This document shows, piece after piece, positions 1 to 64,000 of a stretch of 64,000 bases of DNA (its first letter is position 1; the number at the start of each line of letters is the position of its first letter). The notes beneath the pieces are model-generated. The model searched no databases and was not told the DNA's origin. It saw only the letters and a list, made by a program, of their open reading frames with translations. The stretch lies in NCBI GenBank assembly GCA_963848965.1, contig CAWKFG010000001.1, positions 160,001 to 224,000 of the forward strand, in the 5' to 3' direction. The position numbers were made by a program, and so were the translations under genes. The DNA is from an uncultured bacterium (GTDB lineage Bacteria > Babelota > Babeliae > Babelales > Babelaceae).

Positions 1-883
1 ACCAGAAGTTGAAGTGTCCGAATGCGATAGTGCTTTCGTGAGCGATAAGGCGTATGTCAAAGATGGGCTTTTTGTGATGATAGGGGAGATTGTGAATCTT
101 GAAGAATTCGCGGAATGTTTGATAGCTTGCTCCGCTTGGAGTAGAGAATTGATCTTGTCCTTGCACACCATCGCCCTCAGAGTAAAGGCTAATTATTTTT
201 GAAAAGAGAGGATGGAATGCATAATGTGCAGTTTCTGCTTGGATAGGAGTACCCAGGAGAATAAGATTCTTAATGTTTAGATGCTTTTTTTCATGATTTT
301 CTGCTTCTGCAAGGTAAAGAAGCACATTACCGCCATGACTATAGCCGCAAAGTGTGATAGTGGTCTCATAGCCTTGTAAGCGATAGCTATGTTGGAGTGT
401 ATGGAGGTGCTGGTAGAGATTGAATGCAGCCTCTTTGCGATGGGTAGCACTGAAGATACCGGAGAACCCGAAGGTATAGTAGTCGCTGTTGGAAGTAGGG
501 TTAAAAAGGCGAGAGAGGGTATCGTAGGCACCGATAGTTTGGTATGCTCCTTTTTTGCTGAGCTCAGGTGGAAGTGTACGCTGGCAATAGAGACCGAGGG
601 TAGAGGTGTTTATTTTTGTGAGTCCTTCATTGAGCATAAGTGAATCTTCTTGAAAGAGGGGATCTTTGCGAACTTTTGCCATACAACGAGCATACCAGTC
701 TTCTTTAGCAATAGATTGTGTATATGATTTGTAGGGGTTTAAAAGAGCAAGACCCGGTAATATAGTACCATGTACAAAGATAACGATGTTCTTTTCTTTA
801 CTAAAATAGTCGAGTTTTATTTCAAAAGTAGGCGCAAGAAGAACTGTACAGAGAATGAGCAGGCGAACAATAAATAAAACCAT
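1..883 (-). CDS. Exported alpha/beta hydrolase (lipase/esterase-like), runs off the left edge
   Basis: Not in the ORF track. My translation from ATG at 883 (SD AAGGAG): MVLFIVRLLILCTVLLAPT...IVIFVHGT...TITLCGYSHGGNV...LILLGTP. GxSxG nucleophile elbow; open to the window edge. Confidence 0.8.
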   Translation of the reverse strand, partial: MVLFIVRLLILCTVLLAPTFEIKLDYFSKEKNIVIFVHGTILPGLALLNPYKSYTQSIAKEDWYARCMAKVRKDPLFQEDSLMLNEGLTKINTSTLGLYCQRTLPPELSKKGAYQTIGAYDTLSRLFNPTSNSDYYTFGFSGIFSATHRKEAAFNLYQHLHTLQHSYRLQGYETTITLCGYSHGGNVLLYLAEAENHEKKHLNIKNLILLGTPIQAETAHYAFHPLFSKIISLYSEGDGVQGQDQFSTPSGASYQTFREFFKIHNLPYHHKKPIFDIRLIAHESTIAFGHFNFW

Positions 884-1020
884 TGATAGCTCCTTGAGGA
901 GAATCCTTTTATTTAAGTTTAGTTGAACTTTAAGAATCCGCAACGGCCCTATGCTTGTTTGACATAAAGTAATAATATTTTATGATAATAAATAAAACTA
1001 ATATTAGTGTGGGAAAATAT

Positions 1021-2466
1021 ATGTTTAAAAAATATTATTTATTATCGCTGTTAAGTGTCTCGTATCTTTTTTCGATGGAACCGGCTTTAGTGTCTTCTGT
1101 TGATTTTAATAAAACGTATTTAGGAGTATTGCCACAAGAGTTGCTTTCTCAGATCGTTTTGTATGTAAGTATGCTACCACAGCTTAAAAGTTGCGTGATT
1201 GAGCCTCTTGATCATCAAATCCTTGTATCTCGTGTTACTGAAGAACAATTAAGAGCCAAGGCAGAAGAAACTTTTTCTGCATTTATCAAAAGTGTTCAAA
1301 CTCTTGGTGCTTTATTAAAGATGGATAAAAAGCATCTTGAAAGTGAAGGTATTCATAATACTTTTTTAGATGTTCTTTCAGAACATCTTCAGCAGTACGA
1401 AATAAAGCTTATTGCTGAGTTCTTTAGAAAAACAGACGCAGGTTCTATGCTTGCACCAGCGCTCATCTCAGCAGATAAACATAAGGTTTTAGAATCTGTA
1501 GAGCAGTTGAATCAAGCTCTTGATAATTATTTAGAAAAGCATTCTGTGCTTTCTACATACCTTCCAAGAGAGGAGATCTTGAAGATAGATGCTGAGGATA
1601 ATACGATAAAAGATCTTTTCTTGCAGTTTCAAACTTTCCTTCTAGACCGTGCTGATGTTGGTTCACACGTATCAATCATGGCGATGAGATCATTACTAAG
1701 TAATGCTGATCTTACTATGCCATTAGACTCTGCTGGTATTTTATCAGATTTTAGTGATGATGATATAATTTATCCTGATAAAGCAGCTTTAAAAGCAGCT
1801 CCACTCTATTATGCTTATGCCACCAAGTCTGCAGCAAATGTTTTTAAGAATATGTGCTATTCTTCGATTGAGGACCCGCTTGTAGAGTTACTTTATTTAA
1901 CACCCTTAGGAAGCAGATTTGATAAAATGTTTATTTCAGCGCTTTTAGCTACTCCGCAAGCGTTTAAATGGTTAAGAAAGTATTTAGCAAGTACTCCTAA
2001 AGCAGCAACCGACTGCTTGTGTCTTGCAGCAGCACTTGATAATAAAGAGCTTGCTCTTCTAGCTCTTGAGTGTGGAGCAGATAGTAATGGCTTTCAAAGT
2101 GTTTATTGCTTTAAAGGAACCTATCTTATAGCTTTGAGCAAAAATAAGAAACTAGCAACGTATATTACTAGATTTACTCCATTACACATTGCTGCTATTT
2201 GTGGTCATAAAGAGATAGTAGAAGTTTTATTACAAAAAGGTGCTCGTCTAGATGTGGCTGATAGCCAAGGAAGTACTGCTCTTACAGAAGCAATTATGCA
2301 TCGCAATAAAGAAATGGTTAAGTTCTTGCTTGAAGCTGGTGCAAGTCCTTCTTTTCAAACGCCAGGAGGTTTAGATCCTTTAGAAGTTGCTAAGCAAATA
2401 AGTAATACTAATGTTCGAGAAGAAATAATTGCGCTTTTGAAACACTATTTTGCTAAGGAGCTATAA
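1021..2466 (+). CDS. Secreted ankyrin-repeat protein with N-terminal F-box-like segment
   Basis: Signal peptide ...YLFS-ME; LGVLPQELLSQIVLY; C-terminal ankyrin repeats (TPLHIAA...GH.EIV..LL..GA). Start moved from 982 to MFKK. Confidence 0.85.
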   Translation: MFKKYYLLSLLSVSYLFSMEPALVSSVDFNKTYLGVLPQELLSQIVLYVSMLPQLKSCVIEPLDHQILVSRVTEEQLRAKAEETFSAFIKSVQTLGALLKMDKKHLESEGIHNTFLDVLSEHLQQYEIKLIAEFFRKTDAGSMLAPALISADKHKVLESVEQLNQALDNYLEKHSVLSTYLPREEILKIDAEDNTIKDLFLQFQTFLLDRADVGSHVSIMAMRSLLSNADLTMPLDSAGILSDFSDDDIIYPDKAALKAAPLYYAYATKSAANVFKNMCYSSIEDPLVELLYLTPLGSRFDKMFISALLATPQAFKWLRKYLASTPKAATDCLCLAAALDNKELALLALECGADSNGFQSVYCFKGTYLIALSKNKKLATYITRFTPLHIAAICGHKEIVEVLLQKGARLDVADSQGSTALTEAIMHRNKEMVKFLLEAGASPSFQTPGGLDPLEVAKQISNTNVREEIIALLKHYFAKEL

Positions 2467-2598
2467 AAAGGCACAGTGGCACATCTTGCTTAATTATAAA
2501 TATAAAAATGTACAATCAGGCAAGTTGCGCATTGTGTAAATGTCAAGATTGGTGTATCATTAAAAAAGCAGTGCTTCAAAAAACCTAAGGGAGGTCCC

Positions 2599-3639
2599 AT
2601 GAATCTTTTATGGCAGTTGGGAGTATTAGTATCACTAATGCTAGGGAGTCAACTCTTTGGAATGCAAGAAGAATTTAGGGAAGTGAGTCGTACTTATGGT
2701 CAATATATAGCAGAATTTGTCTCCCGGTTAACTCATGAGCAATATAAGCAGCTTGTCTTGCATCCTTATTTTTTTGATAATCCTTGTGAATTACTTGAAA
2801 GTACTTTTGTACAAGAGCTTACAGAAGAACAAAAGATGCTTTTTTTAAAAGTTGCTAGAGAATATAATTCAGATACGTGGTCTGATTTTAAGGAACTAGT
2901 ACTTAAAAATCTGTTTGCTTTTAGTGCATTAACTCCAGAAGCTTTAAAAGATCTTCAAATAAATCAAATAAGCGTTGAGCAATTTGATGCTCCTTGGAAC
3001 AAGAGAATACAAGAATTTATAAAGAATGATAAAAAAATAAAAGAATTTACATGGAACTTATTAGAAAGATCGTGGTGTCCCATTGATTCTCAAGATTTGT
3101 GCTCTTCAACACTATCACTATTTAAAGAAGATGAAATGGTAGAAGAGATACAAACGTCATTTCAAAACAAGCTTTCTCCTGGATGGTGGCAGTGGACATG
3201 GCAAAAGTGTAGTGCAGTAAAAGAATGGTGGTACAGTGACCAATCCGAGCTTAGAGATCAACAGTGGCTTATAAAGTTTGGCTCTCTGTTTTCTAAATTA
3301 AAACGAGAACAGCGTTGGTTTCTCATTGATATTATACAGATTTTGCAAGGATATAAAAATATTCTTCTTGATGATGCCTATAATAGTAAACTAATAACAG
3401 TTGCTCTTAGCATGTTTTCAAATCAAAGAGACTATCTTCGTGCTGTATGTTACTGGTATCTTGAGGCTTTTGTATTTCAGCGTCTTCTCGAGTATGGTTA
3501 TTGTAAACCTCATGAGCGGGAACTCTTTGCAAAGTCTTTTAAAGATAAGTTTGATGAGCATATAATGCATCTTAATGAGCAAGAACAAGCGAGAGCACAT
3601 AATATTAGAAGAGTTTGTAAAATTGTTTTGCTCTATTAA
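2599..3639 (+). CDS. Hypothetical secreted protein
   Basis: 346-aa ORF, strong SD GGAGG, signal peptide ...QLFG-MQ; no domain recognised. Confidence 0.75.
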   Translation: MNLLWQLGVLVSLMLGSQLFGMQEEFREVSRTYGQYIAEFVSRLTHEQYKQLVLHPYFFDNPCELLESTFVQELTEEQKMLFLKVAREYNSDTWSDFKELVLKNLFAFSALTPEALKDLQINQISVEQFDAPWNKRIQEFIKNDKKIKEFTWNLLERSWCPIDSQDLCSSTLSLFKEDEMVEEIQTSFQNKLSPGWWQWTWQKCSAVKEWWYSDQSELRDQQWLIKFGSLFSKLKREQRWFLIDIIQILQGYKNILLDDAYNSKLITVALSMFSNQRDYLRAVCYWYLEAFVFQRLLEYGYCKPHERELFAKSFKDKFDEHIMHLNEQEQARAHNIRRVCKIVLLY

Positions 3640-3735
3640 GCTGTACTTTAACCTGCTGAATCTTTTTCTTTCATAACTATCATTATTTTTTTGCGTTTTT
3701 CCTCAGAGAGCTTGATAATTGGAATTATTATATTT

Positions 3736-3973
3736 ATGAAATCATCACGATTAACGTCAAAATACCAAGCAACAATTCTCTAAAAAAATAAGAGAATTGC
3801 TTAATCTTAAGGCAGGCGATACCATAGTTTTTGACATAATAGATAAAGGTACTGTAGTAATGCAAAAAGCTAAGAAATTTGATAAAGAGTACTTAGAAAT
3901 GGTATACAAAATGCTCAATGAATGGGATTCAAAAGAGGATGATGAAGCGTATGAACACCTTCAAAATCTTTAA
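3736..3973 (+). pseudogene. AbrB/MazE-family antitoxin, frameshifted
   Basis: MKSSRLTSKYQATI, then a 1-nt insertion near 3779, then PKKIRELLNLKAGDTIVFDI...LNEWDSKEDDEAYEHL*. Confidence 0.8.
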
Positions 3974-4145
3974 TGTGCCTATAACAAATCTTATAAGTTG
4001 TGGTCTTCAGAAGCCTCCAGTGATCCGTTTAAAACTATTTACCATTGATCATAGATTAGTTATTGATAAGATAGGCACGTTAGCATATGAAGACCAAGAC
4101 AAAGTAAAAGAACATATGGCTTTAGTATTTGCAGCTTTGCTTTGA
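3951..4145 (+). pseudogene. PemK/MazF-family toxin with internal deletion
   Basis: MNTFKIFNV joined directly to PITNLISCGLQKPPVIRLKLFTIDHRLVIDKIGTL. The PFPF/RPALV core is absent; start overlaps the antitoxin end. Confidence 0.7.
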
Positions 4146-4778
4146 GAAAACTTTCTTAAAAAGTTCCAAGTCTTCGCTGCTAAAGAGTATAAAATAAATA
4201 TGAGTTAATGTTGTAGCTTGTGTCTTAGCAAAATCTATAATTGTCTTAAGAGCACTAGTAGCGGCTCGTTCTTTTGGAAAAGCGTATATAGCAGAACTTA
4301 TAAAAGGAAAAGCTATACTTTGAGCTTTTTTCTCAGTAGCTAATTCTAAGCTGTGTAAATATGCTTCTTTTAGCAATTTGTCTTGCTCTTTACTATCTTT
4401 AATAATGCGGCAATCGGGGCCAACAGCATGAATTATATGCGTAATACCATATGTTTGTAAGTTAAAGCTTGGAGTAATACAAGCAGTTCCTGTAGGACAA
4501 CGAATACCATTCTTCTGAGCAGGGATACTGTTACATGCTTCTTGTAAAGCATCTTTTCCGGCTGCTTTGAAAATAGCACCACATACTCCACTGCCTGCTT
4601 GCAGCTCTTTATTTGCTGCATTAACAATAATATCTACCTGTTGCTTGGTTATATCTCCTTGCATACAGGTTATAGTAACGTTGTTAATTTTATATGAAAA
4701 TGGTGTACTATCTGCGCTACTGTTTTTGCATACAGTAACAGTGAGTACAGTCAATAAGCACAAAACAAATTTTTTCAT
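4122..4778 (-). CDS. Macro domain protein (ADP-ribose binding/hydrolase, YmdB-like) with signal peptide
   Basis: GDIT...IVNAAN..L..GSGVCGAIF...IIHAVGP...SIAFPFISSAIY; hydrophobic N-terminus. Confidence 0.92.
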   Translation of the reverse strand: MKKFVLCLLTVLTVTVCKNSSADSTPFSYKINNVTITCMQGDITKQQVDIIVNAANKELQAGSGVCGAIFKAAGKDALQEACNSIPAQKNGIRCPTGTACITPSFNLQTYGITHIIHAVGPDCRIIKDSKEQDKLLKEAYLHSLELATEKKAQSIAFPFISSAIYAFPKERAATSALKTIIDFAKTQATTLTHIYFILFSSEDLELFKKVFSKQSCKY

Positions 4779-4938
4779 AATTTTCCTTGAGTATGGCCGT
4801 ATTTGATTTTGTCTTTAGTGTACCACTCTAGAAAGATGATTCAACTGCTGCGGTAAAAGATTACTATGCTGTTATAGAGAGCTTTCTACTGTACAGTATA
4901 TGCTTTATCAACAATAAGTACCAAACGTTGAGAATCTA

Positions 4939-6003
4939 CTATATATGAGTGTTTACAGTATTTGCAGACTCTTTAAATGGCATATCATAGAAATCTTCTC
5001 CATAAGCAAAGGGCTGGAAATAGATACAAGGTTTTAGACCAGTACGAGCAAAAAACGGGGTAAGAAGTTCCTTTAAGTTCTCTTTAAATGTTTGAAAAAA
5101 CTCTTTTTCTTTAGGTACTAAATAATAGGTAAATTCCTTATTAGGTAGTAAGAAGACGATAGTACATTCTTTTTGTTTTTGCTTAACAGCATAACATGCT
5201 ATCTCATATATATAATAAATGGCTTCTAGATACTGTAGAAAAGGAAAAATTTGTGTGTGATCGAAATCCAAAAGATTTTTGCTTTGAGTCAAAGGACAAT
5301 AATCTAAACAAGAGGGTGTATAACCTATGGTGCGTAAAGAAAAGCGAGCATAGAGGTCACGCGGCTCTGTACGTATGAGCTGGGAGCTTGCTTTTTTAGT
5401 TACTTTACCAAAGTTACATGTATAGAGCCAAGAAAAGAATTTGTTAGCTTGTAAGATCTGATATGAAGTACTTAAAGGAAGAGAAAGCAAAGTTGTAGAA
5501 ACGTCGCTTAAAAGAGGACATTCGTCTTTCTTGAGTACTTTTATGGAGGATTCTTGAATTACTTTTTTATAATCAGGACATGCACGCAACTTTTGATCTT
5601 TGGTTGAAAAATAGCGCCATGCTGTAAGATCGGTAAGCCAAAAAGTGGCCTGAAATGGTAGTAATTGAGTGAAAATAGTATCTTGATACCAGCGGGTACC
5701 GCTCGATGACAGGTTTCCAAAGTGGTCAGTAAACCAAAGAACGATATGAGGATTTTTTTTAGTTTTAAGAACTTCTACTACTTTTTTACTAGAAAGCTCG
5801 TGCTGAAATCCAAGAGTTTTGTAAAGGGCTTTTCTTTCTTCAAGTGTATATTGGCGAAGGCTTTTAAGAAGAGTAAGTGGCATCTTTTTAATGGCTTGAT
5901 CGTAGTGTATTGTTACTTCAAAAGAAGATGCTTTTTGTGTGAGTAAAAAGGTTCCTATTGCTAGAGTTATAAGTGTTATGAACATAAGTAAGAATTTATA
6001 CAT
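4939..6003 (-). CDS. Uncharacterised exported protein, paralog of 6048-7142
   Basis: 354-aa ORF; shares WFT.xFG, ATFWLTDL.AW, LQYLE..YY, PNKEFTYYLVP and YFQPFAY with its neighbour. Confidence 0.8.
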   Translation of the reverse strand: MYKFLLMFITLITLAIGTFLLTQKASSFEVTIHYDQAIKKMPLTLLKSLRQYTLEERKALYKTLGFQHELSSKKVVEVLKTKKNPHIVLWFTDHFGNLSSSGTRWYQDTIFTQLLPFQATFWLTDLTAWRYFSTKDQKLRACPDYKKVIQESSIKVLKKDECPLLSDVSTTLLSLPLSTSYQILQANKFFSWLYTCNFGKVTKKASSQLIRTEPRDLYARFSLRTIGYTPSCLDYCPLTQSKNLLDFDHTQIFPFLQYLEAIYYIYEIACYAVKQKQKECTIVFLLPNKEFTYYLVPKEKEFFQTFKENLKELLTPFFARTGLKPCIYFQPFAYGEDFYDMPFKESANTVNTHI

Positions 6004-6017
6004 GATAATCCTTTAAA

Positions 6018-6044
6018 GGGGGAACACCTTACAGTGTTCCCTTT
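6018..6044 (-). terminator. Hairpin between the two paralogs
   Basis: GGGAACAC-tgtaag-GTGTTCCC followed by CCTTT on the minus strand. Confidence 0.5.
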
Positions 6045-6047
6045 GTA

Positions 6048-7142
6048 TTATGGCAGATATTTCTCTAACTTTGATTTGTTACAAGGGTTACCTACAGCTC
6101 TATACGGTGATGCAAAGAGTGTATTATCTTGTGGTGTATAATAAGCAAATGGTTGAAAATAGACTGAGATACGAAACCCTGGCGGTAATGAAAATGTAGA
6201 GATAACAGTTTCTAAGTCTTGCTTAAACGTGCTCAAGAGTGACTGTTCCTGTGGTACAAGATAATAAGTAAACTCTTTATTTGGTATAAAAAAGACAATA
6301 GAACACTCTTTTGCAGACGGATCATTAGTTAGCGTATCTTTAATAATGTTAGAGGCATAGTAGAGGCCCTCAAGGTATTGAAGAAGACGAAAGATGAGCG
6401 TAAAGTCAGCTGTAAGAAATGTTTGCCGAGCAAGTTTAGTACTTACTATGTCTAATAAAGGGGATGTATAGCCTAGATTTTGTAAAGAACAAGGAGCTCT
6501 TCCTTCGCGTCGTTGCGTTTTACATAAAAGATCGGCCTTATCAAGGATAAGCTCAAACAAAGAAAATTCTTCGGTCTTATTGGTAAGAGCTTTGAAAAAG
6601 TCCTGTGAAAAAAGAGGGCGATACCGTTTTTTAGTGCATGTAACTTTTGCTAAAACTTCTGAACGCTTTGTAGTCAGAGGACATTCTTCTTGCTTTAATT
6701 GCTCGTTATTGTCTAATTTTGCAATAAGTGCACTATAGTTTTGTGATAGTTGCTTTTTATCAATTGCAAGAAAACACCATGCTCGTAGATCGGTGAGCCA
6801 AAAGGTGGCTTGAGGAATTTTATTAAAAAGATTGGTGCTATACCAGAGTGCAGTAGAAGGCATGATACTACCAAAGTAGTTAGTAAACCATATGACAACC
6901 TGAGGATTGTTAAGAGCAGCTATAGTTGCAACTGCTTTTTCTAGTGGAAAGAGCTCTTTAAAGAGGGCAAACATTTGTGCTTGTGTCTCCTCATTTGCAG
7001 TCCGAGCACTTCTCAATTCTTCTAAATAAGGTTTAAGTTTATTAATACAAGGATCGTAAGCGACCGTTAAGGAACTTGGTTGTTCCATTGCTTGCATGAA
7101 TCCCCCTGTAAAGGATAGAAAGAGTAAAAGTAGCGTTTTCAT
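6048..7142 (-). CDS. Uncharacterised secreted protein, paralog of 4939-6003
   Basis: 364-aa ORF; signal peptide ...FMQA-ME; motifs shared with its neighbour. Confidence 0.8.
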   Translation of the reverse strand: MKTLLLLFLSFTGGFMQAMEQPSSLTVAYDPCINKLKPYLEELRSARTANEETQAQMFALFKELFPLEKAVATIAALNNPQVVIWFTNYFGSIMPSTALWYSTNLFNKIPQATFWLTDLRAWCFLAIDKKQLSQNYSALIAKLDNNEQLKQEECPLTTKRSEVLAKVTCTKKRYRPLFSQDFFKALTNKTEEFSLFELILDKADLLCKTQRREGRAPCSLQNLGYTSPLLDIVSTKLARQTFLTADFTLIFRLLQYLEGLYYASNIIKDTLTNDPSAKECSIVFFIPNKEFTYYLVPQEQSLLSTFKQDLETVISTFSLPPGFRISVYFQPFAYYTPQDNTLFASPYRAVGNPCNKSKLEKYLP

Positions 7143-7156
7143 GATTTTTCTTTCGT

Positions 7157-7859
7157 TTAAAAATATGTTAAAAATTGTTGTAATTCGTTTTGCTCAGGGA
7201 GCTCTTGAATAGTTTGAGTATTCCATGTTCCAATGAGTGTTCCGTCCTGTAAAAGAGCAATTTCTTGAGCAGCATTCTTTACAAAATCCATATCTTGGCT
7301 CGAAAAGAGCACAGTAATTCCCTGTGTGCTTAATGTCTTAAGGAGCTCTGTAAGAAGTGCACTATTTTCAGGATCTAGTGCAGACGTAGGTTCATCCATA
7401 CACAGTATTTGTGGTTCTAAAACTAATGCTCGAGCAAGTGCAACTCGTTGTTGCTGTCCTCCTGACAATTGGGTAGGGTATTTATCCTTGTGAGATTGGA
7501 TACCAAAGTAGGTAAGCATAGAAAGCGCTTTCTCATATGCTTGGGCTTTTGTGAGTTTTTTAGTAACTACAAGAGACTGCATGCAATTTTCAAGCGCTGT
7601 CAGGTGTGGAAACAGGTTATAGTGCTGGAATACAAGCCCTATAGTTTGGGCTTTCTGTTGACAAGAAAGAGTTTTTAGTTCTGTTTGGTTAAAGGTAATA
7701 GAACCAGTATATGAACGTTTCAATTGAGTTATGCATTCTAAGCAGAGTTGTCTTACCCGCGCCACTTTTTCCAATGAGTGCGGTAATGCTTCCAGGCATA
7801 AGAGTCAGTGAAAGTTCTTTTAAAATAGTTTTATAAGAAAGATTTTGTACGATTAACAT
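7157..7859 (-). CDS. Polar amino-acid ABC transporter ATPase (GlnQ/HisP-like), split by a 1-nt insertion
   Basis: MLIVQNLSYK...GKSGAGKTTLLR in one frame, CITQL...LSGGQQQRVALARAL...MDEPTSALD in another; extra A near 7737. Confidence 0.85.
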
Positions 7860-8490
7860 TATATTTCCTTTCAAGAAGTTGACCAAATGCTGAAACTGCA
7901 CAGGTGAGTACAAGGTATATACCGGCAATGCTTAATGAGACACCAAGTGGGTTGAATGAACGATACATAATGTTCATGCTCATCTTAGTAAGCTCGAGTG
8001 TTCCTATGCTTGCAAGGATTGAAGTACTTTTCATAACCATAACGTATTCGCTTGTAAGTGCAGGAAGAGCAGCGCGAAACATTTGTGGTACTATGATATA
8101 GCGCAGTTGTTGCATGTTTGTGTATCCTAAAGCGTGAGCTGCTTGCCATTGTCCACGGGCAATGCTATTAAGTGTTCCTCGTATAATTTCAGAGACGTGT
8201 GCAGCTGAACAGAGGCCTAGAGTGATAACACCTGCAGTAAAAGGAGAGAATGTGATACTTGTAAGCTGTGGAAGTACAAAATAGACAAGCATAAGCTGAG
8301 CATACAGAGGTATTCCTCGTAAAAGCAGGGTTAGGATACCAAGCGGTACAGCAAGGGCTGCTGTGCGCAGCCAAGAGCAGCGCACAGTACCTATACCTAT
8401 TCCTATAACAAGACTTATTGCTGTTGAAACTATCCAAAGTTTACAGGTGGTGATAGTTCCTTGTACTAACAAGGGAATCCAAGCTGTCAT
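7831..8490 (-). CDS. Polar amino-acid ABC transporter permease (HisQ/GlnP-like)
   Basis: RGIPLYAQL, SAAHVSEIIRG...GQWQAAHALG EAA-loop; hydrophobic. Confidence 0.92.
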   Translation of the reverse strand: MTAWIPLLVQGTITTCKLWIVSTAISLVIGIGIGTVRCSWLRTAALAVPLGILTLLLRGIPLYAQLMLVYFVLPQLTSITFSPFTAGVITLGLCSAAHVSEIIRGTLNSIARGQWQAAHALGYTNMQQLRYIIVPQMFRAALPALTSEYVMVMKSTSILASIGTLELTKMSMNIMYRSFNPLGVSLSIAGIYLVLTCAVSAFGQLLERKYNVNRTKSFL

Positions 8491-9275
8491 TGTACCTCCT
8501 TAGAAAACCATTGCTTCTCTTTTTGTGCTAAGAAGCCCTCTTTTTTAAGATCGGCTATGATAGCTTCTATTTTAGAGATAAGTGCGGTATTCTCCTTGTT
8601 TATTCCTATCCCGCAGCCAAGGATTTTATACTTCTCACTAAGTGGTACAACTAGTGAAACAAGTTCTGGATACTTCTTTTTCAAACTTTGATAGAGTGCA
8701 GGTTCAAGTAATGTAGCAAGTGCTTTGCCATACTGAATCTCGAGGATAGATCCTAGAGGATCTACACGCTTAATTTCAAAGCCTTTAAAGCTTTCAAGAA
8801 TTGGCTCTTGGCTAGAACCAGGCTCAACGCATACAATAGCGCCAGGAATAGAAGAAAGATCTTCAAGCTTTTGTACTCCTGTAGGAATTGTTTTCCAGAA
8901 TATAAGCGGTAAAGAGGTAATAGGCTCTCCTTGGTAAGGAACCATGGCCATTTTGGCAAGCCGTTCAGAGGTGATATCAAGACCGGTCATAATAAAGTCT
9001 ACGGAGCCTTGTTGCAGTGCCTGAATAAGATAGGCGGTATCCATATCTTTTATGAGGAGCTTTTTATTGAGCCTTCGTGCAATCTCTTGAGCAACATCAA
9101 TATCGAAGCCTTCATAATTGCCTAGCTCATTCATACTTACATAGGGTGGCCATCCACTCATGGTGCCCATTACAATAGTTTTGCTTTTATCAACTTCAGC
9201 AGAGCTTTTATACAGTTGTAATCCAATAAACGTACACAGTGGTACTAAAGCTAGAAAATATATGTTTTTAAACAT
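8487..9275 (-). CDS. Polar amino-acid ABC transporter substrate-binding protein (family 3)
   Basis: GWPPY...GFDIDVAQEIA...ITSER; N-terminal signal; first gene of the operon. Confidence 0.92.
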   Translation of the reverse strand: MFKNIYFLALVPLCTFIGLQLYKSSAEVDKSKTIVMGTMSGWPPYVSMNELGNYEGFDIDVAQEIARRLNKKLLIKDMDTAYLIQALQQGSVDFIMTGLDITSERLAKMAMVPYQGEPITSLPLIFWKTIPTGVQKLEDLSSIPGAIVCVEPGSSQEPILESFKGFEIKRVDPLGSILEIQYGKALATLLEPALYQSLKKKYPELVSLVVPLSEKYKILGCGIGINKENTALISKIEAIIADLKKEGFLAQKEKQWFSKEVQ

Positions 9276-9429
9276 AGTTATCCTTTAATAAATTCAAATA
9301 GAAATTAATTTTAATAACAAATAAGTTAGGGAAAATAATTATTTTTGTACAGTACTCTTTAAAACAAAGAGATGCTTTGCTTTAACAAATACTTACAAAT
9401 GATGTATAAAATAATGGGAATGCCAAAGA

Positions 9430-9522
9430 TTAATGGCAATGATGATAGTGGTGATGAAAAGAAGAAAGAGAAGAAGGAGAGAGAATAAAAGATTGTTCTA
9501 AAAGATACTTAATAGGTATCAT
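9430..9522 (-). CDS. His-rich leader peptide (putative attenuator peptide), 30 aa
   Basis: MIPIKYLLEQSFILSPSSLSSFHHHYHHCH*; SD AAGAAAGGG 6 nt upstream; ends about 155 nt before the ABC operon start. Confidence 0.65.
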   Translation of the reverse strand: MIPIKYLLEQSFILSPSSLSSFHHHYHHCH

Positions 9523-9620
9523 AACATGCCCTTTCTTTGTTTAAATATAATTCTAACTCTTTAGTATAAGCATGTTTTATGCAAAATGCAAGAAGAAATT
9601 AAATCTATAAGAATGCATGA

Positions 9621-9772
9621 TCTAATGAGAGGTCAGGACAAAGCTCTTTGAGAAAATCCTCGCAAAGTGACAACGCAATTGTCATTTTGAGACTCATTAT
9701 GACATTTTCAATGTCATTTTGCGAGTACAAGCAAGAAAAACTGCTTTATAGGCTTTGGACACCTCTAATGAG
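9621..9772. repeat. Palindromic MITE/REP-like element
   Basis: TCTAATGAG at both ends; imperfect inverted ends AGAGGT..CAAAGC / GCTTTG..ACCTCT; CTCGCAAAGTGACA can pair with TGTCATTTTGAG or TGTCATTTTGCGAG. Confidence 0.5.
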
Positions 9773-9830
9773 CTTAAATACCCAAGAAGCTGATTCTTCA
9801 TAAGTATATACCTATAATGAACAATAAGGG

Positions 9831-10685
9831 TTAGCTGTTGGAAAGAATGCCACTTTTAATAAGTTCTATGCGCAAAGCATCATAATCGTCACCATTAATA
9901 AGTAAGGCTTTCATACCACATGCTTTCGCACCATCAGCATTTACTTTTTGATCATCAATAAGAATACAATCATTCGGGTTCAAGCGAAGCGTATAAATAA
10001 CATATTCAAAAGCATTTTTATAAGGCTTAATACGATGTATATCTCCTGAAATAACCACATGATCAAAGTATTTAAATACTCGTGTATTCCTTTTATAGAA
10101 AGATTTAAAAGAAAGATGATCCCAATTAGAAAAAGCAACTAAACGGTGCTTTCTTCTTCCATTCCTATCACGTACGGCAGCGCATTCTTTGAGAAGTCTC
10201 ACTCCTTCTTCTACAGGATAGACATTACGAGCTAAAACATGAGGATTAAACATTGTTTGAATAGTTCTTGTAACAAGCTCTTTTTCTCGATCGCTTTGAA
10301 AAAAGTTCTGTTGGGCAAGAAGAGCAATCTGCTTTTCTGCAAGTTTTATAATTTCAGGACCAGTTTTTGTTCCTGCCTGCCATTCACACATAATAGGTGG
10401 TAATGGTGGTCCATCTGCAGAACCTGCAGGATTAAAGTTCTTTTCTTTTGGGCCGGGTTCATAGTCTGAAGGAACATGAGTAAGTACTTCATAGAGCAGC
10501 TTTTCTATATTAGGATTCTTCCAATCCATTAAGAGATAAGAAATAAAGCGTTGAAGACCAATCTCTTTGGCAACACCAAGTTTATCTGGTTGAAAAAGAA
10601 TGCCACCGAAATCCCAAATAATAACGTCAGCTAAAGATATATACGAATACACTAAAAATGTGAGTAAAAATATTCTTTTGAGCAT
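9831..10685 (-). CDS. Exported HAD-superfamily hydrolase
   Basis: IIWDFGGILF, AFSNWD, ISGD...KP, LIDDQ..N...A...GM; signal peptide. Confidence 0.88.
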   Translation of the reverse strand: MLKRIFLLTFLVYSYISLADVIIWDFGGILFQPDKLGVAKEIGLQRFISYLLMDWKNPNIEKLLYEVLTHVPSDYEPGPKEKNFNPAGSADGPPLPPIMCEWQAGTKTGPEIIKLAEKQIALLAQQNFFQSDREKELVTRTIQTMFNPHVLARNVYPVEEGVRLLKECAAVRDRNGRRKHRLVAFSNWDHLSFKSFYKRNTRVFKYFDHVVISGDIHRIKPYKNAFEYVIYTLRLNPNDCILIDDQKVNADGAKACGMKALLINGDDYDALRIELIKSGILSNS

Positions 10686-10771
10686 AGTTTCCCCCTTTGC
10701 TAAGCGCGCACTTTTCTAGTATAGCGCAGGAGAATTACTTAAAGTAAGATTTATGAAAATTCTTCTAGTAG

Positions 10772-10800
10772 ATAAGCCCTATACGAGCTATAGGGCTTAT
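10772..10800 (-). terminator. Intrinsic terminator-like hairpin
   Basis: ATAAGCCCTATA-cgagc-TATAGGGCTTAT just downstream of the ankyrin gene 10813-11421. Confidence 0.65.
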
Positions 10801-10812
10801 TATGAACGGGAT

Positions 10813-11421
10813 TTACTCTAACAAACGAATTACTGCATCATACTCGTCGTGCTCAAAGCTTGGGGCTTTCTCTTTTTCTTTGCGTGCAATATCTAAAGCT
10901 GTTTCACCGAACTTATTCTTAATTGTTTTATCAGTGCCACGTTTAAGAAGAATATTAACAGTTCCTTTACGGCCATATCCAGCAGCGGTCATTAAAGCAG
11001 TTCCACCAACTTTATTTTGTAAATTAGGTTGAGCGCCGTTATCTAACAGTAAAGAGATAACATCATCTTTTTCCCAAAGGCCAGAGGCGAGCATTAAAGG
11101 AGTGCTTCCTTGAGAATCGCGGATATTTACATCTGCTCCATGCTTTAAGAGAGAACGAATGATAGAAAGATATTCTTGATTCACCTCTTCACCAAGTGTG
11201 TTGAAATTATAAGCAAGAAAATGAAGAATATGAACACCTGGCGGATTATCCCATTTTTCATTAGGATTAGCTCCTGCTTCAAGAAGACGCTCAACTTTTT
11301 TGACATCTGGAAGACGTACAGCACGTATTAATGCCTCACGCGTTGTACTTTGCGCCTTTTCCATACTATAGAGGCTACAGAACGTACTTGCTACCGCAAA
11401 AAATAAAAAGATATTTTTCAT
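10813..11421 (-). CDS. Secreted ankyrin-repeat protein
   Basis: Likely start MKNIFL; signal ...SLYS-ME; about 4-5 ankyrin repeats. Confidence 0.88.
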   Translation of the reverse strand: MKNIFLFFAVASTFCSLYSMEKAQSTTREALIRAVRLPDVKKVERLLEAGANPNEKWDNPPGVHILHFLAYNFNTLGEEVNQEYLSIIRSLLKHGADVNIRDSQGSTPLMLASGLWEKDDVISLLLDNGAQPNLQNKVGGTALMTAAGYGRKGTVNILLKRGTDKTIKNKFGETALDIARKEKEKAPSFEHDEYDAVIRLLE

Positions 11422-11633
11422 AATAAATTCTTTATTTATTCTAATAATATATAGTGTTTCTATTAAAGATAGCAAAAATAATGCAATAGTCAATGTTTTT
11501 GGGCTCTCTATCTTATACAGTATGGTCTGGGAGTCTTTCGATTTTTGTGATAAAGAAATTTTAAAAAATTCTTTGCGAATGTAAACCTCTCTTTGCCATA
11601 CTAAGAGAAAACAATTTTCACTGGGTAAAATAT

Positions 11634-12746
11634 ATGGAACTATTGCCAAAGATTATGAAAGCAGTGCGAGAAGGAAATAAAGAAGCACTGCGGCCTCTTT
11701 TAGAGCAAGGAGATAGTATTAACCAAGAGTGCTATGGTTCAACTCCTTTATTAGCTGCAGTAAGCTCTGGATACCAAGATGTGGTAACAGAGCTGCTTTT
11801 GCATGGTGTAGATCCTAATCGTACAGGCTTAGATTCAACGACACCTTTGGTACGAGCTGTTGCCCTGGGACACAAAAGAATGATAGATCTTTTGCTTTCT
11901 CATAAAGCTGATCCTAATGGGCATTTTAGTGGTTATGATACACCTTTATTGCGTGCTATTGCTAAAGGACATAGCGAGATAGTACATATTCTTCTCAACT
12001 ATGGAGCAGATGTCAATTATAGTATTAAGCGAGAGAGTCTTGTAGAGCCAGTTCGAGCTCCTCTCATCGTTGCTATTAAACGAATGCTTGCTTTTTCTCA
12101 AGAGTATTCAGCGGGATATAGAAATGAAGCCTTTGAAATAGTAAAGCTTCTTTTAGAGCATAATGCAAATCCTAACAGTATAGGTAATTATCGTGAATGC
12201 TTGTATGGAATTTTGCTGCGCAATGTAAAGCCCGTAGAAAAGCCACAAGAAGATAGTGACTTTCAAGAAGTACCTCTTTCTCTTGCAGCACGAGCAGGAG
12301 ATAAAGAGCTTACAAATGTTCTCTTGCAGTATGGAGCATCTATTGAAGGCGGTGGTAAATTGAGCGAAATTCCTTTACATACAGCCGTTGAAGGAGAGAA
12401 GCCAGAAATGGTACAAGAGCTTATCCGGTTTGGTGCATTTATTAATAGTCAAGACTACTATGGTCAAACAGCGGTACATATTGCTGCTTATAATGCCACC
12501 TCATCAGACATTGCTTATGAATGCTTAAAAATTCTTTTATCTTCAGGAGCTCAAGTCAATATACTAGACTATGAGAGAAACACTCCTTTAATGTTCATCT
12601 TTGCTTATAGAGGCCCTTCTGAGAGTACTCCTCATGTTGAGCGTGTAGTAAAACTACTTTTAGAATCGGGTGCGGACATAAGTATCGTTAATATAGATGG
12701 AAGAGATGCTCGAGCATTAGCACAAATACGAGGATTTGAGTTATGA
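11634..12746 (+). CDS. Ankyrin-repeat protein (no signal peptide)
   Basis: Repeated TPL..A...G...V..LL..GAD.N; overlaps the next gene (ATGA). Confidence 0.9.
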   Translation: MELLPKIMKAVREGNKEALRPLLEQGDSINQECYGSTPLLAAVSSGYQDVVTELLLHGVDPNRTGLDSTTPLVRAVALGHKRMIDLLLSHKADPNGHFSGYDTPLLRAIAKGHSEIVHILLNYGADVNYSIKRESLVEPVRAPLIVAIKRMLAFSQEYSAGYRNEAFEIVKLLLEHNANPNSIGNYRECLYGILLRNVKPVEKPQEDSDFQEVPLSLAARAGDKELTNVLLQYGASIEGGGKLSEIPLHTAVEGEKPEMVQELIRFGAFINSQDYYGQTAVHIAAYNATSSDIAYECLKILLSSGAQVNILDYERNTPLMFIFAYRGPSESTPHVERVVKLLLESGADISIVNIDGRDARALAQIRGFEL

Positions 12747-13543
12747 ACGAATTTCTTAAAGCTCTTAAAGAGCACAATGAAGAGCTTATATATGCTCTGC
12801 TTGAACAAGGAGCGGATCCTAATTGTGAGTTTGATGGAAAGGTATGTCTGAGGTATCTTATTGGTGAACCGAAACTCATACGATTACTTTTAGATTATGG
12901 AGCACAACCATGGGTAAAAGATCAGGAAGAACGATCATTGCTGGTAGAAGCTATTTATAAAGATGATATTCATACAGTAGATTATCTATTAGAGTGTGAT
13001 GCTCATTCAGTCTATGTTAATGAGCCTGATGAAGAGGGACATACACCACTTGGCTGCGCTACCTATTGTGGACAGAATGAAGATATGATACGTTACCTTG
13101 TTTTCTGCCAAGCAAATCCTAATCAATTTGATGATGCACGGCAAACATTTCCTTTTATTGCGGTAGCTTCTGGATTTAAAAAAGATATGCTAGAACTCTT
13201 TATAGAATATGGTGCAGATCCTTTTGTTGTAGATCCAAAGGGCAATACTGCGCTTATAAGTGCTATACGTCCAGGCAATGAGGAAAGCGTTGCTTTCCTG
13301 CTTAAACTTAGAATACCGGTAAATCACCAAAATAACTGTGGTGAAACTGCTTTGCATAGAGCTGCAAGAGAGGGAGCTGTATCTCTTATAAAACTTCTTT
13401 TGGACAGTGGAGCAGATATAGCTATACAAGACAATGAGGGTAATACACCGTTAATGATATTATTGGCGCAAGAGGATATAGCACCAGAAGTAAAAGAGCG
13501 GTCTGAACAACTGCTAAGACAGAGTAAAGAGAGGGTAGTATGA
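12743..13543 (+). CDS. Ankyrin-repeat protein (no signal peptide)
   Basis: GHTPL, GNTAL, GETALHRAA repeats; may be one gene with the upstream ORF. Confidence 0.88.
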   Translation: MNEFLKALKEHNEELIYALLEQGADPNCEFDGKVCLRYLIGEPKLIRLLLDYGAQPWVKDQEERSLLVEAIYKDDIHTVDYLLECDAHSVYVNEPDEEGHTPLGCATYCGQNEDMIRYLVFCQANPNQFDDARQTFPFIAVASGFKKDMLELFIEYGADPFVVDPKGNTALISAIRPGNEESVAFLLKLRIPVNHQNNCGETALHRAAREGAVSLIKLLLDSGADIAIQDNEGNTPLMILLAQEDIAPEVKERSEQLLRQSKERVV

Positions 13544-13830
13544 ATGGAGATAGAGAAAGAATTGTACGACTTATAACAGTGTTATTACCTTATGCTAAGC
13601 TCTATGTTGTTGAGTCTTATAATCTTAAAAATAATGAGATGCTGCCAACTCCTGGCATTGATCTAGCTATAGATGCGGGAGAACAGATCCCTCAAGAGCA
13701 CCTTATTCAGATTAAAAATATTCTTCAAGCACTGAGTCTTTCCCAACCAATTACTATTATTGACCTTTATTCACTTCCTGTTGAAAAGCGAGTAGATATC
13801 TTAAAAGATGCAATAGCATGGAAAAACTAA
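13540..13830 (+). CDS. Degenerate minimal nucleotidyltransferase (MNT) antitoxin-like protein
   Basis: AKLYVVES...IDLAIDAG...IIDLYSLP...ILKDAIAWKN; GS and DxD motifs altered; followed by the stub MEKLIDSFLY*. Confidence 0.65.
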   Translation: MNGDRERIVRLITVLLPYAKLYVVESYNLKNNEMLPTPGIDLAIDAGEQIPQEHLIQIKNILQALSLSQPITIIDLYSLPVEKRVDILKDAIAWKN

Positions 13831-14012
13831 TAGACTCCTTCTTGTATTAGCCGACCAGTTGCAGAAGAAATTTTTGTTGCTACTCTAAAGAAAATTTAAC
13901 TGTTGTTCTTAAAAGGAGCGAAATGCAAGAGTATTATTTGAACAAAGTTGTCGAGATTGAGCGAGCAAAAATAGATGAATATAGTCTTCAAGGTTATTAG
14001 GTAATAAAGAGT

Positions 14013-14426
14013 TTATTCGTCAGAATACCCTTTACGGCGTAATCGCTTTTTGGCGCTATGCATCTTTTTAGTATGGAGACGTGCTATCTTGGCTGCACCG
14101 CTTGGTGCGGTTGCAAGACGCTTTTTCTGTGGCTGTAAGGCCTGTTGAATGAGTTTTATAAATTTTTCTTCTGCTTTTTTACGATTAGCGTGTTGTGTGC
14201 GCTCTGAACTTGCAGTAACTCGCAGAGTACCTTCACTGTCTATTCTTGTTTGCAGTTTTGTAAGCAAGAGGGCTTTGGTAGTATCGTCAAGGGTAGACTG
14301 TGGAATATTAAAGCTGAGTTCCACTTTTGTCTCAACTTTGTTTACATTTTGACCACCTTTGCCGCTGCTTCGTGCAAAGTGTACAGTAGTTTCTTGTAAA
14401 AGAGCTTGATAATCTAATTTTTTCAT
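14013..14426 (-). CDS. arfB: Alternative ribosome rescue factor ArfB (peptidyl-tRNA hydrolase)
   Basis: FARSSGKGGQNVNKVETKV, SERTQHANR, basic C-terminal tail. Confidence 0.93.
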   Translation of the reverse strand: MKKLDYQALLQETTVHFARSSGKGGQNVNKVETKVELSFNIPQSTLDDTTKALLLTKLQTRIDSEGTLRVTASSERTQHANRKKAEEKFIKLIQQALQPQKKRLATAPSGAAKIARLHTKKMHSAKKRLRRKGYSDE

Positions 14427-14502
14427 GATTTTATGCACAATAAATATATAGATATTGTGCTTAGTATAGCAATCGAAGATGCTTATCTCAACTGTTTATA
14501 AC

Positions 14503-14530
14503 AAAAAAGGACGCCTTTACTGGCGTCCTT
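14503..14530 (-). terminator. Intrinsic terminator
   Basis: AAGGACGCC-loop-GGCGTCCTT followed by a T-run on the minus strand. Confidence 0.8.
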
Positions 14531-14542
14531 AGTACTTGTATC

Positions 14543-15454
14543 TTAATCTCTATCATCTTCTATAATTGTAAATTCTTCATCTATATCATCTAAGTCTTGT
14601 AGGCTTCTAACGTTGACTTGCGCTCTATGTAATCTAAGAACATCGCGAGCAGCTCGTACTGTAGCTGGTACAAGAAGGCCTTTTTCTCTATAAGAAGTTT
14701 CGAGCTCGTTAATAGAGTCAAGTGCTGTCTGCCGTCTTGAATTGGTAGCATTTACATCTGCACCACACTCTATGAGGGTATTCATAAGCAGATAGACATC
14801 TCCTTCAGACTGTGCATAATCAACTATAGCAGCTAAAGGAATTCTTCCAAATTCATCTTCCCCATGCATATTTGCACCTTGATCTACCAAGAATGAGATA
14901 AGGGAAGCATCGTTTTTTTCTAGAGCTTTAAAAAGAAGATCAGTGAGTATATCTTGTTTGTCCTCTACTTTACCTTCTGCTTCTAATGTAGGGCGATAAG
15001 TGAGAAGAATAATAAAGTTTGTTTTATCTTCATTTTCTGCTGCAGCTTTATAGAGTGCTTCGTCATAATTAGTATAAGCACCGTGTGCAAGGAGTCTTTC
15101 AAGAACTTCTGGAGTTGCTCGTGTAGCAGCTGCTTCTAAGATGCTTCCATTCCAGTATTTATTGCCTCCTCTATCTACATCAGCACCATTTTCAAGAAGA
15201 AATTCAATGAGCTCATGATTGTTTGCATATACTGCAGCAAAAAGAGGGGTAAGATTAGCATCTTCGTAATTCCATTCTGCTCCTTTTTCTTCATATACAT
15301 TTGCTTCATTAACATCTGCTCCTGTTTCAACAAGAACTTGCGCAAAATCGATATCGTTTTCTTGTACTGCTCTATAAAGATCTGTTTTGGTAGCTAATGC
15401 AGCAGGACTCATGCTCAAAAGAAGAAAAAGTGGAAATAGTGTTTTTTTGTACAT
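14543..15454 (-). CDS. Secreted ankyrin-repeat protein
   Basis: Signal peptide ...PAALA; ankyrin repeats; acidic C-terminus. Confidence 0.85.
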   Translation of the reverse strand: MYKKTLFPLFLLLSMSPAALATKTDLYRAVQENDIDFAQVLVETGADVNEANVYEEKGAEWNYEDANLTPLFAAVYANNHELIEFLLENGADVDRGGNKYWNGSILEAAATRATPEVLERLLAHGAYTNYDEALYKAAAENEDKTNFIILLTYRPTLEAEGKVEDKQDILTDLLFKALEKNDASLISFLVDQGANMHGEDEFGRIPLAAIVDYAQSEGDVYLLMNTLIECGADVNATNSRRQTALDSINELETSYREKGLLVPATVRAARDVLRLHRAQVNVRSLQDLDDIDEEFTIIEDDRD

Positions 15455-15933
15455 GAAATTTCCTTTCATTACTTAACAGTTAAGAATTACTACTATAAAG
15501 TATACCTGAAAATAAATGATCAGTAAAAAGCCCCCCATAATAACGAGAAAGATGCCAAATATGGCTTAAATCTCGATTAAATAAGACCTGCCCGAACTTA
15601 GTACTTTTTGTCTGCTAGTGAGGTAAAGATAGCAATGCTTATATGAATTTGTGTTAAGCGTCAAAGTGTATATTTCATAAGATATGCAGGTTCTATTTGT
15701 AGCTGAGGATGTTTTCAGGTAAGGTATTTAAAGCAAACCACATAAGAGAGTCAAGTTTCTTCAAACTATTAACCCAGAATAAAATAAATGATATTCTATA
15801 AAAGAATAGCATAATAAAGGCTTATTGAATAGTAACTTATGGTTTGTAAAAAATAGGCAAAATTGACAAAGTGGAAAATTTATTATACTAATAGAATGTG
15901 AAATCATTAAAGATACTATAACGGAAGCCATCA

Positions 15934-18315
15934 ATGAAAAAAAATTTAGCATTTATAGGTCTATGTCTCTTTACTTATTCTTTCTCCGGATGCATGGAGT
16001 TAGAGCCTCAAAAAGAAGTAGGCACTTTTAGTTTAGGTACGCTGTCTGTTAATACTATTATAGAAAAGCTTAAAGCATATATAAAAGCAGCACAGGCCGG
16101 ATTACTAGATAAGCATGATGCCACAACACATGAGCTTGCTGACTTTCTAGCAACGCACGTCTATCTCCTTATTTCTATGTACCCAGAATTTTTCCCTATT
16201 CTTAAACATGAAGAATTGCATATTGTATGTAATATACTTAAAAAAAAGCTTGTTCGGAGAGGGATAGAACTTTACTCTTCAAACCAATTACAGCAACTGC
16301 ACAGCCGCTCTATTCGAGCTTTAGTACAGCTTGATGATGGTCATTATATTTCTGGTTCTGAAGATAAAGCAGTTTGTGTATGGGATATGAAAACTGCACA
16401 GTGCGTGAAAAAGCTTACTGGTCATACAGGTACTGTAACAGCGCTTACAACATGTATGACAGATAATGTGATACCCGGGTGTGCTACCTATATTATTTCA
16501 GGCTCAACAGATAAGACAATTCGTATATGGGAGGCTGTAACCGGAACATGCTTTCATAAGGTACTCGAAGGACATGCTGGCACAATATATTCTATAGCAC
16601 ATTTGGTTGATAGGTACATAGTTTCAGCTTCTGCAGATAGGACACTACGTTTTTGGGATATGCTTACCGGTAAATGCTTGAATGAAATTGCTTGTCATAG
16701 AGGTGCTGTATATTCTGTCATAAGAATTACTAATTCAGTTATAGCTTCTAGTTCAGCAGATAAGACAGTACGTTTAGTTGATATTCCAAGTGGTCAATGT
16801 TTAAAAACTTTTGAAGGTCATAAGGATGATGTATTCTGTGTTATAGCATTAGATGAACGTTATTTGGCGTCAGCTTCGGCAGATAAAACAGTGCGCATAT
16901 GGGATATGCGTACAGGTGCATGTGTAAAAGTTCTTGAAGGACATACAAATTCTGTTTATACACTAGTTCGTATTAATGATAATTTTTTAGCTTCTGGTTC
17001 AGCAGATAAAACAATACGTATTTGGAATAGACATACAGGTGAATGTGTAAAAGAGCTTTCAGGTTCTCCAGATTCAGTAAAATCTTTACTTGCTTTATCA
17101 TCAATGGCGCTACTTTCTGGGTGTGAAAATGGTACTGTTAATGTATGGGGTATTGATGAACACACATACTTTCAAGAGCTCTTAGAAAAAACAAATGCTG
17201 TTGCAGCTTATGCACCGAAGTTAAAGAATACATTTAAAAGTTTTATAAAGCATAGTACTATACCCTTTCAAAATACAACGTTGTATACGGATTTAATAGA
17301 TTTGATAGAAATTCCTATAAGAGAGAAAGCAAAAAGTAAGCAAGAAGTTACTCGTATACTTATTAACAGGCTCAAAGAGCTTGTACAGATGTGTGGAGAA
17401 GAAACGGTTACCTATCTTTTTTATCTTTTACAAGTTGCTCATTCTGCGCAATTAGAAGCAATAGCAGATGCTGTTCGATATATGTTATGTATATCATGGC
17501 AAGAGCGCCCTTTAAGTAGCTATGAACAATGGGCTGCGAAACTAAAAGAGTTAGGATGTTATGCTATCATTACAAGTGATAATAGTGTTTTTTTAGTAGC
17601 TCAGAATGTAGCAGCACTATCACCTTATTTAAGGTACATGTTTGAAAGTACTATGAAAGAAGGCCAAGAAAAACGTGTCGCACTACAGAGCTATGCTAAA
17701 CAGGAAGTACAGGCTGTTCTTTCTTTACTTAATAAGCTTTACTTTCATAAATTAGGCATACCGGGATTTGTTTCTAATCATATTTTAAGATCTTATTTAA
17801 ATACAATGAAGATAACTATACAAGCGATTGCGTTAGCAGAAGAGTGGGTTTTACCTCAAATAGCACAACTACTAACGCATGAAGTATTACAGCAGCTTGA
17901 TGAAGAACATGTATGTCAGTTAATTGAAGCATTGCCTTCTTCATGCCATAAGTATATAGCACCAGAGCTTGCTCCATCGGTTGATCTGCTTCTATGGCAA
18001 CTTGAATCGTGTGCGGAGGCTATAAAGTTACATTATCTCTTTGGAAGAAAAATAGCTGTTGCTTATAGTGAGTTTATTGTAGAAAATTTTTCTATCATAG
18101 TTGCACAGTATGCTAACTTTGAGACTATTATAGAGCACCATAAGTATTCGTTTATTCATCTATCTCTTAAGGAAGCTCTTCTGAAAAAAATTTATGGCTT
18201 AGGTGGTGGTGTTGAAAAACAAGTAGATATCGATAAATTAAAAGATGTATCTTTCAAAGAGCTTTTTGATATGCTTAAGGTACTTCTTGAAATTGTAGGG
18301 ACGAAGTTTCACTAG
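15934..18315 (+). CDS. Secreted WD40-repeat protein with BTB/POZ-like domain
   Basis: About 7 GH...SGS.DKTIRIWD repeats; SPYLRYMFESTMKEGQEKRVAL BTB-like segment; signal ...FSGC-ME. Confidence 0.88.
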   Translation: MKKNLAFIGLCLFTYSFSGCMELEPQKEVGTFSLGTLSVNTIIEKLKAYIKAAQAGLLDKHDATTHELADFLATHVYLLISMYPEFFPILKHEELHIVCNILKKKLVRRGIELYSSNQLQQLHSRSIRALVQLDDGHYISGSEDKAVCVWDMKTAQCVKKLTGHTGTVTALTTCMTDNVIPGCATYIISGSTDKTIRIWEAVTGTCFHKVLEGHAGTIYSIAHLVDRYIVSASADRTLRFWDMLTGKCLNEIACHRGAVYSVIRITNSVIASSSADKTVRLVDIPSGQCLKTFEGHKDDVFCVIALDERYLASASADKTVRIWDMRTGACVKVLEGHTNSVYTLVRINDNFLASGSADKTIRIWNRHTGECVKELSGSPDSVKSLLALSSMALLSGCENGTVNVWGIDEHTYFQELLEKTNAVAAYAPKLKNTFKSFIKHSTIPFQNTTLYTDLIDLIEIPIREKAKSKQEVTRILINRLKELVQMCGEETVTYLFYLLQVAHSAQLEAIADAVRYMLCISWQERPLSSYEQWAAKLKELGCYAIITSDNSVFLVAQNVAALSPYLRYMFESTMKEGQEKRVALQSYAKQEVQAVLSLLNKLYFHKLGIPGFVSNHILRSYLNTMKITIQAIALAEEWVLPQIAQLLTHEVLQQLDEEHVCQLIEALPSSCHKYIAPELAPSVDLLLWQLESCAEAIKLHYLFGRKIAVAYSEFIVENFSIIVAQYANFETIIEHHKYSFIHLSLKEALLKKIYGLGGGVEKQVDIDKLKDVSFKELFDMLKVLLEIVGTKFH

Positions 18316-18411
18316 AAAGCTGCTAAACTATATGAAAGTAGGCATTGCTTTACTTGTAAAAAAGTGCACACTAAACGAAAAAGTAGGTTTTTAAAGAGAG
18401 AAGGAAATGCT

Positions 18412-19305
18412 ATGGATATCACATTGAATATGCTTGGTGAATATGGTATTACTGCCCTTTCTGTTTTGGCTACTTTAGCAGCAACAATGGGGCTTGCCAG
18501 ACTTGTACATACCTTTACTGCACAGCTTGATAAGAAGCTTGAAAAGACATTAGAAAAAACACCGAAACCTCATGTTGAGGTTCCTGACTTTAAAATTGAC
18601 GCTACTCATTATCGATTTTTTAAGCATTTTATTACAGGACTTATTTATTTTGGTGGATGCTGTTTAGCATTAAGTATGATACCTGCATTTAAGAGCCTTG
18701 CATACTCTGTTTTTGCAGGTTCGGGTATTTTACTTGGTATCATTACTTTTGCTTCAAGAGAAGCATTTACTAATGTTTTAGGAGGTCTTCTTATTGATAT
18801 CTTTAGGCCTTTTGAGATAGGTAATCATATTAAGATTGATAAAGACCTTGAGGGGGACGTAAAAGACATTACACTTTCCCACACTATTATTAAAACTGCT
18901 CAGCAAAATTATGTTATGGTACCCAATTCTGTCATTAATAGTAAAATGATAGAAAACGTTACCTTGCCAAAAGAAGAGATTAGTATCCCTTTTGATGTTT
19001 ATATAAGTTATAAGGCTGATATTGATAAAGCTCTTGAAACTGTTCGTAATGTTTTAGAATTGCACCCATTGCTTCTTGACAAGCGTACTAAAGAAGAAAA
19101 AGAGCAGGGCAAGACAATGGTACAGGTTAATGTTGAAAAGCTTGATCATAAAGATATACAGCTTCGAGCATGGGTATCGGCTAAAAATGAAGCAGATGCT
19201 TATAGATTAGCCTGCGATTCTTATAGAGAAGTAAAAAAGAGCTTTGATGCAAAGCGAATACCATTTCCAGAAGCTAAAAGTACAAGTAAAGAGCTTTCAT
19301 TATAA
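18412..19305 (+). CDS. mscS: Small-conductance mechanosensitive channel (MscS family)
   Basis: TM segments; NVLGGLLIDIFRPFEIGNHI, VMVPNS..., IPFP. Confidence 0.88.
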   Translation: MDITLNMLGEYGITALSVLATLAATMGLARLVHTFTAQLDKKLEKTLEKTPKPHVEVPDFKIDATHYRFFKHFITGLIYFGGCCLALSMIPAFKSLAYSVFAGSGILLGIITFASREAFTNVLGGLLIDIFRPFEIGNHIKIDKDLEGDVKDITLSHTIIKTAQQNYVMVPNSVINSKMIENVTLPKEEISIPFDVYISYKADIDKALETVRNVLELHPLLLDKRTKEEKEQGKTMVQVNVEKLDHKDIQLRAWVSAKNEADAYRLACDSYREVKKSFDAKRIPFPEAKSTSKELSL

Positions 19306-19451
19306 TCTGTAATGACTTTATTTTGATAGAGAGCTATTATTTTTGCAATCTGTTAAATATCTATTTAAAACTATTAAATTATTGATATTTTAAAACCAAT
19401 GAAACTATACTTATTGTAAATATAGCTTAACTAATTAGTAAGGGAGAAGCA

Positions 19452-19676
19452 ATGGACGATAGACGAATACGCAAAGAAAGTATAGAGGATGCAGAAGTAC
19501 GCCATCGTGCTGATGAAGCTGCTCAAGAACATAAAGCTCCTACTCAAGAAGAATATGAACATGACTGGAGATTGGTAAAAGAGACAGAAGGTCTTGATGA
19601 CGAGGAAGTTGTAAAAGAATATTCTAAAATATTCTCTGAAGACAGTTCTCACTCACACAATAAAGGTAAGAAATAA
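19452..19676 (+). CDS. Small acidic hypothetical protein
   Basis: 74 aa, SD AGGGAG, followed by a terminator. Confidence 0.65.
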   Translation: MDDRRIRKESIEDAEVRHRADEAAQEHKAPTQEEYEHDWRLVKETEGLDDEEVVKEYSKIFSEDSSHSHNKGKK

Positions 19677-19685
19677 GAACCTGTG

Positions 19686-19706
19686 AAGCCCCTTAAAAGG
19701 GGCTTT
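19686..19706 (+). terminator. Intrinsic terminator
   Basis: AAGCCCCTT-aa-AAGGGGCTT followed by T-rich sequence. Confidence 0.7.
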
Positions 19707-20105
19707 ATCTTTTAGACACCCTTACAAAATAATTGCCTTAGAGAAATCTAGTAAGTATACTTGCCCTACGTAATTACTTCTATAGGTACAAAAGGGGAGT
19801 ATCATGCACATTTTTCTGTTTCTTACGCTTTTAACAAATATAGGTATTACGCACATCATCCACGTCTTTTAACCTTGATACGCATACGATCTACGAATCT
19901 CCTCAGCATCTTCATTGATTTTAACTTTGTGCGTAAAGATCTCTTGCGTATCTATGGGCATAACCCTCTTGGTTATTTTCTTTTTGTTCGTGTAGAGCTG
20001 GTATAATTTATTTTCTCTCAAGAAGTTTGTTATATAAATCTTGCTTTCCAGGACTTTAATCCTTTAAATTATTTAATAATAGAAAAATAAAATAAGGATG
20101 ATAAT

Positions 20106-21506
20106 ATGAAAAGAGTATGGTATATAGTTGGATCAATAGTACTAGTTCTTTTTGGGCTTAAGGTAATAAATACGTATATACGGACATCACCTGGTCATAG
20201 CAATTGGGCAGGCAATCAAACATGTCAGCCACGTAAAATTTTTTATCCAAAAACAAAAGAAGAACTTATAGCTATAGTACAGGATGCAGCTAAGAATAAG
20301 TATCGTATTCATGCTTATGGTTCTTTTCACTCGTGGAGTGATATTGTCTGTGCAGATTATCTTATTAATACTGATACATTAAACAAAATACTTTCAGTAG
20401 ATAAAGAAAAAATGCGTGTGCGTGTTGAAGCTGGTATTAAGCTTGAAGATCTTAATAAAAAGCTTGCACACATGAATTTAGCTCTTGAGAATGTGCCTGA
20501 TATGACTGCACAAAGTATAGCAGGCATAACTGCTACAGCTACTCATGGGACAGGACATACTGGAACACTTTCTGATTTTATAGAAGGAGTAGAGCTTGTC
20601 ACTGGTACTGGGATAGTACGTACACTTTCAAAATCTGAAAATCCAGAGCAGTTTGCAGCTGCTCGTATGAGTTTGGGAGCTCTTGGTATTGTTTATGCAC
20701 TTACCTTGCGATGTGTGCCATTATTTAAGGTAAAGCATACAAGAGAGGTAACTGATTGGCCGACGTTGAGTAAACAGTACAAAGATCTTTATGCAAAGAA
20801 TGATTTTTTCCAATTCTTCTGGAATCCCTATACAGATAAAGCTATTACCTATAGCTTTAATAAAACAGATGATCCGGTGACAACAGTTGCAAACACTTAT
20901 TTACGGTACAAACAAAAGCTTTTTATTGGATATTGGACAGGAGAGCTATGGGTAACATTATTACGATGGTTTCCTCACCTTACTCCTTCGTTTATAGACT
21001 TTTTCTTTAGAGCTTCACAGATACGTGACTATGTAGACTATGGATATAATATATTGGCAAAGTCGCACAACTATCGAGATGAAGTTATTTATTATGAAGA
21101 AGAGATTGGTATTCCTATAGATGAGTTGCCAGAAGCGTTAAAAGAGGTAAAAGAGCTTATGTTAAAGTATCAAAAAGAAGGATACTATGTTTTTATGTGG
21201 GGGGTCTTAATAAGATTTGTAAAAGCAGAACAGGATATCTATCTTAGCCCAGCTGCTCAAAGAGATACTGCCTATATTAGTATTACAAATCCTACGATAA
21301 ATAATAACTTTTATCGAGAATTTTATGAGCGAATGTTGAAATATCGAGGAAGAGCTCATTGGGGTAAAATTAACTTTTTAACTACTGAGGATGCTCGCAA
21401 ACTGTATGGTGATAACTTTGACAAGTTTGTGAAAGTACGAAGAGAGCTTGATACCCAAGATATATTCTCAAATCCATTTGTAGAACGAATTTTAGATCCA
21501 AAATAA
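20106..21506 (+). CDS. FAD-linked aldonolactone oxidase (L-gulono-/D-arabinono-1,4-lactone oxidase family)
   Basis: NWAGNQ, GSFHSWSDI, SIAG..ATATHGTG, SLGALGIV, GRAHWGK, LD...IFSN. Confidence 0.88.
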   Translation: MKRVWYIVGSIVLVLFGLKVINTYIRTSPGHSNWAGNQTCQPRKIFYPKTKEELIAIVQDAAKNKYRIHAYGSFHSWSDIVCADYLINTDTLNKILSVDKEKMRVRVEAGIKLEDLNKKLAHMNLALENVPDMTAQSIAGITATATHGTGHTGTLSDFIEGVELVTGTGIVRTLSKSENPEQFAAARMSLGALGIVYALTLRCVPLFKVKHTREVTDWPTLSKQYKDLYAKNDFFQFFWNPYTDKAITYSFNKTDDPVTTVANTYLRYKQKLFIGYWTGELWVTLLRWFPHLTPSFIDFFFRASQIRDYVDYGYNILAKSHNYRDEVIYYEEEIGIPIDELPEALKEVKELMLKYQKEGYYVFMWGVLIRFVKAEQDIYLSPAAQRDTAYISITNPTINNNFYREFYERMLKYRGRAHWGKINFLTTEDARKLYGDNFDKFVKVRRELDTQDIFSNPFVERILDPK

Positions 21507-21520
21507 AGAAGAGGAATAAC

Positions 21521-21727
21521 ATGACTAAGAAAAAGGATATACAACACACTATTGAGCCAGATACCTATGAAGAGGCGATACTCTATAATACAGAGGTAGA
21601 AACTGAATATGGTGAAAACCATGATCAGCGTATCAGCCACCATGAAAAAAGGCGTAGTTCGCGCCCACATAGATGCGTAGGGCCACAATGTGAAGATGTT
21701 TTTAAAGATCCTAAACATGCAAAGTAG
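21521..21727 (+). CDS. Small hydrophilic hypothetical protein
   Basis: 68 aa, SD GAGGA. Confidence 0.55.
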   Translation: MTKKKDIQHTIEPDTYEEAILYNTEVETEYGENHDQRISHHEKRRSSRPHRCVGPQCEDVFKDPKHAK

Positions 21728-21794
21728 TAATGGTGAATATGTTACACGATGTCTAGAGCCGTTTCGGCCTATGGAGACTAGATAAGACTTTATG

Positions 21795-22262
21795 TCATAG
21801 CTTTTTATGCATAATAAAAGTAAAAAATGTTAAGCCACAGTGCTTTTTTTGCTGAGTTTGTAGTACTTCATAGCCCTTTTGCTCAAAAAAGGGTTTAGCT
21901 GTAATGCTTGACTCAACAGTAAGGCCTTTAATACCGCATTGTTTTGCTTCTTGTTCAAGAGCAGATAAAATGCGAGAACCTATCCCTTTACTCTGAAAGC
22001 TCCTGTGAGTATAGAGCCTATCGACATGTCCTTCTGAGGTCATATCACCAAAACCCACAATATGATTATCAAGCTCAGCAACATAAGTTATATTATTATT
22101 TAATGAAGTGTACCACCGTTTTATATCAGGATCTTTTGGTGCCCATGCTTCAGCCTGTTCGTGAGAATAATCTTTTATATTGATGGTATGAACAGTGTCA
22201 TAGAAAAGTTGTAAAATATGGTTTAAATCTGCAGGCCGAAACTTTCTAATCTTCATGGGCAC
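21795..22262 (-). CDS. GNAT-family N-acetyltransferase
   Basis: IVGFGD...VDRLYTH..FQSKGIG...SITAKPFFEQKGY. Confidence 0.92.
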   Translation of the reverse strand: MPMKIRKFRPADLNHILQLFYDTVHTINIKDYSHEQAEAWAPKDPDIKRWYTSLNNNITYVAELDNHIVGFGDMTSEGHVDRLYTHRSFQSKGIGSRILSALEQEAKQCGIKGLTVESSITAKPFFEQKGYEVLQTQQKKHCGLTFFTFIMHKKL

Positions 22263-22278
22263 GACTATTAATAAATAC

Positions 22279-22866
22279 TTATGTAGAAGCTACAGGGCAT
22301 GCATGTCTATTAATCGCCAAAGCAAGCATCACTGAATACCAGCCTGTTACAATTAATTCAACACCAATTAATGTTCCTATAAGCCAAAGACTGGAAGCAG
22401 GCCACTGAGCTAAAACAATGATACCTAAAAGAACACTGACAATACCACTTACAAGCATCCAACCCCAATTTTCAAGATTAATAGCAAGAGCATTAATAAT
22501 CTTAAAAAATCCGGTGACTGTGAAAAAACTTCCTAAAAGCAAGGTAAGAGAGACTGCGCTGAGTTTAGGATTTGCGATCATCATAACTCCTACGACAGCA
22601 CTAAATATACCAAGCAATACCTGAAGAAAGAATCCGCGCCATTGTATCGTCCAAAAAGCTTTTACAAAATAGACTACAGCAGCAGTAAGAAGAAGAACTC
22701 CAAAAAATATCATGCTATAGAGTGTTGTAAAGTTGGCAGTTGCAGTAGCAAGTGTTCCTAGAAAAACAAATACAAGACCTACTGCAAAAAGCCACGGCCA
22801 TTTTGGACAAAGACCTTTAATGTCTTTTAAGTCTAAACGCCCAGCTGTTTTTATTGAATCGTTCAT
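22279..22866 (-). CDS. HdeD/DUF308 membrane protein
   Basis: About six TM helices; WGWMLVSGIVSVLLG...WPASSLWLIG. Confidence 0.88.
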   Translation of the reverse strand: MNDSIKTAGRLDLKDIKGLCPKWPWLFAVGLVFVFLGTLATATANFTTLYSMIFFGVLLLTAAVVYFVKAFWTIQWRGFFLQVLLGIFSAVVGVMMIANPKLSAVSLTLLLGSFFTVTGFFKIINALAINLENWGWMLVSGIVSVLLGIIVLAQWPASSLWLIGTLIGVELIVTGWYSVMLALAINRHACPVAST

Positions 22867-22946
22867 AGCTTTTCCTTCTTATTATAGAGAGTTATTTTTA
22901 TATAACTATACCTTAAATGAAAAGCATAGATCAATATTTTAAGCAC

Positions 22947-23354
22947 CTATTGTCGTGTTTCACTCACAATAAAGATATCTTTATCATGTTCTCGCATAAC
23001 ATATATTTGAGGAGCTTCTTGATAGGCAAGATCTTCCCAATCTTCTACAACGGTTGCAAGCTCATCTATACTTATGTCTGTTTGAAGGACCTTATGTGAT
23101 CTATCAACGTTATGGAGCTTAATTATAAGCATATTTTCTTGTACGCGTTCAAAGGTAATTTTAGAATGCTGCGCTGTATGAAATGTTAACGGCTTATTTT
23201 CTTTTATAGATGGAAAATCTTCAAGATCAGTTTTTACAAAACCTCTAATATCATCATCTAAAAGGAGCTCGCCAATAAGGTACAGGCGTTCATCAGTATG
23301 ATCTACAATGGTATATGCCCCGTTTTCTAATCGCTCAAATTTGACGTAGTACAT
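22947..23354 (-). CDS. Hypothetical protein
   Basis: 135-aa acidic ORF with SD AAGGAG. Confidence 0.65.
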   Translation of the reverse strand: MYYVKFERLENGAYTIVDHTDERLYLIGELLLDDDIRGFVKTDLEDFPSIKENKPLTFHTAQHSKITFERVQENMLIIKLHNVDRSHKVLQTDISIDELATVVEDWEDLAYQEAPQIYVMREHDKDIFIVSETRQ

Positions 23355-23463
23355 AGCAGCTCCTTCTCATGGTTTCTTACCTAAGATAGTATACTACCAT
23401 TTTATACTATAAATAAAGATTTGTTGACTGAATAGCTATAGCTTCTTGCTCTCTAGTTTACAT

Positions 23464-24984
23464 CTACTGCGATCCATCATGAGGTGGTTTGAATGCAGAG
23501 GTATATTCTAGGCAATATAAAGGTCTTGTTGTATTGGCAAGGGCATCATCGCGTGTTTCAGGATTATACGAAATAAGATAGGCAGGGGGTGAGTAACAAC
23601 CTTGGCCGGAATCAGCTTTTTTGGAAAGAGCTATCTCTTCAATGAGTGATTTTTCTCGTAGAGCATTTTTTATAGTGCTAAAGATTGCATATCTCAAGGT
23701 AAGTTGTTGTAAAGCAGGGTTTTGATAGAGTGCTTTTTCAAAATCCTTCAGTCTAAAACCGTTATTGTCTACTTTTATAATAGGATAGTGGCTATGATCA
23801 GTAAAGAGCTCTAAAATCTTGATTATGGCTTGGGGGCTCAGCATATTGTTTTGTATATTAAGAAGTTGTAGTGATTGAGGAACTGCTGTAAGTGTGGCCA
23901 TATCTTTATCGGTAAATTGACATGCATCAAGGCTTAATGTTTGTACATGATTAAGAATATTTTCTCTAATGCCACGCAAGATACACTCTTTAAAGCTATC
24001 TGCATGCAGAGGCTGTGTGCAGTCTAAGATTATCCCTTGTTCATCTATAGTAAATTCTATATCACCGGTATCAGTAGTATTATAAATAGGGCGATCTGTT
24101 ATCATTATTGCATAACCATTTTCAAATTGCAGGTAACTTTTACAATGTGCATTGTTTAATGCGTCTAATTGTCCATAGAAGGTGACTGGATGAGGCTCTA
24201 TAGTACTATCTGGATCCATGGTTGATGCTCCATACTGAAGAGTATTTTGAGCTGGGTGATGATATCCTTCATGCTTATTTGCACTGATAACGAAACAACT
24301 AGGTGAAATAGCTTTAAGCCATTCTTCGCTATTGCTTCCTTCTGTTGCTGATCCATGATGGCTTGCAAGAAGGAGCGGAGCTTTAAGTGTTTCTGCATTA
24401 CGAAGAAGCTTTTCTGTTATTCTTCCTGTAGCATCTGCGGGTAAAATAATGGGTGTTCCTTTGTATTCTACTTTAAGTACTATGCTTTTATCATTTTTAT
24501 TAGAACTCTTTTTTTCTGCAGACAGTACAGTGCAATAAGAGGGTAATCCGTAATTATTTTCTTGTGCAGATGGTTGGCTTGTATACCTAAAGAGATTTTG
24601 AGAAAGCTTAAAGCGTTTTATAAATGGTGGAAAATCTTGTGGAGAGCCTCCTAATAAGAAAGATAGTTTAAATTTATGCTGTAGAAGAGAGGTAGCAAGA
24701 GGAACTATCCAGCTATAATGATCTCTATCTCCATGACTTACTACTATTGTGAGTCTTTTTTGCGGAACAAGCACAGTAATCTTTTTAATAATCGTTTGCA
24801 TTCGCTCTGCGCTTGTAGAATTGTAGGGTAGCTTAGATGAGCCAGCATCAACGAGCACAGCTCGTTCATGAGGGTGTACAACTAACGTGCAATTACCTTG
24901 TCCTACATCAAATACAATGACCTTCATTGCAACAAGATAAATGTTAAAATGTATAATACAGAAAAGAATACTGCTTCTATACAT
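23464..24984 (-). CDS. Secreted ComEC-type metallo-beta-lactamase-fold protein with C-terminal LRR-like region
   Basis: FDVGQGN, LVDAG, SHGDRDH, HHGS, YHHP; later LSLDACQF/LNIQNNML; signal ...LVA-MK. Confidence 0.85.
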   Translation of the reverse strand: MYRSSILFCIIHFNIYLVAMKVIVFDVGQGNCTLVVHPHERAVLVDAGSSKLPYNSTSAERMQTIIKKITVLVPQKRLTIVVSHGDRDHYSWIVPLATSLLQHKFKLSFLLGGSPQDFPPFIKRFKLSQNLFRYTSQPSAQENNYGLPSYCTVLSAEKKSSNKNDKSIVLKVEYKGTPIILPADATGRITEKLLRNAETLKAPLLLASHHGSATEGSNSEEWLKAISPSCFVISANKHEGYHHPAQNTLQYGASTMDPDSTIEPHPVTFYGQLDALNNAHCKSYLQFENGYAIMITDRPIYNTTDTGDIEFTIDEQGIILDCTQPLHADSFKECILRGIRENILNHVQTLSLDACQFTDKDMATLTAVPQSLQLLNIQNNMLSPQAIIKILELFTDHSHYPIIKVDNNGFRLKDFEKALYQNPALQQLTLRYAIFSTIKNALREKSLIEEIALSKKADSGQGCYSPPAYLISYNPETRDDALANTTRPLYCLEYTSAFKPPHDGSQ

Positions 24985-25199
24985 GTGTATACCTTTCAAG
25001 TAATACTTGCTTTACAAGTAAATGATAAAACCTCTCTTTATAGTATGCTATCTTATAAAATTAGTGAATGCCTTGTGTAGCTTTCACACTAAGCAGCAAA
25101 AAGTTATTTTTTTAACAGATAAGCAATAAATTATTATGATGTAATTTTATCTCCTTGTGATTGGACTTTGGAACATGTATGTTTATACATTCAAGAAGC

Positions 25200-25460
25200 A
25201 TGTCATACTCTCAACGTAAAGAAATTATCTGCAGAGCAAACGGGTCTTCTCTATAATGCAATTTGCTGCACAGTGTGGATATAAAGAAATAGTATAAGTA
25301 CTAGAAACTTACAAGCGAGAATAGTACTACTTTCATAAAAATAGATATATGCTGATTGCTAGCAGATAAGCGTATGCATAGTAATGCTCACATTATTCCT
25401 TGTGAAACTAATTAAGAAGTATTATCAGAAAGCCTATAATGAAATTGTAGAGCGGGGAAG
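25200..25460 (+). pseudogene. Degraded ankyrin-gene remnant
   Basis: Fragment QFAAQCGYKEIV*VLETYKRE near 25258-25320, with stops; boundaries approximate. Confidence 0.4.
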
Positions 25461-25467
25461 ACCTTCA

Positions 25468-25516
25468 TTGAAAAATAAGCATTCTGTGCTATACTAGAAG
25501 TAATAATCATTACTAG
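25468..25516 (+). promoter_or_regulatory. Sigma70-type promoter and Fur/PerR-like box of the suf operon
   Basis: TTGAAA-16nt-TATACT with TG extension; TAATAATCATTACTA at 25501-25515 matches TGATAATCATTATCA at 12/15. Confidence 0.55.
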
Positions 25517-25531
25517 TATACGGACTTATCT

Positions 25532-26266
25532 ATGCTTTCTTTAGAAAATATTAGTATTTCTTGCTCTGAAACGAAAGTTATTAATAACCTTTCGCTTTCT
25601 TTTACGCCTGGAACAGTGACCGTTTTAATGGGACCAAATGGTTCTGGTAAAAGTACGTTGGCATATACACTTATGGGCCATCCAAAGTACTATGTTACTC
25701 AAGGTTCTATTATCTTTAATGAGCATAATTTCCTTGAATTACCGGTTGAAAAGCGAGCACGATTAGGACTCTTTTTAGCATGTCAGTATCCGCAGGAAGT
25801 TCCTGGAGTTCAAGTATTTACTTTCTTAAAGGAAGCTCATCGTATGCTTACAGGAAAAGAGCTTTCTGTAAGCGATTTTCAACAGTTATTGTATACAGTT
25901 TTTGATACTGTCAAATTAGATCATAGTTTTGCTTATAGAAATCTTCATGAAGGTTTTTCAGGTGGAGAAAAAAAGCGTCTTGAGATTGCACAGTTATTAC
26001 TCTTTCAACCAAAGCTTGCTATTTTAGATGAAATAGATTCTGGCCTTGATGTAGATGCATTAAAGCTTGTTGCTGAAGCTATAAATACTGCACGGATACA
26101 GAATCCTGCTATGAGTATAGTACTTATTACGCACTATGCTCGTATTTTAAAGTATATTACTCCAGATACAGTTCATATTCTTATGAATGGTTCCATTGTA
26201 AAATCGGGAGATCATAGTTTGGCAGAGCTTATTGAGAGCAAAGGATATGATGGACTATCTCTTTAA
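25532..26266 (+). CDS. sufC: Fe-S cluster assembly ATPase SufC
   Basis: GPNGSGKSTL...MGHP, EGFSGGEKKR, LDEIDSGLDVDA, LITHY. Confidence 0.96.
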   Translation: MLSLENISISCSETKVINNLSLSFTPGTVTVLMGPNGSGKSTLAYTLMGHPKYYVTQGSIIFNEHNFLELPVEKRARLGLFLACQYPQEVPGVQVFTFLKEAHRMLTGKELSVSDFQQLLYTVFDTVKLDHSFAYRNLHEGFSGGEKKRLEIAQLLLFQPKLAILDEIDSGLDVDALKLVAEAINTARIQNPAMSIVLITHYARILKYITPDTVHILMNGSIVKSGDHSLAELIESKGYDGLSL

Positions 26267-27593
26267 AACTGAAAAAGGGCTCAATAAGGCTATTGTTACG
26301 CAAATTTCTGAGCGTAAAAATGAGCCTGGCTGGATGACAGATTTTCGCTTAAAAGCTTTAGAGGTCTTTGAATCATTGAAGATGCCTTCATGGGGTCCAG
26401 ATCTTTCAGAACTTTCAATGGATGATATTCATTACTATATAAAACCGTTAGATAGTCAAAAGTCTACGTGGAAAGATGTCCCTGAAAAAATTAAAAAGAC
26501 ATTTGAAGCTCTTGGTATTCCTCAAGCAGAACGTGCAATGCTTGCAGGAGTAGGTGCACAGTTTGAATCTGAAGTGATCTATAAAAGTTTAAAAAAAGAG
26601 TGGGCAGCACAAGGAGTTTTATTCTGTGATATGAATACCGGACTACGTGATTATCCAGAGATTTTTAAAAAATATTTTTCTACGATAGTTCCTGTGCATG
26701 ACAATAAATTTGCTGCTTTAAATTCTGCTGTCTGGAGTGGTGGAAGTTTTGTGTATATTCCTCAGGGAGTTCAGGTAGAGTTACCATTGCAAGCCTATTT
26801 TCGTATAGATCAAGCGAGTATGGGCCAATTTGAACGAACGCTTATTATCGCAGAAGAAGGCTCTTTTGTTCATTATATAGAAGGCTGCAGTGCACCTCTT
26901 TATAAAACAAGCTCGTTGCATAGTGCTGTTGTTGAAATTAGTGCTCATGCTCGTGCACAGGTGCGTTATACTACCATTCAGAACTGGGCTCCTAATATTT
27001 ATAACTTAGTAACAAAGAGAGCTATTGCGTATCGTGATGCTTCAGTTTCATGGATTGATGGCAATTTTGGTAGTAAAGTAACTATGAAATATCCTTCTGT
27101 TATTTTAAAAGAGCCAGGAGCTCATGGAGAGATTCTTTCAATAGCGGTAGCATCGGCAGGGCAACACCAGGATTCTGGGGGAAAAATTATTCACTTGGCA
27201 CCGCACACTAGTTCAACAATTGTCTCAAAGTCTTTGAGCAAAGACGGAGGACGAACAAGTTATAGAGGTCTTTTAAAAGTGGTTAAAGGAGCAAAACAGG
27301 TACGCTCTCGTGTGCAATGTGATGCTCTTATGCTTGATAGCAAAGCGCAATCAGATACCTATCCTACAATGGTTATTCAAGAGACTGCAGTAGATGTAGG
27401 CCATGAAGCATCGGTTTCTAAAATAAGTGATGAGCAACTTTTCTATTTAATAAGTAGAGGGATTACTGCTTCTGCGGCAAGTGCAATGATTGTAAACGGT
27501 TTTATAGAGCCTTTTACTAAGACCTTGCCAATGGAATATGCAGTAGAACTCAACCGTTTAATTATTTCTGAGATGGAGGGATCCATTGGCTAA
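26247..27593 (+). CDS. sufB: Fe-S cluster assembly protein SufB
   Basis: DNKFAALNSAVWSGGSF, GQFERTLII, YIEGCSAP, HEASVSKI, LPMEYAVE. Confidence 0.97.
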   Translation: MMDYLFKTEKGLNKAIVTQISERKNEPGWMTDFRLKALEVFESLKMPSWGPDLSELSMDDIHYYIKPLDSQKSTWKDVPEKIKKTFEALGIPQAERAMLAGVGAQFESEVIYKSLKKEWAAQGVLFCDMNTGLRDYPEIFKKYFSTIVPVHDNKFAALNSAVWSGGSFVYIPQGVQVELPLQAYFRIDQASMGQFERTLIIAEEGSFVHYIEGCSAPLYKTSSLHSAVVEISAHARAQVRYTTIQNWAPNIYNLVTKRAIAYRDASVSWIDGNFGSKVTMKYPSVILKEPGAHGEILSIAVASAGQHQDSGGKIIHLAPHTSSTIVSKSLSKDGGRTSYRGLLKVVKGAKQVRSRVQCDALMLDSKAQSDTYPTMVIQETAVDVGHEASVSKISDEQLFYLISRGITASAASAMIVNGFIEPFTKTLPMEYAVELNRLIISEMEGSIG

Positions 27594-28776
27594 ACAGATT
27601 CTTATGCCTGTAGGACTATTTCCCTCTCATGCGGTTATTGCTCAATGGTTTTCTGTACTTAGTTCTTTAGGATTATCATCTTTTAGAGAGCAAGCATATA
27701 AAGCATATATGCAAAAGGCACTACTAGAAGATAAAGAGTTAAGCTTGTTTATGCCTTTTTCGCTCTGTTGGGATCAGTACATGATTCAGTCTGCTAGAGT
27801 GCATTTTAAAGCACCAAAAGGCATATGGCTTAAACCGATAGAAGAAGCATATGCGTATTCTCATATAAAAGAGCGTATTGTTTCAGTCCTTACAGCGCAT
27901 AACAAGTCAGCTTTTGAGCTTCTTGTATATAGCGTATATAATCAGGCGTATGTACTCTATATACCAAAGGGTACTCAAAGCCAAGAACCGATTAGTATAG
28001 AGCATATACAAACTGAGTTAGGTATTACACTATCAGTGCTTATCGTAATTGTAGAGCCAGAAGCACAGATAACTCTTATTAAAAAAACGAGTGCTCTACA
28101 GGTAATGGTATCTGTGATGCATACGTTTATAGAATCAGATGCTCAAGTAAGAGTGATAGAAGAATATGTTAATGACCAAGATGCCTCTAGTATAGAGCAG
28201 GCCACTTGGCAGCTATCGCATAATGCTCTGCTTACTCTGCTTGAAAGTGTTCTTGGAGGAACTACTTTAAAAATGACAGATCATCATCTTATTGGCCATT
28301 ATGCTCATGTAGAGCATACAATGCTTGCAGCTATAAAGAAAAAAGAGAAAATAGCACAGAGTGTTTGGCAACACCATTATGAGAAAAATAGTACAAGTAA
28401 GGTAGAGGCAAAAGCAGTTCTTTTAGATGAAGCATCTTCTTTTTATCGAGGTACAATTACAATTGAAGCGGAAGCAAACAGTAGTCAGGCTGAACAGTAT
28501 CATAGTGCTCTTATGGTAGGAAAAAATGCTCGCACATGTGCTATACCCTCTTTAGAAATTAAGACAAATGAGGTACACTGTAAACATGGCAGCGCAGCTG
28601 CTCATATTCAAGAAGAAGATCTGTGGTACCTTCTTTCTCGTGGTATTGATACTGCACAAGCACAGAGACTGCTTATTGAAGGCTTTTTAAAAGACAATGC
28701 TCTTATGACCAGTTATGGGCAACTTGGGCAAAAAATGGTTAATAATATAGAAAATGCTTTAGAGGGCTTTTTGTGA
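27586..28776 (+). CDS. sufD: Fe-S cluster assembly protein SufD
   Basis: PSLEIKTNEVHCKHGS...YLLSRGI...LLIEGF; position in the operon. Confidence 0.9.
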   Translation: MAKQILMPVGLFPSHAVIAQWFSVLSSLGLSSFREQAYKAYMQKALLEDKELSLFMPFSLCWDQYMIQSARVHFKAPKGIWLKPIEEAYAYSHIKERIVSVLTAHNKSAFELLVYSVYNQAYVLYIPKGTQSQEPISIEHIQTELGITLSVLIVIVEPEAQITLIKKTSALQVMVSVMHTFIESDAQVRVIEEYVNDQDASSIEQATWQLSHNALLTLLESVLGGTTLKMTDHHLIGHYAHVEHTMLAAIKKKEKIAQSVWQHHYEKNSTSKVEAKAVLLDEASSFYRGTITIEAEANSSQAEQYHSALMVGKNARTCAIPSLEIKTNEVHCKHGSAAAHIQEEDLWYLLSRGIDTAQAQRLLIEGFLKDNALMTSYGQLGQKMVNNIENALEGFL

Positions 28777-29354
28777 AACGAATACTAGTAATTCTTATTT
28801 TTTTAGCATTCGGTGCTACCTGTTTTGGTACAAAAAAGTGGAGCAAAGATATAGCACGTTGGCTTTATATAGTAGAAAATCATCCAGATATCACATATGA
28901 TTACTGCCAAAGTCTTATTAACCATCCGGATCCTAGTCAACAGATGTCTATGTTGAAATTAATGCTATTAAGAGCACTTGCAAACAGGGGACATGTACAA
29001 TCGCTTACTGACTTTGGACAGATGTATCTGTTAAGTACCAATGAAGAACAAAGAGAAAAGGGAAGAAGGCTTCTTATCAAAGCTGCCAAAGCAGACTATA
29101 AACCTGCTTGTTGTATTTTAAGTAGAGACTATTTTATGAGTGGTTATATAGATGAAGGAATAACATGGCTTGCTAAAGCGCTTGCTCCTACTGTCAAAAT
29201 AGTTGTATCTAAAGATAGACTTGATTTTAAACGATTAGTACTTTATGATGAAGCTGCAATAGAATTTTTAAATGAAGTTAAAAGCGGAATGTGCGGTCAA
29301 AATGCGCAATTAGTTGTTGAAGCATTGGCAAAAGAGGAATTACGTGCCACATAA
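28773..29354 (+). CDS. Exported Sel1/TPR-like protein embedded in the suf operon
   Basis: Signal peptide; ANRGHVQSLTDFGQMY...LIKAA, EGITWLAKA; overlaps the sufD stop and sufS start. Confidence 0.65.
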   Translation: MKRILVILIFLAFGATCFGTKKWSKDIARWLYIVENHPDITYDYCQSLINHPDPSQQMSMLKLMLLRALANRGHVQSLTDFGQMYLLSTNEEQREKGRRLLIKAAKADYKPACCILSRDYFMSGYIDEGITWLAKALAPTVKIVVSKDRLDFKRLVLYDEAAIEFLNEVKSGMCGQNAQLVVEALAKEELRAT

Positions 29355-30528
29355 CTTTCGCAAAAATTTTCCCTTTTTTTCTAGTGATAAGCCGCTTATT
29401 TATTTAGATAATGCTGCTACTACCCAAAAACCGCAAATGGTTATTGATGCTATAAACTATTTTTATAGTTATCAAAATGCTCCTGTACATAGAGGTATTT
29501 ATGCACTTGCTGAGCAAGCTACTCAGTTATATGAAGATGCTCGACAAGCGGTTGCACGTTATAGTGGTGCATTTGATGATGAAGTGATTTTTACAAAAGG
29601 TACTACCGAGAGCATTAATTTTATCTCTGCTACGTGGGCATCAAACTTGCAGCCGGGTGATGAGGTTATTATCACAGAGCTGGAACACCATGCAAATATA
29701 GTGCCTTGGATTCGGTTAAGTCAAACACATGGTGTACAACTGCGCTATGTGCCTGTTAATGCAGATGGTACGTTAAACTACGAGCAGTATCTTTCGTTAC
29801 TTTCTTCAAAAACAAAGCTTGTCTCATTTACTGCATGCTCTAATGCACTTGGTACTATGGTAGATCTTCCATTTATGATTACTCATGCTCATGCAGCAGG
29901 TGCTAAAGTGCTTGTTGATGCTGCACAGATAGCAGGGCGAGAAAGGCTCAATGTACATGAATTAGGTGTTGATTTTCTAGCATTTTCAAGTCATAAAATG
30001 CTTGGTCCTACAGGTATAGGAGTGCTTTTTATAGCACGAGAGCTTCAGAATGCAGTTGAGCCTTATCAAGTTGGTGGGGGAATGGTATTTGAAGTAGATC
30101 TCTATAAAGCACTATGGCTTAAGCCTCCACGCAAATACGAAGCGGGAACACCGGCTATAGCAGAAGCTGTTGGTTTTAAGGCTGCAATTGAATATATAGA
30201 GCACAATGTGTCTTGTGAAGTATTAAAAGCTCATGAAAAGACGCTCTCTACAAAGCTTTACTTAGCACTTAAAAAGTTTTCTTCAGTGACTATTTTGAGT
30301 CCTCCAGGAAGTCACATAGTAACTTTTGTAAGCACTCAATTTCATGCTCATGATATAGCTGCATATGTAGACCAATTTGGTATTTGTGTACGTGCAGGAA
30401 ACCACTGTGCTCAGCCGCTTCATAAAAGGCTTGGTGTTGATTCTTCTGTACGAGTAAGCTTTTATCTCTATAACACTGAGCAAGAGGTAGATGCTCTTAC
30501 TTCTGCTCTTGAAAAGCTTTTTGCTTGA
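29344..30528 (+). CDS. sufS: Cysteine desulfurase SufS
   Basis: YLDNAATTQKP, EHHAN, SSHKMLGPTG, VRAGNHCAQP; GTG start inferred. Confidence 0.96.
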   Translation: MPHNFRKNFPFFSSDKPLIYLDNAATTQKPQMVIDAINYFYSYQNAPVHRGIYALAEQATQLYEDARQAVARYSGAFDDEVIFTKGTTESINFISATWASNLQPGDEVIITELEHHANIVPWIRLSQTHGVQLRYVPVNADGTLNYEQYLSLLSSKTKLVSFTACSNALGTMVDLPFMITHAHAAGAKVLVDAAQIAGRERLNVHELGVDFLAFSSHKMLGPTGIGVLFIARELQNAVEPYQVGGGMVFEVDLYKALWLKPPRKYEAGTPAIAEAVGFKAAIEYIEHNVSCEVLKAHEKTLSTKLYLALKKFSSVTILSPPGSHIVTFVSTQFHAHDIAAYVDQFGICVRAGNHCAQPLHKRLGVDSSVRVSFYLYNTEQEVDALTSALEKLFA

Positions 30529-30620
30529 GGTTAGGTTGCTTGTTAGTCTATTTATAAAAAAGAATTATTTTATAATTATTTAAAATGGTATATTTAGATA
30601 AAATATTAGAAAGTATGAGC

Positions 30621-30845
30621 ATGGAAAAAGAAGATCTACTTAAACGTATTATCCGAGATCCAAAGATAATGCTGGCTAAACCTACCATTAAAGGAACTTG
30701 AATAACGGTAGAACCCATCTTAGGCTTGTTAGCTCACGCAAGACCAACTCATGAGATATTACAACAGTATCCAAGGCTCACAGAAGAAGATATTTTTGCA
30801 TGCTTGAATTACGTTGCTCGCTTAAATCCTTTAATACCTTTATAA
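30621..30845 (+). pseudogene. DUF433-family antitoxin with in-frame stop
   Basis: MEKEDLLKRIIRDPKIMLAKPTIKGT*ITVEPIL...EILQQYPRLTEEDIFACLNY; TGA at 30699 replaces the Arg of the GTR motif. Confidence 0.82.
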
Positions 30846-31138
30846 AAAAAAATTCCGCCAATGAGTCCTACAGGAGCCATAACTGCTGCTACATATTTTG
30901 CAGTAGTAGCTAAATGGCTATTGGATTTTTTGGCGTTCTTGATAACGCTCACACTTTCCCATATGCGATCGCCAGCCCAATAGAGTAAGAGACCGCCAGA
31001 AAGAGTTTTAAATCCAGGACTAATATAATGAGCAAAACTACTGGACTTTTGTGCGAGAGCTTCTTGTGTGTTTGTACATTGAGTTTGTATAGTAAACAAG
31101 AAAAATGCTGTCGATAAAAATAAAATTATTCTTTTCAT
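30809..31138 (-). CDS. Small exported/membrane hypothetical protein
   Basis: 109 aa, SD GGAGG, signal peptide plus hydrophobic Gly-rich segments. Confidence 0.7.
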   Translation of the reverse strand: MKRIILFLSTAFFLFTIQTQCTNTQEALAQKSSSFAHYISPGFKTLSGGLLLYWAGDRIWESVSVIKNAKKSNSHLATTAKYVAAVMAPVGLIGGIFFYKGIKGFKRAT

Positions 31139-31378
31139 AAAACCTCCAAAATAATTATCTAAAGTTTAGCATACAGCGAAAAATATATAAAATGGTTGAT
31201 AGCTGTCTGCTTGTATTTAGTTTTGCTAGATGTATTCTTGAAATTAATACTGGTGATTAAGAAGTGTCATTAAGATAGGGGTGCTCAACAGTATGTATAC
31301 TTATTGTTGACAAAAGTGCTTACTGAGATAAAATAGTAATGTAATTTCAAATAAAAAATAAATACACTGTGAGAAACG

Positions 31379-34300
31379 ATGCTTAATTCATTCATTACAC
31401 TTTTGAGTTTGTTGTTTTGCCTTTCGAGTCCATTATGGTCAATGGAAGTGGAGAGTCCTGAGCAGCAAAGTTCTGCTAGCAAAGATAAGTCTTTTGTGCT
31501 TGAGATGCATGAAAAGGCATATCCTCTTTCGTTGCGTACTGTGTTATCACACATAAGTACGTATCAATATATAAAAGATGTAGCTACTGAAAAAATTTCT
31601 GGCTTTCATTGGTATGGCGCATATAAACCAGAAATTATTTCTCTTGCCTATGGAACACTTTGCAAAATTACGCCTTTTCTTTGGGTTGTTACTTCTGGAG
31701 ATATTACAAAATTTCATAAGGGCTCCCTTATCTATAAAGGAAAAGTGCTTGAAGGAGTAAAAACATTCTTTCCTTCTCAATGGAAACAAAAGGATATATG
31801 TTCTTATGTACAGCACATGGCTACAAAGGGTTCTGTTACTATAAAAAAGAAAGAGCAAGAAGGTACTCAAAAGAAATATGGTGTTATGCTTACAGCTCAA
31901 GATAAGGTGCCGCTTTATCTTATTCTGCAAGAGTGTCCTTCATTAGATAAAGAAAATATGCATCTTCTTACACTTCATCCTCTTTTATCTGAAAAGCAAA
32001 TATGCCTGCCAGCACATTTACAAGATTTAGCAAAGCAGCAAATAGCTGCTTTAGAAAAATTAAAAGTAGAGGTCAAAGCTGAGCCTGAACTTTTACATGC
32101 ACTTACTCAAAAAGATTACACACGTGCTGTCAAGTTGTTAGAGCAGGGTGCAGATCCTAATACAAGTGGTGATACTGAAAAAACAGCACTTATGCTTGCA
32201 GCTTCTCATGGTGCATGGCAAATGGTAAGTACTTTGCTTGAATGGGGTGCTCAAAAAGATAGAAAAGATTCTTTTGGTAATACGGCTCTTCACTATGGGG
32301 TAGCTTCAGCCTCAAGCTTGTGTGTTTTAGGGCTCCTAGACCATGAGCTTGTAAATAGTACAAATAAAGAAGGGATAACCCCTCTTATACGTGCTATTTA
32401 TGAGATAAAAGTTGCTGAGAGCAAAGAACAAGTACAAGAACTTATTATCGTTATTGGATGGCTTTTAAAGTTTGGTGCCTCTGTAAATGCACAAGATGCC
32501 TATGGAGTAACGCCTTTAATGTTAGCTTGTAAATGCAATAGGCAAACTGATTTTATTATACAAGGTATTCGAGCTGTATTGGAACTCTTGGTTGAGTATA
32601 AACCAGATTGTGATATGCAAGATTCTGAAGGTAATACTGCTTTAATACATGCTGTTTTATATAACCAATTATCCCTATTTAAATATTTACTACCTTTCTG
32701 TGCTTATATGATAAGCAATAAAAAAGAAGAGACAGCTCTATCGCTTGCACAAAAAAGAGATGCTTCATCTATAAGAGACTCCATTATCGCATTTGATCAT
32801 CAAAAGAAGGAATGGATAAAAGAACATGGTGGTACAGAGCTCATGTATGCTGTTTTCCATCGTATTATGCCTACTGTAAGAAGGCTTATTCAAGCACATG
32901 TAGATGTTAATTTAAAAGATACTTATGGATGTACTGCTCTCTTGTATGCCATACAAAATAATGATTATGAAATAGTTAAAGAGTTAATGAAAGCTGGAGC
33001 AAAAGCAGGAGAGTATAAAACAGTAAATTGTGATGCACGGATAAAGGAACTCTTAAGACAAAATTTAAACAATTCTCAAGAAGAATCGGAAAAGAAAGAA
33101 AACGAGACCGTTGTAAACCAAGAGCTATTGAAAAAGCAGATTCTTGCAGATGAGCTTAATGAAGAGGGTAAGCTACTCTTTCAACGCTATAAAGAAAGTA
33201 AGAATGGTGATGGTGTTACTCCATTTATTTATGCAGTACAAGAAGGAAAATGTGCTGTAGTAAGGCAAATGTTAGAACTAGCTCCATCGATTACCTTTCA
33301 AAGAGATAATCAAAGGCAAGATTGTCTTCTTATTGCTTTGCAAAAGAGATATTTTGCTTTAGCTCGTATGATTATTGAGGGTTACTATAGTAATGAACAA
33401 GCATTAGAAACTTGTTTTAAACAGTGCTTAGAAGCTGTTTTTAAGAAAAAAGAGAACGAATACAGGCAAATGCTTCAGCTCATTGTAGATGTGTATCCCT
33501 CTTTACTTCAAAAAATTTTTCAGCATATTTTTGGTACCCCATATGAAGATTATCTTCAAAAAGCACTCGCAGAAAGGGCCTTTATACTTAGTGAATTCCA
33601 GCTTGGTAGCCTTCTTATGCTCGCTATAGCAAGTAAGAGTAATGTCTTTATTCAGAACATTATTGAAAGCTACCCTCATTATGTACATTATAAAGATCCT
33701 GAAAACAAGACGCTGCTTATGGTTGCTGCACAGGAGGGTAATCAGAGAGTTATTGGGCTCTTATATGAAAAAGGAGCCGATTTAGATGTTCAAGATAAAA
33801 GTGGAAAGACTGCTCTTGATTATGCGCTACAATGTCCACAAACTCTTGAATTTTTGCAAAATATATCGCTCAATAAAAGATTGAATGCTTTAAAAAAAGA
33901 GAGTGAAACAGAAAAGCAGAAATTTGAACAAAGACTAAAAGGGATAAAGGATCAAGAGATTGCAAATGAGCTTATAGTTGAAGATTGGAACGATCTGCTT
34001 GTTGCTGCTTATGATAATGATGTGCAAACTATCAAAAAAGAGCGAAGCAAAATAAATCAAGCAAGGGGGCATGGTATTACTGCTTTAATGGTAGCAGCTT
34101 ATAAAAACAATCTAGAGGCATGTGAAACTCTTCTTGCATGCCCAGGAATAGGAATAAATAATCAAGATAAAGAAGGCCATACTGCGTTGATATACGCGGC
34201 TAAACAGGGTCATCTGCGTATTGTTCAGCTTCTTATAAAGGCGGGAGCTTGGGGGCTTATCTTAGATAGCAATAAACAAGTTCCTTTAAAGTTGGTCCAC

Positions 34301-35056
34301 TCTCTTGCTGTATCTTCGATGATGAAAGAGCTTCTTGCTGATAAACTTGTTGAAGAGTCCACTATGATAGCACTTGCAGTACCAGAAACAAACACTATTA
34401 ATTACTCGAAAATGAGACCTCTTTTAGAACTTTTATCATTAGAAGACCAAGGTTACTTTATTGTGAAGCTTGCAGAAAGAATATTTGATAAATATGCACA
34501 GAGGCAACTATGTGTTGACTGTGGAAAAGTTCATAGAGATAAGTGGGGAGACCTATTTTTAATGGAACTTATTTCTGCTGCAGGATCTAGGGCTCTAAGA
34601 GTCATGGATAATTTAAAAAAATGGCATGTTGACGCTTGTATTTTTCAAGATAAGCAGAGTCGCGCTCTCTTTCCAGAAGCTCTAGTGTTAGGAATTAAAA
34701 AGTGGCTTAGAGTAAAAGGAAAAGAATTAAGAGATGCCTCAAAAGATCAGGATGTAAGAGATATTATTAATAAGCTTATTTTTAAAGTAAACTTTCATAA
34801 GCTGCCTCAAGAGTATAAATCTCATTTGTTAAAAAGCATTGCCGAGGATGAAGAAAATGACAGCCCAAGAACTGCTCTGTGTAAACAACTTCTGCAAGAG
34901 AAATGCATTAACTCTGATTTTAGCTATAAAGAATATATTATTAAGATAGAGATACCTTCTATGATTAAAATGGCTTTATTTGCGGTATTTGTCTTTTGTA
35001 CCTATAAAGTACTTTGTAAAGCTCTGACAGTAAATTCTGGCTACTATCCAGTGTAA
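31379..35056 (+). CDS. Secreted protein: bacterial EndoU-like nuclease domain, ankyrin repeats, C-terminal TM
   Basis: Signal ...PLWS-ME; SHI...SGFHWY...KTFFPSQW....I...TLHP; many ankyrin repeats; MALFAVFVFC near the C-terminus. Confidence 0.8.
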   Translation: MLNSFITLLSLLFCLSSPLWSMEVESPEQQSSASKDKSFVLEMHEKAYPLSLRTVLSHISTYQYIKDVATEKISGFHWYGAYKPEIISLAYGTLCKITPFLWVVTSGDITKFHKGSLIYKGKVLEGVKTFFPSQWKQKDICSYVQHMATKGSVTIKKKEQEGTQKKYGVMLTAQDKVPLYLILQECPSLDKENMHLLTLHPLLSEKQICLPAHLQDLAKQQIAALEKLKVEVKAEPELLHALTQKDYTRAVKLLEQGADPNTSGDTEKTALMLAASHGAWQMVSTLLEWGAQKDRKDSFGNTALHYGVASASSLCVLGLLDHELVNSTNKEGITPLIRAIYEIKVAESKEQVQELIIVIGWLLKFGASVNAQDAYGVTPLMLACKCNRQTDFIIQGIRAVLELLVEYKPDCDMQDSEGNTALIHAVLYNQLSLFKYLLPFCAYMISNKKEETALSLAQKRDASSIRDSIIAFDHQKKEWIKEHGGTELMYAVFHRIMPTVRRLIQAHVDVNLKDTYGCTALLYAIQNNDYEIVKELMKAGAKAGEYKTVNCDARIKELLRQNLNNSQEESEKKENETVVNQELLKKQILADELNEEGKLLFQRYKESKNGDGVTPFIYAVQEGKCAVVRQMLELAPSITFQRDNQRQDCLLIALQKRYFALARMIIEGYYSNEQALETCFKQCLEAVFKKKENEYRQMLQLIVDVYPSLLQKIFQHIFGTPYEDYLQKALAERAFILSEFQLGSLLMLAIASKSNVFIQNIIESYPHYVHYKDPENKTLLMVAAQEGNQRVIGLLYEKGADLDVQDKSGKTALDYALQCPQTLEFLQNISLNKRLNALKKESETEKQKFEQRLKGIKDQEIANELIVEDWNDLLVAAYDNDVQTIKKERSKINQARGHGITALMVAAYKNNLEACETLLACPGIGINNQDKEGHTALIYAAKQGHLRIVQLLIKAGAWGLILDSNKQVPLKLVHSLAVSSMMKELLADKLVEESTMIALAVPETNTINYSKMRPLLELLSLEDQGYFIVKLAERIFDKYAQRQLCVDCGKVHRDKWGDLFLMELISAAGSRALRVMDNLKKWHVDACIFQDKQSRALFPEALVLGIKKWLRVKGKELRDASKDQDVRDIINKLIFKVNFHKLPQEYKSHLLKSIAEDEENDSPRTALCKQLLQEKCINSDFSYKEYIIKIEIPSMIKMALFAVFVFCTYKVLCKALTVNSGYYPV

Positions 35057-35155
35057 GAATATGTTTCCTGCCCCAGGCGCACTAATAAGCTTAACTTTAT
35101 AATAGCTAGACAGCATTAAATACGTTTTCTTTAGGAAAAGAGAGCATTATTTTCC

Positions 35156-35476
35156 TTATGGTTTTGCATAAATTTTCTTCCCTTTTTGCTTAATCTTATA
35201 GCAAAAGGTTGTTCTGTTTTGAGAATCTTTTTCAAACTCTTCTTTGTTGAAAAGAAAAAGATCTTTGGAAATAGTAATGCCACATAATGCTTTGTGCCCT
35301 TCAACAAGATCATGATAATGATCTTTCTGATACTTATCTACGACTATCAAGGCATCTAGATCGCTTTCTTCATCAGCACAACCACAAATATATGATCCAA
35401 ATAAGTAAATCTCGAGAGGATTATAAAGCTCAATAAGTCTTTCTTTTACCTCTTCTATTACTGTATTTGTTATCAT
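35156..35476 (-). CDS. Minimal nucleotidyltransferase (MNT) antitoxin
   Basis: IYLFGSY..G...EESDLD; followed by the overlapping stub MQNHKENNALFS*. Confidence 0.88.
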   Translation of the reverse strand: MITNTVIEEVKERLIELYNPLEIYLFGSYICGCADEESDLDALIVVDKYQKDHYHDLVEGHKALCGITISKDLFLFNKEEFEKDSQNRTTFCYKIKQKGKKIYAKP

Positions 35477-35567
35477 AATTTATTTCTCCTGCTGTGCTTT
35501 TTCTATTATTTTACTATCTCTTTTGTTGAAGATCAAAAGATTGTGGGTTCTGTGTGATGTTAAATAA

Positions 35568-35656
35568 ATGACTCACTCTGCCAGAAAGAAATAACTCATG
35601 AGTTATTTATGAGTCAATTGAGTTGTTTATGGCAAATTAATTGACTCAAATGACTC
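35568..35656. promoter_or_regulatory. Operator-like array of TGACTCA/TAACTCA half-sites
   Basis: Perfect 20-bp palindrome AAATAACTCATGAGTTATTT (35589-35608) plus ATGACTCA, ATGAGTCA, TTGACTCA and ATGACTC. Confidence 0.55.
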
Positions 35657-35727
35657 GTTGGTGGTATGCTATTAAAAATAGCTACTTAAGGCGCATTATG
35701 AACATGGCCGGTACTACAAGGATACTC

Positions 35728-37083
35728 ATGAAATATCCAGAAGTTGAATCATCAACAGTTGAGTTAAAAAGAGATTTTCCTAAAAATGATCAAATTCTTA
35801 AGACTATAATTGGTTTTTGTAATCAAAATGGCGGGAAACTTGTAATAGGAGTTGATAATGATGGTACTATTGTCGGTGTACCACATGATAAGGTACATCA
35901 AGCACTTGAGTACTTGGAAAAGTCTATATTTGAGGCTTCATATCCGCCTATTTTGCCTTTTGTTTATTTACAAACAATTGCTGATAAAACATTACTTATA
36001 GTACAGGTTTCAGAAGGTATGAATAAACCATACTATATTAAATCAGAGGGAGCAGAAGGAGGTACCTATATAAGGTTAGGTAGAAGCACGTTAAGAGCGA
36101 CATCAGGAATCCTTGAAGAGTTAAAGTGGCAATCTCGTGGTAAATCTTTTGATACAATGCCTGTATATCAAGCTTTACTTGATGATTTAGATATGACACA
36201 AATTGAGCACTTCCTTAAAAAAAGAAAAAAAGGTCGTTCAAAAAATAACGATTCTTTTAACCAAGTGCTTAAATCATACTATTTAGTAGCAGAAGAGCAT
36301 GGTCATACTTATCCTACAGTTGCAGGAATTCTGCTTTTTGGCAAAAATCCACAGTATTTTTTTCCTGAAGCAATGATTCTATGTTCCCATTTTAAAGGCA
36401 TATCGGGGCGAGAGGCTATTGCTGCAAAACAATGCACAGGAACTTTGATAGACCAGTTTCGTGAAGCTTTTACCTTTCTTGAAAGACAGCTTAATCATTC
36501 ATTTACCATTACAGGGCGTCAACGTAAGGAAGAGCTAGAGATCCCAGAAGTTGCTCTTCGCGAAATGCTTATTAATGCTATTGTTCATCGCAATTATCAT
36601 ATTAATGCTCCTGGTAAAGTCGCTATTTTTGATAATCGTGTTGAAATATTTAGTCCTGGAAGTTTTCCTGGGCCGCTTAACCCACAAAATTTAAAAATGG
36701 GTTTAACGTATATTCGTAATATAGCTATAACAAAGGTTTTTCATGAAATGGGCCTTATAGAAAAATTGGGTACAGGGTTTATCACTCTCTTTGAAAGTTA
36801 TGAAGAGCGAGGACTGAAAACACCAGAGGTTATTGAAATAGAAAATGCTATTAAATGTATCTTACCGCGATCTACTGCTCAAGCACCAGGTACTGGTCCT
36901 CGCGATGGTGTACAGCGTATTATGCAACTTTTTGAAGTTGCTACGGAATTAACTATTGGTGAAATAATTCGTCAACTCCATATACCACGTGCAACGGCAG
37001 GAAGAAAGTTAGCCTTGTTAGTGAAAGAAGGACTTTTGAAAAAGGTTGGCCAAGGACGTACGGCTCGTTATGTTCGAGCGTAA
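35728..37083 (+). CDS. Schlafen/AlbA_2 domain + HATPase-like (RecG C-terminal-like) + winged-helix protein
   Basis: ESSTVELKR...IGFCNQNGGKLVIGVDNDG; LREMLINAIVHRNY...VEIFSPG...RN...IEKLGTG; C-terminal GQGRTARY. Start uncertain (35698-35728). Confidence 0.88.
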   Translation: MKYPEVESSTVELKRDFPKNDQILKTIIGFCNQNGGKLVIGVDNDGTIVGVPHDKVHQALEYLEKSIFEASYPPILPFVYLQTIADKTLLIVQVSEGMNKPYYIKSEGAEGGTYIRLGRSTLRATSGILEELKWQSRGKSFDTMPVYQALLDDLDMTQIEHFLKKRKKGRSKNNDSFNQVLKSYYLVAEEHGHTYPTVAGILLFGKNPQYFFPEAMILCSHFKGISGREAIAAKQCTGTLIDQFREAFTFLERQLNHSFTITGRQRKEELEIPEVALREMLINAIVHRNYHINAPGKVAIFDNRVEIFSPGSFPGPLNPQNLKMGLTYIRNIAITKVFHEMGLIEKLGTGFITLFESYEERGLKTPEVIEIENAIKCILPRSTAQAPGTGPRDGVQRIMQLFEVATELTIGEIIRQLHIPRATAGRKLALLVKEGLLKKVGQGRTARYVRA

Positions 37084-37150
37084 CCTTTATGCGCATAAAA
37101 TTTTATAGAAAGCATAAGGCACAATGAGAACGCCACTGTGCCTTAGAGAA

Positions 37151-37474
37151 TTATTTTACTTTTTGAAAGCGCGCTACTTTTTTGCCTTCGTATTCAACAG
37201 GTTCAAGCCAAGCATCAAGATCTCGCACCCATACAATGTCATCACCATAGAGTGCTTTATAGATAACGCATATCTTTTCTGTAGCTTCTTGAATACCTAT
37301 ATTAATTACTTCGTATTGAAGTTTAGGATTGCGGTAGTGACTATAAATAGCACCAACTTCTACTTTTCCTTGTGCATCTTGGCGTCGTGCAGTGAGCTCT
37401 TCAAGTGATGTATGACTCATAGTATCCTTCATAAATAAACTTAAACATGCGATAACAACATATCTGTTAATCAT
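37151..37474 (-). CDS. DUF1653 family protein
   Basis: GAIYSHYRN...YEV...EATE...VIYKALYGD..VWVRDL..W. Confidence 0.85.
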   Translation of the reverse strand: MINRYVVIACLSLFMKDTMSHTSLEELTARRQDAQGKVEVGAIYSHYRNPKLQYEVINIGIQEATEKICVIYKALYGDDIVWVRDLDAWLEPVEYEGKKVARFQKVK

Positions 37475-39528
37475 AGTGTACCTTCGATTTTGAGCTCTTT
37501 TTCTTTTATATTCCTCAATATACATGAAGCTTGATCTAACAAGCTGTCATGAAAGCCCTCTTGGCGCAATATATCAAGAGCAACATTCTGATGAGAAACA
37601 CCTCGTGTAATTTTGAACGGATAAATAATTTTTCCGGTTTCAGCTACCAAGACTGATTGTTTATAGTTAGCAAAGTTCTGCGTTTTTTCTTCAAGTGTAG
37701 TAAGAAGTTTGGAGTGTGTAGATAGGATAGAAATGATGTTCTCATCTTTGCCTAAATATTCAGCAACACTATAGGCTATTGCATCACCTTCTATGCTGGA
37801 AGTTCCGTTAAAAGGCTCATCAAGAGCAATGAACACATTTTTGCCTGAACCGGTTATTTCACGCTGTTTCATAATTGCTTGCATACGATTTACTTGTGCT
37901 TTGAATAATGAGTTTCCTGAAGCAATATCATCAATAATGTTTAGATAAGTCTCAATACAACTAAAGGGCGATATAAGAGCTTCTTTAGCAGGTGCAATAC
38001 CTAAGCTTTGAGAAAGAATGAGCGAGAATGTTAATGCTTTAATGAGTGTCGATTTACCTCCTGCGTTAGGACCTGTAATAACACTATTGCGTGGTTGCTC
38101 ACCGCCTAGTTCAAGTGAGTTTACTACTATTTTGTGATCCTCTTTTTCTTTTATAAAAGGGTTCCAAAAGTCTTTTAATACAATATGGGGACCTTTAGTG
38201 CTAAATTGAGTGAACGTGTAGGTTGCTTCCTTATGTTCAAACTCTTTATACAATCGTGCTACTGATAGATAAGCGTCAATTTCGCCGACAGCTGCCCATG
38301 CTTGAGCAAGATGTTCTTTAACTTTGTGCATAAGCTCATATGCTATAAGAATTCTTCCTTGATTTGAAAAGAAAGAAGGTTCATCAATAAACGTAGAAGT
38401 TTGTAGCAGCCGTATAAGCTCGCCTAGCGGAGTATTATGGTTAACTGCTTCACGTACATGAGTGAGAGCAGGCAAAGATGTGATAGAGTTTTTGAGCGTA
38501 AGATTATTTTCTTCTAGTGATGCAAGCTGATTGAGTGCTTCGATAAAACGAGCTACGCAAATAAGTTTTATTTGTAAGCATTTCTGTAAATAGATATTAT
38601 CTTTGAACCACTCAAAGTCTTCTTTGAGTGATACTGCACAGTAGGCTCCTACGGCACATGTTGCCAGCTCTGCAATATATTTGTTTCTTGCGTGAGAAAA
38701 AAATGCGAGTGTTCTACCAGCAGATCCCTTGAGCCAATCAGTAGTATAAGCGAATTTTTGAGGTAAAACATAATTGCATTGCTTTCCAAGAGCATCAAGA
38801 GGCAAAAGAGCTATTGCTGCTAACGTTGTAAGGAAATACGTAAAGCGCTGGTTGTGCCCAGATAGACTTCTGAATGTCAAAGCAATCTCACTTTGGTTAA
38901 GCATCTCATTGAGTCCAGTAAAATAGGGAATATTATAATGCTGTCTCAGTGTTGGATTTCTAAAATGATCGTTGCCCCAAAAAGAAAATATAATATCTTG
39001 GCTAGCTCGTATTTTTTCTAATGTTTCTTTGAGTTTGTTTGCAAGAATTTCATTATTGACAAGCTCTTTAACAATGGATTGGCGCCGGAGGAGCTCTGGT
39101 ATATCATCTGTAACAGATGCTATCAAACCGCTCAGTTTCGCTTTCCCTATTTCAGTAGTTGTACGATCTACAATTTCTAAAAGGCACTTATCGGGATAGA
39201 GTTTTCCTGCAAAAAGATCAAGATCGTCCCACGTGGCAGTGTCACCTAAAATACCTGCATGGTTAAAATGAGCTTTTTCTGCTAAGTTTAAAAGTCGTAA
39301 TGCAATGGTACGTCGCTTTTGTGGCGTAGGATTTGTTTGAGTTCGCATACAACGCTCAAGAAATTTGCCATATGCTTCATTTGGCCAATCTTCATCTTCT
39401 GCCCACTCAAATGAATGCATGCTAAACGGTCTAATAACATCGTAAAGTAAAGCTTGTTCTTCTGCCTGTACTATACTGCCTCGTTGTGCCCAGCATATAA
39501 TGCCAAACATTACCACTTTTTTAAACAT
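37471..39528 (-). CDS. MutS-family ATPase (lacks mismatch-binding domain) with signal-peptide-like N-terminus
   Basis: ITGPNAGGKST, GNSLFKAQV, LDEPFNGT, STH, G.S..NVALDIL. Confidence 0.9.
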   Translation of the reverse strand: MFKKVVMFGIICWAQRGSIVQAEEQALLYDVIRPFSMHSFEWAEDEDWPNEAYGKFLERCMRTQTNPTPQKRRTIALRLLNLAEKAHFNHAGILGDTATWDDLDLFAGKLYPDKCLLEIVDRTTTEIGKAKLSGLIASVTDDIPELLRRQSIVKELVNNEILANKLKETLEKIRASQDIIFSFWGNDHFRNPTLRQHYNIPYFTGLNEMLNQSEIALTFRSLSGHNQRFTYFLTTLAAIALLPLDALGKQCNYVLPQKFAYTTDWLKGSAGRTLAFFSHARNKYIAELATCAVGAYCAVSLKEDFEWFKDNIYLQKCLQIKLICVARFIEALNQLASLEENNLTLKNSITSLPALTHVREAVNHNTPLGELIRLLQTSTFIDEPSFFSNQGRILIAYELMHKVKEHLAQAWAAVGEIDAYLSVARLYKEFEHKEATYTFTQFSTKGPHIVLKDFWNPFIKEKEDHKIVVNSLELGGEQPRNSVITGPNAGGKSTLIKALTFSLILSQSLGIAPAKEALISPFSCIETYLNIIDDIASGNSLFKAQVNRMQAIMKQREITGSGKNVFIALDEPFNGTSSIEGDAIAYSVAEYLGKDENIISILSTHSKLLTTLEEKTQNFANYKQSVLVAETGKIIYPFKITRGVSHQNVALDILRQEGFHDSLLDQASCILRNIKEKELKIEGTL

Positions 39529-39693
39529 AGTATCTCCTCAATAAGTGGGTTCTTGAGGAAAGGATATCCTAGAAAAGCCTTTTTTTAAAGCAAAATTTAG
39601 CGCATCTTTAAAAGTTGCCGTCGTAATGATAAATTGTGCGTATAGGTTTGCCAAAAACTTGTGGTAGTCAGTTCTTTATGTTTGGCAAAAATG

Positions 39694-40488
39694 CTAGTTT
39701 TTTGAAGGAACTTTAGCTGCTGCGTCAATTAAAAGTTGGGCAATAGAAGTTTTCCCTGCATGTTGAGCTACCTCAAGAGCTGTAAGTTTAGAAGGGCCTT
39801 TCATATGTATGTCTGCTCCTCGTTCTAATAATAACGGGACAGCTTCTGGAAAATTATATACGGCATCTATTAGAGGAGAGAACCCCATTACTTGTTGGTT
39901 AACGTCAGCTCCTTGGTCCAGTAAATAGATTACTATTGCTAATTGACGAGCGTTTATTGCTATAGAAAGGGGAGCTGAAAAAAAATCACCAGTAATATCT
40001 GATCCTTGGCTGATAAACTCTTTTACTGCTTGGAGATCTCCGTTGCTAATGGCTTTCAAAAGAAGGTCATTATCTGATTTTTTTCTCTCTTGCTCTTCTA
40101 ACCATTTCATAGCATAAAGCTTTTTTGCTATATCGTCTTTAAAGTGATTAGTAAGCTTGTTTGCAGTTGCTTCATAAGGAAATTTCTTATGAAGAGCATT
40201 AATAATAGCTTTGCTCAGAGTCAAGTTTGCACGAAAAAGAGGTAATTTTTGTATCTGTTGTAATGCTTCATCCAATGTCTTTGATGTATTTATACTATCT
40301 TGAGCTTTATTCCACACCCTATAAAGGTTAATCTCTGATAAAAGCTCCTTAGGTAAAGAACCAAAATACGTTTTTGTTTTAAGCTCTTGAGATGGTACAT
40401 GAAGATCAAGAAATTCAGGAACCATAGCTTGTAAGCTTAATTGATTGATAAGTATATAAAGAAGAATAAAAGAAAAATTTTTTAACAT
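39694..40488 (-). CDS. Secreted ankyrin-repeat protein with F-box-like segment
   Basis: Signal ...SLQA-MV; YFGSLPKELLSEINLY; 4 ankyrin repeats; paralog of 44555-45346. Confidence 0.85.
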   Translation of the reverse strand: MLKNFSFILLYILINQLSLQAMVPEFLDLHVPSQELKTKTYFGSLPKELLSEINLYRVWNKAQDSINTSKTLDEALQQIQKLPLFRANLTLSKAIINALHKKFPYEATANKLTNHFKDDIAKKLYAMKWLEEQERKKSDNDLLLKAISNGDLQAVKEFISQGSDITGDFFSAPLSIAINARQLAIVIYLLDQGADVNQQVMGFSPLIDAVYNFPEAVPLLLERGADIHMKGPSKLTALEVAQHAGKTSIAQLLIDAAAKVPSKN

Positions 40489-40582
40489 GGTATAGATCCT
40501 TATTTTTCAATTAATTTCTATTATATTATCAGACTGTGGTAAAAATAGCAACTAATCAGACGATATGATCAGGGCAATCTCA

Positions 40583-41740
40583 TCAAAAGTTGGTTGATTG
40601 AGAATGTTTAGATGTTTGTTGGTGTTGTGAGAGCTGATATCTATAAGTAAAGGCTTTATGGCATTCTTTACAAATATAGGGCTTTTCTTTAGTATGTAAC
40701 CTCGTGTGTGCCTCTAAGCTAGTTTTATTAAGAAAGCCTGTCTTACACCCAGGGTAATTGCAAGGGTAGGGCAGTAGGGACTGGGATTTATACACTTGTC
40801 CATCGAAAACAGTGGACATTTCTTTAAAAGTATATGTGGAACATGGATTTTTCTTTAAAGGATATGTATTAGGTGTATTTGTAGATAATTTTGAATCTTG
40901 GGGATGTAGTTTTTGCTGATGTCTTTGTAATTGTTTTCTATGGCTAAATGAGTCGCCGCATTCTTTACAAACATAAGACTTTGTATCTGTATGGCCGTTT
41001 TTATGATCTTTTAAGCTAGCTTTTTGCATAAAAGATTTGGTACAACTAGGATAATCGCATTTATAAGGCTTTTCACCTGTATGCATGCTCTTATTCAATG
41101 AACCGTTATTATCAATGACTTGTTCGTTATCTGTTTGACCAACGATACCGTTAGTAAGTTTTTCATTTAGGCTGTCCCTATCATCTCGTAGGTCGAACTC
41201 AAATAGTAAGTTACCAGCGTTAGATATGTCTTTTTCTTTTCTGTTACCGAGATCTATGCTAGGGACTTCATCTTCATGAAGAAAAGAATAATGCTTTTTA
41301 AGATCTTCAGATGTTGAAAAAGCAAATGAACATAATTTACAGGTATAAGCGTATGTTTCTTTGGCAGAAAAAAGAGAGTAAATGATAGGAGGAGATAAAG
41401 GTGACACTGCTTCTTTGTTTGAGGTAATGTTAGTACTATCTTGTATATCCCATATTTGTTTATGAGATGAATAAAGAGGTTCATGCGTAACAGGACAATC
41501 ATTTGTATTGTTTAGTTCAAAGCTAAGATCGGGAGTATTTAAGGGTTGGTCAAGATTATCAATACTATTGAGTAAAAAAGAAATACTATTTTTATCTTTA
41601 AAAGAAGTATCTAGTTTATGACGTTTGAGAATATTATATGTGCTAGTATCAGATAATGGTCTTTTAGAAGATCCTTCTTGCATGCACTTAAGAGTACAAG
41701 AGAGAAAAAGTGTTGAAAGAAAGATAATTGCTTTTTTCAT
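40583..41740 (-). CDS. Secreted eukaryote-like C2H2 zinc-finger protein
   Basis: Five C-x2/4-C-x12-H-x3-5-H fingers; HTGEKPY and HTKEKPY linkers; signal ...TLKC-MQ. Confidence 0.92.
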   Translation of the reverse strand: MKKAIIFLSTLFLSCTLKCMQEGSSKRPLSDTSTYNILKRHKLDTSFKDKNSISFLLNSIDNLDQPLNTPDLSFELNNTNDCPVTHEPLYSSHKQIWDIQDSTNITSNKEAVSPLSPPIIYSLFSAKETYAYTCKLCSFAFSTSEDLKKHYSFLHEDEVPSIDLGNRKEKDISNAGNLLFEFDLRDDRDSLNEKLTNGIVGQTDNEQVIDNNGSLNKSMHTGEKPYKCDYPSCTKSFMQKASLKDHKNGHTDTKSYVCKECGDSFSHRKQLQRHQQKLHPQDSKLSTNTPNTYPLKKNPCSTYTFKEMSTVFDGQVYKSQSLLPYPCNYPGCKTGFLNKTSLEAHTRLHTKEKPYICKECHKAFTYRYQLSQHQQTSKHSQSTNF

Positions 41741-42084
41741 AAATCCCCGTAAGCGCGGAAACTGCGTCTTTTAAGACGTAGAGGAGCGCTTGTGATACTA
41801 AGTCGGCAGCAAGAGTAAGTATGAACTTACTCTAGGCTGTACGGCAATCTCCCCTTACGGGGGTAAAGTTAGCCTCGCCAATGTTATAGAGCGGTATGTA
41901 TCAAGAGCACTAGCCTATACCCTCAACTTGTTTAACTCTTGAATTACAGGGCTTGGAACTGGCTTCGCATTCCAAGGTGTGATCTTTAACGCTCCTCTAT
42001 AACGTAGTCCTCTGCGTTCGCTCAGACTTAGGCTGGTCAACGTGAGCTTTTGCAAGCTACGTCCTTTAGGACGTAGTAGTTGAC
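41741..42084 (-). mobile_element. Non-autonomous IS200/IS605-type (IscB/OMEGA) element with no ORF
   Basis: Starts GTCAACTAC; twin subterminal hairpins CTACGTCCTAAAGGACGTAG and CTACGTCTTAAAAGACGCAG; ends TTTCCGCGCTTACGGGGATTT before ATGA; GC-richer than its flanks. Confidence 0.85.
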
Positions 42085-42104
42085 AAAACTCACTTTACTA
42101 CGAG
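41845..42104 (-). ncRNA. omegaRNA (HEARO-like) scaffold with 5' guide
   Basis: GTCAAC...GTTGACCAGCCTAAG...ACTACGTTATAGAG...ACACCTTGGAATGC..GCCAGTTCCAAG...TTAAACA...CTCTATAACATTGGCGAGGC...TTACC. Guide inferred as about 20 nt 5' of 42084; ends approximate. Confidence 0.82.
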
Positions 42105-42324
42105 AGCTATTATTTTTTTATACTATTTATAATATATTAAATTGATCTATTTTTCAAGCTTTGAGACAGGTCGCCTCCTTATACTAGAAGGGATATAAAA
42201 GATTTTTTATGAAGCATAGCAGGGAATAATTACTTATTGCAAAATTATTTAATTCTTTTAGACTTAGGAGCATAAAAGTATTTATTATATAATTTTTTAT
42301 CTTTCCTTATATAGTGAGTTCTTA

Positions 42325-44544
42325 ATGAAAAATACTACCCTTTTTCTCCTTACGTTTTTTCTTTATAGCTTTTACATAAGCTGTATGGAAAAAGAAGCTG
42401 GAGACCAGATAGCTCTGCAGCAGAGCAGTCAGCTATCGCTTATTCAGGCTATTGCATCTGGTGAGGTAAAGAAAGCGTTAGAGTTACTAAGAAGTGATGT
42501 TGACATTAATCAAGTGGATAAGTATGGGAACACTCCTTTAATGGCAGCTGCTTGCAAGGGATATATGCAGCTTATAAAGCTTCTCATAAAAAAGGGAGCC
42601 CATCTTGAAGCTGCTGATAATCGAGGAGCAACAGCTTTAATGTATGCTGTAAGTTATGAAAATAAAGAAGCGGTAAAGGAACTTCTTGCTCACGGTGCGA
42701 ATGTAAGAGCTCAAAGCAAGGAGGGAAATACAGTGCTCTTTGCTGCTCTTTCGCATGAAGACGGTGAAATTGTAAAAGAACTTCTTAAAATAGAACCAAA
42801 AATTGTTGATGAATGTTATGGCTCTCATACACCCCTTACTTTTGCTCTTACAAGAGAAGCTTTATCGATGGCGGAGCTATTAGTAGCGTATGATGCTAAT
42901 GTTAATCTTGCAGAAACTAGTAAAGGATTCAGCCCCTTACGAGTGGCTGTAGATAAAGGATATAGAACATTTGTAGAACGTCTTATAAAAAAGGGGGCCC
43001 TAGTAAACCATCAATGTATTGAAGGAAGAACTGCACTTATAAGTGCAGCAAGTAAAGGATATTTACCTATAGTAAGACTATTGATTAATAATGGGGCCAT
43101 AATAGACCTACAGCCACGAGATGGATGGACTGCTTTAATGGATGCTGCTGAAAATGGACATGAGCATATTGTAGCCGAGCTTTTAAAAAGAGGAGCTAAT
43201 GTTGCTTTATGTAACAATAGAAATGGAGAAACAGCAGTTTTAAGTGCTGTAAAAAAAGGTTACTTAGGTATTGTAGAGCTGCTTATGGAGGCGGGTGCAG
43301 ATATTTATGGTAAGACTAACGATAATTGGACTGCATTGACTCTTGCTTGTTGTAATGGGCATAAGATGCTTGTTGAAAAGCTATTAAAGCTTAAGGTTGA
43401 TCCTTGTGTAGCTGATGATGACTATGGCATGACTGCTTTACATATGGCAATCTGCAATGGTCATACTGATGTTGCTCTTATGCTTATTAAAGCACGAGCA
43501 GGGATTGGCTGTAAAAATAAGAGAGGCGAAACACCTTTAATGTCTGCAGCTGTGGGGGGTAATGAAAAAGTAGTAGAGGCGCTTCTTAGTGAAAAAGTAG
43601 ATCTTAATGAAAAAGATGATGAGGGACTTTCTGCTTTAGAGAAGGCAGCGCGAGTGAAAGAGATGGGAACAGTTGATCAGCTTATTAATGCAGGAGCAGC
43701 TTATAATGAATCATCTTTAGAAAAATTTCTTTTAGAAAAGCTACCAAATCAAAGTCCGGAAAAATCTTCTCTTCCATTTACTTTTAAAAGAGTAGGTGAT
43801 GAGGTTATAATGAGTTCGCCGTTTATAGGAAATTCAACTATATTTACTGGCAAATTGGGAATTACAACTGCAGCGCATCTTATTAAAGAGGGATGTATAG
43901 CAGGTGAAGGTTTTAGCAACTTAGAGGATCCAAAGAGAAAAATAGATTTTCTTATAACGTTACTACTGCAAAATAAGCCTGAGTTGGTGCAAAAGCTACT
44001 TAAGCAAGAAGCACTAGATGTTAATACAAAATCAACAGATGGTAAAACTCTTTTAATGGTAGCAGCTCTTCAGAATCAATGTGAGCTCATGCACATGCTT
44101 ATTGAACAAAAGGCTTGCATTACTACTCAAGATGATAATGGTGATACGGCTCTTACTCTTGCTATTCTTAAAGGCTATTATAGACCAGTTATATTACTTA
44201 TTTCTTCTGGCGCAGATATTACAGAAACGGTACCTTTTTTTTGCATGCTTGTAAAGAAAGGATATCTTGATGTTCTTAATGCACTTATAGAATATGGGGC
44301 ACCTGATACAAGAGGCTACAGCGAGCTTATACATCTTCTTAAAGAAAGAGAACTTTCTTTGCGGTTCGATAGTTGTTTATATTGTAAGGCACTAGCTCCA
44401 GCGTCTACTCGTGCAAAGCAGTGTGGTCGATGCCTATTTGTACGATACTGCTCAGCTACATGTCAAAAAGAAGATTGGCCTACGCATAAACATATATGTT
44501 CTCAACTTAAAGAACTAGTTCAAAAGTTAAGAGCTACTACTTAA
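42325..44544 (+). CDS. Secreted ankyrin-repeat protein with C-terminal MYND zinc finger
   Basis: Many ankyrin repeats; CLYC...CGRC...YCSATCQKEDWPTHKHIC; signal ...YISC-ME. Confidence 0.92.
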   Translation: MKNTTLFLLTFFLYSFYISCMEKEAGDQIALQQSSQLSLIQAIASGEVKKALELLRSDVDINQVDKYGNTPLMAAACKGYMQLIKLLIKKGAHLEAADNRGATALMYAVSYENKEAVKELLAHGANVRAQSKEGNTVLFAALSHEDGEIVKELLKIEPKIVDECYGSHTPLTFALTREALSMAELLVAYDANVNLAETSKGFSPLRVAVDKGYRTFVERLIKKGALVNHQCIEGRTALISAASKGYLPIVRLLINNGAIIDLQPRDGWTALMDAAENGHEHIVAELLKRGANVALCNNRNGETAVLSAVKKGYLGIVELLMEAGADIYGKTNDNWTALTLACCNGHKMLVEKLLKLKVDPCVADDDYGMTALHMAICNGHTDVALMLIKARAGIGCKNKRGETPLMSAAVGGNEKVVEALLSEKVDLNEKDDEGLSALEKAARVKEMGTVDQLINAGAAYNESSLEKFLLEKLPNQSPEKSSLPFTFKRVGDEVIMSSPFIGNSTIFTGKLGITTAAHLIKEGCIAGEGFSNLEDPKRKIDFLITLLLQNKPELVQKLLKQEALDVNTKSTDGKTLLMVAALQNQCELMHMLIEQKACITTQDDNGDTALTLAILKGYYRPVILLISSGADITETVPFFCMLVKKGYLDVLNALIEYGAPDTRGYSELIHLLKERELSLRFDSCLYCKALAPASTRAKQCGRCLFVRYCSATCQKEDWPTHKHICSQLKELVQKLRATT

Positions 44545-44554
44545 CATGCATAAT

Positions 44555-45346
44555 TTATTGACTTATAACAGGCGCTTTTACTGCAGCATTACGTAAAAGT
44601 TTAACAACTTCGGTATTGCCTTTCTCTTGAGCAAGAGCAAGAGCAGTTTTGCCAGATGGATCTGTTAAAGTAATATCGGCTCCTTTTGCTAGTAATAATG
44701 ATACTGCTTCTGGAAAATGGTGTATTGCAAAAGTTAAAGGAGTATATTGACTATAGCGTTGGTTAACATCTGCTCGTTGGTCAAGTAAATATTTTACTAT
44801 ATCTAAGTGATGCTGGTGCATTGCAGCGTAAAGAGGAGGAATGAGAGATGAAAAGTGCCCATTAATATCTGCACTCTGACTCAAAAGCTCTTTGATGGTA
44901 TTAAGATTGCCTTCATAGGCAGCTGCCATAAGTTTGCGATCTTGTTGTGCTCTTTTTTGTTGCTCATCAAGCCATGCTTTGGCATTAAGAGCTTGTGCTA
45001 TTTGTTCTCTTGTATGGTAGGTGATTAATGGTCCAGGTTGAAATGTTGGCGGAGCTCCAGGTGGTGGTGTTTGTGGCTCAGATGTATAAGGAAACTTTGT
45101 ATAAAGAGTTTCTATAAGGACCTTCATAAAATCAGCGTTGCTTTGAGGAAGTGGAAGTTTGTGTAGTCTTTTTAGAGCTTCATTTAATGTTTTTGCTGAA
45201 GTTATAATTTTTTCAACTCCTTGCCACATGCTGTGATGCGTAACTTCTTTAATAGGACTATCTTGAGCACTAGGTTCCATTGCTTGTGTATTAACACTAG
45301 TGATTAATGTATATAACGGTAAAATGAATATATATTTTTTTAACAT
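44555..45346 (-). CDS. Secreted ankyrin-repeat protein
   Basis: Start MLKKY (SD GAGG); signal ...NTQA-ME; Pro-rich insert PQTPPPGAPPTFQPGP; 4 ankyrin repeats. Confidence 0.85.
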   Translation of the reverse strand: MLKKYIFILPLYTLITSVNTQAMEPSAQDSPIKEVTHHSMWQGVEKIITSAKTLNEALKRLHKLPLPQSNADFMKVLIETLYTKFPYTSEPQTPPPGAPPTFQPGPLITYHTREQIAQALNAKAWLDEQQKRAQQDRKLMAAAYEGNLNTIKELLSQSADINGHFSSLIPPLYAAMHQHHLDIVKYLLDQRADVNQRYSQYTPLTFAIHHFPEAVSLLLAKGADITLTDPSGKTALALAQEKGNTEVVKLLRNAAVKAPVISQ

Positions 45347-45457
45347 AACAACCTCTTGATTTATTTCTATTATTAACATAATAATAAGGCTTTTTATTTC
45401 ATAATGTCAAGAGCTTAACAGAGAATAGTCTTTTAGAGCGGTGCTATAAGAAAATTA

Positions 45458-45486
45458 AAGGCTCTTTGTTCAAAACAAAGAGCCTT
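45458..45486 (-). terminator. Intrinsic terminator
   Basis: AAGGCTCTTTGTT-caa-AACAAAGAGCCTT immediately after the ABC permease stop. Confidence 0.75.
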
Positions 45487-45489
45487 ATG

Positions 45490-46299
45490 TTAATAATGAC
45501 CAAGGGTACCGGTGCGTTGTGCCCATTTCTCACATCGCTTGAAAACAATGCATCCAAGAGCAAGATAAAAGAGTGAATTAACAGTTAGTAAGGCAAGGCT
45601 GCCATCACGTACTACTTCTATGAGAGTTTGATTATTAAATATAAGAGCTCGTAGTACACTTATCCCCTGAGTGGTAGGTAGTGTTTTACTGATAATTTGT
45701 ACCCATACTGGCATACGCTCAAGAGGCAAAATAGAACCATTGAGGAAAAGTAATATATTGTTAATTAAATAGGCAAAAGGGCCTGACTTTTTAAAAATAA
45801 GGCCAAGTCCTGCAAGCATAAGAGCGAATCCAGCAATTCCAATAAGGGAGATAAAGAAGGTGATAAAAGCTCCTATACTTAAAGGAATCTTAAGAGGCCA
45901 CCAAATTAAAAGTGCACTCATAACAAGTCCCAGTTCAATAGAGCAGAAGATCATGGCTGCAAAAAAGCGGCTTATGAGTTTAAAATAGAATGGAGCAGGA
46001 CTTAGGTAGACCTGTTCTAATACTCCCGTTTGTGAGCTGTCTATAATAAATGAGTTCGCATCATAGATAAAATAGTTTGCATATGCCCAAATAAGGTACC
46101 CTACAATAAGAGGGGCAACTTTTTCAGGGGCAATGGTTCCTCCATCAATAAGTAACATCCAGAAGATAAAATCTGCTGCTGTATTAAATGCATTTGTAAG
46201 GTAGTTCCATTTGTAGTGCCAATACATAATTGAGAAAAGATAGATCTCATTTAAAAATAGTAAAGGCAATGATACAACATGGGAAAATGTAGTACTCAT
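45490..46299 (-). CDS. ABC-2 type exporter permease
   Basis: About six TM helices; GVLEQVYLSP, P.E.MP.W.Q.ISK.LP.T.G. Confidence 0.88.
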   Translation of the reverse strand: MSTTFSHVVSLPLLFLNEIYLFSIMYWHYKWNYLTNAFNTAADFIFWMLLIDGGTIAPEKVAPLIVGYLIWAYANYFIYDANSFIIDSSQTGVLEQVYLSPAPFYFKLISRFFAAMIFCSIELGLVMSALLIWWPLKIPLSIGAFITFFISLIGIAGFALMLAGLGLIFKKSGPFAYLINNILLFLNGSILPLERMPVWVQIISKTLPTTQGISVLRALIFNNQTLIEVVRDGSLALLTVNSLFYLALGCIVFKRCEKWAQRTGTLGHY

Positions 46300-46396
46300 G
46301 AGCGTCTATAAAGCTCCTCCATTTTAATGGTGGTACATGCTATTGCTACTGTAGCATAGCTTTTAGAAGAAAAGTAAAGAAATCTCTGTAAGAACT

Positions 46397-47341
46397 TCAA
46401 GCAGAATCCTTTTTTGTCAGATGCATGAATACCTCTTCTAAATTATTTTTTGTACGAGTTACTGATACCAGTGGTAAATCGTGGTTACGTATAATAGCTA
46501 ATTTATGATATAGTTCCTGTTGATCGAGAATTGCTCCTGTAAAAATAGTGTGATCTTCACGTTCTATTACCTGCATATCTGGAAGTATTAGTGAACTATC
46601 TTTAATTTTTCCAGCAATAGTAATCTCATAGTGCTCTTCATGAAACACTTTAAGAAGCTCTTTAGTAGGTTTATCTGCAATCAACTTGCCTTTATTTATA
46701 ATAACGATGCGATCGCATACATGCTCTGCAATATCAAGTTGGTGTGTTGTAAGTACAATAGTTTTTTGTTCATGTTGTGCTAGATGAGCGATCCACTGCT
46801 TAATAGTGCGAGCAGCTTTTACATCGAGTCCAAGAGTAGGTTCATCAAGAAGAAGTATTGGCGGATTTGCAATCGCTGAACATGCAATAGCAACTTTTTG
46901 CTGACTTCCTCGAGAGAAATGCTCTACAGGATCATCTTTGCGTGCTGTAAGTTCAAGTGCATCAAGAAGCTTTTCAGCTTGATCAGTAAGAGCTTTGCCT
47001 GTAATGCCTTTAAGTCTTCCAAAATACATGAGGTTTTGCCATGGAGAAAGCTGCCAGTAAATATTACGTGTACCCTCTAGTACGGCACCAATCTGTCGTA
47101 TTGCTTCATGTCTATTACGTTCTAAAGAATAGCCATTCAGCTTTACTGTTCCGTGAGTAGGCAAAATAAGATTACAAATCATTTTAATAGTAGTAGTCTT
47201 ACCAGCACCATTAGGGCCTAGAAAGCCAATTACTTGGCCTTGTGGTACTGTTAAAGACAAGGTATCAACTGCTTTAAACGGAGTACCATTCTTTTTAATG
47301 TATGTTTTGCTGAGCTCATGAAGCTCAAGTGCCAGAGTCAT
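46397..47341 (-). CDS. ABC-2 type exporter ATPase
   Basis: GPNGAGKTT, FSRGSQQK, LLDEPTLGLD, TTH. Confidence 0.93.
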   Translation of the reverse strand: MTLALELHELSKTYIKKNGTPFKAVDTLSLTVPQGQVIGFLGPNGAGKTTTIKMICNLILPTHGTVKLNGYSLERNRHEAIRQIGAVLEGTRNIYWQLSPWQNLMYFGRLKGITGKALTDQAEKLLDALELTARKDDPVEHFSRGSQQKVAIACSAIANPPILLLDEPTLGLDVKAARTIKQWIAHLAQHEQKTIVLTTHQLDIAEHVCDRIVIINKGKLIADKPTKELLKVFHEEHYEITIAGKIKDSSLILPDMQVIEREDHTIFTGAILDQQELYHKLAIIRNHDLPLVSVTRTKNNLEEVFMHLTKKDSA

Positions 47342-47467
47342 TATTGTTCCTATATAAAGGTATCTCTAATTAAAAATATGCCAAAGCTTTGCAGCAATGG
47401 CAAGAATTTAAAAAATATGGCAGAATAAAAAAGCACCCCCGTTAAAATTTTATGATTAAGGTTACTT

Positions 47468-48388
47468 ATGTTTTTACTTATCATTATGAATCTTTCCTAT
47501 GCGCTCTTATTCCCGTTAAGTAAAATTGCGCTTGATTATTCTTCACCTATTTTCTTAACCGGTTTTCGTATGACATTAGCCGGTATTCTTGTATTACTTT
47601 ACCAGTATTTTTTTAGGCGGCAACAGTTTACTTTACCTCGCCATCACTTTTGGCCCTTTTTTCTTTCATCATTTTTGGGCATCTATGTAACAAATGTGTT
47701 GGATTTTTGGGGCTTTACCTATATGACAGCAACAAAAAGTTGCTTTCTGTATAACCTCTATCCTTTTGCTGCAGCATTTTTTGCATGGTTCTATTTTTCT
47801 GAGCGTTTAAGCACAAGAAAATGGCTTGGTCTTGGATGCGGATTTTTAGGAGCCCTACCAATGATCTTTTCAAGTCAGCAAGTTGAATCAATACCCGTTT
47901 TTGGTGGCTCTCTTCCTCTTCCTGAACTTGCTGTTATTGTTGCTATTATTGCAAGTACCTATGGATGTGTATTTACCCGGCAGCTTGTGTGTCAAGAAGG
48001 CTATGATTCGGTGATGGTTAATGGAAGTATTATGCTCATGGGTGGTATTATGGCTCTTGCCCACTCTTTGCTTGTTGAACAATGGCATCCTTTACCAATT
48101 AGTAATGTGAAGGGCTTCTTCTTAAGCTCATTAGGTATGATGCTTGTTTCAAATGTTATAGGCAATACTGCTTATGTTGAACTTTTACGTCGCTATTCTA
48201 TGACATTCTTATCATTTACTGCCTTTAGTGAACCACTGCTAACAGCTATTTTTGACTGGCTATTCTTTAACATTAAAGTAGGTTACACATTTTATCTTTC
48301 TGTTGCAGTCGTATTTGTAGGACTCTACCTTTTTTATAAGGAGGAGCTTGAACTTAAAGGACATAAAGATCCTGTAGATGCCGTTTGA
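47468..48388 (+). CDS. DMT/EamA-family transporter
   Basis: About ten TM segments in two EamA repeats; FRMTLAG, FSERL..RKWLG, EP. Confidence 0.88.
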   Translation: MFLLIIMNLSYALLFPLSKIALDYSSPIFLTGFRMTLAGILVLLYQYFFRRQQFTLPRHHFWPFFLSSFLGIYVTNVLDFWGFTYMTATKSCFLYNLYPFAAAFFAWFYFSERLSTRKWLGLGCGFLGALPMIFSSQQVESIPVFGGSLPLPELAVIVAIIASTYGCVFTRQLVCQEGYDSVMVNGSIMLMGGIMALAHSLLVEQWHPLPISNVKGFFLSSLGMMLVSNVIGNTAYVELLRRYSMTFLSFTAFSEPLLTAIFDWLFFNIKVGYTFYLSVAVVFVGLYLFYKEELELKGHKDPVDAV

Positions 48389-49243
48389 GTTTCTTGTAGT
48401 TCCGTTTTTCTAAAAGTATGCCATGCATGCCATTCTTTTGAGCGCTTTCTATGTTTTCTCGTTGATCATCAATAAGGATACAATCGGTAGGTGTAACCTT
48501 ATATTTTTTAATAAAATGTTCATAAATACTTTTATGCGGCTTGAGAGTGCCAATATCGCCAGAGATAAGTATATTATCTGGATCAACAAATTGCAGTATC
48601 TTTTGAAATCCTCTTGAAAGAGAAAGGTCTTTAAAAGAATCAGGATCCCAATTTGAAAGAATGTAAAGCTTGTGACGTGGGTTGCCATGTTCATCAGATT
48701 GCAGTGCACATTCTCGTAAAATTTTTAGTGCTTTTCTTATAGGGCGCATATGTTTTGCAAGTGTTTGAGGATTAAACATAGCCTCTAACGTCTTTTTTAC
48801 AAGGCGCTTTTGACGAGCACTAATAAAGAAGCCTGCTTGATCATATTCTTCAATACGCTGTGCAACTTTATGGCATATTTTTGCACCACTTTCTTTGCCT
48901 GTAAGCCAATCGCACATAATGGTAGGGAGTACTCTTCCTTCAGATGTGGCCAAAGAACATAGTCTCTCCTTTTTGTGGCTCTGCAAGTGAATCTAAGACT
49001 AGCAAAAACGATGTTTTTAATGTGTAGAGGATTTTTCCAATCAAGAAGGGGATAGAGAAGAAAATCTTTCCAGCCAATTTCTGAGGCGAAACTAAAAATA
49101 TTTGTAGAAACAAGGGTATTGCCAAGATCCCAAATAATTACTTTAGGACGGGAAGACACTGCCTGAGAAGGTAAATTACTAAGAATCATAGGGCACATCA
49201 CAATGCTGAGGGATAAAGCTTTCGTTATCATATAAAAAGTCAA
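48354..49243 (-). pseudogene. Exported HAD hydrolase, paralog of 9831-10685, split over three frames
   Basis: IIWDLGNTL...DWKNP in one frame, LDSLAEPQKGE in a second, LPTIMCDW...LSNWD...KP...IDDQ in a third; indels near 49001 and 48963. Could be sequencing error. Confidence 0.78.
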
Positions 49244-49358
49244 CTCATTCAGCCTTAGTAGACTGCATTACTCTATAGTATAAAATCGAGAAAAATGGTA
49301 CAATAGTATATATAAATAGTGTAACCAATCTATGTATTACGTCAATAGAGTGGAGAAA

Positions 49359-49727
49359 ATGGATCTGTATCAACAAGAACTTATGGATCATTACCGATAT
49401 CCTCGCAATAGAGGGATTTTAGAAAATCCTAGCTTTGCTAGTGAAGTGCTTAATCCATCATGCGGAGACCAAATCTCTTTTCAAGGCATTGTAGAAGATG
49501 GCAGAGTAACAGCTCTTAAGTTTGGAGGCAAAGGATGCGTTATTAGTCAAGCTGCAGCTTCTATGCTTTCTGAAAAAGGGATTAATCAGCCTCTTTCAGT
49601 TATACAAGAATGGGGTAAGGATACTATGCTGTCTTTGGTCCGTATTCCATTAGGCCCTACTCGTTTGCGTTGTGCTCTTCTTCCTTTAGAAGCGCTTCAA
49701 TCAGGAATAGCTTCTCGTTTTACATAA
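49359..49727 (+). CDS. sufU: SUF-system sulfur-transfer/scaffold protein SufU
   Basis: LYQQELMDHY..PRN, NPSCGD, GCVISQAAAS, RLRCALL. Confidence 0.9.
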   Translation: MDLYQQELMDHYRYPRNRGILENPSFASEVLNPSCGDQISFQGIVEDGRVTALKFGGKGCVISQAAASMLSEKGINQPLSVIQEWGKDTMLSLVRIPLGPTRLRCALLPLEALQSGIASRFT

Positions 49728-49984
49728 TCTAGGTTAACTGGCTCTGGAATTTCCTCGCCTTCTTGTAGATAAAGCTCGAATAACGTAGCCATAATCTCTT
49801 TGAGAGATTTCATCGCTTCCTCAAGAGAGTATGCGTCTGTGCCTATACGCGGCAGTTCGTTAACATGCACAATGTAAAGAGTCTTTTCATCTTCTTGAGC
49901 TGTTTCAATTGTATACGTCCAAGGAAGATTAAGATAATAATTTATATCTTTTTTATTTTTCTTTTGGATAACCATTATTAACAA
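49697..49984 (-). pseudogene. HicB-family antitoxin, N-terminal domain only
   Basis: YYLNLPWTYTI...VNELP...TDA.SLEEA...GEEIPEP; no own RBS/start evident and no intact hicA. Confidence 0.7.
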
Positions 49985-50014
49985 GCACCTCTTTGCAGAC
50001 AGTATATTCGTTGT

Positions 50015-50749
50015 TCAATTAGTACTGTTTATAAATCTAAAACATTTAGTAGCATCTAATTTATTTCCAAATTTTAGAAAATCTCTTGCAATTTTTCCAA
50101 CATAATGGGGATCCATTGTGCTACCCATTTCCTTTACTGCACAATAGGCAGAGCAATAGGCAAATCCATAAACTATGGCGGCACCGAATTCATCAACGTT
50201 GATGCCATATTTTTTTGCTTCTTCTCCAGTGGATTTCATCTCTTTTTCTACTTTTTCTATATCTGGCATGAATATTTTATAGATCATTGGTTTAAAGAAA
50301 TCTGATCCAACTTCTTTATCATAGTAATCGTATAAAATGGAATAATATAAGGCTAAAATGATGGCGCTTTGTGTTTCATTTAAATGAGCATCTTTAATCA
50401 TTTTTTTTATAGCAATAGTCTTTAATCTATCTCTTCGTCCACGTATAAACTGATTTGCTGCGGACTTATTAGCGCTAAATTTTTTGTTGGCCTTCTGTTG
50501 TACGTCTTGAGAAATACTATTAGGCATACGTATGCTATATATTTTTTTTTCTAAAGCAGCTATTTCTTTTTGGTTATGTAACTGATGAGCAATAGCATAG
50601 TGAAAAATCAAATCTACTGCTTTTGTTCCTTCATGATAATAATCATGGTTTGTAGAGTATCTCGCAGGTTTGCAGTATACGTTATTGAAGAAAGAAAAAG
50701 TAATTAAAGATGGCAGTAAAAAGAAAGCTCTTAGAAGAAAATTAAACAT
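50015..50749 (-). CDS. Hypothetical exported protein
   Basis: 244 aa, hydrophobic N-terminus, SD GAGGG. Confidence 0.7.
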   Translation of the reverse strand: MFNFLLRAFFLLPSLITFSFFNNVYCKPARYSTNHDYYHEGTKAVDLIFHYAIAHQLHNQKEIAALEKKIYSIRMPNSISQDVQQKANKKFSANKSAANQFIRGRRDRLKTIAIKKMIKDAHLNETQSAIILALYYSILYDYYDKEVGSDFFKPMIYKIFMPDIEKVEKEMKSTGEEAKKYGINVDEFGAAIVYGFAYCSAYCAVKEMGSTMDPHYVGKIARDFLKFGNKLDATKCFRFINSTN

Positions 50750-50852
50750 GTGAATCCCTCAATGATATGATTGTAAAATTACTAACACTAATTTAATAAG
50801 GGTTGGCAAGTATTGCAAACGGTTACTTTAATTAAAATAGTGAATGAAAAAC

Positions 50853-52434
50853 TTATCTAAGTATTTTGCTCATACACTCTAGTATGAGCTTTTGTGTTTC
50901 TTGCTTAAAAGCAAGACCGACTAGTGTTATATGTTTTTTTGTAAGAAGATATCGCTCATAGTATTTTTGTTCTTCTATTTGACGTAATGCAGTTTGAGCA
51001 TTAACGTTAAATTTAAGCTCAAAGATATAAACATGTGTCTTTGTGATGAGAACTAGATCTATTCTGCCTTTGTCTGTACTAACTTCTGATTGGATATCTA
51101 GGCCGAGAAGTTTGCCAATGATCTGAAAAAGTGAATGATAACAACGCTCTTGAGCGATGTGTAACTGATAGGGAATGTGTGCTAAGAGACTTTGCAAAAG
51201 TTCACAAAAGAGAGAAATATCATTTTCTTTAAGGGCGTATACTAATTGTGAGGTTGCTTTTTCTACGGTAGTAACGTTTGTATTTGATAAAGCAGCTAAG
51301 AGGTACTTTTTGAAAAGATTCGTGTACTTCTTTATTGGGGTAGCCTAACTTATACTTAGATGTAACTGAATCATAATTAATTATAGTAAGGTACCCTGTT
51401 TGAAAGAGTAATGTAATAGGTGGTATATCTTCAAGATCAACGGTTCCTAAGCCTGTCGTAGTAAATTCTGCATATTCAAGGCCTTCAAGTGAGGTATAGT
51501 GTTTTTTTAGAAATTGTATAAGAAAAAATGGTGTTCCTGACTCAAACCAATAATTTTTAAGCTCTTTTTTATCAAGATAGTAGAGAATTGAATAAGGATT
51601 ATATACTTTTGCTTCATGGCTTGAAAATCGGTAGCCATGATACCAGATTTTCATAATTTCTCGTATATTTTCTGATGTAGTACTATGAACTTCTGCTATT
51701 TCAGCAATATTATTAGAAAAATATGTCTCAAGTTCTTCTTGAGTATATCCTAAAAGTGATGCAGCAATTGGATCAAGTGTGAGATCATCAAGATTGTTAA
51801 GACCAGAAAAAATTGAGGTTTTTGAGAATTTGCTTACTCCTGTTATAAAAATAGCACGTAGATGTGGATCAAGTCCTTTTAAAACACCGTAAAAACTTTT
51901 TAGGATTTCACGCATTTTCTTTGCTACTTCAATATCATGGAGATGGCTCAAGAGCGGATAATCATATTCGTCAATAAGAATGGCTACTTTATTGCGTTCA
52001 GAAAGTTTTCTAATAAGTGAAGTAAACATATCTTCTAGGATTGTAGCTTCAAGAGTGATGGTATAGTTTTGAGCGATAGTTTCTAATGTATATCGTAAGC
52101 TTGCTTCAAGATGTTCTGGTGTACGATGTGCTATAGTTGAAAAATCAAGATGAATTACGGGGTGCTCTGCCCAATCATGATTTGAAGTATAAAGCCAAAG
52201 TCCTTTGAAGAGCTCTTTGTTACCTGAAAAAAATTCTTTTAATGTTGAGATAAGCAGCGTTTTGCCAAATCGTCGGGGCCTAGAAAGAAAATAGTACCGC
52301 TTTCCTTTGCTAAATAGCTTATAAATAAAGTGCGTTTTATCTACATAGAGATAATTACCTTGGACCATTGTGTGAAAATCACTAACATCGGTAGGTAAAT
52401 ACTTTACAGATTTTGTATTGTTTGGCATATTCAC
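50853..52434 (-). pseudogene. AAA-ATPase-like + PD-(D/E)XK nuclease protein, frameshifted
   Basis: YVDKT...RPRRFGKTL...IDEYD...TGVSKF; C-terminal GRIDL...IFELK in another frame; extra A in an A5 run near 51310. Could be sequencing error. Confidence 0.85.
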
Positions 52435-52694
52435 TTACATTATTGAGAAGGTGCTTTTACTGTGAACCTATAGTATTTCCATTTTATACCACAAAAACAA
52501 AATAAACGCACGAGCAAAGTAAATGGGTTACTTTGTAAAATAGATTGAGCTTTTTTATCAAGCTTAAACAAGCAATGGATGAGTAAGGCAGTCTTAACGT
52601 GAACTTAAGAAGCTATTAGAAGAGCGAAAGAATTGATGTTATAGTATACTATGCAGAATATCAAGGTTGTGTTTGTCCTTAATGAGAAAATAAT

Positions 52695-55304
52695 ATGAGA
52701 ACAAAAGTTTTAATAGTGTTTATAAGTATCTTCTGTTGTACTCCTCTTTTAACATATGGCATGAAAAGAAAAAGAGGAAAAAGTGAGCAGGTAAAGCATA
52801 GGTCTAAAAAAAGAAAAGCTTCTTCTCAAGAGTTATTGCTTATTGAGGCTGCTACTAAGGGTGATTTAGCTACGGTAAATAAACTACTTGCTTTAAATAG
52901 CGAACACACGTCTTCAATTGATATAAATGCTAAGGATAGCGACGGTTTTACTGCTTTGATGAAAGCTGCACGGCATAGTCGTATAGAAGTGGTAAAGGTT
53001 CTATTAGCAGCAAAAGCTAGTGTTAATAAGAAGAACGCAAAAGGTTCATCAGCATTACTCTATGCGGCTATAAGTAACAATCCTACTATAATAGACCTTC
53101 TTATTGAAGCAGGTGCTCACATTAACTATAAAAATAAAGACGAATGGACGCCTTTAATATATGCAGTTTATTATAACAACAAGGAGGCAGTTGAAAAACT
53201 ATTAAAAGCTAAAGCTTCCATTGACCTGACAGATTCAACTGAGATGACTGCTTTTATGTGGGCAGCAAAAAGAGGTCATAAGGAGCTTTTATATAAGTTG
53301 GTCAATGACCGTGATGATGTCAATAAAAAAGACCGTAATGGCGATACGGCCTTGCATCATGTAGCTCGTGCGGGCTTAGCGCATATGATTTCAGAACTTT
53401 TAAGCTGTGGCGCAGACATTGAAGCTAAAAATAATACTGGTGATACTCCGTTAATGGCTGCAGTAAAGGTAAACAAGCAGGAAGTTGTTCGTGAATTACT
53501 TGAAGAAGATGCAGATTTTGATGCTGTAGATAATAAGGGACATTCACTTTTATTTGTTGCTGCTCAATATGGGTTTACGACCATTGCGCAAGAGTTGCTA
53601 GAAATTGGAGCTGTAATCGATACAAAGGACTGTGAGGGTCATACACCTTTAATCATTGCTTCTTCTTGTGGACAAAAAGATATAGTTAAACTATTGCTAG
53701 ATGTTAGTGCTCAAAAAAATTTAACAGATAGTTCTAAAGCTACTGCAGCATACTGGGCTGCTTATCAGGGCCATAGTGAAATTGTCGCTCTTCTTGAGGT
53801 AAAGGATAATAATCCTAACATATTACTTGCTGCTGCAACGAATAATCATAAAGATTTGGTAAACAAGCTTTTAGAAAGAGGAACTGATATTAATGTGCAG
53901 GATGCAAAAGGCGATACTGCACTTATAGCTGCTTCAACAAAAGGAAATAGAGAATTTGTTCATGAATTAATAAGCAAAGGTGCCTCAATTGATATACAAA
54001 ATAAGAAAGGATCGACTGCTCTTTTTTGTTCTATTATGAATGGACATAAAGATACTGTTCAACTTCTATTACAGCATGGTGCGACTGTTAATATGCAGGA
54101 CCGAGAAAAAGCTACTCCTTTAATATATGCAGTTTATTATGGTAATGAGGAAATAACACAGATGCTTCTTCAAGCAGGTGCTGATATTGCAGTAAGGGAT
54201 ATTTATAATCGTTCAGCACTTTCTTATGCTATAGAAGAACAACATTCTAAAGTAGCTCAATTGTTTTTAGCCAAAGAACATGCTATTGCAGGGGATGCTG
54301 AACTGAGCACCTTGCTGTCAACTGCAGCGGTAATGGGTAACCAAGAACTTGTAATGATGCTTTTAGAAAAGGGCTTGCCAATACATGCGGTAAGTGAAGG
54401 TGGATCAACACTGTTAATGAAAGCAGTAAAAGGAAAGAACAGTGCTATTGTGGAAAAATTTCTCTCTTTAGGAGTACCTGTAAATACAAGAGACCAGAGA
54501 GGTAATACAGCCTTGGTATATGCTGCTATAAGCGGATCACCAGAAGTTTTTAGTCTTATTGCTAGTCGGGATGCTGATGCGAGCTCGCGACAAGGAGCTC
54601 TTACGAAAATTATAGAAAGTGGAAACTTCCAATTGCTCAGTAGGTATCTTCAAGTGTATCAATGTACAGATCTTGCTGCACGTTCTTTAGTACCAATTTT
54701 TGTTATAATGGATAAGCTTTCTTTTGAGGAGCTGACTGCTCCTAATAAAGAAGAACGACTTTTTAAGAAGAGGGAAAAAGAACATTATAATGAGCTTGTT
54801 TTACTCTGTAAGCTTGCTTTGCTTCCTCTCATAAGTGCTTATGCTCATGCACCAGAAAAAGTCGTTACAGAAGTACAAGATGGTATTTTTACGCGAGATG
54901 AATTTCATCAAACTTCACTTATACGAGCTAGTATATTTGGACATTTTTCTATAGTAGAGCAGTTACTTGCATGTAACTTACCATCAGACTATGTTAATGC
55001 TCAAGATAAGTTAGGGCGTACTGCATTGATGTACGCAGTACTTTATGGGTATGGAGACATTGTTCGGCTTCTGCTTCCTTATTGCAAAAAAGGTATTAAT
55101 CTTACTGATAACCAAGGAAATAGTGCTTTGTATTATGCTGCATCTCAAGGTAATGATAGAATAATAGAAGAGCTGTGGGATAAAGGAGCACGTCTTTCTA
55201 TTAAGGCTATTAAAGCGGTAGCAGAACAGGGCTCAGCTAAGGTGGCTACAATACTTCTTATTCTTATGAAAACAGGCACTAATCTTTTTGGTGGCAAAAG
55301 GTAA
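52695..55304 (+). CDS. Secreted ankyrin-repeat protein with bipartite NLS
   Basis: Signal ...LTYG-MKRKRGKSEQVKHRSKKRK; about 20 ankyrin repeats. Confidence 0.92.
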   Translation: MRTKVLIVFISIFCCTPLLTYGMKRKRGKSEQVKHRSKKRKASSQELLLIEAATKGDLATVNKLLALNSEHTSSIDINAKDSDGFTALMKAARHSRIEVVKVLLAAKASVNKKNAKGSSALLYAAISNNPTIIDLLIEAGAHINYKNKDEWTPLIYAVYYNNKEAVEKLLKAKASIDLTDSTEMTAFMWAAKRGHKELLYKLVNDRDDVNKKDRNGDTALHHVARAGLAHMISELLSCGADIEAKNNTGDTPLMAAVKVNKQEVVRELLEEDADFDAVDNKGHSLLFVAAQYGFTTIAQELLEIGAVIDTKDCEGHTPLIIASSCGQKDIVKLLLDVSAQKNLTDSSKATAAYWAAYQGHSEIVALLEVKDNNPNILLAAATNNHKDLVNKLLERGTDINVQDAKGDTALIAASTKGNREFVHELISKGASIDIQNKKGSTALFCSIMNGHKDTVQLLLQHGATVNMQDREKATPLIYAVYYGNEEITQMLLQAGADIAVRDIYNRSALSYAIEEQHSKVAQLFLAKEHAIAGDAELSTLLSTAAVMGNQELVMMLLEKGLPIHAVSEGGSTLLMKAVKGKNSAIVEKFLSLGVPVNTRDQRGNTALVYAAISGSPEVFSLIASRDADASSRQGALTKIIESGNFQLLSRYLQVYQCTDLAARSLVPIFVIMDKLSFEELTAPNKEERLFKKREKEHYNELVLLCKLALLPLISAYAHAPEKVVTEVQDGIFTRDEFHQTSLIRASIFGHFSIVEQLLACNLPSDYVNAQDKLGRTALMYAVLYGYGDIVRLLLPYCKKGINLTDNQGNSALYYAASQGNDRIIEELWDKGARLSIKAIKAVAEQGSAKVATILLILMKTGTNLFGGKR

Positions 55305-55396
55305 TCTGTCTATGCAGCAGCTTTCATTTGGAAGGTTTTTCTAAAGATGCTATGCTTTATCATAGCAAAAGGTGTAGTATAAGTGAGTGGCTTTTT

Positions 55397-56520
55397 ATGT
55401 TAAATAAACACAAGGTTCTTCAAGAACTACAGACGATAGTTCCACAGCTTTTCTTTGCTACTGGCCAAGAAAGGGAGATCGCATATAAAATATGGCGCTG
55501 GTTACTTGACCATCCAGAGCAAGCAGAGCCACTTACAGTGTTCTGTGTCTCCCTGGCAGGTTCCTCAATGGTTAGAACAGTTGAGTACTGCAGACATCTA
55601 TTAAAACAGGAAGACATGGCTACAGTGTTACTGCAGTTGATGGCTCACAAATATACCCCGATAGGCATCAAGGAATTGGCTGTTATCTTCTTAATATTGG
55701 CAGAGTAACGCTTACTTATGATGGCCATCTTTCTGGTATGCATACAGATTCGATTCCTTCTGTCTATGCTTTGCAGGAAAATGGTTCGTGGAATGACCTT
55801 TCTCCAGAGAAAATTAATTGTCAAAGAAGTGAGCTTGAGTTGCAAGTAGGGCTTAAGGTAAGTACAGAAGTTACTCAAAAGCGACCATTTCCACATCTTT
55901 TTTTGTGTGATGGTTCTTTAATTTTTTGGCATCTTGATTCGCAAGACGATGTTACTAAAGAGCGCTTTTTGCAAAGCTCTTTATCCCTTTTAGATGATTT
56001 TTATAAAAAGCGGCTCCTTATTGCAGGCTTTATAAGCTTGCCTAAAAGTAAAGAGCTTGTGAACATTGTGCGTATGGCAGTAGATAAGAATATAGTCTCT
56101 TTTGACACTAAGCCCACGTTTGAACATATTGTTGATAGTGATGTTATTTTCCCTTTCTTGCCTACGTATACTCGATCGGCACTCTTTGCTCATTGTTCAT
56201 CTATTACACAGCGCTATCCAGAGCATCTGCGTCCCCATTTTATATATGTAAATATAAACCAAGAGGTTGTACGCATTGAAGTTCCAGCGTGGATTGCGCA
56301 TGACCAAGAAGCTCTTACAACAACGCTTGAAATAGCTCTTGATCAATGTATAAAAGGGCATGGCTATCCTGTAGCGCTGTCAGAAGCCCATGAACAGGCT
56401 GTAGTTAAAAATATTGATAGAGAATTCTTTTTTCAGATGCTCTATAAATTAAGCTCAGATCATAAATATCCCATAAAACCTTCACAAAAAAGCCTTAAAA
56501 AGAAGTTTGTTAGCATTTAA
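55397..56520 (+). pseudogene. NurA-domain nuclease split by two indels
   Basis: AVDGSQIYPDRH, LFLCDGSL, RIEVPAW, GHGYPVALSEAHEQAVV; N-terminus MLNKHK in another frame; indels near 55530 and 55593. Could be sequencing error. Confidence 0.8.
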
Positions 56521-56615
56521 ATGCTAGAAAAACTCTTTTTTTACAAGAGCTCATTCACTGTTTTTGCCAAAGTTCTAACTATATTGCAGAGATCATAGCT
56601 TTTTTCTATGCATTT

Positions 56616-56643
56616 TTGACAAATATAAAATAAAATATATAAT
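56616..56643 (+). promoter_or_regulatory. Sigma70-type promoter
   Basis: TTGACA-16nt-TATAAT upstream of the ankyrin gene. Confidence 0.65.
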
Positions 56644-56686
56644 TTATAACATAATAAATAATAATATATAGGATATTTTGATTGAT

Positions 56687-57961
56687 ATGTATAGAATTAT
56701 TGTAACTATGCTCTTATTAGCGTGTAGTAGCCTGTCTTTAACCATGAAGCGGGATAACAGCTGTGAAGGTGGAACGGCTCTGAAATTGAGAAAATCAGAA
56801 ACTGGTGAGCGCATTGCAGGTATTTCAACTACTACTCAAGACGGGCTCTATAGAGCATTAGAATTAGTAGTGCTCAATAATCAAGTAAACTCTTTAAAAA
56901 AGCTTCTTGAACGTGAAGTTGAGCAGAAAATTCTTAATAAATGTCTTGTTTTTGCCTGTCAAAGAGGTTTTAATGATATAGTATCAGTACTACTAGCTGC
57001 AGGAGCAGACCCAAACACATGTACTGAAAAAACAAGAATTCCTGTACTTCTGTTGGCTGCACAAGGTGGCCATACGCAGGTAGTATCATTACTTCTTGGC
57101 GCAGGTGCAGATAAGGATGCGACTAATGAGTATGAAGATACTGCGCTGCTAGTTGCAACAGAAAGCGGTTATAGTGACCTTGTTGCTCTTTTGATTGAAG
57201 CAAAAGCTTGCGTTGATAAGCAAAATTCACTCTATGATACTGCTCTTATGGTAGCTACAGCATGTGGTTACAAAGATATTGTTAAAATGCTCATTAGAGC
57301 AGGAGCTAATTGTGATCTCCGTAACTTCTGTGGGGAAACGGCTCTTACGCTTGCTGCAATAAATGAGCGTACAGAAATAGCAGCGTTGCTTGTTGGTGCA
57401 GGTGCAGATACTACAAGTGCTGATAATCAAGGAAAAATAGCATTACAGCATGCACGGGATAATGGTTGCAAAGATGTTATCCATCTTCTTACTTTGTGTA
57501 GAGATCTTGAAATGCAAGCGTATATAAGGAATCCTCAAGCATACTTCTCTTCTTCAAGTGTACATTATACTATACTTTTGTGGGCTAGCATGTGTGGACA
57601 CACTTTTATAATTGCACAACTCCTTGAGCTGCCTCATATAAAAGAGGTAGTAAGTGGGCAAGATGAACGTGGTTATACACCGCTTATGTATGCTCTTCTT
57701 TATGGGCACTATGATAGTGCATTGCTTCTTATCAAAGCAAGCTCTCAAGAAGGTATAAACCTTTGTAATAAGCAAGGTAAAAATGCGCTCTTTTATGCTA
57801 CAATAAAAGGGAATTTGAGGCTTGTTGGTGCACTTTTAGAAGCAGGAGCAGAAGCTTCCTATAATGAGGTCAAGCTTGCAGCCCATCAAAAATACTTACA
57901 AGTTATGGGACGTCTTCTTTTTGTAGTACATGAGGCTCAATTACCGGCACTTTTTAAGTAG
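56687..57961 (+). CDS. Secreted ankyrin-repeat protein
   Basis: Signal ...SLSLT-MKR...KLRK; ankyrin repeats. Confidence 0.9.
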   Translation: MYRIIVTMLLLACSSLSLTMKRDNSCEGGTALKLRKSETGERIAGISTTTQDGLYRALELVVLNNQVNSLKKLLEREVEQKILNKCLVFACQRGFNDIVSVLLAAGADPNTCTEKTRIPVLLLAAQGGHTQVVSLLLGAGADKDATNEYEDTALLVATESGYSDLVALLIEAKACVDKQNSLYDTALMVATACGYKDIVKMLIRAGANCDLRNFCGETALTLAAINERTEIAALLVGAGADTTSADNQGKIALQHARDNGCKDVIHLLTLCRDLEMQAYIRNPQAYFSSSSVHYTILLWASMCGHTFIIAQLLELPHIKEVVSGQDERGYTPLMYALLYGHYDSALLLIKASSQEGINLCNKQGKNALFYATIKGNLRLVGALLEAGAEASYNEVKLAAHQKYLQVMGRLLFVVHEAQLPALFK

Positions 57962-59027
57962 CATCTTCTTTTGGTTGTGGTACATATACAATACTATGCT
58001 TTTCTGGATGAGGAGAGATGCATGTCTCTAGAATAAGCTTTTGGCCATTACAGAGGTCTATTTCTAAAGGAATACTACAAGAAAGTTCTAGAAGGCGATT
58101 ATTAGTCAATATGAGTTTTTGTAAACATGTAAGTGTTGCAGTTACTTGAGGAATTTCTTCAAGCTTATTATAACTTAAGTCAAAGGCAGTAAGAGAGCTT
58201 GCAGGTAGAGCATTGAGCCCTAAAAAGCCAAATTCTTTTCGCGCTACATTATTATGTGATACGTCAAGGAGTCTCAGTGTGGTTATTGCGCTTAAACTTC
58301 TAGGTAGCATATCAAGTCTATTCTTTTTTAGGTATAAATCAGTGAGCTTTGTCAGGTTTCCTATCTCATCTGGTAAAGAAGTAAGCTTATTTTTCTTGAG
58401 GGCTAGTTTAAGTACATTAACGAGATATCCAAATTCGGATGGTAGCTTTTTAAGCTTATTGTTACTTATATCTAGAATGGTTAATGATGTCATATGGCTT
58501 ATTTGTAAAGGAAGTTTGTTTATACTGTTCTTGAAGATATAAAGTCCTTTTAGAGAAGGAAGGGTTATGTGAGGAGGAAATCTACTAAGTTGATTCTTTT
58601 CAATAGAAAGAGATGTGAAAGTAGTAGTTAAAGGAAGATGTCCTAGATCGCAATAAGGATTATCAGCTCCTAACTCATTGTTGCTCAAATTTAATGAAGC
58701 TAAGTATCTTAAACAAGTGATATTACTAGGAAATCGAGTAAGATGATTATGTCCTAAATTGATTATAAGAGGATTAAGGTCTTGTAGTTTGGTTACTTGT
58801 GAAAATCGAGTATCTGAATAAGTAAGTGAGTACAGATTGACGAGTGCATCATCACGTAAATTTTGACTCATAAGGTTAAGAGTATATTCTCCTGTTTTCT
58901 CATTATAGGCAATAAGATCCCTTTCATTCTCCGAGCCCGATGAAAATTCGTCTTCTTGTACGCGCTGTTTTTCCATACCAAGAGTAGGAGCCGATAGTAA
59001 AAGAAAAATAAAGAGTACTAGTATCAT
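57954..59027 (-). CDS. Secreted leucine-rich repeat protein
   Basis: About ten LxxLxLxxNxLxxLP repeats; signal ...PTLG-ME. Confidence 0.92.
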   Translation of the reverse strand: MILVLFIFLLLSAPTLGMEKQRVQEDEFSSGSENERDLIAYNEKTGEYTLNLMSQNLRDDALVNLYSLTYSDTRFSQVTKLQDLNPLIINLGHNHLTRFPSNITCLRYLASLNLSNNELGADNPYCDLGHLPLTTTFTSLSIEKNQLSRFPPHITLPSLKGLYIFKNSINKLPLQISHMTSLTILDISNNKLKKLPSEFGYLVNVLKLALKKNKLTSLPDEIGNLTKLTDLYLKKNRLDMLPRSLSAITTLRLLDVSHNNVARKEFGFLGLNALPASSLTAFDLSYNKLEEIPQVTATLTCLQKLILTNNRLLELSCSIPLEIDLCNGQKLILETCISPHPEKHSIVYVPQPKEDAT

Positions 59028-59084
59028 AAATATCCTCTAGAGAGCGCAAAACTAGGCCTCTACGTGTATGCTTTTTGCTAACAC

Positions 59085-60215
59085 TTACCCTAGAAACTTT
59101 TTAAAGAAACTTTTTTTATCCTCTGGGTTACCAGTATCTGTACCAGTGAGGTGAGCATACTCTTTAAGTACTTGTTCAGCTTCGGCAGAAGTCTTTTTAG
59201 GAATAATACACTTTGTTATAACTATTAAATTTCCTCGACCTTTGCCTCGTACGCGGTGGAACCCTTTGCCTGTGACAGTAATTCGAGCATCTATTTGAGT
59301 ACCTTTAGGGATTTTTACTGCTTCTTGAGTACCATCAATGTTCTCTATCTCAATCTGAGCACCTAAAACAAGTTGTGGATAAGAAAGTTGAACAGTATAT
59401 TCAAGATCATCGTCTACTCGCTTAAAGACAGAGTGTGGCATAACATGTACTCGTAAATAAAGATCTCCAGCAGGTCCTCCAAAGATACCGGCATCACCTT
59501 TACCTGCAACACGAAGTTCAGCACCATCATAAATACCTTTTGGTATAGTAATACTTACAGTATCATATTGCTGTATGCGAGATTGCCCTTTGCATGTAGG
59601 GCATGGGTTAGTAATAATATACCCTTCACCATGGCAATGAGGACATGTTTGGCTGTACATGAAGATACCATGACGATAACCAATTTGACCTGCACCTTGG
59701 CATTCTGGACATTGCTGTACAGTTGCTCCTTTAGCCATACCTTTGCCATTACAGGTTTCACATGAAACAAAATGATAGATACGGACCTCTTTTGTCGTTC
59801 CGGTAAATGCTTCTTCTAAAGAGAGTGAGACATCTTTGACAATATCATGGCCACGTTTAGGAGTCGGTTCTGCTTTGCGTGAACGTCGCTTTTGTGCTTG
59901 TCCGCCACCAAAAATCTCACCAAATATATCTTCAAAGTTAGTAAAGATATCATCCATACTCATGCCTTGACCAAAGCCGCCCATGCTAGGGCCTGCATGA
60001 CCAAATTGATCATATTGCTTTCTTTTTTCTGCATTTGAAAGCACTTCATATGCTTCAGCAGCTTCTTTAAACTTGTCTTCAGCTTCTTTATTATCAGGAT
60101 TTCTATCAGGATGGTACTTCATTGCTAGTTTTCTATAGGCTGCCTTAATCTCATCTTGAGTAGCAGTCTTAGAAACGCCTAGCACTTCGTAGTAATCTCG
60201 TTTATTATTGTTCAT
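59085..60215 (-). CDS. dnaJ: Molecular chaperone DnaJ
   Basis: J-domain HPD, G/F-rich region, four CxxCxGxG repeats. Confidence 0.97.
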
Positions 60216-60489
60216 ATGTGTTATGTGCAAAGATATGTTAATATTGTGTTTACCTTAAAGTATACCATATTTTAAAAAAAAGGCTATTGTAGCATTTCTC
60301 TTGCCAAAGCACTTTGATTATCTGTTTTTTACCTGTAGTGCACCCTCAATAAAAGATTTGCGTGTTTAGAAAAATGAGTGTATACGATCTAATTCCAATA
60401 AATATTTCTAGTTGAGTATTATAGATATCCTGCTATACTCATTAGATGATAGGCTATTGGATAGTCAATGTTATTATTGAGGTTAAGTA

Positions 60490-62868
60490 ATGAAAAAATA
60501 TGTAGTGCTTATTATGGCTCTCTTGTGTACAGGTCTTACTGAGGCTATGAAACGGCAGGAATATAAAGAAACTCAGGTTAAAAAGACCTCAAATAAGAAG
60601 ATGAAAAGTGAGCATACGTTATCTGAAACTGACGTAGCGCTTATGGTAGCTGCAGGTAAAGGAGATTTAGCTCAAGTTACTACGCTTCTTGCAGCAGGAG
60701 CTTATGTTAATGCTCGTGATATAGGTGGCGCTACTCCGTTACTGCATGCTGTTATCAGTAAAAATAGTGACGTTATAACGCAATCTACTATTATAAAGGC
60801 TCTTTTGAATGCTGGAGCAGATCCATCAATTAAAGATTTTTATGGCCATACGGCTCTTGAATTGGCAGCGCTTAGTAGACAATATCTGTTTGCCTTGGAG
60901 CTCCTGAGATTCCATGCTCCTGGTGGAGATGATTTTTTTCAAGTAGAAGGAAAAGATGGTTTTATAGCCGACGGGGTGTTTTGTCAAGCCCTTATCCTTA
61001 TGGCTAAGGATTTTCCTTTCTCAGCTCTTAAGAAACATATTGAAGAAGCTGTTCAGGTATTTAAACGTGATTCACAAGGAAATAAGAGACTAGCTAATTA
61101 TCTAGCGCTTGCTTTTACGCAAGTGACTAAAGATGCTTTTTTCTATCTCATTAAGATGGGAGCTCAAATTCCAGCTGAGTGGTTGTTACAGCAATCTACT
61201 AAAGAGAAGTTAACAAATTTCTTTTTAAGTGCAGCTTGTGACGGTAAGGTAAAAGTGTTAGAAAGTTGTGTTAAGGCTGGTATTCCCATTAACTATGTAC
61301 ACCTAGATACAGGATATACAGCGCTTATGTTTGCAGCAGAAAATGGTCATGCTGAAGCCGTTAAAGCTCTTATTAAGCTAGGAGCAGATATTACGTTACA
61401 TAATAATAAAGACCATGACGTGCTTTATGAAACAATTGATGCGCTCTTTAGTACTGAAGTTACCGGACGTATAGGTCATCATAAAGAAGTACTTCAGGTA
61501 CTTGTAAAAGCAGGAGCTGTATTTAGATCTTCAGAACGAGAAGGTGTAACTGCTGAACAGAAAAAGCGTAATGATACTATGACTAATGCTATTTTACAGG
61601 GAGATAAAGCTACTATTAAGAGACTTTTAGATGAAGGATTTGCTGATGATGAATCACTTTTAAGTTTTACTGCTTTTGGAGCAGGTTCTGGTCAGTGTGA
61701 ACCATTACTCCTTGCATGCCTTATGGGTAATGCTGACATAGTACAAGAGCTTTTGACTCATAGAGGAAACTTTGATTTTGAAGAAGATCTGTATTCATTT
61801 GATGAGCTCATAGATATTTTAGCAGCAAATGGTAATATAGAGGTAATTGAGCTTCTACTTAACTGGTATAATCAAAACAATGCAGAGAACATAACTATTT
61901 CAGAAGGAGCATTATACTATGCTCTTAGAAATAAGCATATTGAGCTTGTTAAAAAGTTGGCACCAAACTGCGCATGGGGTTCAAGACTGAATATACGAGA
62001 ACTTGCTATTCTTACAAAGCAAAAGAGTATTGTAAGGCAGCTTATTGAAGCAGGAGTGGATGTATGTCAACAATATAACTTCCATTACAGTGTTATAGCT
62101 AAAAATTTAGAAATAGTAGCGCTCCTTACCAAAGATGCTCTTGTTTGCAACTTACTTAACAAATTTTATGATGTAGACGAATTAACAGACACGCTAACAA
62201 ATAGTAAAGTATTCAAAAATGTCTTTTTAGGCGAAGGTTCTTTTGCTCCATTGCAACTTGCTCACCGAGTTCGTTCACCAGAACTTGTACACTTCTTGCA
62301 AGCATGTACTGATGAAAATTTGAAAGGCTATCTTCAAAATCCAGAAGCATATGCTAAAGGTTACCTAGCACAATGCTCTTCTTTACAAACAATAGTACAA
62401 AATAAATATGGCCAAACAGTACTTATGTGGGCATGTATATTTAATCATAAGAGTATAGTACAGCTTTTACTTAATCAGCTTCCTGTATGTTTGCATGCTG
62501 TTGATAGTTATGGAAGAACAGCACTTGTATATGCTATACAGTGTGGAAACACTGAGATAGTCTCTCTCTTGTTAGATGCTTACGAAAGAGAGAATAGTAA
62601 AAAAGCTTATGAAGATAAGCGAGTAAGCAGCATAAACAAGTTTGATAGAGAAGGTAATAATGCTCTTTGTTATGCGGTAATAAAGGGAGATCTTAGCTTC
62701 ATAGTACGCCTCTTAAGTGCCGGTGCTTGTCCTACAGCTCAAGCAATTAAACTTGCTGCAGAGCATGGTCACAAAGAATTAGCACTAAAACTTTTGGCTC
62801 TAATGAGTGAATATGCGCGAATTGCAAATCTTCCTATGAAAGGCCAAGAATTTCCTAAACTTTATTAA
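60490..62868 (+). CDS. Secreted ankyrin-repeat protein with NLS-like N-terminus
   Basis: Signal ...LTEA-MKRQEYKETQVKKTSNKKMK; ankyrin repeats. Confidence 0.9.
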   Translation: MKKYVVLIMALLCTGLTEAMKRQEYKETQVKKTSNKKMKSEHTLSETDVALMVAAGKGDLAQVTTLLAAGAYVNARDIGGATPLLHAVISKNSDVITQSTIIKALLNAGADPSIKDFYGHTALELAALSRQYLFALELLRFHAPGGDDFFQVEGKDGFIADGVFCQALILMAKDFPFSALKKHIEEAVQVFKRDSQGNKRLANYLALAFTQVTKDAFFYLIKMGAQIPAEWLLQQSTKEKLTNFFLSAACDGKVKVLESCVKAGIPINYVHLDTGYTALMFAAENGHAEAVKALIKLGADITLHNNKDHDVLYETIDALFSTEVTGRIGHHKEVLQVLVKAGAVFRSSEREGVTAEQKKRNDTMTNAILQGDKATIKRLLDEGFADDESLLSFTAFGAGSGQCEPLLLACLMGNADIVQELLTHRGNFDFEEDLYSFDELIDILAANGNIEVIELLLNWYNQNNAENITISEGALYYALRNKHIELVKKLAPNCAWGSRLNIRELAILTKQKSIVRQLIEAGVDVCQQYNFHYSVIAKNLEIVALLTKDALVCNLLNKFYDVDELTDTLTNSKVFKNVFLGEGSFAPLQLAHRVRSPELVHFLQACTDENLKGYLQNPEAYAKGYLAQCSSLQTIVQNKYGQTVLMWACIFNHKSIVQLLLNQLPVCLHAVDSYGRTALVYAIQCGNTEIVSLLLDAYERENSKKAYEDKRVSSINKFDREGNNALCYAVIKGDLSFIVRLLSAGACPTAQAIKLAAEHGHKELALKLLALMSEYARIANLPMKGQEFPKLY

Positions 62869-63223
62869 ATCTTAGATAAACAGTACGCGCCTGCTCAGAG
62901 AGTAGACGTGTCATTTTAATGGCCATTGGTGACCTTGTGTATCATAAAGACACGAATCCATTGCCATTCAAGTGCACGAAAGTAATATAAGAAGCTTCAT
63001 TTATGTATTATTGCATAAAGATAACATAGGCTTGAGTGATGTCATGGGCAGTGATTTCTAAAGGCTATGGTAGGATGTGCTTGGATAGTATCTTAAGATA
63101 AAGAGTATGGTAGGTTATAAGGAGTAAAATATAAAAAATATTTTTAATTGAAATTTTTTATATATCTGATATACTGTAATGCATGATTATATATCGGATA
63201 TTAAAGTTATTATAAGGATTAGT

Positions 63224-64000
63224 ATGAAAATAGTAGTTTTGTTTCTTTTGGTTGTACCTTTTAGCAGCCTTGTAGTGGCTATGAAAGATAAAGCTCACTT
63301 TGAAGAGCCTTCTGGCAAAAGGGTTAAGATTGAGCAACAGATAACGAATAAAGATAGAGCGCTTATGGCAGCGGCAGGTAAAGCAGATTTAAAAAAAGTA
63401 ACTGATTTGCTTCAAGCAGGAGCAAATGTTCTTGCTCGTGATGAATTTAGGGGTACTGCGCTTCTTAGTGCTGCTTATGCTGGTAATACTGCTGTTATAC
63501 AAGCTCTCATTAATGCAGGGGCTGATGTTAATGCTAAAGATATCTATGGGCATACTCCTTTAGAAGTGGCTGCAAGAAATAAGCATAATGATGCAGCCCT
63601 TGAACTTCTTAAAGCTCAAGCAAAGGGAAACTATGACTTTTTTCAGATAGAGTTTAGAGATGGTTTTGCAGCAGATAGGATCTTTGAAAGAGCTCTTTAT
63701 AGTGGAGATTCTCCTCATCATTCAACCGACTATATGCAACTTAAAAGTGCTTTAAAAAAGCATATTCAAGATATCGTTCAGAATTTTAAACAAGGTTCTG
63801 TTTGTAAAGAGGTTTTATCGCGCTATTTAGCTGTTACTATTCGTAGTAAGCATTGGTGGGCGACTTTATATTTGCTTGAAATGGGAGCTATCATTCCTAA
63901 TGAATATCTGTTAAACAATGATAGTAAAGCTTATCTTGAAAATTGTTTTTTACATGCGGCTACTCGTGGTAAAGCAAAAGCTTTAGAGAGCCTGATCAAA
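63224..64000 (+). CDS. Secreted ankyrin-repeat protein, paralog of 60490-62868, runs off the right edge
   Basis: Not in the ORF track. MKIVVLFLLVVPFSSLVVA-MKDKAHFEEPSGKRVK...ALMAAAGKADL...YGHTPLE...DFFQIEFRDGFAAD. Confidence 0.88.
   Translation, partial: MKIVVLFLLVVPFSSLVVAMKDKAHFEEPSGKRVKIEQQITNKDRALMAAAGKADLKKVTDLLQAGANVLARDEFRGTALLSAAYAGNTAVIQALINAGADVNAKDIYGHTPLEVAARNKHNDAALELLKAQAKGNYDFFQIEFRDGFAADRIFERALYSGDSPHHSTDYMQLKSALKKHIQDIVQNFKQGSVCKEVLSRYLAVTIRSKHWWATLYLLEMGAIIPNEYLLNNDSKAYLENCFLHAATRGKAKALESLIK

Follow-up and report, generated by a model that had tools for sequence, protein, structure and literature searches.

A methionine at the predicted signal-peptide junction of eukaryote-like proteins in a Babelaceae genome and in some other Dependentiae

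What do the putatively exported proteins of an uncultured Babelaceae bacterium share at their N-termini? The window—the whole 64,000-nucleotide stretch analyzed here, from a genome of 1.73 Mb that is 88.7% complete (G000)—contains ~27 leader-bearing open reading frames (ORFs), as counted by eye, and 16 of these 27 carry a Met at the end of the leader (binomial P 7e-14 against the genome-wide control rate of 47/838). The sequence-only reading had named these 16 N-termini, and all 16 translations match its listing, each with a hydrophobic leader and, at residues 18–23, a Met preceded by a small residue (position −1; a slash marks the junction below). Translation and Pfam place 10 of them among the ankyrin proteins. 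On the forward strand these are 1021-2466 (leader and junction Met at 1021..1077, LFS/ME), 31379-35056 (1,225 aa; 31379..31444, LWS/ME), 42325-44544 (ankyrin with MYND; 42325..42387, ISC/ME), 52695-55304 (52695..52763, TYG/MKRKRG, a basic, NLS-like start), 56687-57961 (56687..56746, SLT/MKR), 60490-62868 (60490..60549, TEA/MKR), and 63224->64000, which continues past the window end (63224..63283, VVA/MK); on the reverse strand they are 10813-11421 (11362..11421, LYS/ME), 39694-40488 (40423..40488, LQA/MV), and 44555-45346 (45278..45346, TQA/ME). By the same evidence there is one WD40 protein (15934-18315, forward; 15934..15996, SGC/ME), one C2H2 zinc-finger protein (40583-41740, reverse; 41681..41740, LKC/MQ), and one LRR protein (57954-59027, reverse; 58974..59027, TLG/ME). 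The remaining three, identified by translation, have no Pfam family: two orphans at 2599-3639 (forward; 2599..2664, LFG/MQ) and 6048-7142 (reverse; 7086..7142, MQA/ME) and an MBL-like protein at 23464-24984 (reverse; 24925..24984, LVA/MK).

The domain content proposed from the letters was therefore borne out for ankyrin, WD40, LRR, C2H2, and MYND; BTB (weakly matched in the WD40 protein; E 0.02-0.09) and MBL (E 0.003) gave sub-threshold matches only, and EndoU had no match in the two orphan proteins tested. A homologue search in 20 relatives returned no match for the orphan 2599-3639, and the MBL-like gene had one match among the relatives searched, an orthologue in genome G010; that orthologue and a paralogue likewise carry leader and Met. 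No sequencing runs are listed for window positions 39600-45400. Leaders that end without Met are also present and, as had been claimed, serve as an internal control: the SBP_bac_3 solute-binding protein (8487..9275, reverse; ..KSSA/EVD) and the macro, MutS_V, and HAD-like proteins of the window lack it. One ankyrin protein is an exception, with an ordinary Met-less leader (14543..15454, reverse; ..AALA/TKT).

Is the Met excess a property of the whole genome? One of [AGSCT] directly followed by Met occurs at residues 16-27 in 321 of 838 leader-like N-termini, compared with 47 of 838 at control residues 36-47 (Fisher P 8e-64), and the enrichment seen in the window holds for the whole genome. Among 882 leader-like ORFs, Met counts at residues 19, 20, 21, 22, and 23 are 63, 71, 72, 64, and 41, and those at residues 24-60 are 6-24; non-leader ORFs (n = 590) have 3-15 per position over residues 16-60. 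When cleavage sites were predicted by a crude −3/−1 rule that is blind to Met, Met came out as the most frequent +1 residue, found in 143 of 376 clean leaders (38%) and followed in frequency by Leu (8%); Gln and Cys stood at +1 in 16 and 13 of the 376, respectively. The rule appears to misplace some sites, since it leaves Leu and Ile at +1 in the non-Met class. The junction profile is L39/V18/I13/A10/T10 at −3, A50/G24/S20 at −1, and E59/Q13/K9/D3 at +2 (percentages), with no conserved position past +4; the −1 residue is small in about 83%. The consensus is a Ser-rich stretch and then [LVI]-[YFQ]-[AGS]/M-[E>Q,K], and the +1 Met/+2 Glu rule covers about one-fifth of the ORFs of G000.

The Met is unevenly shared between classes of cargo. 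In a 464-kb sample, 42 ankyrin, C2H2, or LRR proteins have it and 5 do not, whereas none of 12 classical envelope proteins does (P 5.5e-9), a difference between eukaryote-like and housekeeping proteins that the sequence-only reading had expected. All three secretins of G000 lack the Met, while 127 of its 162 ankyrin proteins belong to the Met class, and inspection by eye adds at least 10 from the remaining 35. One observation runs the other way: of three DSP-phosphatase paralogues with the same type of leader, one continues with M-E and two with K-K or K-Q. The class counts support the view that the Met marks eukaryote-like or orphan fast-evolving cargo (i.e., presumed host-directed effectors) and that envelope housekeeping proteins go without it.

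Could the junction Met instead be where translation begins? In AT-rich genomes, T-rich DNA in frame upstream of a gene translates to Leu, Ile, and Phe, and an untranslated stretch of this kind could mimic a hydrophobic leader ahead of the true start. In the 321 motif-bearing genes, however, the first ATG is preceded by a Shine-Dalgarno (SD) motif in 77% of cases and the junction Met in 5%, and public gene calls for five genes take the upstream ATG as the start in four and the internal Met in none. The leaders moreover have Lys/Arg n-regions and −3/−1 residues and hold to a length of about 20, and a gene-start artefact is close to refuted. The SD counts and the public calls also rule out the junction Met as a second SD-led start. 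An SD-independent second start, giving each gene an exported and a leaderless cytoplasmic form, is suggested by the conserved Met codon, by the U-rich leader-coding stretch, and by the 23% of first ATGs without an SD motif, which indicate that SD-independent starts exist in this genome. We nevertheless consider such dual initiation quite improbable: SD motifs are rarer before the junction Met (5%) than before ATGs in gene bodies (18%), no nucleotide signal exceeds the amino-acid requirement, it is hard to see what cytoplasmic copies of ~300 host-directed proteins would do, and G000 yielded no Sec-independent secretion system. A DNA or RNA signal at the junction (a recombination site, promoter, or structure) was rejected as well, because the choice among synonymous codons at −3, −2, −1, and +2 matches the genome-wide average and no −10-like box lies at a useful distance. 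The constraint acts on the amino acid and not on the DNA.

How strong is this constraint, and might the Met be only a vestige? In 3,623 paralogue pairs with <50% identity, every position flanking the junction is at random-level identity (about 0.1-0.2), yet 127 of 162 ankyrin proteins have preserved the Met; its retention while the flanks were randomized argues that it is under purifying selection. A functionless relic—the old start codon of a leaderless gene that was extended 5′ by a signal peptide—would sit comfortably with several observations. Leaderless homologues of a lipase-like and a HAM1-like protein (both in relative G002) and of a P-loop kinase (in G021) begin at or near the junction Met, the weak MBL domain match begins 5 residues past it, and the cargo domains are elsewhere cytoplasmic or eukaryotic. 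Against neutrality stand not only the persistence of the Met amid randomized flanks but also the 50-59% of junction Mets that are followed by Glu, compared with 6% Glu as the second residue in 378 non-leader proteins, and the small −1 residue. In the MBL-like family, furthermore, the Met is fixed at the leader junction while the linker to the domain varies by about 10 residues, so that the Met tracks the cleavage site and not the domain start. A purely neutral relic is accordingly improbable.

Does the rule extend to other Dependentiae? It is present in five relatives (G002, G010, G004, G021, and G025), and samples of two members of the family of G000 (G005 and G011) showed no Met peak. Among leader-bearing ankyrin proteins, 2 have Met and 15 do not in G056, and 2 have it and 9 do not in G057. 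The distribution within the phylum is patchy: some families have the rule and others do not. Because the ankyrin leaders of G056 and G057 mostly lack it, the Met is not needed for the export of ankyrin cargo in general. Ankyrin proteins of rule-minus genomes showed no preference for N-end-rule stabilizing residues at +1 (9/23 vs. 53/111, P 0.5), a weak negative given the crude cleavage predictor. A 25-column leader profile was discarded as a phylum-wide proxy; it cannot score more than about 150 candidates in a genome and gave one match in G025, compared with 29 of 107 in a direct 200-kb sample.

The leaders themselves resemble classical Sec/signal peptidase I (SPase I) signal peptides. Those with Met have a mean length of 20.0, an n-region net charge of +1.4, and a maximum 9-residue hydropathy of 2.6; length, charge, and hydrophobicity are alike in the Met and non-Met classes. 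As in the classical type, n-, h-, and c-regions are recognizable: the first ~20 residues comprise a basic n-region and a hydrophobic h-region, and positions −1 (small) and −3 (small or aliphatic) are in line with the −3,−1 rule of von Heijne. The junction falls in a disordered stretch of leader and linker. The departure lies beyond the cut: Met is rare at +1 in well-studied bacteria, but here it is the predicted mature start for 38% of clean leaders and for about 80-85% of ankyrin effectors, and Glu takes the +2 position in 59%. G000 encodes SecY (PF00344), YidC (PF02096), and a single LepB (the only PF10502 match, G000:C1:323737-324447).

Leu at −3, Gly/Ala/Ser at −1, and a sulfur-containing +1 residue also recall the lipobox, and LspA is present in G000 (the one genome in which it was checked), where Lgt had no match. 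Cleavage of L-x-[AGS]/M by LspA, with the Met thioether replacing lipid-modified Cys, is nonetheless highly improbable. Lgt occurs in all 60 other genomes of the phylum, and its absence from an 88.7% complete genome is probably an assembly gap; LspA working without Lgt was rejected on this ground, and the presence of Lgt throughout the phylum also contrasts with the patchiness of the rule. Known LspA enzymes require diacylglyceryl-Cys, and Met cannot be lipid-modified by Lgt. The Cys that is invariant at +1 of lipoproteins occurs here in only 13 of 376 leaders, Met standing in its place in the motif, the −2 residue is aromatic or Gln, unlike in lipoboxes, and the cargo consists of soluble repeat proteins. 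Nor do the N-termini resemble type IV prepilin leaders, which have a short basic leader, a cut after Gly, a hydrophobic stretch after the cut, and Glu at +5; here the hydrophobic stretch precedes the Met, and polar or charged residues follow it.

Taken together, these observations lead us to favor, with modest confidence, ordinary Sec leaders cut by SPase I just before a selected Met. The basic n-region, hydrophobic h-region, and Ser-rich c-region would form an ordinary Sec signal peptide, and the single LepB would most likely cut between the small residue and the conserved Met. Cleavage would then leave Met at +1, and the mature host-directed proteins would start with Met-Glu, less often Met-Gln or Met-Lys. 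The Met was probably once the start codon of cytoplasmic or eukaryote-derived genes that had no leader until they were extended at the 5′ end, and some property of the mature N-terminus may account for its retention. Within this SPase I reading, that property could, tentatively, be a host-like, non-degron, MetAP-resistant N-terminus for proteins acting in the host cytosol or nucleus. The form of this idea that invokes NatB acetylation and the N-end rule, as the sequence-only reading did, would predict more Asp: Met-Asp is as NatB-like as Met-Glu, yet Asp follows the Met in only 3%. It is weakened further because N-terminal acetyltransferases act mostly co-translationally, and the +1 residues of ankyrin proteins in rule-minus genomes lent the host-like N-terminus no support. 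A pyroglutamate route, in which Met is removed and Glu or Gln cyclized, was rejected: neither type of glutaminyl cyclase (PF05096, PF04389) had a match in G000 (88.7% complete), and its two M24 peptidases both lack leaders.

A less likely property is a second-step sorting tag, an exposed Met-Glu read by a lineage-specific receptor for passage across the outer membrane or entry into the host. The specificity for eukaryote-like over envelope cargo (42/5 vs. 0/12), the sharp preference for M-E, with E far above D, and the selection on Met all argue for it. So does the machinery of G000, which yields only Sec and a type II/type IV-pilus-like apparatus (three secretins and two T2SSE ATPases), with no match to the type IV and type III markers VirB4 and FHIPEP. 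However, although a T2SS- or pilus-like apparatus of the kind that the sequence-only reading proposed looking for is encoded, the rule does not follow the number of secretins (2 or 3) across 14 genomes. No candidate reader was found, G000 has one LepB, rule-minus lineages carry the same type of cargo on plain leaders, and paralogues with the same leader have K-K in place of M-E. Of the two-step export tag originally proposed, the first half found support (Sec-type leaders, Met at the −3/−1 site, protein-level selection, and effector-like cargo), and a second step with a reader of the mature N-terminus is hypothetical. We regard it as rather unlikely that Met-Glu is a bacterial host-targeting tag through which a reader in the periplasm, outer membrane, or host-facing membrane moves ~300 folded eukaryote-like proteins from the periplasm to the protist cell.

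A tag of this kind would have parallels. The Bacteroidetes lipoprotein export signal follows a similar logic. The PEXEL/HT signal of Plasmodium and the RxLR signal of oomycetes belong to eukaryotic endoplasmic reticulum pathways with dedicated aspartic proteases and lie about 15-30 residues past the leader; processing of PEXEL (RxLxE/Q/D) leaves a mature x-E/Q/D start. In both cases a short motif comes after the signal peptide, and its processing determines, here putatively, where the mature host-directed protein starts. In the Dependentiae proteins, however, the motif lies at the predicted leader cut, no position beyond +4 is conserved, and neither a second protease nor a translocon is known. 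If true, the tag would amount to a bacterial version of PEXEL-type export that relies on nothing beyond Sec and a type II-like apparatus.

A close precedent is the Bacteroidetes Q-rule, in which Gln at +1 of SPase I substrates is cyclized to pyroglutamate (PMC5837995, PMC10653852). Both are, as far as the available text of these sources goes, lineage-specific one-residue rules directly after the SPase I cut of many exported proteins. The present rule differs in having Met and not Gln, in being restricted to an effector-like class and not general, in a genome without a detected glutaminyl cyclase, and in being patchy within its phylum. Large leader-bearing secretomes rich in ankyrin proteins are already on record for Dependentiae, with signal peptides reported in the main texts for 79 of 126 ankyrin proteins of Babela massiliensis (PMC4378268) and for 44% of all coding sequences of Chromulinavorax destructans (PMC6561590). 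A literature search found no published description of the Met rule; the words "methionine" and "Dependentiae" do not occur in the available text of PMC5837995, and a cleavage-site Met goes unmentioned in the main texts of PMC4378268 (no "methionine" or "cleavage") and PMC6561590 (no "cleavage" or "N-terminal").

What does the rule mean for these organisms? For annotation, it carries two hazards: predictors whose training data come from model bacteria may put these cleavage sites in the wrong place, and the internal ATG is easily mistaken for the start. In rule-bearing lineages, a leader ending in [AGS]/M-[EQK] is a ready effector predictor that splits the presumed host-directed set from the envelope set, and its two residues offer a concrete experimental handle. 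After the Bacteroidetes Q-rule, this would be the second case of a lineage imposing a residue rule of its own on the universal SPase I site. Dependentiae are widespread obligate parasites of protists, and the question behind the Met rule is how hundreds of their eukaryote-like proteins are delivered to the host from a genome such as G000, in which neither FHIPEP nor VirB4 was detected.

How widespread is the junction Met, a methionine placed directly after the small residue that ends a hydrophobic leader, where a leader cut is predicted? On translation, all 16 window proteins singled out by the sequence-only reading have the N-terminus it described, in which a hydrophobic leader ends in a small residue and Met follows at residue 18–23. 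Across the genome under study (G000), our own caller gave 1472 ORFs of at least 80 amino acids, and 882 passed a loose leader test. Met counts at residues 19, 20, 21, 22, and 23 of these were 63, 71, 72, 64, and 41, over a background of 6–24 at residues 24–60 in the same ORFs and 3–15 at residues 16–60 in the 590 others. The pattern [AGSCT]-Met at residues 16–27, which defines the Met class, occurred in 321 of 838 leader-like ORFs—a set that takes in membrane proteins and some false leaders—versus 47 of 838 in a control window at residues 36–47 (P = 8e-64). We then kept the 376 clean leaders that lacked any TM segment further on, had K/R between residues 2 and 8, had either an SD motif or the first start, and reached a cleavage score ≥6. 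For 143 (38%), a −3/−1 cleavage rule blind to +1 placed Met in that position; the runner-up, Leu, reached 8%. The upstream half of the motif is Ser-rich from −6 to −4, followed by L39/V18/I13 at −3, Y27/Q16/F13/L13 at −2, and A50/G24/S20 at −1, and the downstream half has E59/Q13/K9/D3 at +2, P20/K19 at +3, and E20/D13 at +4. This Met rule (+1 Met, +2 Glu) is a real, large, and selected variant of the Sec/SPase I signal, class-specific for presumed host-directed proteins.

The variant is apparently unpublished. Outside subscription journals, we found no literature linking Dependentiae signal peptides to methionine, and titles and abstracts from 2019 on do not address where these peptides are cut. 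The words "cleavage" and "N-terminal" do not occur in the main text of PMC6561590, "methionine" and "cleavage" do not occur in those of PMC4378268 and PMC4776705, and "methionine" does not occur in that of PMC11495043; the Q-rule paper (PMC5837995) mentions neither methionine nor Dependentiae.

Could the junction Met be the true start codon, or the junction a signal in the DNA? In the 321 genes, an SD-like motif precedes 77% of first ATGs and 5% of junction Mets (18% for in-frame gene-body ATGs), and for the five window genes tested, public gene calls gave the full-length form in four and the Met-start form in none; an SD-led start at the junction is thereby rejected. Synonymous codons of Leu, Ile, Tyr, Phe, Ala, Glu, Gln, and Lys at −3, −2, −1, and +2 are used near the genome average, with Gly and Ser at −1 somewhat off it; this speaks against a DNA signal and places the constraint mainly on amino acids. 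The residue after the junction Met is Glu in 50% of cases, whereas only 6% of non-leader proteins (n = 378) have Glu as their second residue; in this respect the junction is unlike the usual N-termini encoded by G000.

Is the Met kept by selection? Among 3704 homologous pairs within the Met class, 3623 share less than 50% identity, and in these every position between −15 and +20 of the Met is at random-level identity (about 0.1–0.2). Within the MBL-like family, the leaders of the window gene, its 33%-identical paralogue, and an orthologue in the related genome G010 are unrelated and each is followed by Met, and the linker from Met to domain varies by about 10 residues. Retention of the Met despite randomized flanks and a shifting linker is not expected of a neutral leftover. 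The Met class takes in 127 of the 162 ankyrin proteins of G000; of the other 35, visual inspection showed at least 10 that also have the Met but are mis-started or carry it beyond the residue window, and about 8 with plain leaders, in two of which Ile replaces the paralogues' Met.

Which proteins carry the Met? Of the cargo domains proposed for the 16 window proteins, Pfam recovered ankyrin, WD40, LRR, C2H2, and MYND, while BTB and MBL stayed below threshold and neither of the two orphans tested gave an EndoU match. The matches comprise ankyrin in 10, one of them with MYND as well, and WD40, LRR, and C2H2 in one each, with no match in three. The proposed internal control also stood: window leaders of solute-binding, macro-domain, MutS_V, and HAD-like proteins lack the Met, as does one leader-bearing ankyrin protein (14543-15454). 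In a larger sample (G000:C1:1-464000, leaving out genes that cross 20-kb locus borders), the Met class numbered 85 proteins (71 plus 14 from the window set): 31 ankyrin, nine C2H2, two LRR, two WD40-type, and two MutS_V proteins, one each of DSP phosphatase, PAF-AH-like hydrolase, mitochondrial carrier, Pyr_redox_2, and DUF5122, 30 without any family, and four probable false leaders (MurC-type ligase, EamA, MscS, and DUF1653). Pfam was also run on 111 of 112 non-Met leader-like proteins (the mis-started gene at window position 11421 was omitted), a set that includes many membrane or cytoplasmic false positives. Here were all the classical envelope proteins, none with Met—SBP_bac_3, Peptidase_S41, Peptidase_M23, two HtrA-type proteases, GH3, Fe/Mn SOD, BatD, VWA, TPR, NAGPA, and Metallophos—together with eukaryote-like proteins lacking the Met, namely five ankyrin, four WD40, two MutS_V, two DSP, and one MYND protein. 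The expected enrichment in eukaryote-like over envelope proteins was thus borne out: 42 ankyrin/C2H2/LRR proteins had the Met and 5 did not, versus 0 and 12 for envelope proteins (P = 5.5e-9). Leader length, charge, and hydrophobicity are alike in the two classes, so both should use one Sec route.

In a mitochondrial-carrier-family protein (L077:4701-5585:-, G000:C1:328701-329585; PF00153, E = 3.5e-25) the leader ends ..YSYA|MEKPQ, so an inner-membrane carrier of eukaryotic type here has a Sec leader and follows the Met rule. Nine small Met-class genes stand in tandem at L072:9097-17863:- (G000:C1:233097-241863); eight encode C2H2 zinc-finger proteins, with as many as 10 finger pairs, and the ninth product has no family. 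Three adjacent DSP-phosphatase paralogues (L083:14808-15428, 15790-16413, and 16740-17351, all +) share one leader type (..LSPVVA or ..LSPVIA), followed by M-E in one and K-K or K-Q in two, a natural +1 Met/Lys swap.

How might the rule have arisen? For several Met-class proteins, homologues in relatives lack a leader, and their first residue corresponds to the junction Met or to a position a few residues beyond; the cargo domains are of types that are cytoplasmic or eukaryotic in other settings. These two observations point to an origin of the Met as a start codon: most plausibly, a 5′ extension later gave these genes their leader, after which the former start Met would have been retained by selection. 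Hydrophobic leaders also occur on normally cytoplasmic proteins, namely an adenylate kinase, several MutS_V-domain proteins, a P-loop kinase, and a HAM1-like protein (coordinates L068:15564-16217:-, window 37471-39528:-, and L073:15910-16650:+); the last two proteins named have leaderless homologues in the relatives G021 and G002. Leaders seem to be gained or lost often within the phylum.

We sampled 120–400 kb directly from each of 14 related Dependentiae genomes, counting peak versus control Mets among leader-like ORFs. The anticipated enrichment across relatives was clear in G002 (42 versus 17 of 200), G010 (17 versus 6 of 50), and G004 (21 versus 7 of 71) of family f1, G021 of f10 (28 versus 5 of 92), and G025 of f11 (29 versus 3 of 107); weak in G003 (f1; 9 versus 2 of 46), G056 (f5; 21 versus 8 of 116), G055 (f14; 14 versus 4 of 65), and G043 (f11; 10 versus 4 of 96); and absent from G005 (f1; 6 versus 3 of 66), G011 (f1; 9 versus 11 of 99), G062 (f12; 2 versus 5 of 55), G014 (f3; 2 versus 2 of 40), and G057 (f14; 7 versus 5 of 80). 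Leader-bearing ankyrin proteins with and without Met numbered 13 and 3 in G002, 6 and 1 in G010, and 4 and 1 in G025; the numbers were 2 and 15 in G056, 2 and 9 in G057, and 1 and 4 in G055. The favored +2 residue is Glu in G000, G002, G004, and G021, Gln in G010, and Asp in G025. Judged by these peak counts and ankyrin splits, from small samples of kin that are not independent, the rule is clade-specific, and elsewhere the same cargo type is predicted to be exported without Met.

G000 comprises 1.73 Mb in 5 contigs, with completeness of 88.7% by marker genes and G+C of 34–38% by contig and about 36% in the window (G000:C1:160001-224000). Its content fits Dependentiae in the 162 ankyrin proteins, a TLC ATP/ADP transporter, the set of secretion genes given below, and relatives whose genomes are ~1 Mb. 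Two IS110-family transposase ORFs (L080:2059-3003:- and L080:12709-13653:-), 10.6 kb apart, have equal lengths and Pfam scores. A profile search of G000 found three secretins, all without a junction Met, and two T2SSE ATPases, but no VirB4 or FHIPEP. The number of secretin copies shows no relation to the rule among the genomes compared. One of the T2SSE/PilT-type ATPase genes (C1:326259-327401) has the sole LepB gene (G000:C1:323737-324447) ~2 kb upstream. LspA is present (C4:355134-355538); a search of G000 for Lgt (PF01790) gave no match, probably because of an assembly gap given its presence in 60/60 other genomes of the phylum and the incomplete assembly. Neither a glutaminyl cyclase nor an exported M24 peptidase was found in G000.

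What purpose might the mature N-terminus serve? The earlier proposal was a tag read in a second export step, a host-like N-terminus, or both. Ankyrin proteins of the lineages mostly lacking the Met show no preference for N-end-rule stabilizing +1 residues (9/23 versus 53/111, by a crude predictor). A recurrent Y-L-x-x-L-P-x-E-L...I stretch, 20–40 residues past the junction Met in many ankyrin proteins genome-wide (in the window, 1021-2466 and 39694-40488), looks like an F-box candidate. After the Met, +2 residues that permit its removal are rare (Ser 3%, Thr 1%, other small residues each ≤1%), as is Val (1%), which would give a Met-hydrophobic degron. Genome-wide, the first two residues past the leader are Met-Lys in 31 Met-class proteins (window examples at 52695-52790, 60490-60580, and 56687-56780), and 20 of these read M-K-R, often with a second basic cluster 8–12 residues on (e.g., MKRKRGKSEQVKHRSKKRK); by their residue pattern, such starts resemble a bipartite nuclear localization signal at the extreme N-terminus of the mature protein. 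Because of the rarity of these +2 residues and the nuclear localization signal-like starts, we lean slightly toward a host-like N-terminus over a second-step tag. If the reader of this N-terminus is on the host side, the patchiness of the rule among relatives would be explained by host range.

Follow-up and report, generated by a model that had tools for sequence, protein, structure and literature searches.

Candidate nucleus-directed ankyrin-repeat and zinc-finger proteins with NLS-like clusters behind signal-peptide-like N-termini in a Dependentiae-like bacterium

Introduction

SAP11, an effector of the AY-WB phytoplasma, is described as carrying a signal peptide (residues 1-31) followed by a bipartite nuclear localization signal (NLS; residues 40-57); its nuclear entry depends on importin-alpha, and in the same account the predicted NLS of a SAP11-like protein of 'Ca. 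P. mali' is dispensable for nuclear entry (PMC8401217). Bacterial ankyrin-repeat effectors may enter nuclei without any classical NLS, as reported for Orientia Ank13, which uses RaDAR (PMC8406279), and the nuclear entry of Anaplasma AnkA is attributed to importin-beta (PMC9204287). Among fungal effectors, MoHTR2 of Magnaporthe oryzae relies on a non-classical His-His signal and bound 0 of the 6 rice importins tested (PMC12488382).

Babela massiliensis and Chromulinavorax destructans, which belong to the lineage treated here, also combine signal peptides with ankyrin repeats, and the same secreted, host-interaction role is presumed for their proteins. A signal peptide is given for 78% of the ankyrin proteins of Chromulinavorax (PMC6561590), and type II is the only secretion system described in the account of a cultured relative (PMC4378268). 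In the available text of the papers on these bacteria, the word 'nuclear' occurs 0 times (PMC4378268, PMC4776705), as does the string 'nuclear locali' (PMC6561590), and the literature passages on Babela and Chromulinavorax contain no mention of a conserved Met following the signal peptide. Here we analyse five genes whose predicted products carry NLS-like basic clusters shortly after such a Met.

Results and Discussion

The window, i.e. the whole 64-kb stretch of DNA that was analysed, can be assigned by its SufB protein to a Dependentiae/Babeliales-like (TM6) and presumably protist-dependent bacterium: 5 of the 5 SufB matches bearing an organism name are from Dependentiae, Babeliales or Babeliaceae (72-80% identity). 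No secretion-system genes were found within the window. A tRNA scan of the same stretch found none. An F-box was considered for two proteins (982-2466, searched at E up to 0.01, and 39694-40488, at E up to 0.001) and rejected, as Pfam returned no F-box despite an LPxELL-like string.

Sixteen of the 54 ORF proteins in the window share an N-terminal layout, referred to below as SP-Met, which consists of a signal-peptide-like hydrophobic segment, a small residue and then a Met. The residue at position -1 is Ala (6 proteins), Gly (3), Cys (3), Ser (3) or Thr (1), and position -3 is occupied by a permitted residue. Near the N-terminus, the highest Kyte-Doolittle mean over 10 residues reaches at least 1.5 in every SP-Met protein and at least 2.0 in 14 of the 16; what we call the mature N-terminus is assigned by this rule and by hydropathy only. 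In each of the 16 genes an ATG lies 17-24 codons upstream of the Met, and the uninterrupted frame between the two codes for an n-region and a hydrophobic core. Shine-Dalgarno-like motifs (GGAG, GAGG or AGGA) are present before the upstream ATG and none before the conserved Met, which argues that the hydrophobic segment is translated.

Five of these proteins bear the motifs that an earlier note had proposed as NLSs at the predicted mature N-terminus, and each motif indeed reads as claimed, just after the signal-peptide-like segment. We scored as bipartite any pattern of two basic residues, a spacer of 10-12 residues and then at least 3 basic residues out of 5 (the 3-of-5 rule), sought no more than 32 residues from the Met; the strict consensus was KR-x10-12-K(K/R)(K/R) or K(K/R)x(K/R).

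Four of the five are ankyrin-repeat proteins that start with Met-Lys (MK) and are encoded on the forward strand. The first (52695..55304), an ORF product of 869 aa with a Pfam Ank_2 match (E 1.4e-162), has its hydrophobic N-terminus at 52695-52760 and its conserved Met at 52761-52763, both checked against the DNA letters. Preceded by ...TYG-M, its motif KRKR-x10-KKRK (52764..52817) is the strongest bipartite one of the five, and each of its two clusters also fits the monopartite form K(K/R)x(K/R). The second protein (424 aa, 56687..57961; its ATG lies within a TTG-started ORF at 56678) has a hydrophobic N-terminus at 56687-56743, the Met at 56744-56746 and, after ...SLT-M, the motif KR-x10-KLRK (56747..56794), of which KLRK satisfies the 3-of-5 rule and misses the strict K(K/R)x(K/R). 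In the third (792 aa, 60490..62868; database copy P0001), the hydrophobic N-terminus (60490-60546) and the Met (60547-60549) read ...TEA-M and are followed by KR-x13-KKMK (60550..60606); an alternative reading, KR-x12-NKKMK, satisfies the 3-of-5 rule. The fourth begins at an ATG within ORF 63179 and continues past the end of the window (63224..64000), and its database copy P0002 counts 805 aa from the upstream ATG at 63179. Here a hydrophobic N-terminus (63224-63280) and the Met (63281-63283) lead into ...VVA-MKDKAHFEE-PSGKRVK, in which the monopartite NLS-like PSGKRVK (63308..63328) fits what we take to be the monopartite consensus, P/R-x-x-K-R-(not D/E)-K/R.

The fifth protein (385 aa, 40583..41740, reverse strand) contains five eukaryote-type C2H2 zinc fingers (Pfam zf-C2H2, E 6.2e-18). 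Its hydrophobic N-terminus lies at 41684-41740 and its Met at 41681-41683, and in the context ...LKC-MQEGSS-KR it carries the bipartite KR-x11-KRHK (41615..41665), which satisfies the strict consensus. Taken together, 4 of the 5 proteins conform to the 3-of-5 rule (40583, 52695, 56687 and, with a 12-residue spacer, 60490) and 63224 fails it; the strict consensus is reached in 2 of the 5 (40583 and 52695), the misses being due to KLRK (56687), the 13-residue spacer (60490) and a purely monopartite motif (63224).

The four motif-bearing MK proteins constitute a single paralogous family whose members have the N-terminus in common, together with a module of about 140 residues at the C-terminus, 63224 being 57% identical to 60490. 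Within the motif region the paralogues are 26-45% identical. Their alignment retains the second basic tetrad, in which one Lys is invariant and the KKMK core of 60490 is placed against the KRVK of its neighbour 63224; the rest of the linker diverges, and M23, K24 and K39 are invariant. The suggestion that an MK start marks nuclear ankyrin effectors is not supported, since the K of MK merely opens the basic cluster and the fifth MK protein in the window (23464) is without the motif and is not an ankyrin protein, having a weak, sub-threshold metallo-beta-lactamase-like match. Its counterpart, that proteins with a Met-Glu (ME) start lack the NLS, agrees with our count (motif in 0 of 8 ME proteins, all eight of which have an acidic first residue). 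The contrast between MK and ME starts is thus a family effect and is unfit as a genome-wide predictor. A general module of signal peptide, Met, NLS and cargo is likewise not borne out, as the motif is missing from 6 of the window's 10 SP-Met ankyrin proteins.

The cargo of the five proteins is eukaryote-like, to judge from its domains (ankyrin arrays and transcription-factor-type fingers), and fits a nuclear role. The five fingers follow the pattern C-x2-4-C-x12-H-x3-5-H, the Pfam zf-C2H2 match scores 64.6 bits (cut-off 25.2), the fingers are joined by TGEKP-type linkers that read HTGEKPY and HTKEKPY, and their closest solved relatives in the PDB are the fingers of ZNF568, PRDM9, WT1 and CTCF, i.e. 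DNA-binding transcription-factor fingers. Mature proteins of 366 to about 850 residues, the sizes obtained here, exceed the limit for free diffusion through nuclear pores. In the AlphaFold2 model of the 56687 protein (mean pLDDT 80.6), residues 2-22 form a single long helix, the ankyrin helices start from residue 51, and the motif falls inside residues 15-42 (pLDDT below 50), a linker connecting the hydrophobic helix to the start of the ankyrin helices; in this protein, the sole one with a model of usable confidence, the motif is therefore predicted to lie in an exposed, unstructured segment. A single-sequence AlphaFold2 model of the C2H2 protein (mean pLDDT 36.9) was discarded.

We tentatively propose, giving the idea rather less than even credence, that the five genes encode candidate Sec/type-II-secreted, eukaryote-like nucleomodulins of a Dependentiae bacterium living in or on a protist. 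For these proteins we infer that the signal peptide is cleaved and that the protein is secreted, reaches the host cytosol, binds importin and localises to the nucleus: a Sec-type signal peptide would be cut off just before the conserved Met, so that the folded cargo would be preceded by a flexible linker of 15-35 residues whose basic clusters resemble classical NLSs; the protein would then leave the bacterium, presumably by a type II system, the only one described in cultured relatives, and importin-alpha/beta would read the basic clusters in the host cytosol and bring the nucleomodulin into the host nucleus. That Dependentiae send Sec/type-II proteins to the host nucleus (a tandem C2H2 transcription-factor mimic and a giant ankyrin family), with classical NLSs behind a lineage-specific cleavage site that has Met at +1, we consider unlikely.

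Somewhat unlikely, and the most serious competitor of the nucleomodulin interpretation, is that the motifs have no targeting function: Lys-rich, A-rich low-complexity linkers of an AT-rich genome would have given rise to them as a by-product, with one fixation in the family ancestor and another, by chance, in the C2H2 protein. The base composition is of the kind that this would require: the window has 32-38% G+C, Lys makes up 7.4% of its 18,642 encoded residues, and the motif of 52695 is encoded by purine-rich A/G runs, composition alone yielding the pattern in 35% of the shuffles of that N-terminus. Shuffling was less productive in 56687 (P 0.010) and in the C2H2 protein (P 0.029). Over the whole set, 4 of the 16 SP-Met N-termini contain the bipartite pattern, compared with 0.39% of 16,019 background 32-residue windows and with 0 of 38 non-SP-Met proteins (first 60 residues), and 20,000 composition-preserving shuffles within each N-terminus gave a mean of 0.52 and P(>=4) = 0.0001, an excess that stays at window lengths of 25, 32 and 40 residues.

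Four of the five cases are paralogous, so that there are just two independent motif-bearing lineages. When the MK family is counted once, the bipartite pattern is left in 2 of 13 N-termini and still exceeds the shuffles (P = 0.0125, 0.030 and 0.024), whereas a looser test for any basic cluster, with paralogues collapsed, is not significant (P 0.18-0.30). The strict consensus speaks more strongly against a mere by-product of composition: it is found in 2 of the 16 SP-Met proteins (40583 and 52695), which are mutually independent, and at least two such cases arose in no more than 0.13% of shuffles before collapsing and in 0 of 4,000 after it, at each of the three window lengths. Also against it are the ME linkers of the same genome, which never show the pattern, and the retention of the basic tetrad in paralogues that have otherwise diverged so far in this region.

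Searches for relatives gave no orthologue by which conservation of the motifs could be shown, an outcome that is in line with the by-product interpretation. In a word-based homologue search, the 60490 protein matched only itself and the neighbouring paralogue, followed by generic ankyrin proteins (best 23% identity), and a genome search with it, in a collection without the window's genome, returned 36 pattern matches of which none encoded a relative. No orthologue was obtained in the homologue search for the N-terminal half of the C2H2 protein, the matches to which were confined to the finger domain and came mostly from animal zinc-finger proteins; an atlas look-up with this protein gave generic C2H2 clusters only, most of them without taxa. 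A small-alignment search for related loci yielded 3 loci. Related loci and proteins supplied 25 SP-Met N-termini for comparison, at least two being seen twice, and none had a bipartite motif. In the metagenomic SP-Met proteins P0355 and P0401, with seven C2H2 fingers, the basic cluster is elsewhere or absent and no motif follows the Met. On these sequences, a fixed position of the motif is not supported.

A different function for the basic cluster, which we regard as distinctly unlikely, would be that of a membrane or topology determinant (an uncleaved anchor obeying the positive-inside rule) or of a signal for another compartment, with acidic lipids, nucleic acid or the nucleolus as its binding partners inside the host. 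Anchors that look uncleaved occur in several homologues of the 6048-7142 family, and the long N-terminal helix in the model of 56687 would be compatible with one. The charge of the 52695 protein points the same way, with 11 K+R against 3 D+E in the first 32 mature residues and only two basic residues in the n-region. A neutral or acidic early mature region is preferred in E. coli, where a positive cluster at this site hinders Sec export; here, the first nine mature residues, counted by eye, carry a net charge of +4 in 52695, as opposed to -1 to +1 in the other four proteins, which are near neutral there because acidic residues are interleaved. As described in PMC9360617, the positive-inside rule holds the positively charged flank of a hydrophobic stretch on the cytoplasmic side, and a positive cluster after the hydrophobic segment runs contrary to that rule for export. 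The near-neutral start of these four proteins nevertheless argues against a topology determinant, as do the small -1 and permitted -3 residues in 16 of 16 proteins, which signal peptidase I needs, and the hydrophobic cores, which are of signal-peptide length, the Met being preceded by 17-22 residues; moreover, ankyrin or C2H2 cargo kept in the bacterial cytoplasm would be without an evident target.

It is very improbable that the conserved Met is a true or alternative start, giving proteins that stay in the bacterial cytoplasm and use their basic N-termini for some bacterial function, for although the public gene call P0316 of the C2H2 protein (366 aa, against 385 aa for the ORF) begins at this Met, the upstream open frames and Shine-Dalgarno-like motifs described above speak against it, the gene calls of the 60490, 63179 and 6048 proteins contain the hydrophobic segment, and homologues and related genomes show this layout too.

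Should the five proteins be nucleomodulins as proposed, they would be the first put forward for the phylum Dependentiae, and one of them would be a eukaryote-type zinc-finger DNA binder exported by a bacterium, which is unusual. The phylum is widespread and has almost no cultured members, and a candidate list of nucleus-directed effectors would offer a way into their control of the host.

Comparison with known systems

SAP11 has the order of elements that is proposed for the proteins of the window, a Sec signal peptide, an NLS a few residues later and then the cargo, and, as described, it is secreted by an intracellular bacterium. It is small, in contrast to the proteins of the window, which are predicted to retain from 366 to about 850 residues in the mature form and carry ankyrin or zinc-finger cargo. 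The phytoplasma that produces it is wall-less, so Sec export reaches the host cytoplasm directly, whereas the two-membraned bacterium of the window would need a further export step.

Anaplasma AnkA, Orientia Ank13, and Legionella RomA and AnkH are ankyrin-repeat effectors of bacteria that function inside the host nucleus, the site proposed for the proteins of the window; unlike the latter, they are described as reaching the host through type IV or type I systems, without a Sec signal peptide. Beyond generic repeats, no sequence kinship of the window proteins to ankyrin nucleomodulins was found, and the best foreign match is the one of 23% already mentioned.

The Bacteroidetes Q-rule (PMC5837995, PMC10653852), as set out in these accounts, provides a parallel for the Met, in that a lineage-specific residue occupies position +1 after the signal peptide; there the residue is Gln, which is turned to pyroglutamate, as opposed to Met in the proteins of the window. 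This comparison, an analogy, bears on the premise of a mature N-terminus and not on the NLS.

By analogy, the nearest functional counterparts of the protein encoded at 40583-41740 are MoHTR1 and MoHTR2 of M. oryzae, which, in the account given of them, are secreted proteins in which a signal peptide is joined to an NLS at the N-terminus and to C2H2 zinc-finger cargo, and which reprogram host transcription (PMC12488382); they differ in being fungal and much smaller (110 aa in MoHTR2). The design in which an NLS follows a signal peptide is known from phytoplasma, fungal and oomycete effectors, so the principle is not new; what is new here is the lineage and the zinc-finger cargo.

Basic motifs behind the conserved Met

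Five basic motifs had been described in an earlier note, each placed just after the conserved Met that follows a signal-peptide-like N-terminus (SP-Met proteins), and reading of the sequence confirmed all of them: KRKR-x10-KKRK (52695, +), KR-x10-KLRK (56687, +), KR-x13-KKMK, alternatively KR-x12-NKKMK (60490, +), and PSGKRVK (63224, +) in ankyrin proteins, and KR-x11-KRHK (41740, minus strand) in a C2H2 zinc-finger protein. A bipartite rule (two basic residues, a spacer of 10-12, and at least three basic residues out of five) was matched no more than 32 residues from the Met in 4/16 SP-Met proteins of the window, the 60490 protein being counted through its KR-x12-NKKMK reading; only two, the zinc-finger protein (40583) and 52695, match the strict consensus. 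Elsewhere in the 54 proteins of the window the pattern occupies 0.39% of 16,019 windows of 32 residues, and it was found in none of the first 60 residues of the 38 proteins lacking the SP-Met layout. When each N-terminus was shuffled 20,000 times with its composition kept, the mean number of matches was 0.52 (P(>=4) = 0.0001), and 25- and 40-residue windows gave a similar outcome.

The four motif-bearing ankyrin proteins, in which Lys follows the Met (the MK family), are paralogues alike in N-terminal layout and in a C-terminal module some 140 residues long, and two of them are 57% identical over their whole length. When their first 60 residues are aligned, the Met, the Lys after it and a single Lys in the second cluster do not vary; the remaining linker shows only 26-45% identity. 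When the family is counted once, 2/13 proteins carry a bipartite motif, and the shuffle test is still significant (P = 0.0125, 0.030 and 0.024 for three window lengths); therefore the excess of the bipartite pattern is real, though it comes down to two independent events. For "any basic cluster" the collapsed shuffle test is not significant (P = 0.18-0.30). The motifs could also have arisen as a by-product of composition that one family inherited, with no targeting function; this would suit both the latter result and the paralogy, but given the bipartite excess we consider it rather unlikely.

Within the first 32 mature residues, K+R and D+E number 11 and 3 in 52695, 8 and 5 in 60490, 7 and 4 in 40583, 7 and 5 in 63224, and 6 and 4 in 56687. 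The net charge of the first nine, judged by eye, is +4 in 52695 and -1 to +1 in the other four. A role of the clusters in topology, at a membrane or in another compartment would agree with the positive-inside rule (as presented in PMC9360617), above all for 52695, but is considered improbable. In the AlphaFold2 model of the 56687 protein, built with the three paralogues as alignment (mean pLDDT 80.6), a helix spans residues 2-22, pLDDT is below 50 at residues 15-42 and repeat helices begin at residue 51. Since the entire motif lies within the low-pLDDT stretch, it would be placed in a flexible linker, as for linear import signals.

Signal peptides, the +1 Met and the proposed module

The SP-Met layout (short basic n-region, hydrophobic core, small residue, Met) is found in 16 of the 54 proteins encoded by non-nested ORFs of the window, e.g. 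982, 2599, 7142(-), 15934, 31379, 42325 and 59027(-). The residue at -1 is A (6), G (3), C (3), S (3) or T (1), from which, by the -1/-3 rule, cleavage is predicted directly before the Met; the next residue is E (8), K (5), Q (2) or V (1). Twelve ORFs in three related loci (L001-L003) show this layout as well, and so, by eye, do 11 of the best 35 homologues of the unrelated 6048-7142 family. Over the window, these loci and database proteins P0123-P0154, the Met is usually followed by E, D, Q or N. The +1 Met looks like a lineage-wide habit of exported proteins and not a peculiarity of the window; the Q-rule of Bacteroidetes offers a loose parallel (PMC5837995). Initiation at the conserved Met, yielding cytoplasmic bacterial proteins, is how the zinc-finger protein has been annotated publicly (P0316, 366 aa, leaving out the 19-residue hydrophobic N-terminus encoded by ORF 40583-41740 (-)), but it is very improbable, as Shine-Dalgarno-like GGAG/GAGG/AGGA strings precede the upstream ATG of most SP-Met genes and not the conserved Met, and the hydrophobic segment is therefore translated.

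A general module of signal peptide, Met, NLS and cargo was not borne out: 6/10 SP-Met ankyrin proteins of the window lack the motif. Among 25 SP-Met N-termini outside it (12 in L001-L003 and 13 among database hits, at least two counted twice), bipartite motifs are absent and a single K(K/R)x(K/R) is present in two. The Lys after the Met simply opens the basic cluster of a single family, and the fifth MK protein (23464; weak, sub-threshold metallo-beta-lactamase-like match) has no motif. The motif is indeed absent from all eight proteins in which Glu follows the Met; the "modular design" and the rule that MK marks nuclear effectors are best abandoned.

The zinc-finger protein (40583-41740, -) has five C2H2 fingers with TGEKP-type linkers, whose closest solved relatives are the DNA-binding fingers of ZNF568, PRDM9, WT1 and CTCF. 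A homologue search revealed no orthologue, and its N-terminal ~200 residues matched nothing; a single-sequence structure model was of too low quality and was set aside. An SP-Met N-terminus together with seven C2H2 fingers is also seen in two metagenomic proteins, P0355 (401 aa) and P0401 (412 aa). In P0355, KKSR lies ten residues past the Met and KKRK immediately ahead of the fingers; P0401 has neither. The secreted zinc-finger architecture thus recurs, whereas the basic cluster has no fixed place. Secretion of eukaryote-type zinc-finger proteins may be a repeated feature of the lineage.

Genetic context

In the window (G+C 32-38%), housekeeping genes (SufBCD/S, DnaJ, ABC transporters) are interleaved with genes for 13 ankyrin-repeat, one LRR, one WD40 and one C2H2 zinc-finger protein (Pfam). 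SufB (26232-27593) has 120 listed matches at 70-100% identity; among these, all five organism-named ones are Candidatus Dependentiae, Babeliales or Babeliaceae (72-80%). On this basis the organism is taken to be a member of the Dependentiae (TM6), whose cultured representatives parasitise protists, according to PMC6561590, PMC4378268 and PMC4776705.

Several further genes deserve mention. The 739-aa SP-Met ankyrin protein 42325-44544 (+) has at its C-terminus a MYND zinc finger (Pfam E 9.6e-11), which is a protein-interaction domain of eukaryotes, and shows no NLS-like motif along its length. Ankyrin genes 11634-12746 and 12743-13543 (+) overlap by 4 bases and, unlike the window's other ankyrin genes, encode no hydrophobic N-terminus. 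Among the small SP-Met ankyrin proteins 982-2466 (+), 39694-40488 (-) and 44555-45379 (-), an LPxELLSxI-like string resembling an F-box core was recognised by eye in the first two, although Pfam reported no F-box; the second and third are clear paralogues by eye. Two more candidates for eukaryote-like or host-directed proteins are the Macro-domain protein 4122-4778 (-; Pfam E 5e-34), with its signal-peptide-like N-terminus, and the 793-aa SP-Met WD40 propeller protein 15934-18315 (+). ORFs 48797-49243 and 48354-48986 (-), which overlap, match the N- and C-terminal parts of HAD-like protein 9831-10685 (50% identity over 38 residues, 36% over 200), and are a frameshifted paralogue, pseudogene or sequencing error. 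A 401-aa AAA-ATPase_like (PF09820) ORF and the separate 114-aa ORF after it (50853-52434, -) may be one gene broken by a stop or frameshift. Region 55328-56520 (+) may hold a split NurA gene: the Pfam match of ORF 55738-56520 begins only at position 55 of 254, with a 126-aa ORF upstream.

Possible route to the host nucleus and known systems

The motif observation is confirmed, modestly above chance, and the nuclear-effector interpretation is partly supported. From these sequence features we tentatively infer host nuclear import after secretion, together with each transport step. The proteins would be exported by Sec, with cleavage ahead of the Met, and released by type II secretion, the sole system reported in Babela and conserved in TM6 genomes (PMC4378268, PMC4776705), or possibly by outer-membrane vesicles, as also proposed for Chromulinavorax (PMC6561590). 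Host importin-alpha/beta would then read the exposed clusters, and in the nucleus ankyrin arrays would bind protein and zinc fingers DNA. It is reasonable to regard the five proteins as candidate nucleomodulins from a phylum about which little is known, with ankyrin protein 52695 and the C2H2 protein as the best candidates.

Signal-peptide ankyrin proteins of Dependentiae are already described (PMC6561590, PMC4378268); term searches in the main texts of PMC4378268, PMC4776705 and PMC6561590 found nuclear targeting discussed in none of them, and a literature search yielded one unrelated review. In an in-silico survey of several ordinary pathogens, including K. pneumoniae KP1 and A. baumannii ATCC17978, zero proteins are reported to satisfy NLS criteria and SignalP together (PMC13311002). 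AnkA, Ank13, RomA and AnkH are well-known ankyrin nucleomodulins, but their secretion systems are different ones and their import is often non-classical. A signal peptide, an NLS and C2H2 fingers occur together in the fungal proteins MoHTR1 and MoHTR2 (PMC12488382). Caution for NLS predictions comes from MoHTR2, which does not bind importin (PMC12488382), and from a SAP11 relative whose predicted NLS is dispensable for nuclear entry (PMC8401217). Phytoplasma SAP11 itself, as described there, is the closest design: its signal peptide covers residues 1-31, its bipartite NLS residues 40-57, and it depends on importin-alpha.

Follow-up and report, generated by a model that had tools for sequence, protein, structure and literature searches.

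With a probability of about 60%, the segment at positions 41741-42084 (minus strand) of the window is an IscB-less, non-autonomous ISC/IS200-IS605 element that keeps an intact omegaRNA, usable in trans though probably idle at present, and that entered between the native leader of a zinc-finger gene and the ATGA opening this gene. The window is the whole analysed stretch of 64,000 nucleotides, corresponding to C1:160001-224000 of a Dependentiae assembly (1.73 Mb in 5 contigs, 88.7% complete, 37% G+C). The host bacterium is a parasite of protists. The element measures 344 bp, exactly the length originally predicted, and extends from GTCAAC (42084) to GGGGATTT (41741). It possesses subterminal imperfect hairpins at both ends and no terminal inverted repeats, a layout shared by the full elements. 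The features of the locus, all on the minus strand, are as follows.

42129..42157, minus: sigma-70-like promoter candidate, TTGAAA-17 nt-TATTAT, 10/12 matches
42085..42104, minus: 5' flank and would-be guide CTCGTAGTAAAGTGAGTTTT, 20 nt, the old leader of the host gene, outside the element
41863..42084, minus: omegaRNA scaffold as in Rfam HEARO, a full-model match that includes the 5' subterminal hairpin
42076-42057, minus: 5' subterminal hairpin CTACGTCCTAAAGGACGTAG
41846..41862, minus: omegaRNA 3' extension past the Rfam model, a CCCC-GUAA-GGGG hairpin plus AGAUU
41782..41845, minus: spacer at the place of iscB in a full element, with a perfect 9-bp hairpin at 41833-41812
41781-41762, minus: 3' subterminal imperfect hairpin CTACGTCTTAAAAGACGCAG, presumed TnpA binding site
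41741..41761, minus: 3' terminal motif TTTCCGCGCTTAC followed by GGGGATTT, in which GGGGA, 3 nt upstream of the ATG, resembles a Shine-Dalgarno sequence
41737..41740, minus: ATGA, the target site, presumed TAM and start codon of the host gene
40583..41740, minus: host gene, coding for a 385-aa C2H2 zinc-finger protein (Pfam zf-C2H2, 64.6 bits) whose N-terminus resembles a signal peptide

A cmscan search of the whole window against Rfam revealed a match to RF02033 HEARO, the IscB omegaRNA, at 41863-42084 (minus), with a score of 139.2 bits against a cut-off of 83 and an E-value of 6.7e-29 over the full length of the model (positions 1-211 of 211). It is the sole Rfam match above the gathering score in the 64 kb, and a local E-value covariance search returned the same match at the same coordinates and strand. 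Its score is the highest among the 16 family members scored. The original prediction had read a HEARO-like scaffold on the minus strand of the 344 bp, and the Infernal search with the Rfam model thus confirms it well above the cut-off. GUCAAC/GUUGAC forms the closing stem, GUUAUAGAG/CUCUAUAAC the long-range stem, CUUGGAA/UUCCAAG a stem-loop and GCCUA/UUGGC the pseudoknot, which has one U-U mismatch in the window copy. These pairings, already named in the prediction, are helices both in the model alignment and in an RNAalifold consensus of eight omegaRNAs, four from the window genome in addition to four IscB-linked ones from three sister genera. The consensus comprises 68 pairs, 24 of which show compensatory change across the eight members. 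The window copy keeps 67 of the 68 as canonical pairs, which bears out the earlier impression that its pairings were intact, and the IscB-linked copies keep 66-68. The 3' extension at 41846..41862 is present in seven of the eight aligned copies and shows covariation from CG to AU. A match to HgcC at 41667-41804 (plus) scored 19 bits against a cut-off of 50 and was rejected as noise.

An iscB frame directly downstream is usual for HEARO, but it is no requirement of the RNA family. In the window, the frame that follows the omegaRNA encodes the zinc-finger protein instead of an IscB with its RRXRR and HNH domains. The two near-identical hairpins said to bound the element were located at 42076-42057 and 41781-41762, and in full elements, both of the same genome and of relatives, the counterpart of the latter is found behind the iscB stop codon or overlapping it. 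BLAST homology of the window element to relatives stops at element position 239. The spacer at 41782-41845 is common to another copy of the genome, termed B2 (90% identity over 130 nt). Its local alignment to the iscB ends of the A-type was no better than that of shuffled sequences (P 0.29 and 0.43). A derivation of the spacer from iscB is thus not supported, and the proposal that the copy arose by internal deletion draws on two analogous IscB-less copies, c4b and L076, which are described below.

Searches of the whole genome located HEARO at four places: the window copy (c1), C4:425484-425707 (c4a), C4:860498-860718 (c4b) and C5:5184-5403. The C5 copy breaks into G+C-rich sequence, and the last 130 nt of contig C4 continue it with a 2-nt overlap; because of this continuity, we regard the two pieces as parts of a single copy (B2) that a chimeric contig join has separated. 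The starts of three contigs (C4:1-19000, C5:1-5190 and C1:1-2000) have 58-74% G+C compared to 37% for the genome, the C5 junction lying inside the HEARO copy, and are probably chimeric joins or contaminant sequence. An IscB gene adjoins only c4a, and the other three copies, c1, c4b and B2, lack it. The sole RRXRR (IscB) match in the genome is at C4:424915-425442, next to the c4a HEARO, in agreement with the original claim that neither the element nor the window holds an iscB or tnpA frame. The open frame of this C4 IscB measures 446 aa, or 430 aa when counted from its ATG. The protein has a full RRXRR domain (226.7 bits) and an HNH domain (49.4 bits), and it resembles the solved IscB structures with E-values from 4.5e-43 (TbaIscB) to ~1e-26 (OgeuIscB). 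Judged from its reading frame, it is apparently intact.

The copy c4b is a clean internal deletion of the c4a element, in which reference positions 34-321 are joined to 1440-1621 with 97.6% identity. The window copy and B2 represent a second subtype: they are 93% identical to each other in the omegaRNA and 90% in the tail, and both show about 80% identity to c4a, the omegaRNAs of the window copy and c4a being 79.7% identical. The element had been proposed to be non-autonomous and mobilised in trans; this fits the sister copy B2, an IscB-less copy built alike at a different locus, and the sharing of this layout at two loci suggests past mobility of the IscB-less form.

The search for a transposase gave a different outcome. 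No match to PF01797 (Y1_Tnp) at E ≤ 1 was found in the 88.7%-complete genome, and the best tblastn match with the TnpA of a relative had an E-value of 7. Thus, of the items that the prediction had proposed to look for in the genome, further copies (three) and an IscB (on C4) were found, and tnpA was not. Owing to the incompleteness of the assembly, the absence of TnpA is unproven; as none was found, present-day mobility is doubtful. Eight TnpB-type matches exist at seven loci of the genome (IS605B/IS1341-like; C4:638627, 514783, 332362, 613811, 82606, 753771 and C1:415345), four of which are open frames of 326-414 aa. BLAST with the full element matched none of the seven, which is a weak test of shared ends.

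Homologs of the element were found in sister genera as well as in its own genome, so that a covariance match, related copies and iscB-linked homologs, the lack of which was to count against the prediction, are all present. HEARO exceeded the cut-off in 4 of the 41 genomes of the relatives sample, and IscB was likewise detected in 4 of 41. A BLAST search with the element was positive in 8 of 261 Dependentiae genomes (two candidates scored per genome), all belonging to one family (f1); within this family, 7 of 40 genomes were positive without counting the window genome. We examined 16 omegaRNAs above the cut-off, of which 11 are IscB-linked, four stand alone (three in the window genome and one in G047) and one is cut by a contig end. 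Five IscB elements of sister genera (two in G002, one in G010 and two in G019) share the plan of the elements in the window genome: a 5' GTCAAC, the iscB stop codon in or beside the 3' hairpin, GT(T/A)TCC..., a Shine-Dalgarno-like motif, and an ATGA that opens a frame of at least 91 aa. The stand-alone omegaRNA of the second genus (L076, 1501-1726, plus, on G047:C1) scores 129.4 bits and is followed by a 51-aa stub of the IscB N-terminus and then directly by a 319-aa frame starting with ATGA. Y1 matches were present in three of the four relatives tested, among them intact frames of 155-206 aa in G019.

The shared IscB-less layout of the window copy and B2 means that iscB was lost before the two separated, and the differences between them record what has happened to the omegaRNA since then. 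Among 15 differing positions, seven lie in stems, and all seven keep a standard pair (P ~0.012 under random transitions, a value from a small sample and a structure derived partly from these very sequences). These pair-keeping changes hint, modestly, at a constraint that has persisted. No iscB of the window subtype was found in the genome itself, and no parent IscB element with more than 77% DNA identity was found in the 261 Dependentiae genomes, again with two candidates scored per genome. Across the family, the identity of the omegaRNAs (77.5, 74 and 70%) tracks that of the adjoining IscBs (74, 68 and 60%), so roughly three-quarters identity to the C4 IscB is probable for the lost nuclease of the window subtype. 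At this distance, use of the window omegaRNA by the C4 IscB is plausible; nevertheless, as the RNA differs by about 20% from the one beside the only IscB, such cross-use is an assumption.

The main rival explanation is that the element is an inert relic, whose omegaRNA is unused and intact only through its youth, and of which only the 3' end with its ribosome-binding site matters to the cell. It arises because, without TnpA, there may be nothing left to cut. We consider it possible, at rather less than even odds. Consistent with it, neither TnpA nor an IscB of the cognate subtype was found, every stage of decay down to solitary 3' ends is present in the genome, additional weak HEARO matches (31-47 bits) in three sister genomes are clearly decayed, and the rate of difference in the omegaRNA (15/214) is barely below that in the tail (13/130). 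It accounts less well for the preserved stems, since copies that have diverged by 7% free of constraint should have some broken pairs, and for the highest HEARO score of the family being that of the window copy. One further weak HEARO match, in G019, lies upstream of an IscB-like frame of 418 aa.

The stages of decay can be traced through copies at unrelated loci, which comprise the four omegaRNA-bearing ones and about 16 shorter remnants that keep the 3' end before a start codon. Two mini-elements of 51 and 66 nt (C1:448384 and C4:355081) retain GTCAA(C/T) in addition to the 3' end. Stubs of the iscB 3' end precede solitary 3' ends at C4:620250-620331 (90%) and C4:325803-325870 (77%), and an isolated iscB fragment lies at C4:778199-778417 (72%). 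The window copy would then represent one stage of a series leading from the full element through the omegaRNA-only form and the 51-66-nt mini-element to the solitary 3' end. In about 18 genes (for example at C1:448352, C4:544145 and C4:855478), the start codon comes straight after a residual 3' end of the IscB transposon, which provides their only correctly spaced Shine-Dalgarno motif. Many of these genes begin with a signal-peptide-like sequence.

In every copy, the hairpin at the 3' end leads into GTTTCCGCGCTTAC and then a (T)GGAG-like motif rich in purines, which a short A/T spacer separates from ATGA. An nhmmer profile built on such ends matched 20 genomic places at E ≤ 0.51, among 30 matches at E ≤ 10. 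ATGA follows directly at all 20, a count that is partly circular as the profile included the ATGAA columns. At 18 of the 20 places the ATG opens a frame of at least 61 aa, the frames at the other two being of 19 and 7 aa. When copies were recognised by the core motif, the Shine-Dalgarno motif and ATG alone, all 13 had an A after the ATG, compared to a background of 54% (781 of 1442 ATG frames preceded by a Shine-Dalgarno motif; 0.54^13 ~3e-4). Moreover, ATGA abuts all five IscB elements of the relatives. We rejected the idea that the 3' motif is a host leader common to the phylum: a degenerate pattern of it had eight matches in the window genome and zero to two in each of 40 relatives, the reversed-pattern control giving two in the window genome and zero to six in the relatives.

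In the window, the element ends directly against the ATGA of the 385-aa zinc-finger gene. On either side lie genes for ankyrin proteins, one of 739 aa with a MYND finger at its C-terminus (42325-44544, plus) and one of 264 aa (39694-40488, minus); together with the host gene, whose C2H2 zinc fingers are of the eukaryotic type, they look like an effector-like neighbourhood. Because the upstream ankyrin/MYND gene is divergent, any promoter must lie within 42085-42324. The sigma-70-like candidate at 42129..42157 falls in this interval; it probably served the downstream gene before the insertion and would now transcribe the omegaRNA as well, although such sites are not enriched in the region (3 found against 2.8 expected in shuffles). 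No terminator-like site was found in 41500-42450.

This arrangement suggests how the preferred reading, that of an IscB-less element with a usable omegaRNA, would operate. The promoter of the host gene would transcribe the leader, the omegaRNA and the gene as one RNA, in which the last 16-20 nt of the old leader would become the guide and the Shine-Dalgarno motif of the element would keep the gene translated. We infer that the C4 IscB would use this guide by loading the window omegaRNA in trans and cutting the element-free site (guide plus ATGA), and such cutting would favour retention of the element. As no Y1 transposase was found that would excise elements and so present the nuclease with sites to cut, any trans activity is probably dormant at present.

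Upstream of GTCAAC, the four copies in the genome and five copies in relatives have unrelated flanks. In the window copy, the 16-nt guide end has 51 genomic matches with up to three mismatches, none of which is followed by ATGA, TTGA, GTGA or ATAA. The 16-nt guide end of the c4a omegaRNA has a second exact match at C1:98772-98787 (plus), inside an ffh/SRP54-like gene; the chance expectation for it is ~1e-3, and it is followed by TTTA rather than ATGA.

The structured RNA might instead have been co-opted as a cis-acting 5' untranslated region of the host gene, controlling its stability or translation, possibly via IscB binding, and not be maintained for the transposon. The position between a promoter-like site and a start codon with no terminator, the frames of at least 61 aa behind 18 of 20 element 3' ends, and the persistence of the structure after the loss of IscB all accord with this proposal. 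However, the omegaRNA part has been lost from most genes that bear the 3' end, so the structure is dispensable there, and no functional tie connects the downstream genes. We therefore regard it as improbable.

At the 5' side, the homology among copies begins exactly at GTCAAC. At the 3' side, the 12 nt TGGAATTTTACA immediately before ATGA are the same in four A-type ends, each of which precedes a different, unrelated gene, and the sequences diverge past ATGA; the two copies of G002 are likewise identical at their 3' ends up to ATGAA. The A-type identity assigns the stretch with the Shine-Dalgarno motif to the element and puts the junction at |ATGA. A purine run resembling a Shine-Dalgarno motif stands 5-14 nt before GTCAAC in 9 of 11 5' flanks, read directly from the flanks with no background set, as would be expected if the native ribosome-binding site had stayed upstream. 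We found no ortholog of the 385-aa host protein, and hence no empty site, among 29 metagenome loci, all of which hold distant zinc-finger relatives (24-58% local identity); the relatives sample contains no second genome of the same genus.

IS200/IS605 elements create no target duplication, and none was found in c1, c4a or c4b. In B2, the 10 nt GGAGATAGAG just before GTCAAC equal the last 10 nt of the copy before ATGA (C5:5404-5419 and C4:872738-872751), a match of 13/14 when TTA[C] is counted. This repeat may be what is left of a previous element that had inserted in tandem at a regenerated ATGA site.

The bases from TTAC to ATGA vary among old copies, and the B2 repeat can be read as a target duplication, so that the element could be taken to end at ...GCGCTTAC, with GGGGATTT as the native ribosome-binding site and a purine-rich NGGR rather than ATGA as target and TAM; this is very improbable in view of the shared A-type and G002 ends, the separate purine run upstream of GTCAAC, the lack of a duplication in three copies, and the N|ATGA target documented for ISC elements in the text of PMC4810608.

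The preferred reading of an IscB-less element at ATGA has close counterparts in print. Stand-alone omegaRNAs that function with IscB have been reported (Altae-Tran et al. 2021, as cited in PMC9581776). As that account describes them, they resemble the window copy in having no adjacent iscB, an IscB elsewhere in the genome, an intact scaffold and a 5' guide taken from the flank. They differ in that here the only IscB is of a sister subtype (omegaRNA 79.7% identical) and activity in trans is an inferred property. ISC transposons, including ISC1-1_MA and ISC2-1_MS, have a 5'-GTCA terminus and an N|ATGA target (Kapitonov, Makarova & Koonin 2016, PMC4810608). According to the main text of that paper, they share with the window element the 5'-GTCA, subterminal imperfect hairpins, the absence of inverted repeats, insertion 5' of ATGA and, for the most part, the lack of tnpA. 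The published ones encode IscB, whereas the window copy does not, and in the window genome the ATGA is a start codon at 18 of 20 places and the element end carries a Shine-Dalgarno motif.

A third comparison is offered by the PATE-like IS200/IS605 elements, whose omegaRNAs are acted on in trans and which have no protein genes of their own (Meers et al. 2023 preprint, 10.1101/2023.03.14.532601); the preprint also places the IscB omegaRNA at TnpA's right end. In that description, they are likewise protein-less, keep both ends and specify a guide RNA that needs the nuclease of another element. However, they are mainly of the TnpB-type, from Geobacillus and with an active TnpA, compared to an IscB-type element and no detected TnpA in the window genome. 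Literature searches and the texts of PMC4810608 and the Meers preprint yielded no statement of habitual use of a start-codon ATGA or of an element end that donates a Shine-Dalgarno motif. As stand-alone omegaRNAs and the N|ATGA target are already in print, the window element is a clean example and not a discovery.

Its value is that of a well-delimited natural case, in Dependentiae, of an omegaRNA that outlived its nuclease gene. The pair-preserving changes in two IscB-less copies make a lasting function of stand-alone omegaRNAs testable with one nuclease and two RNAs, and the C4 IscB together with an omegaRNA diverged by 20% constitutes a natural test of cross-compatibility for genome-editing work. 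Because the lineage sits at start codons with its own ribosome-binding site, its insertions are tolerated, and about 18 genes have retained the 3' ends as their leaders. More tentatively, and with a rather low probability, the lineage may have adapted to start codons: donation of the Shine-Dalgarno motif would make insertion nearly harmless, the IscB-less copies would be selected as a set of multiple guides for a single IscB in trans, and the solitary ends would be working ribosome-binding sites of ~1% of the genes. If this adaptation is real, the host promoter would pay for the omegaRNA, and the copies would form a small, dispersed multi-guide repertoire in a TnpA-less parasite genome.
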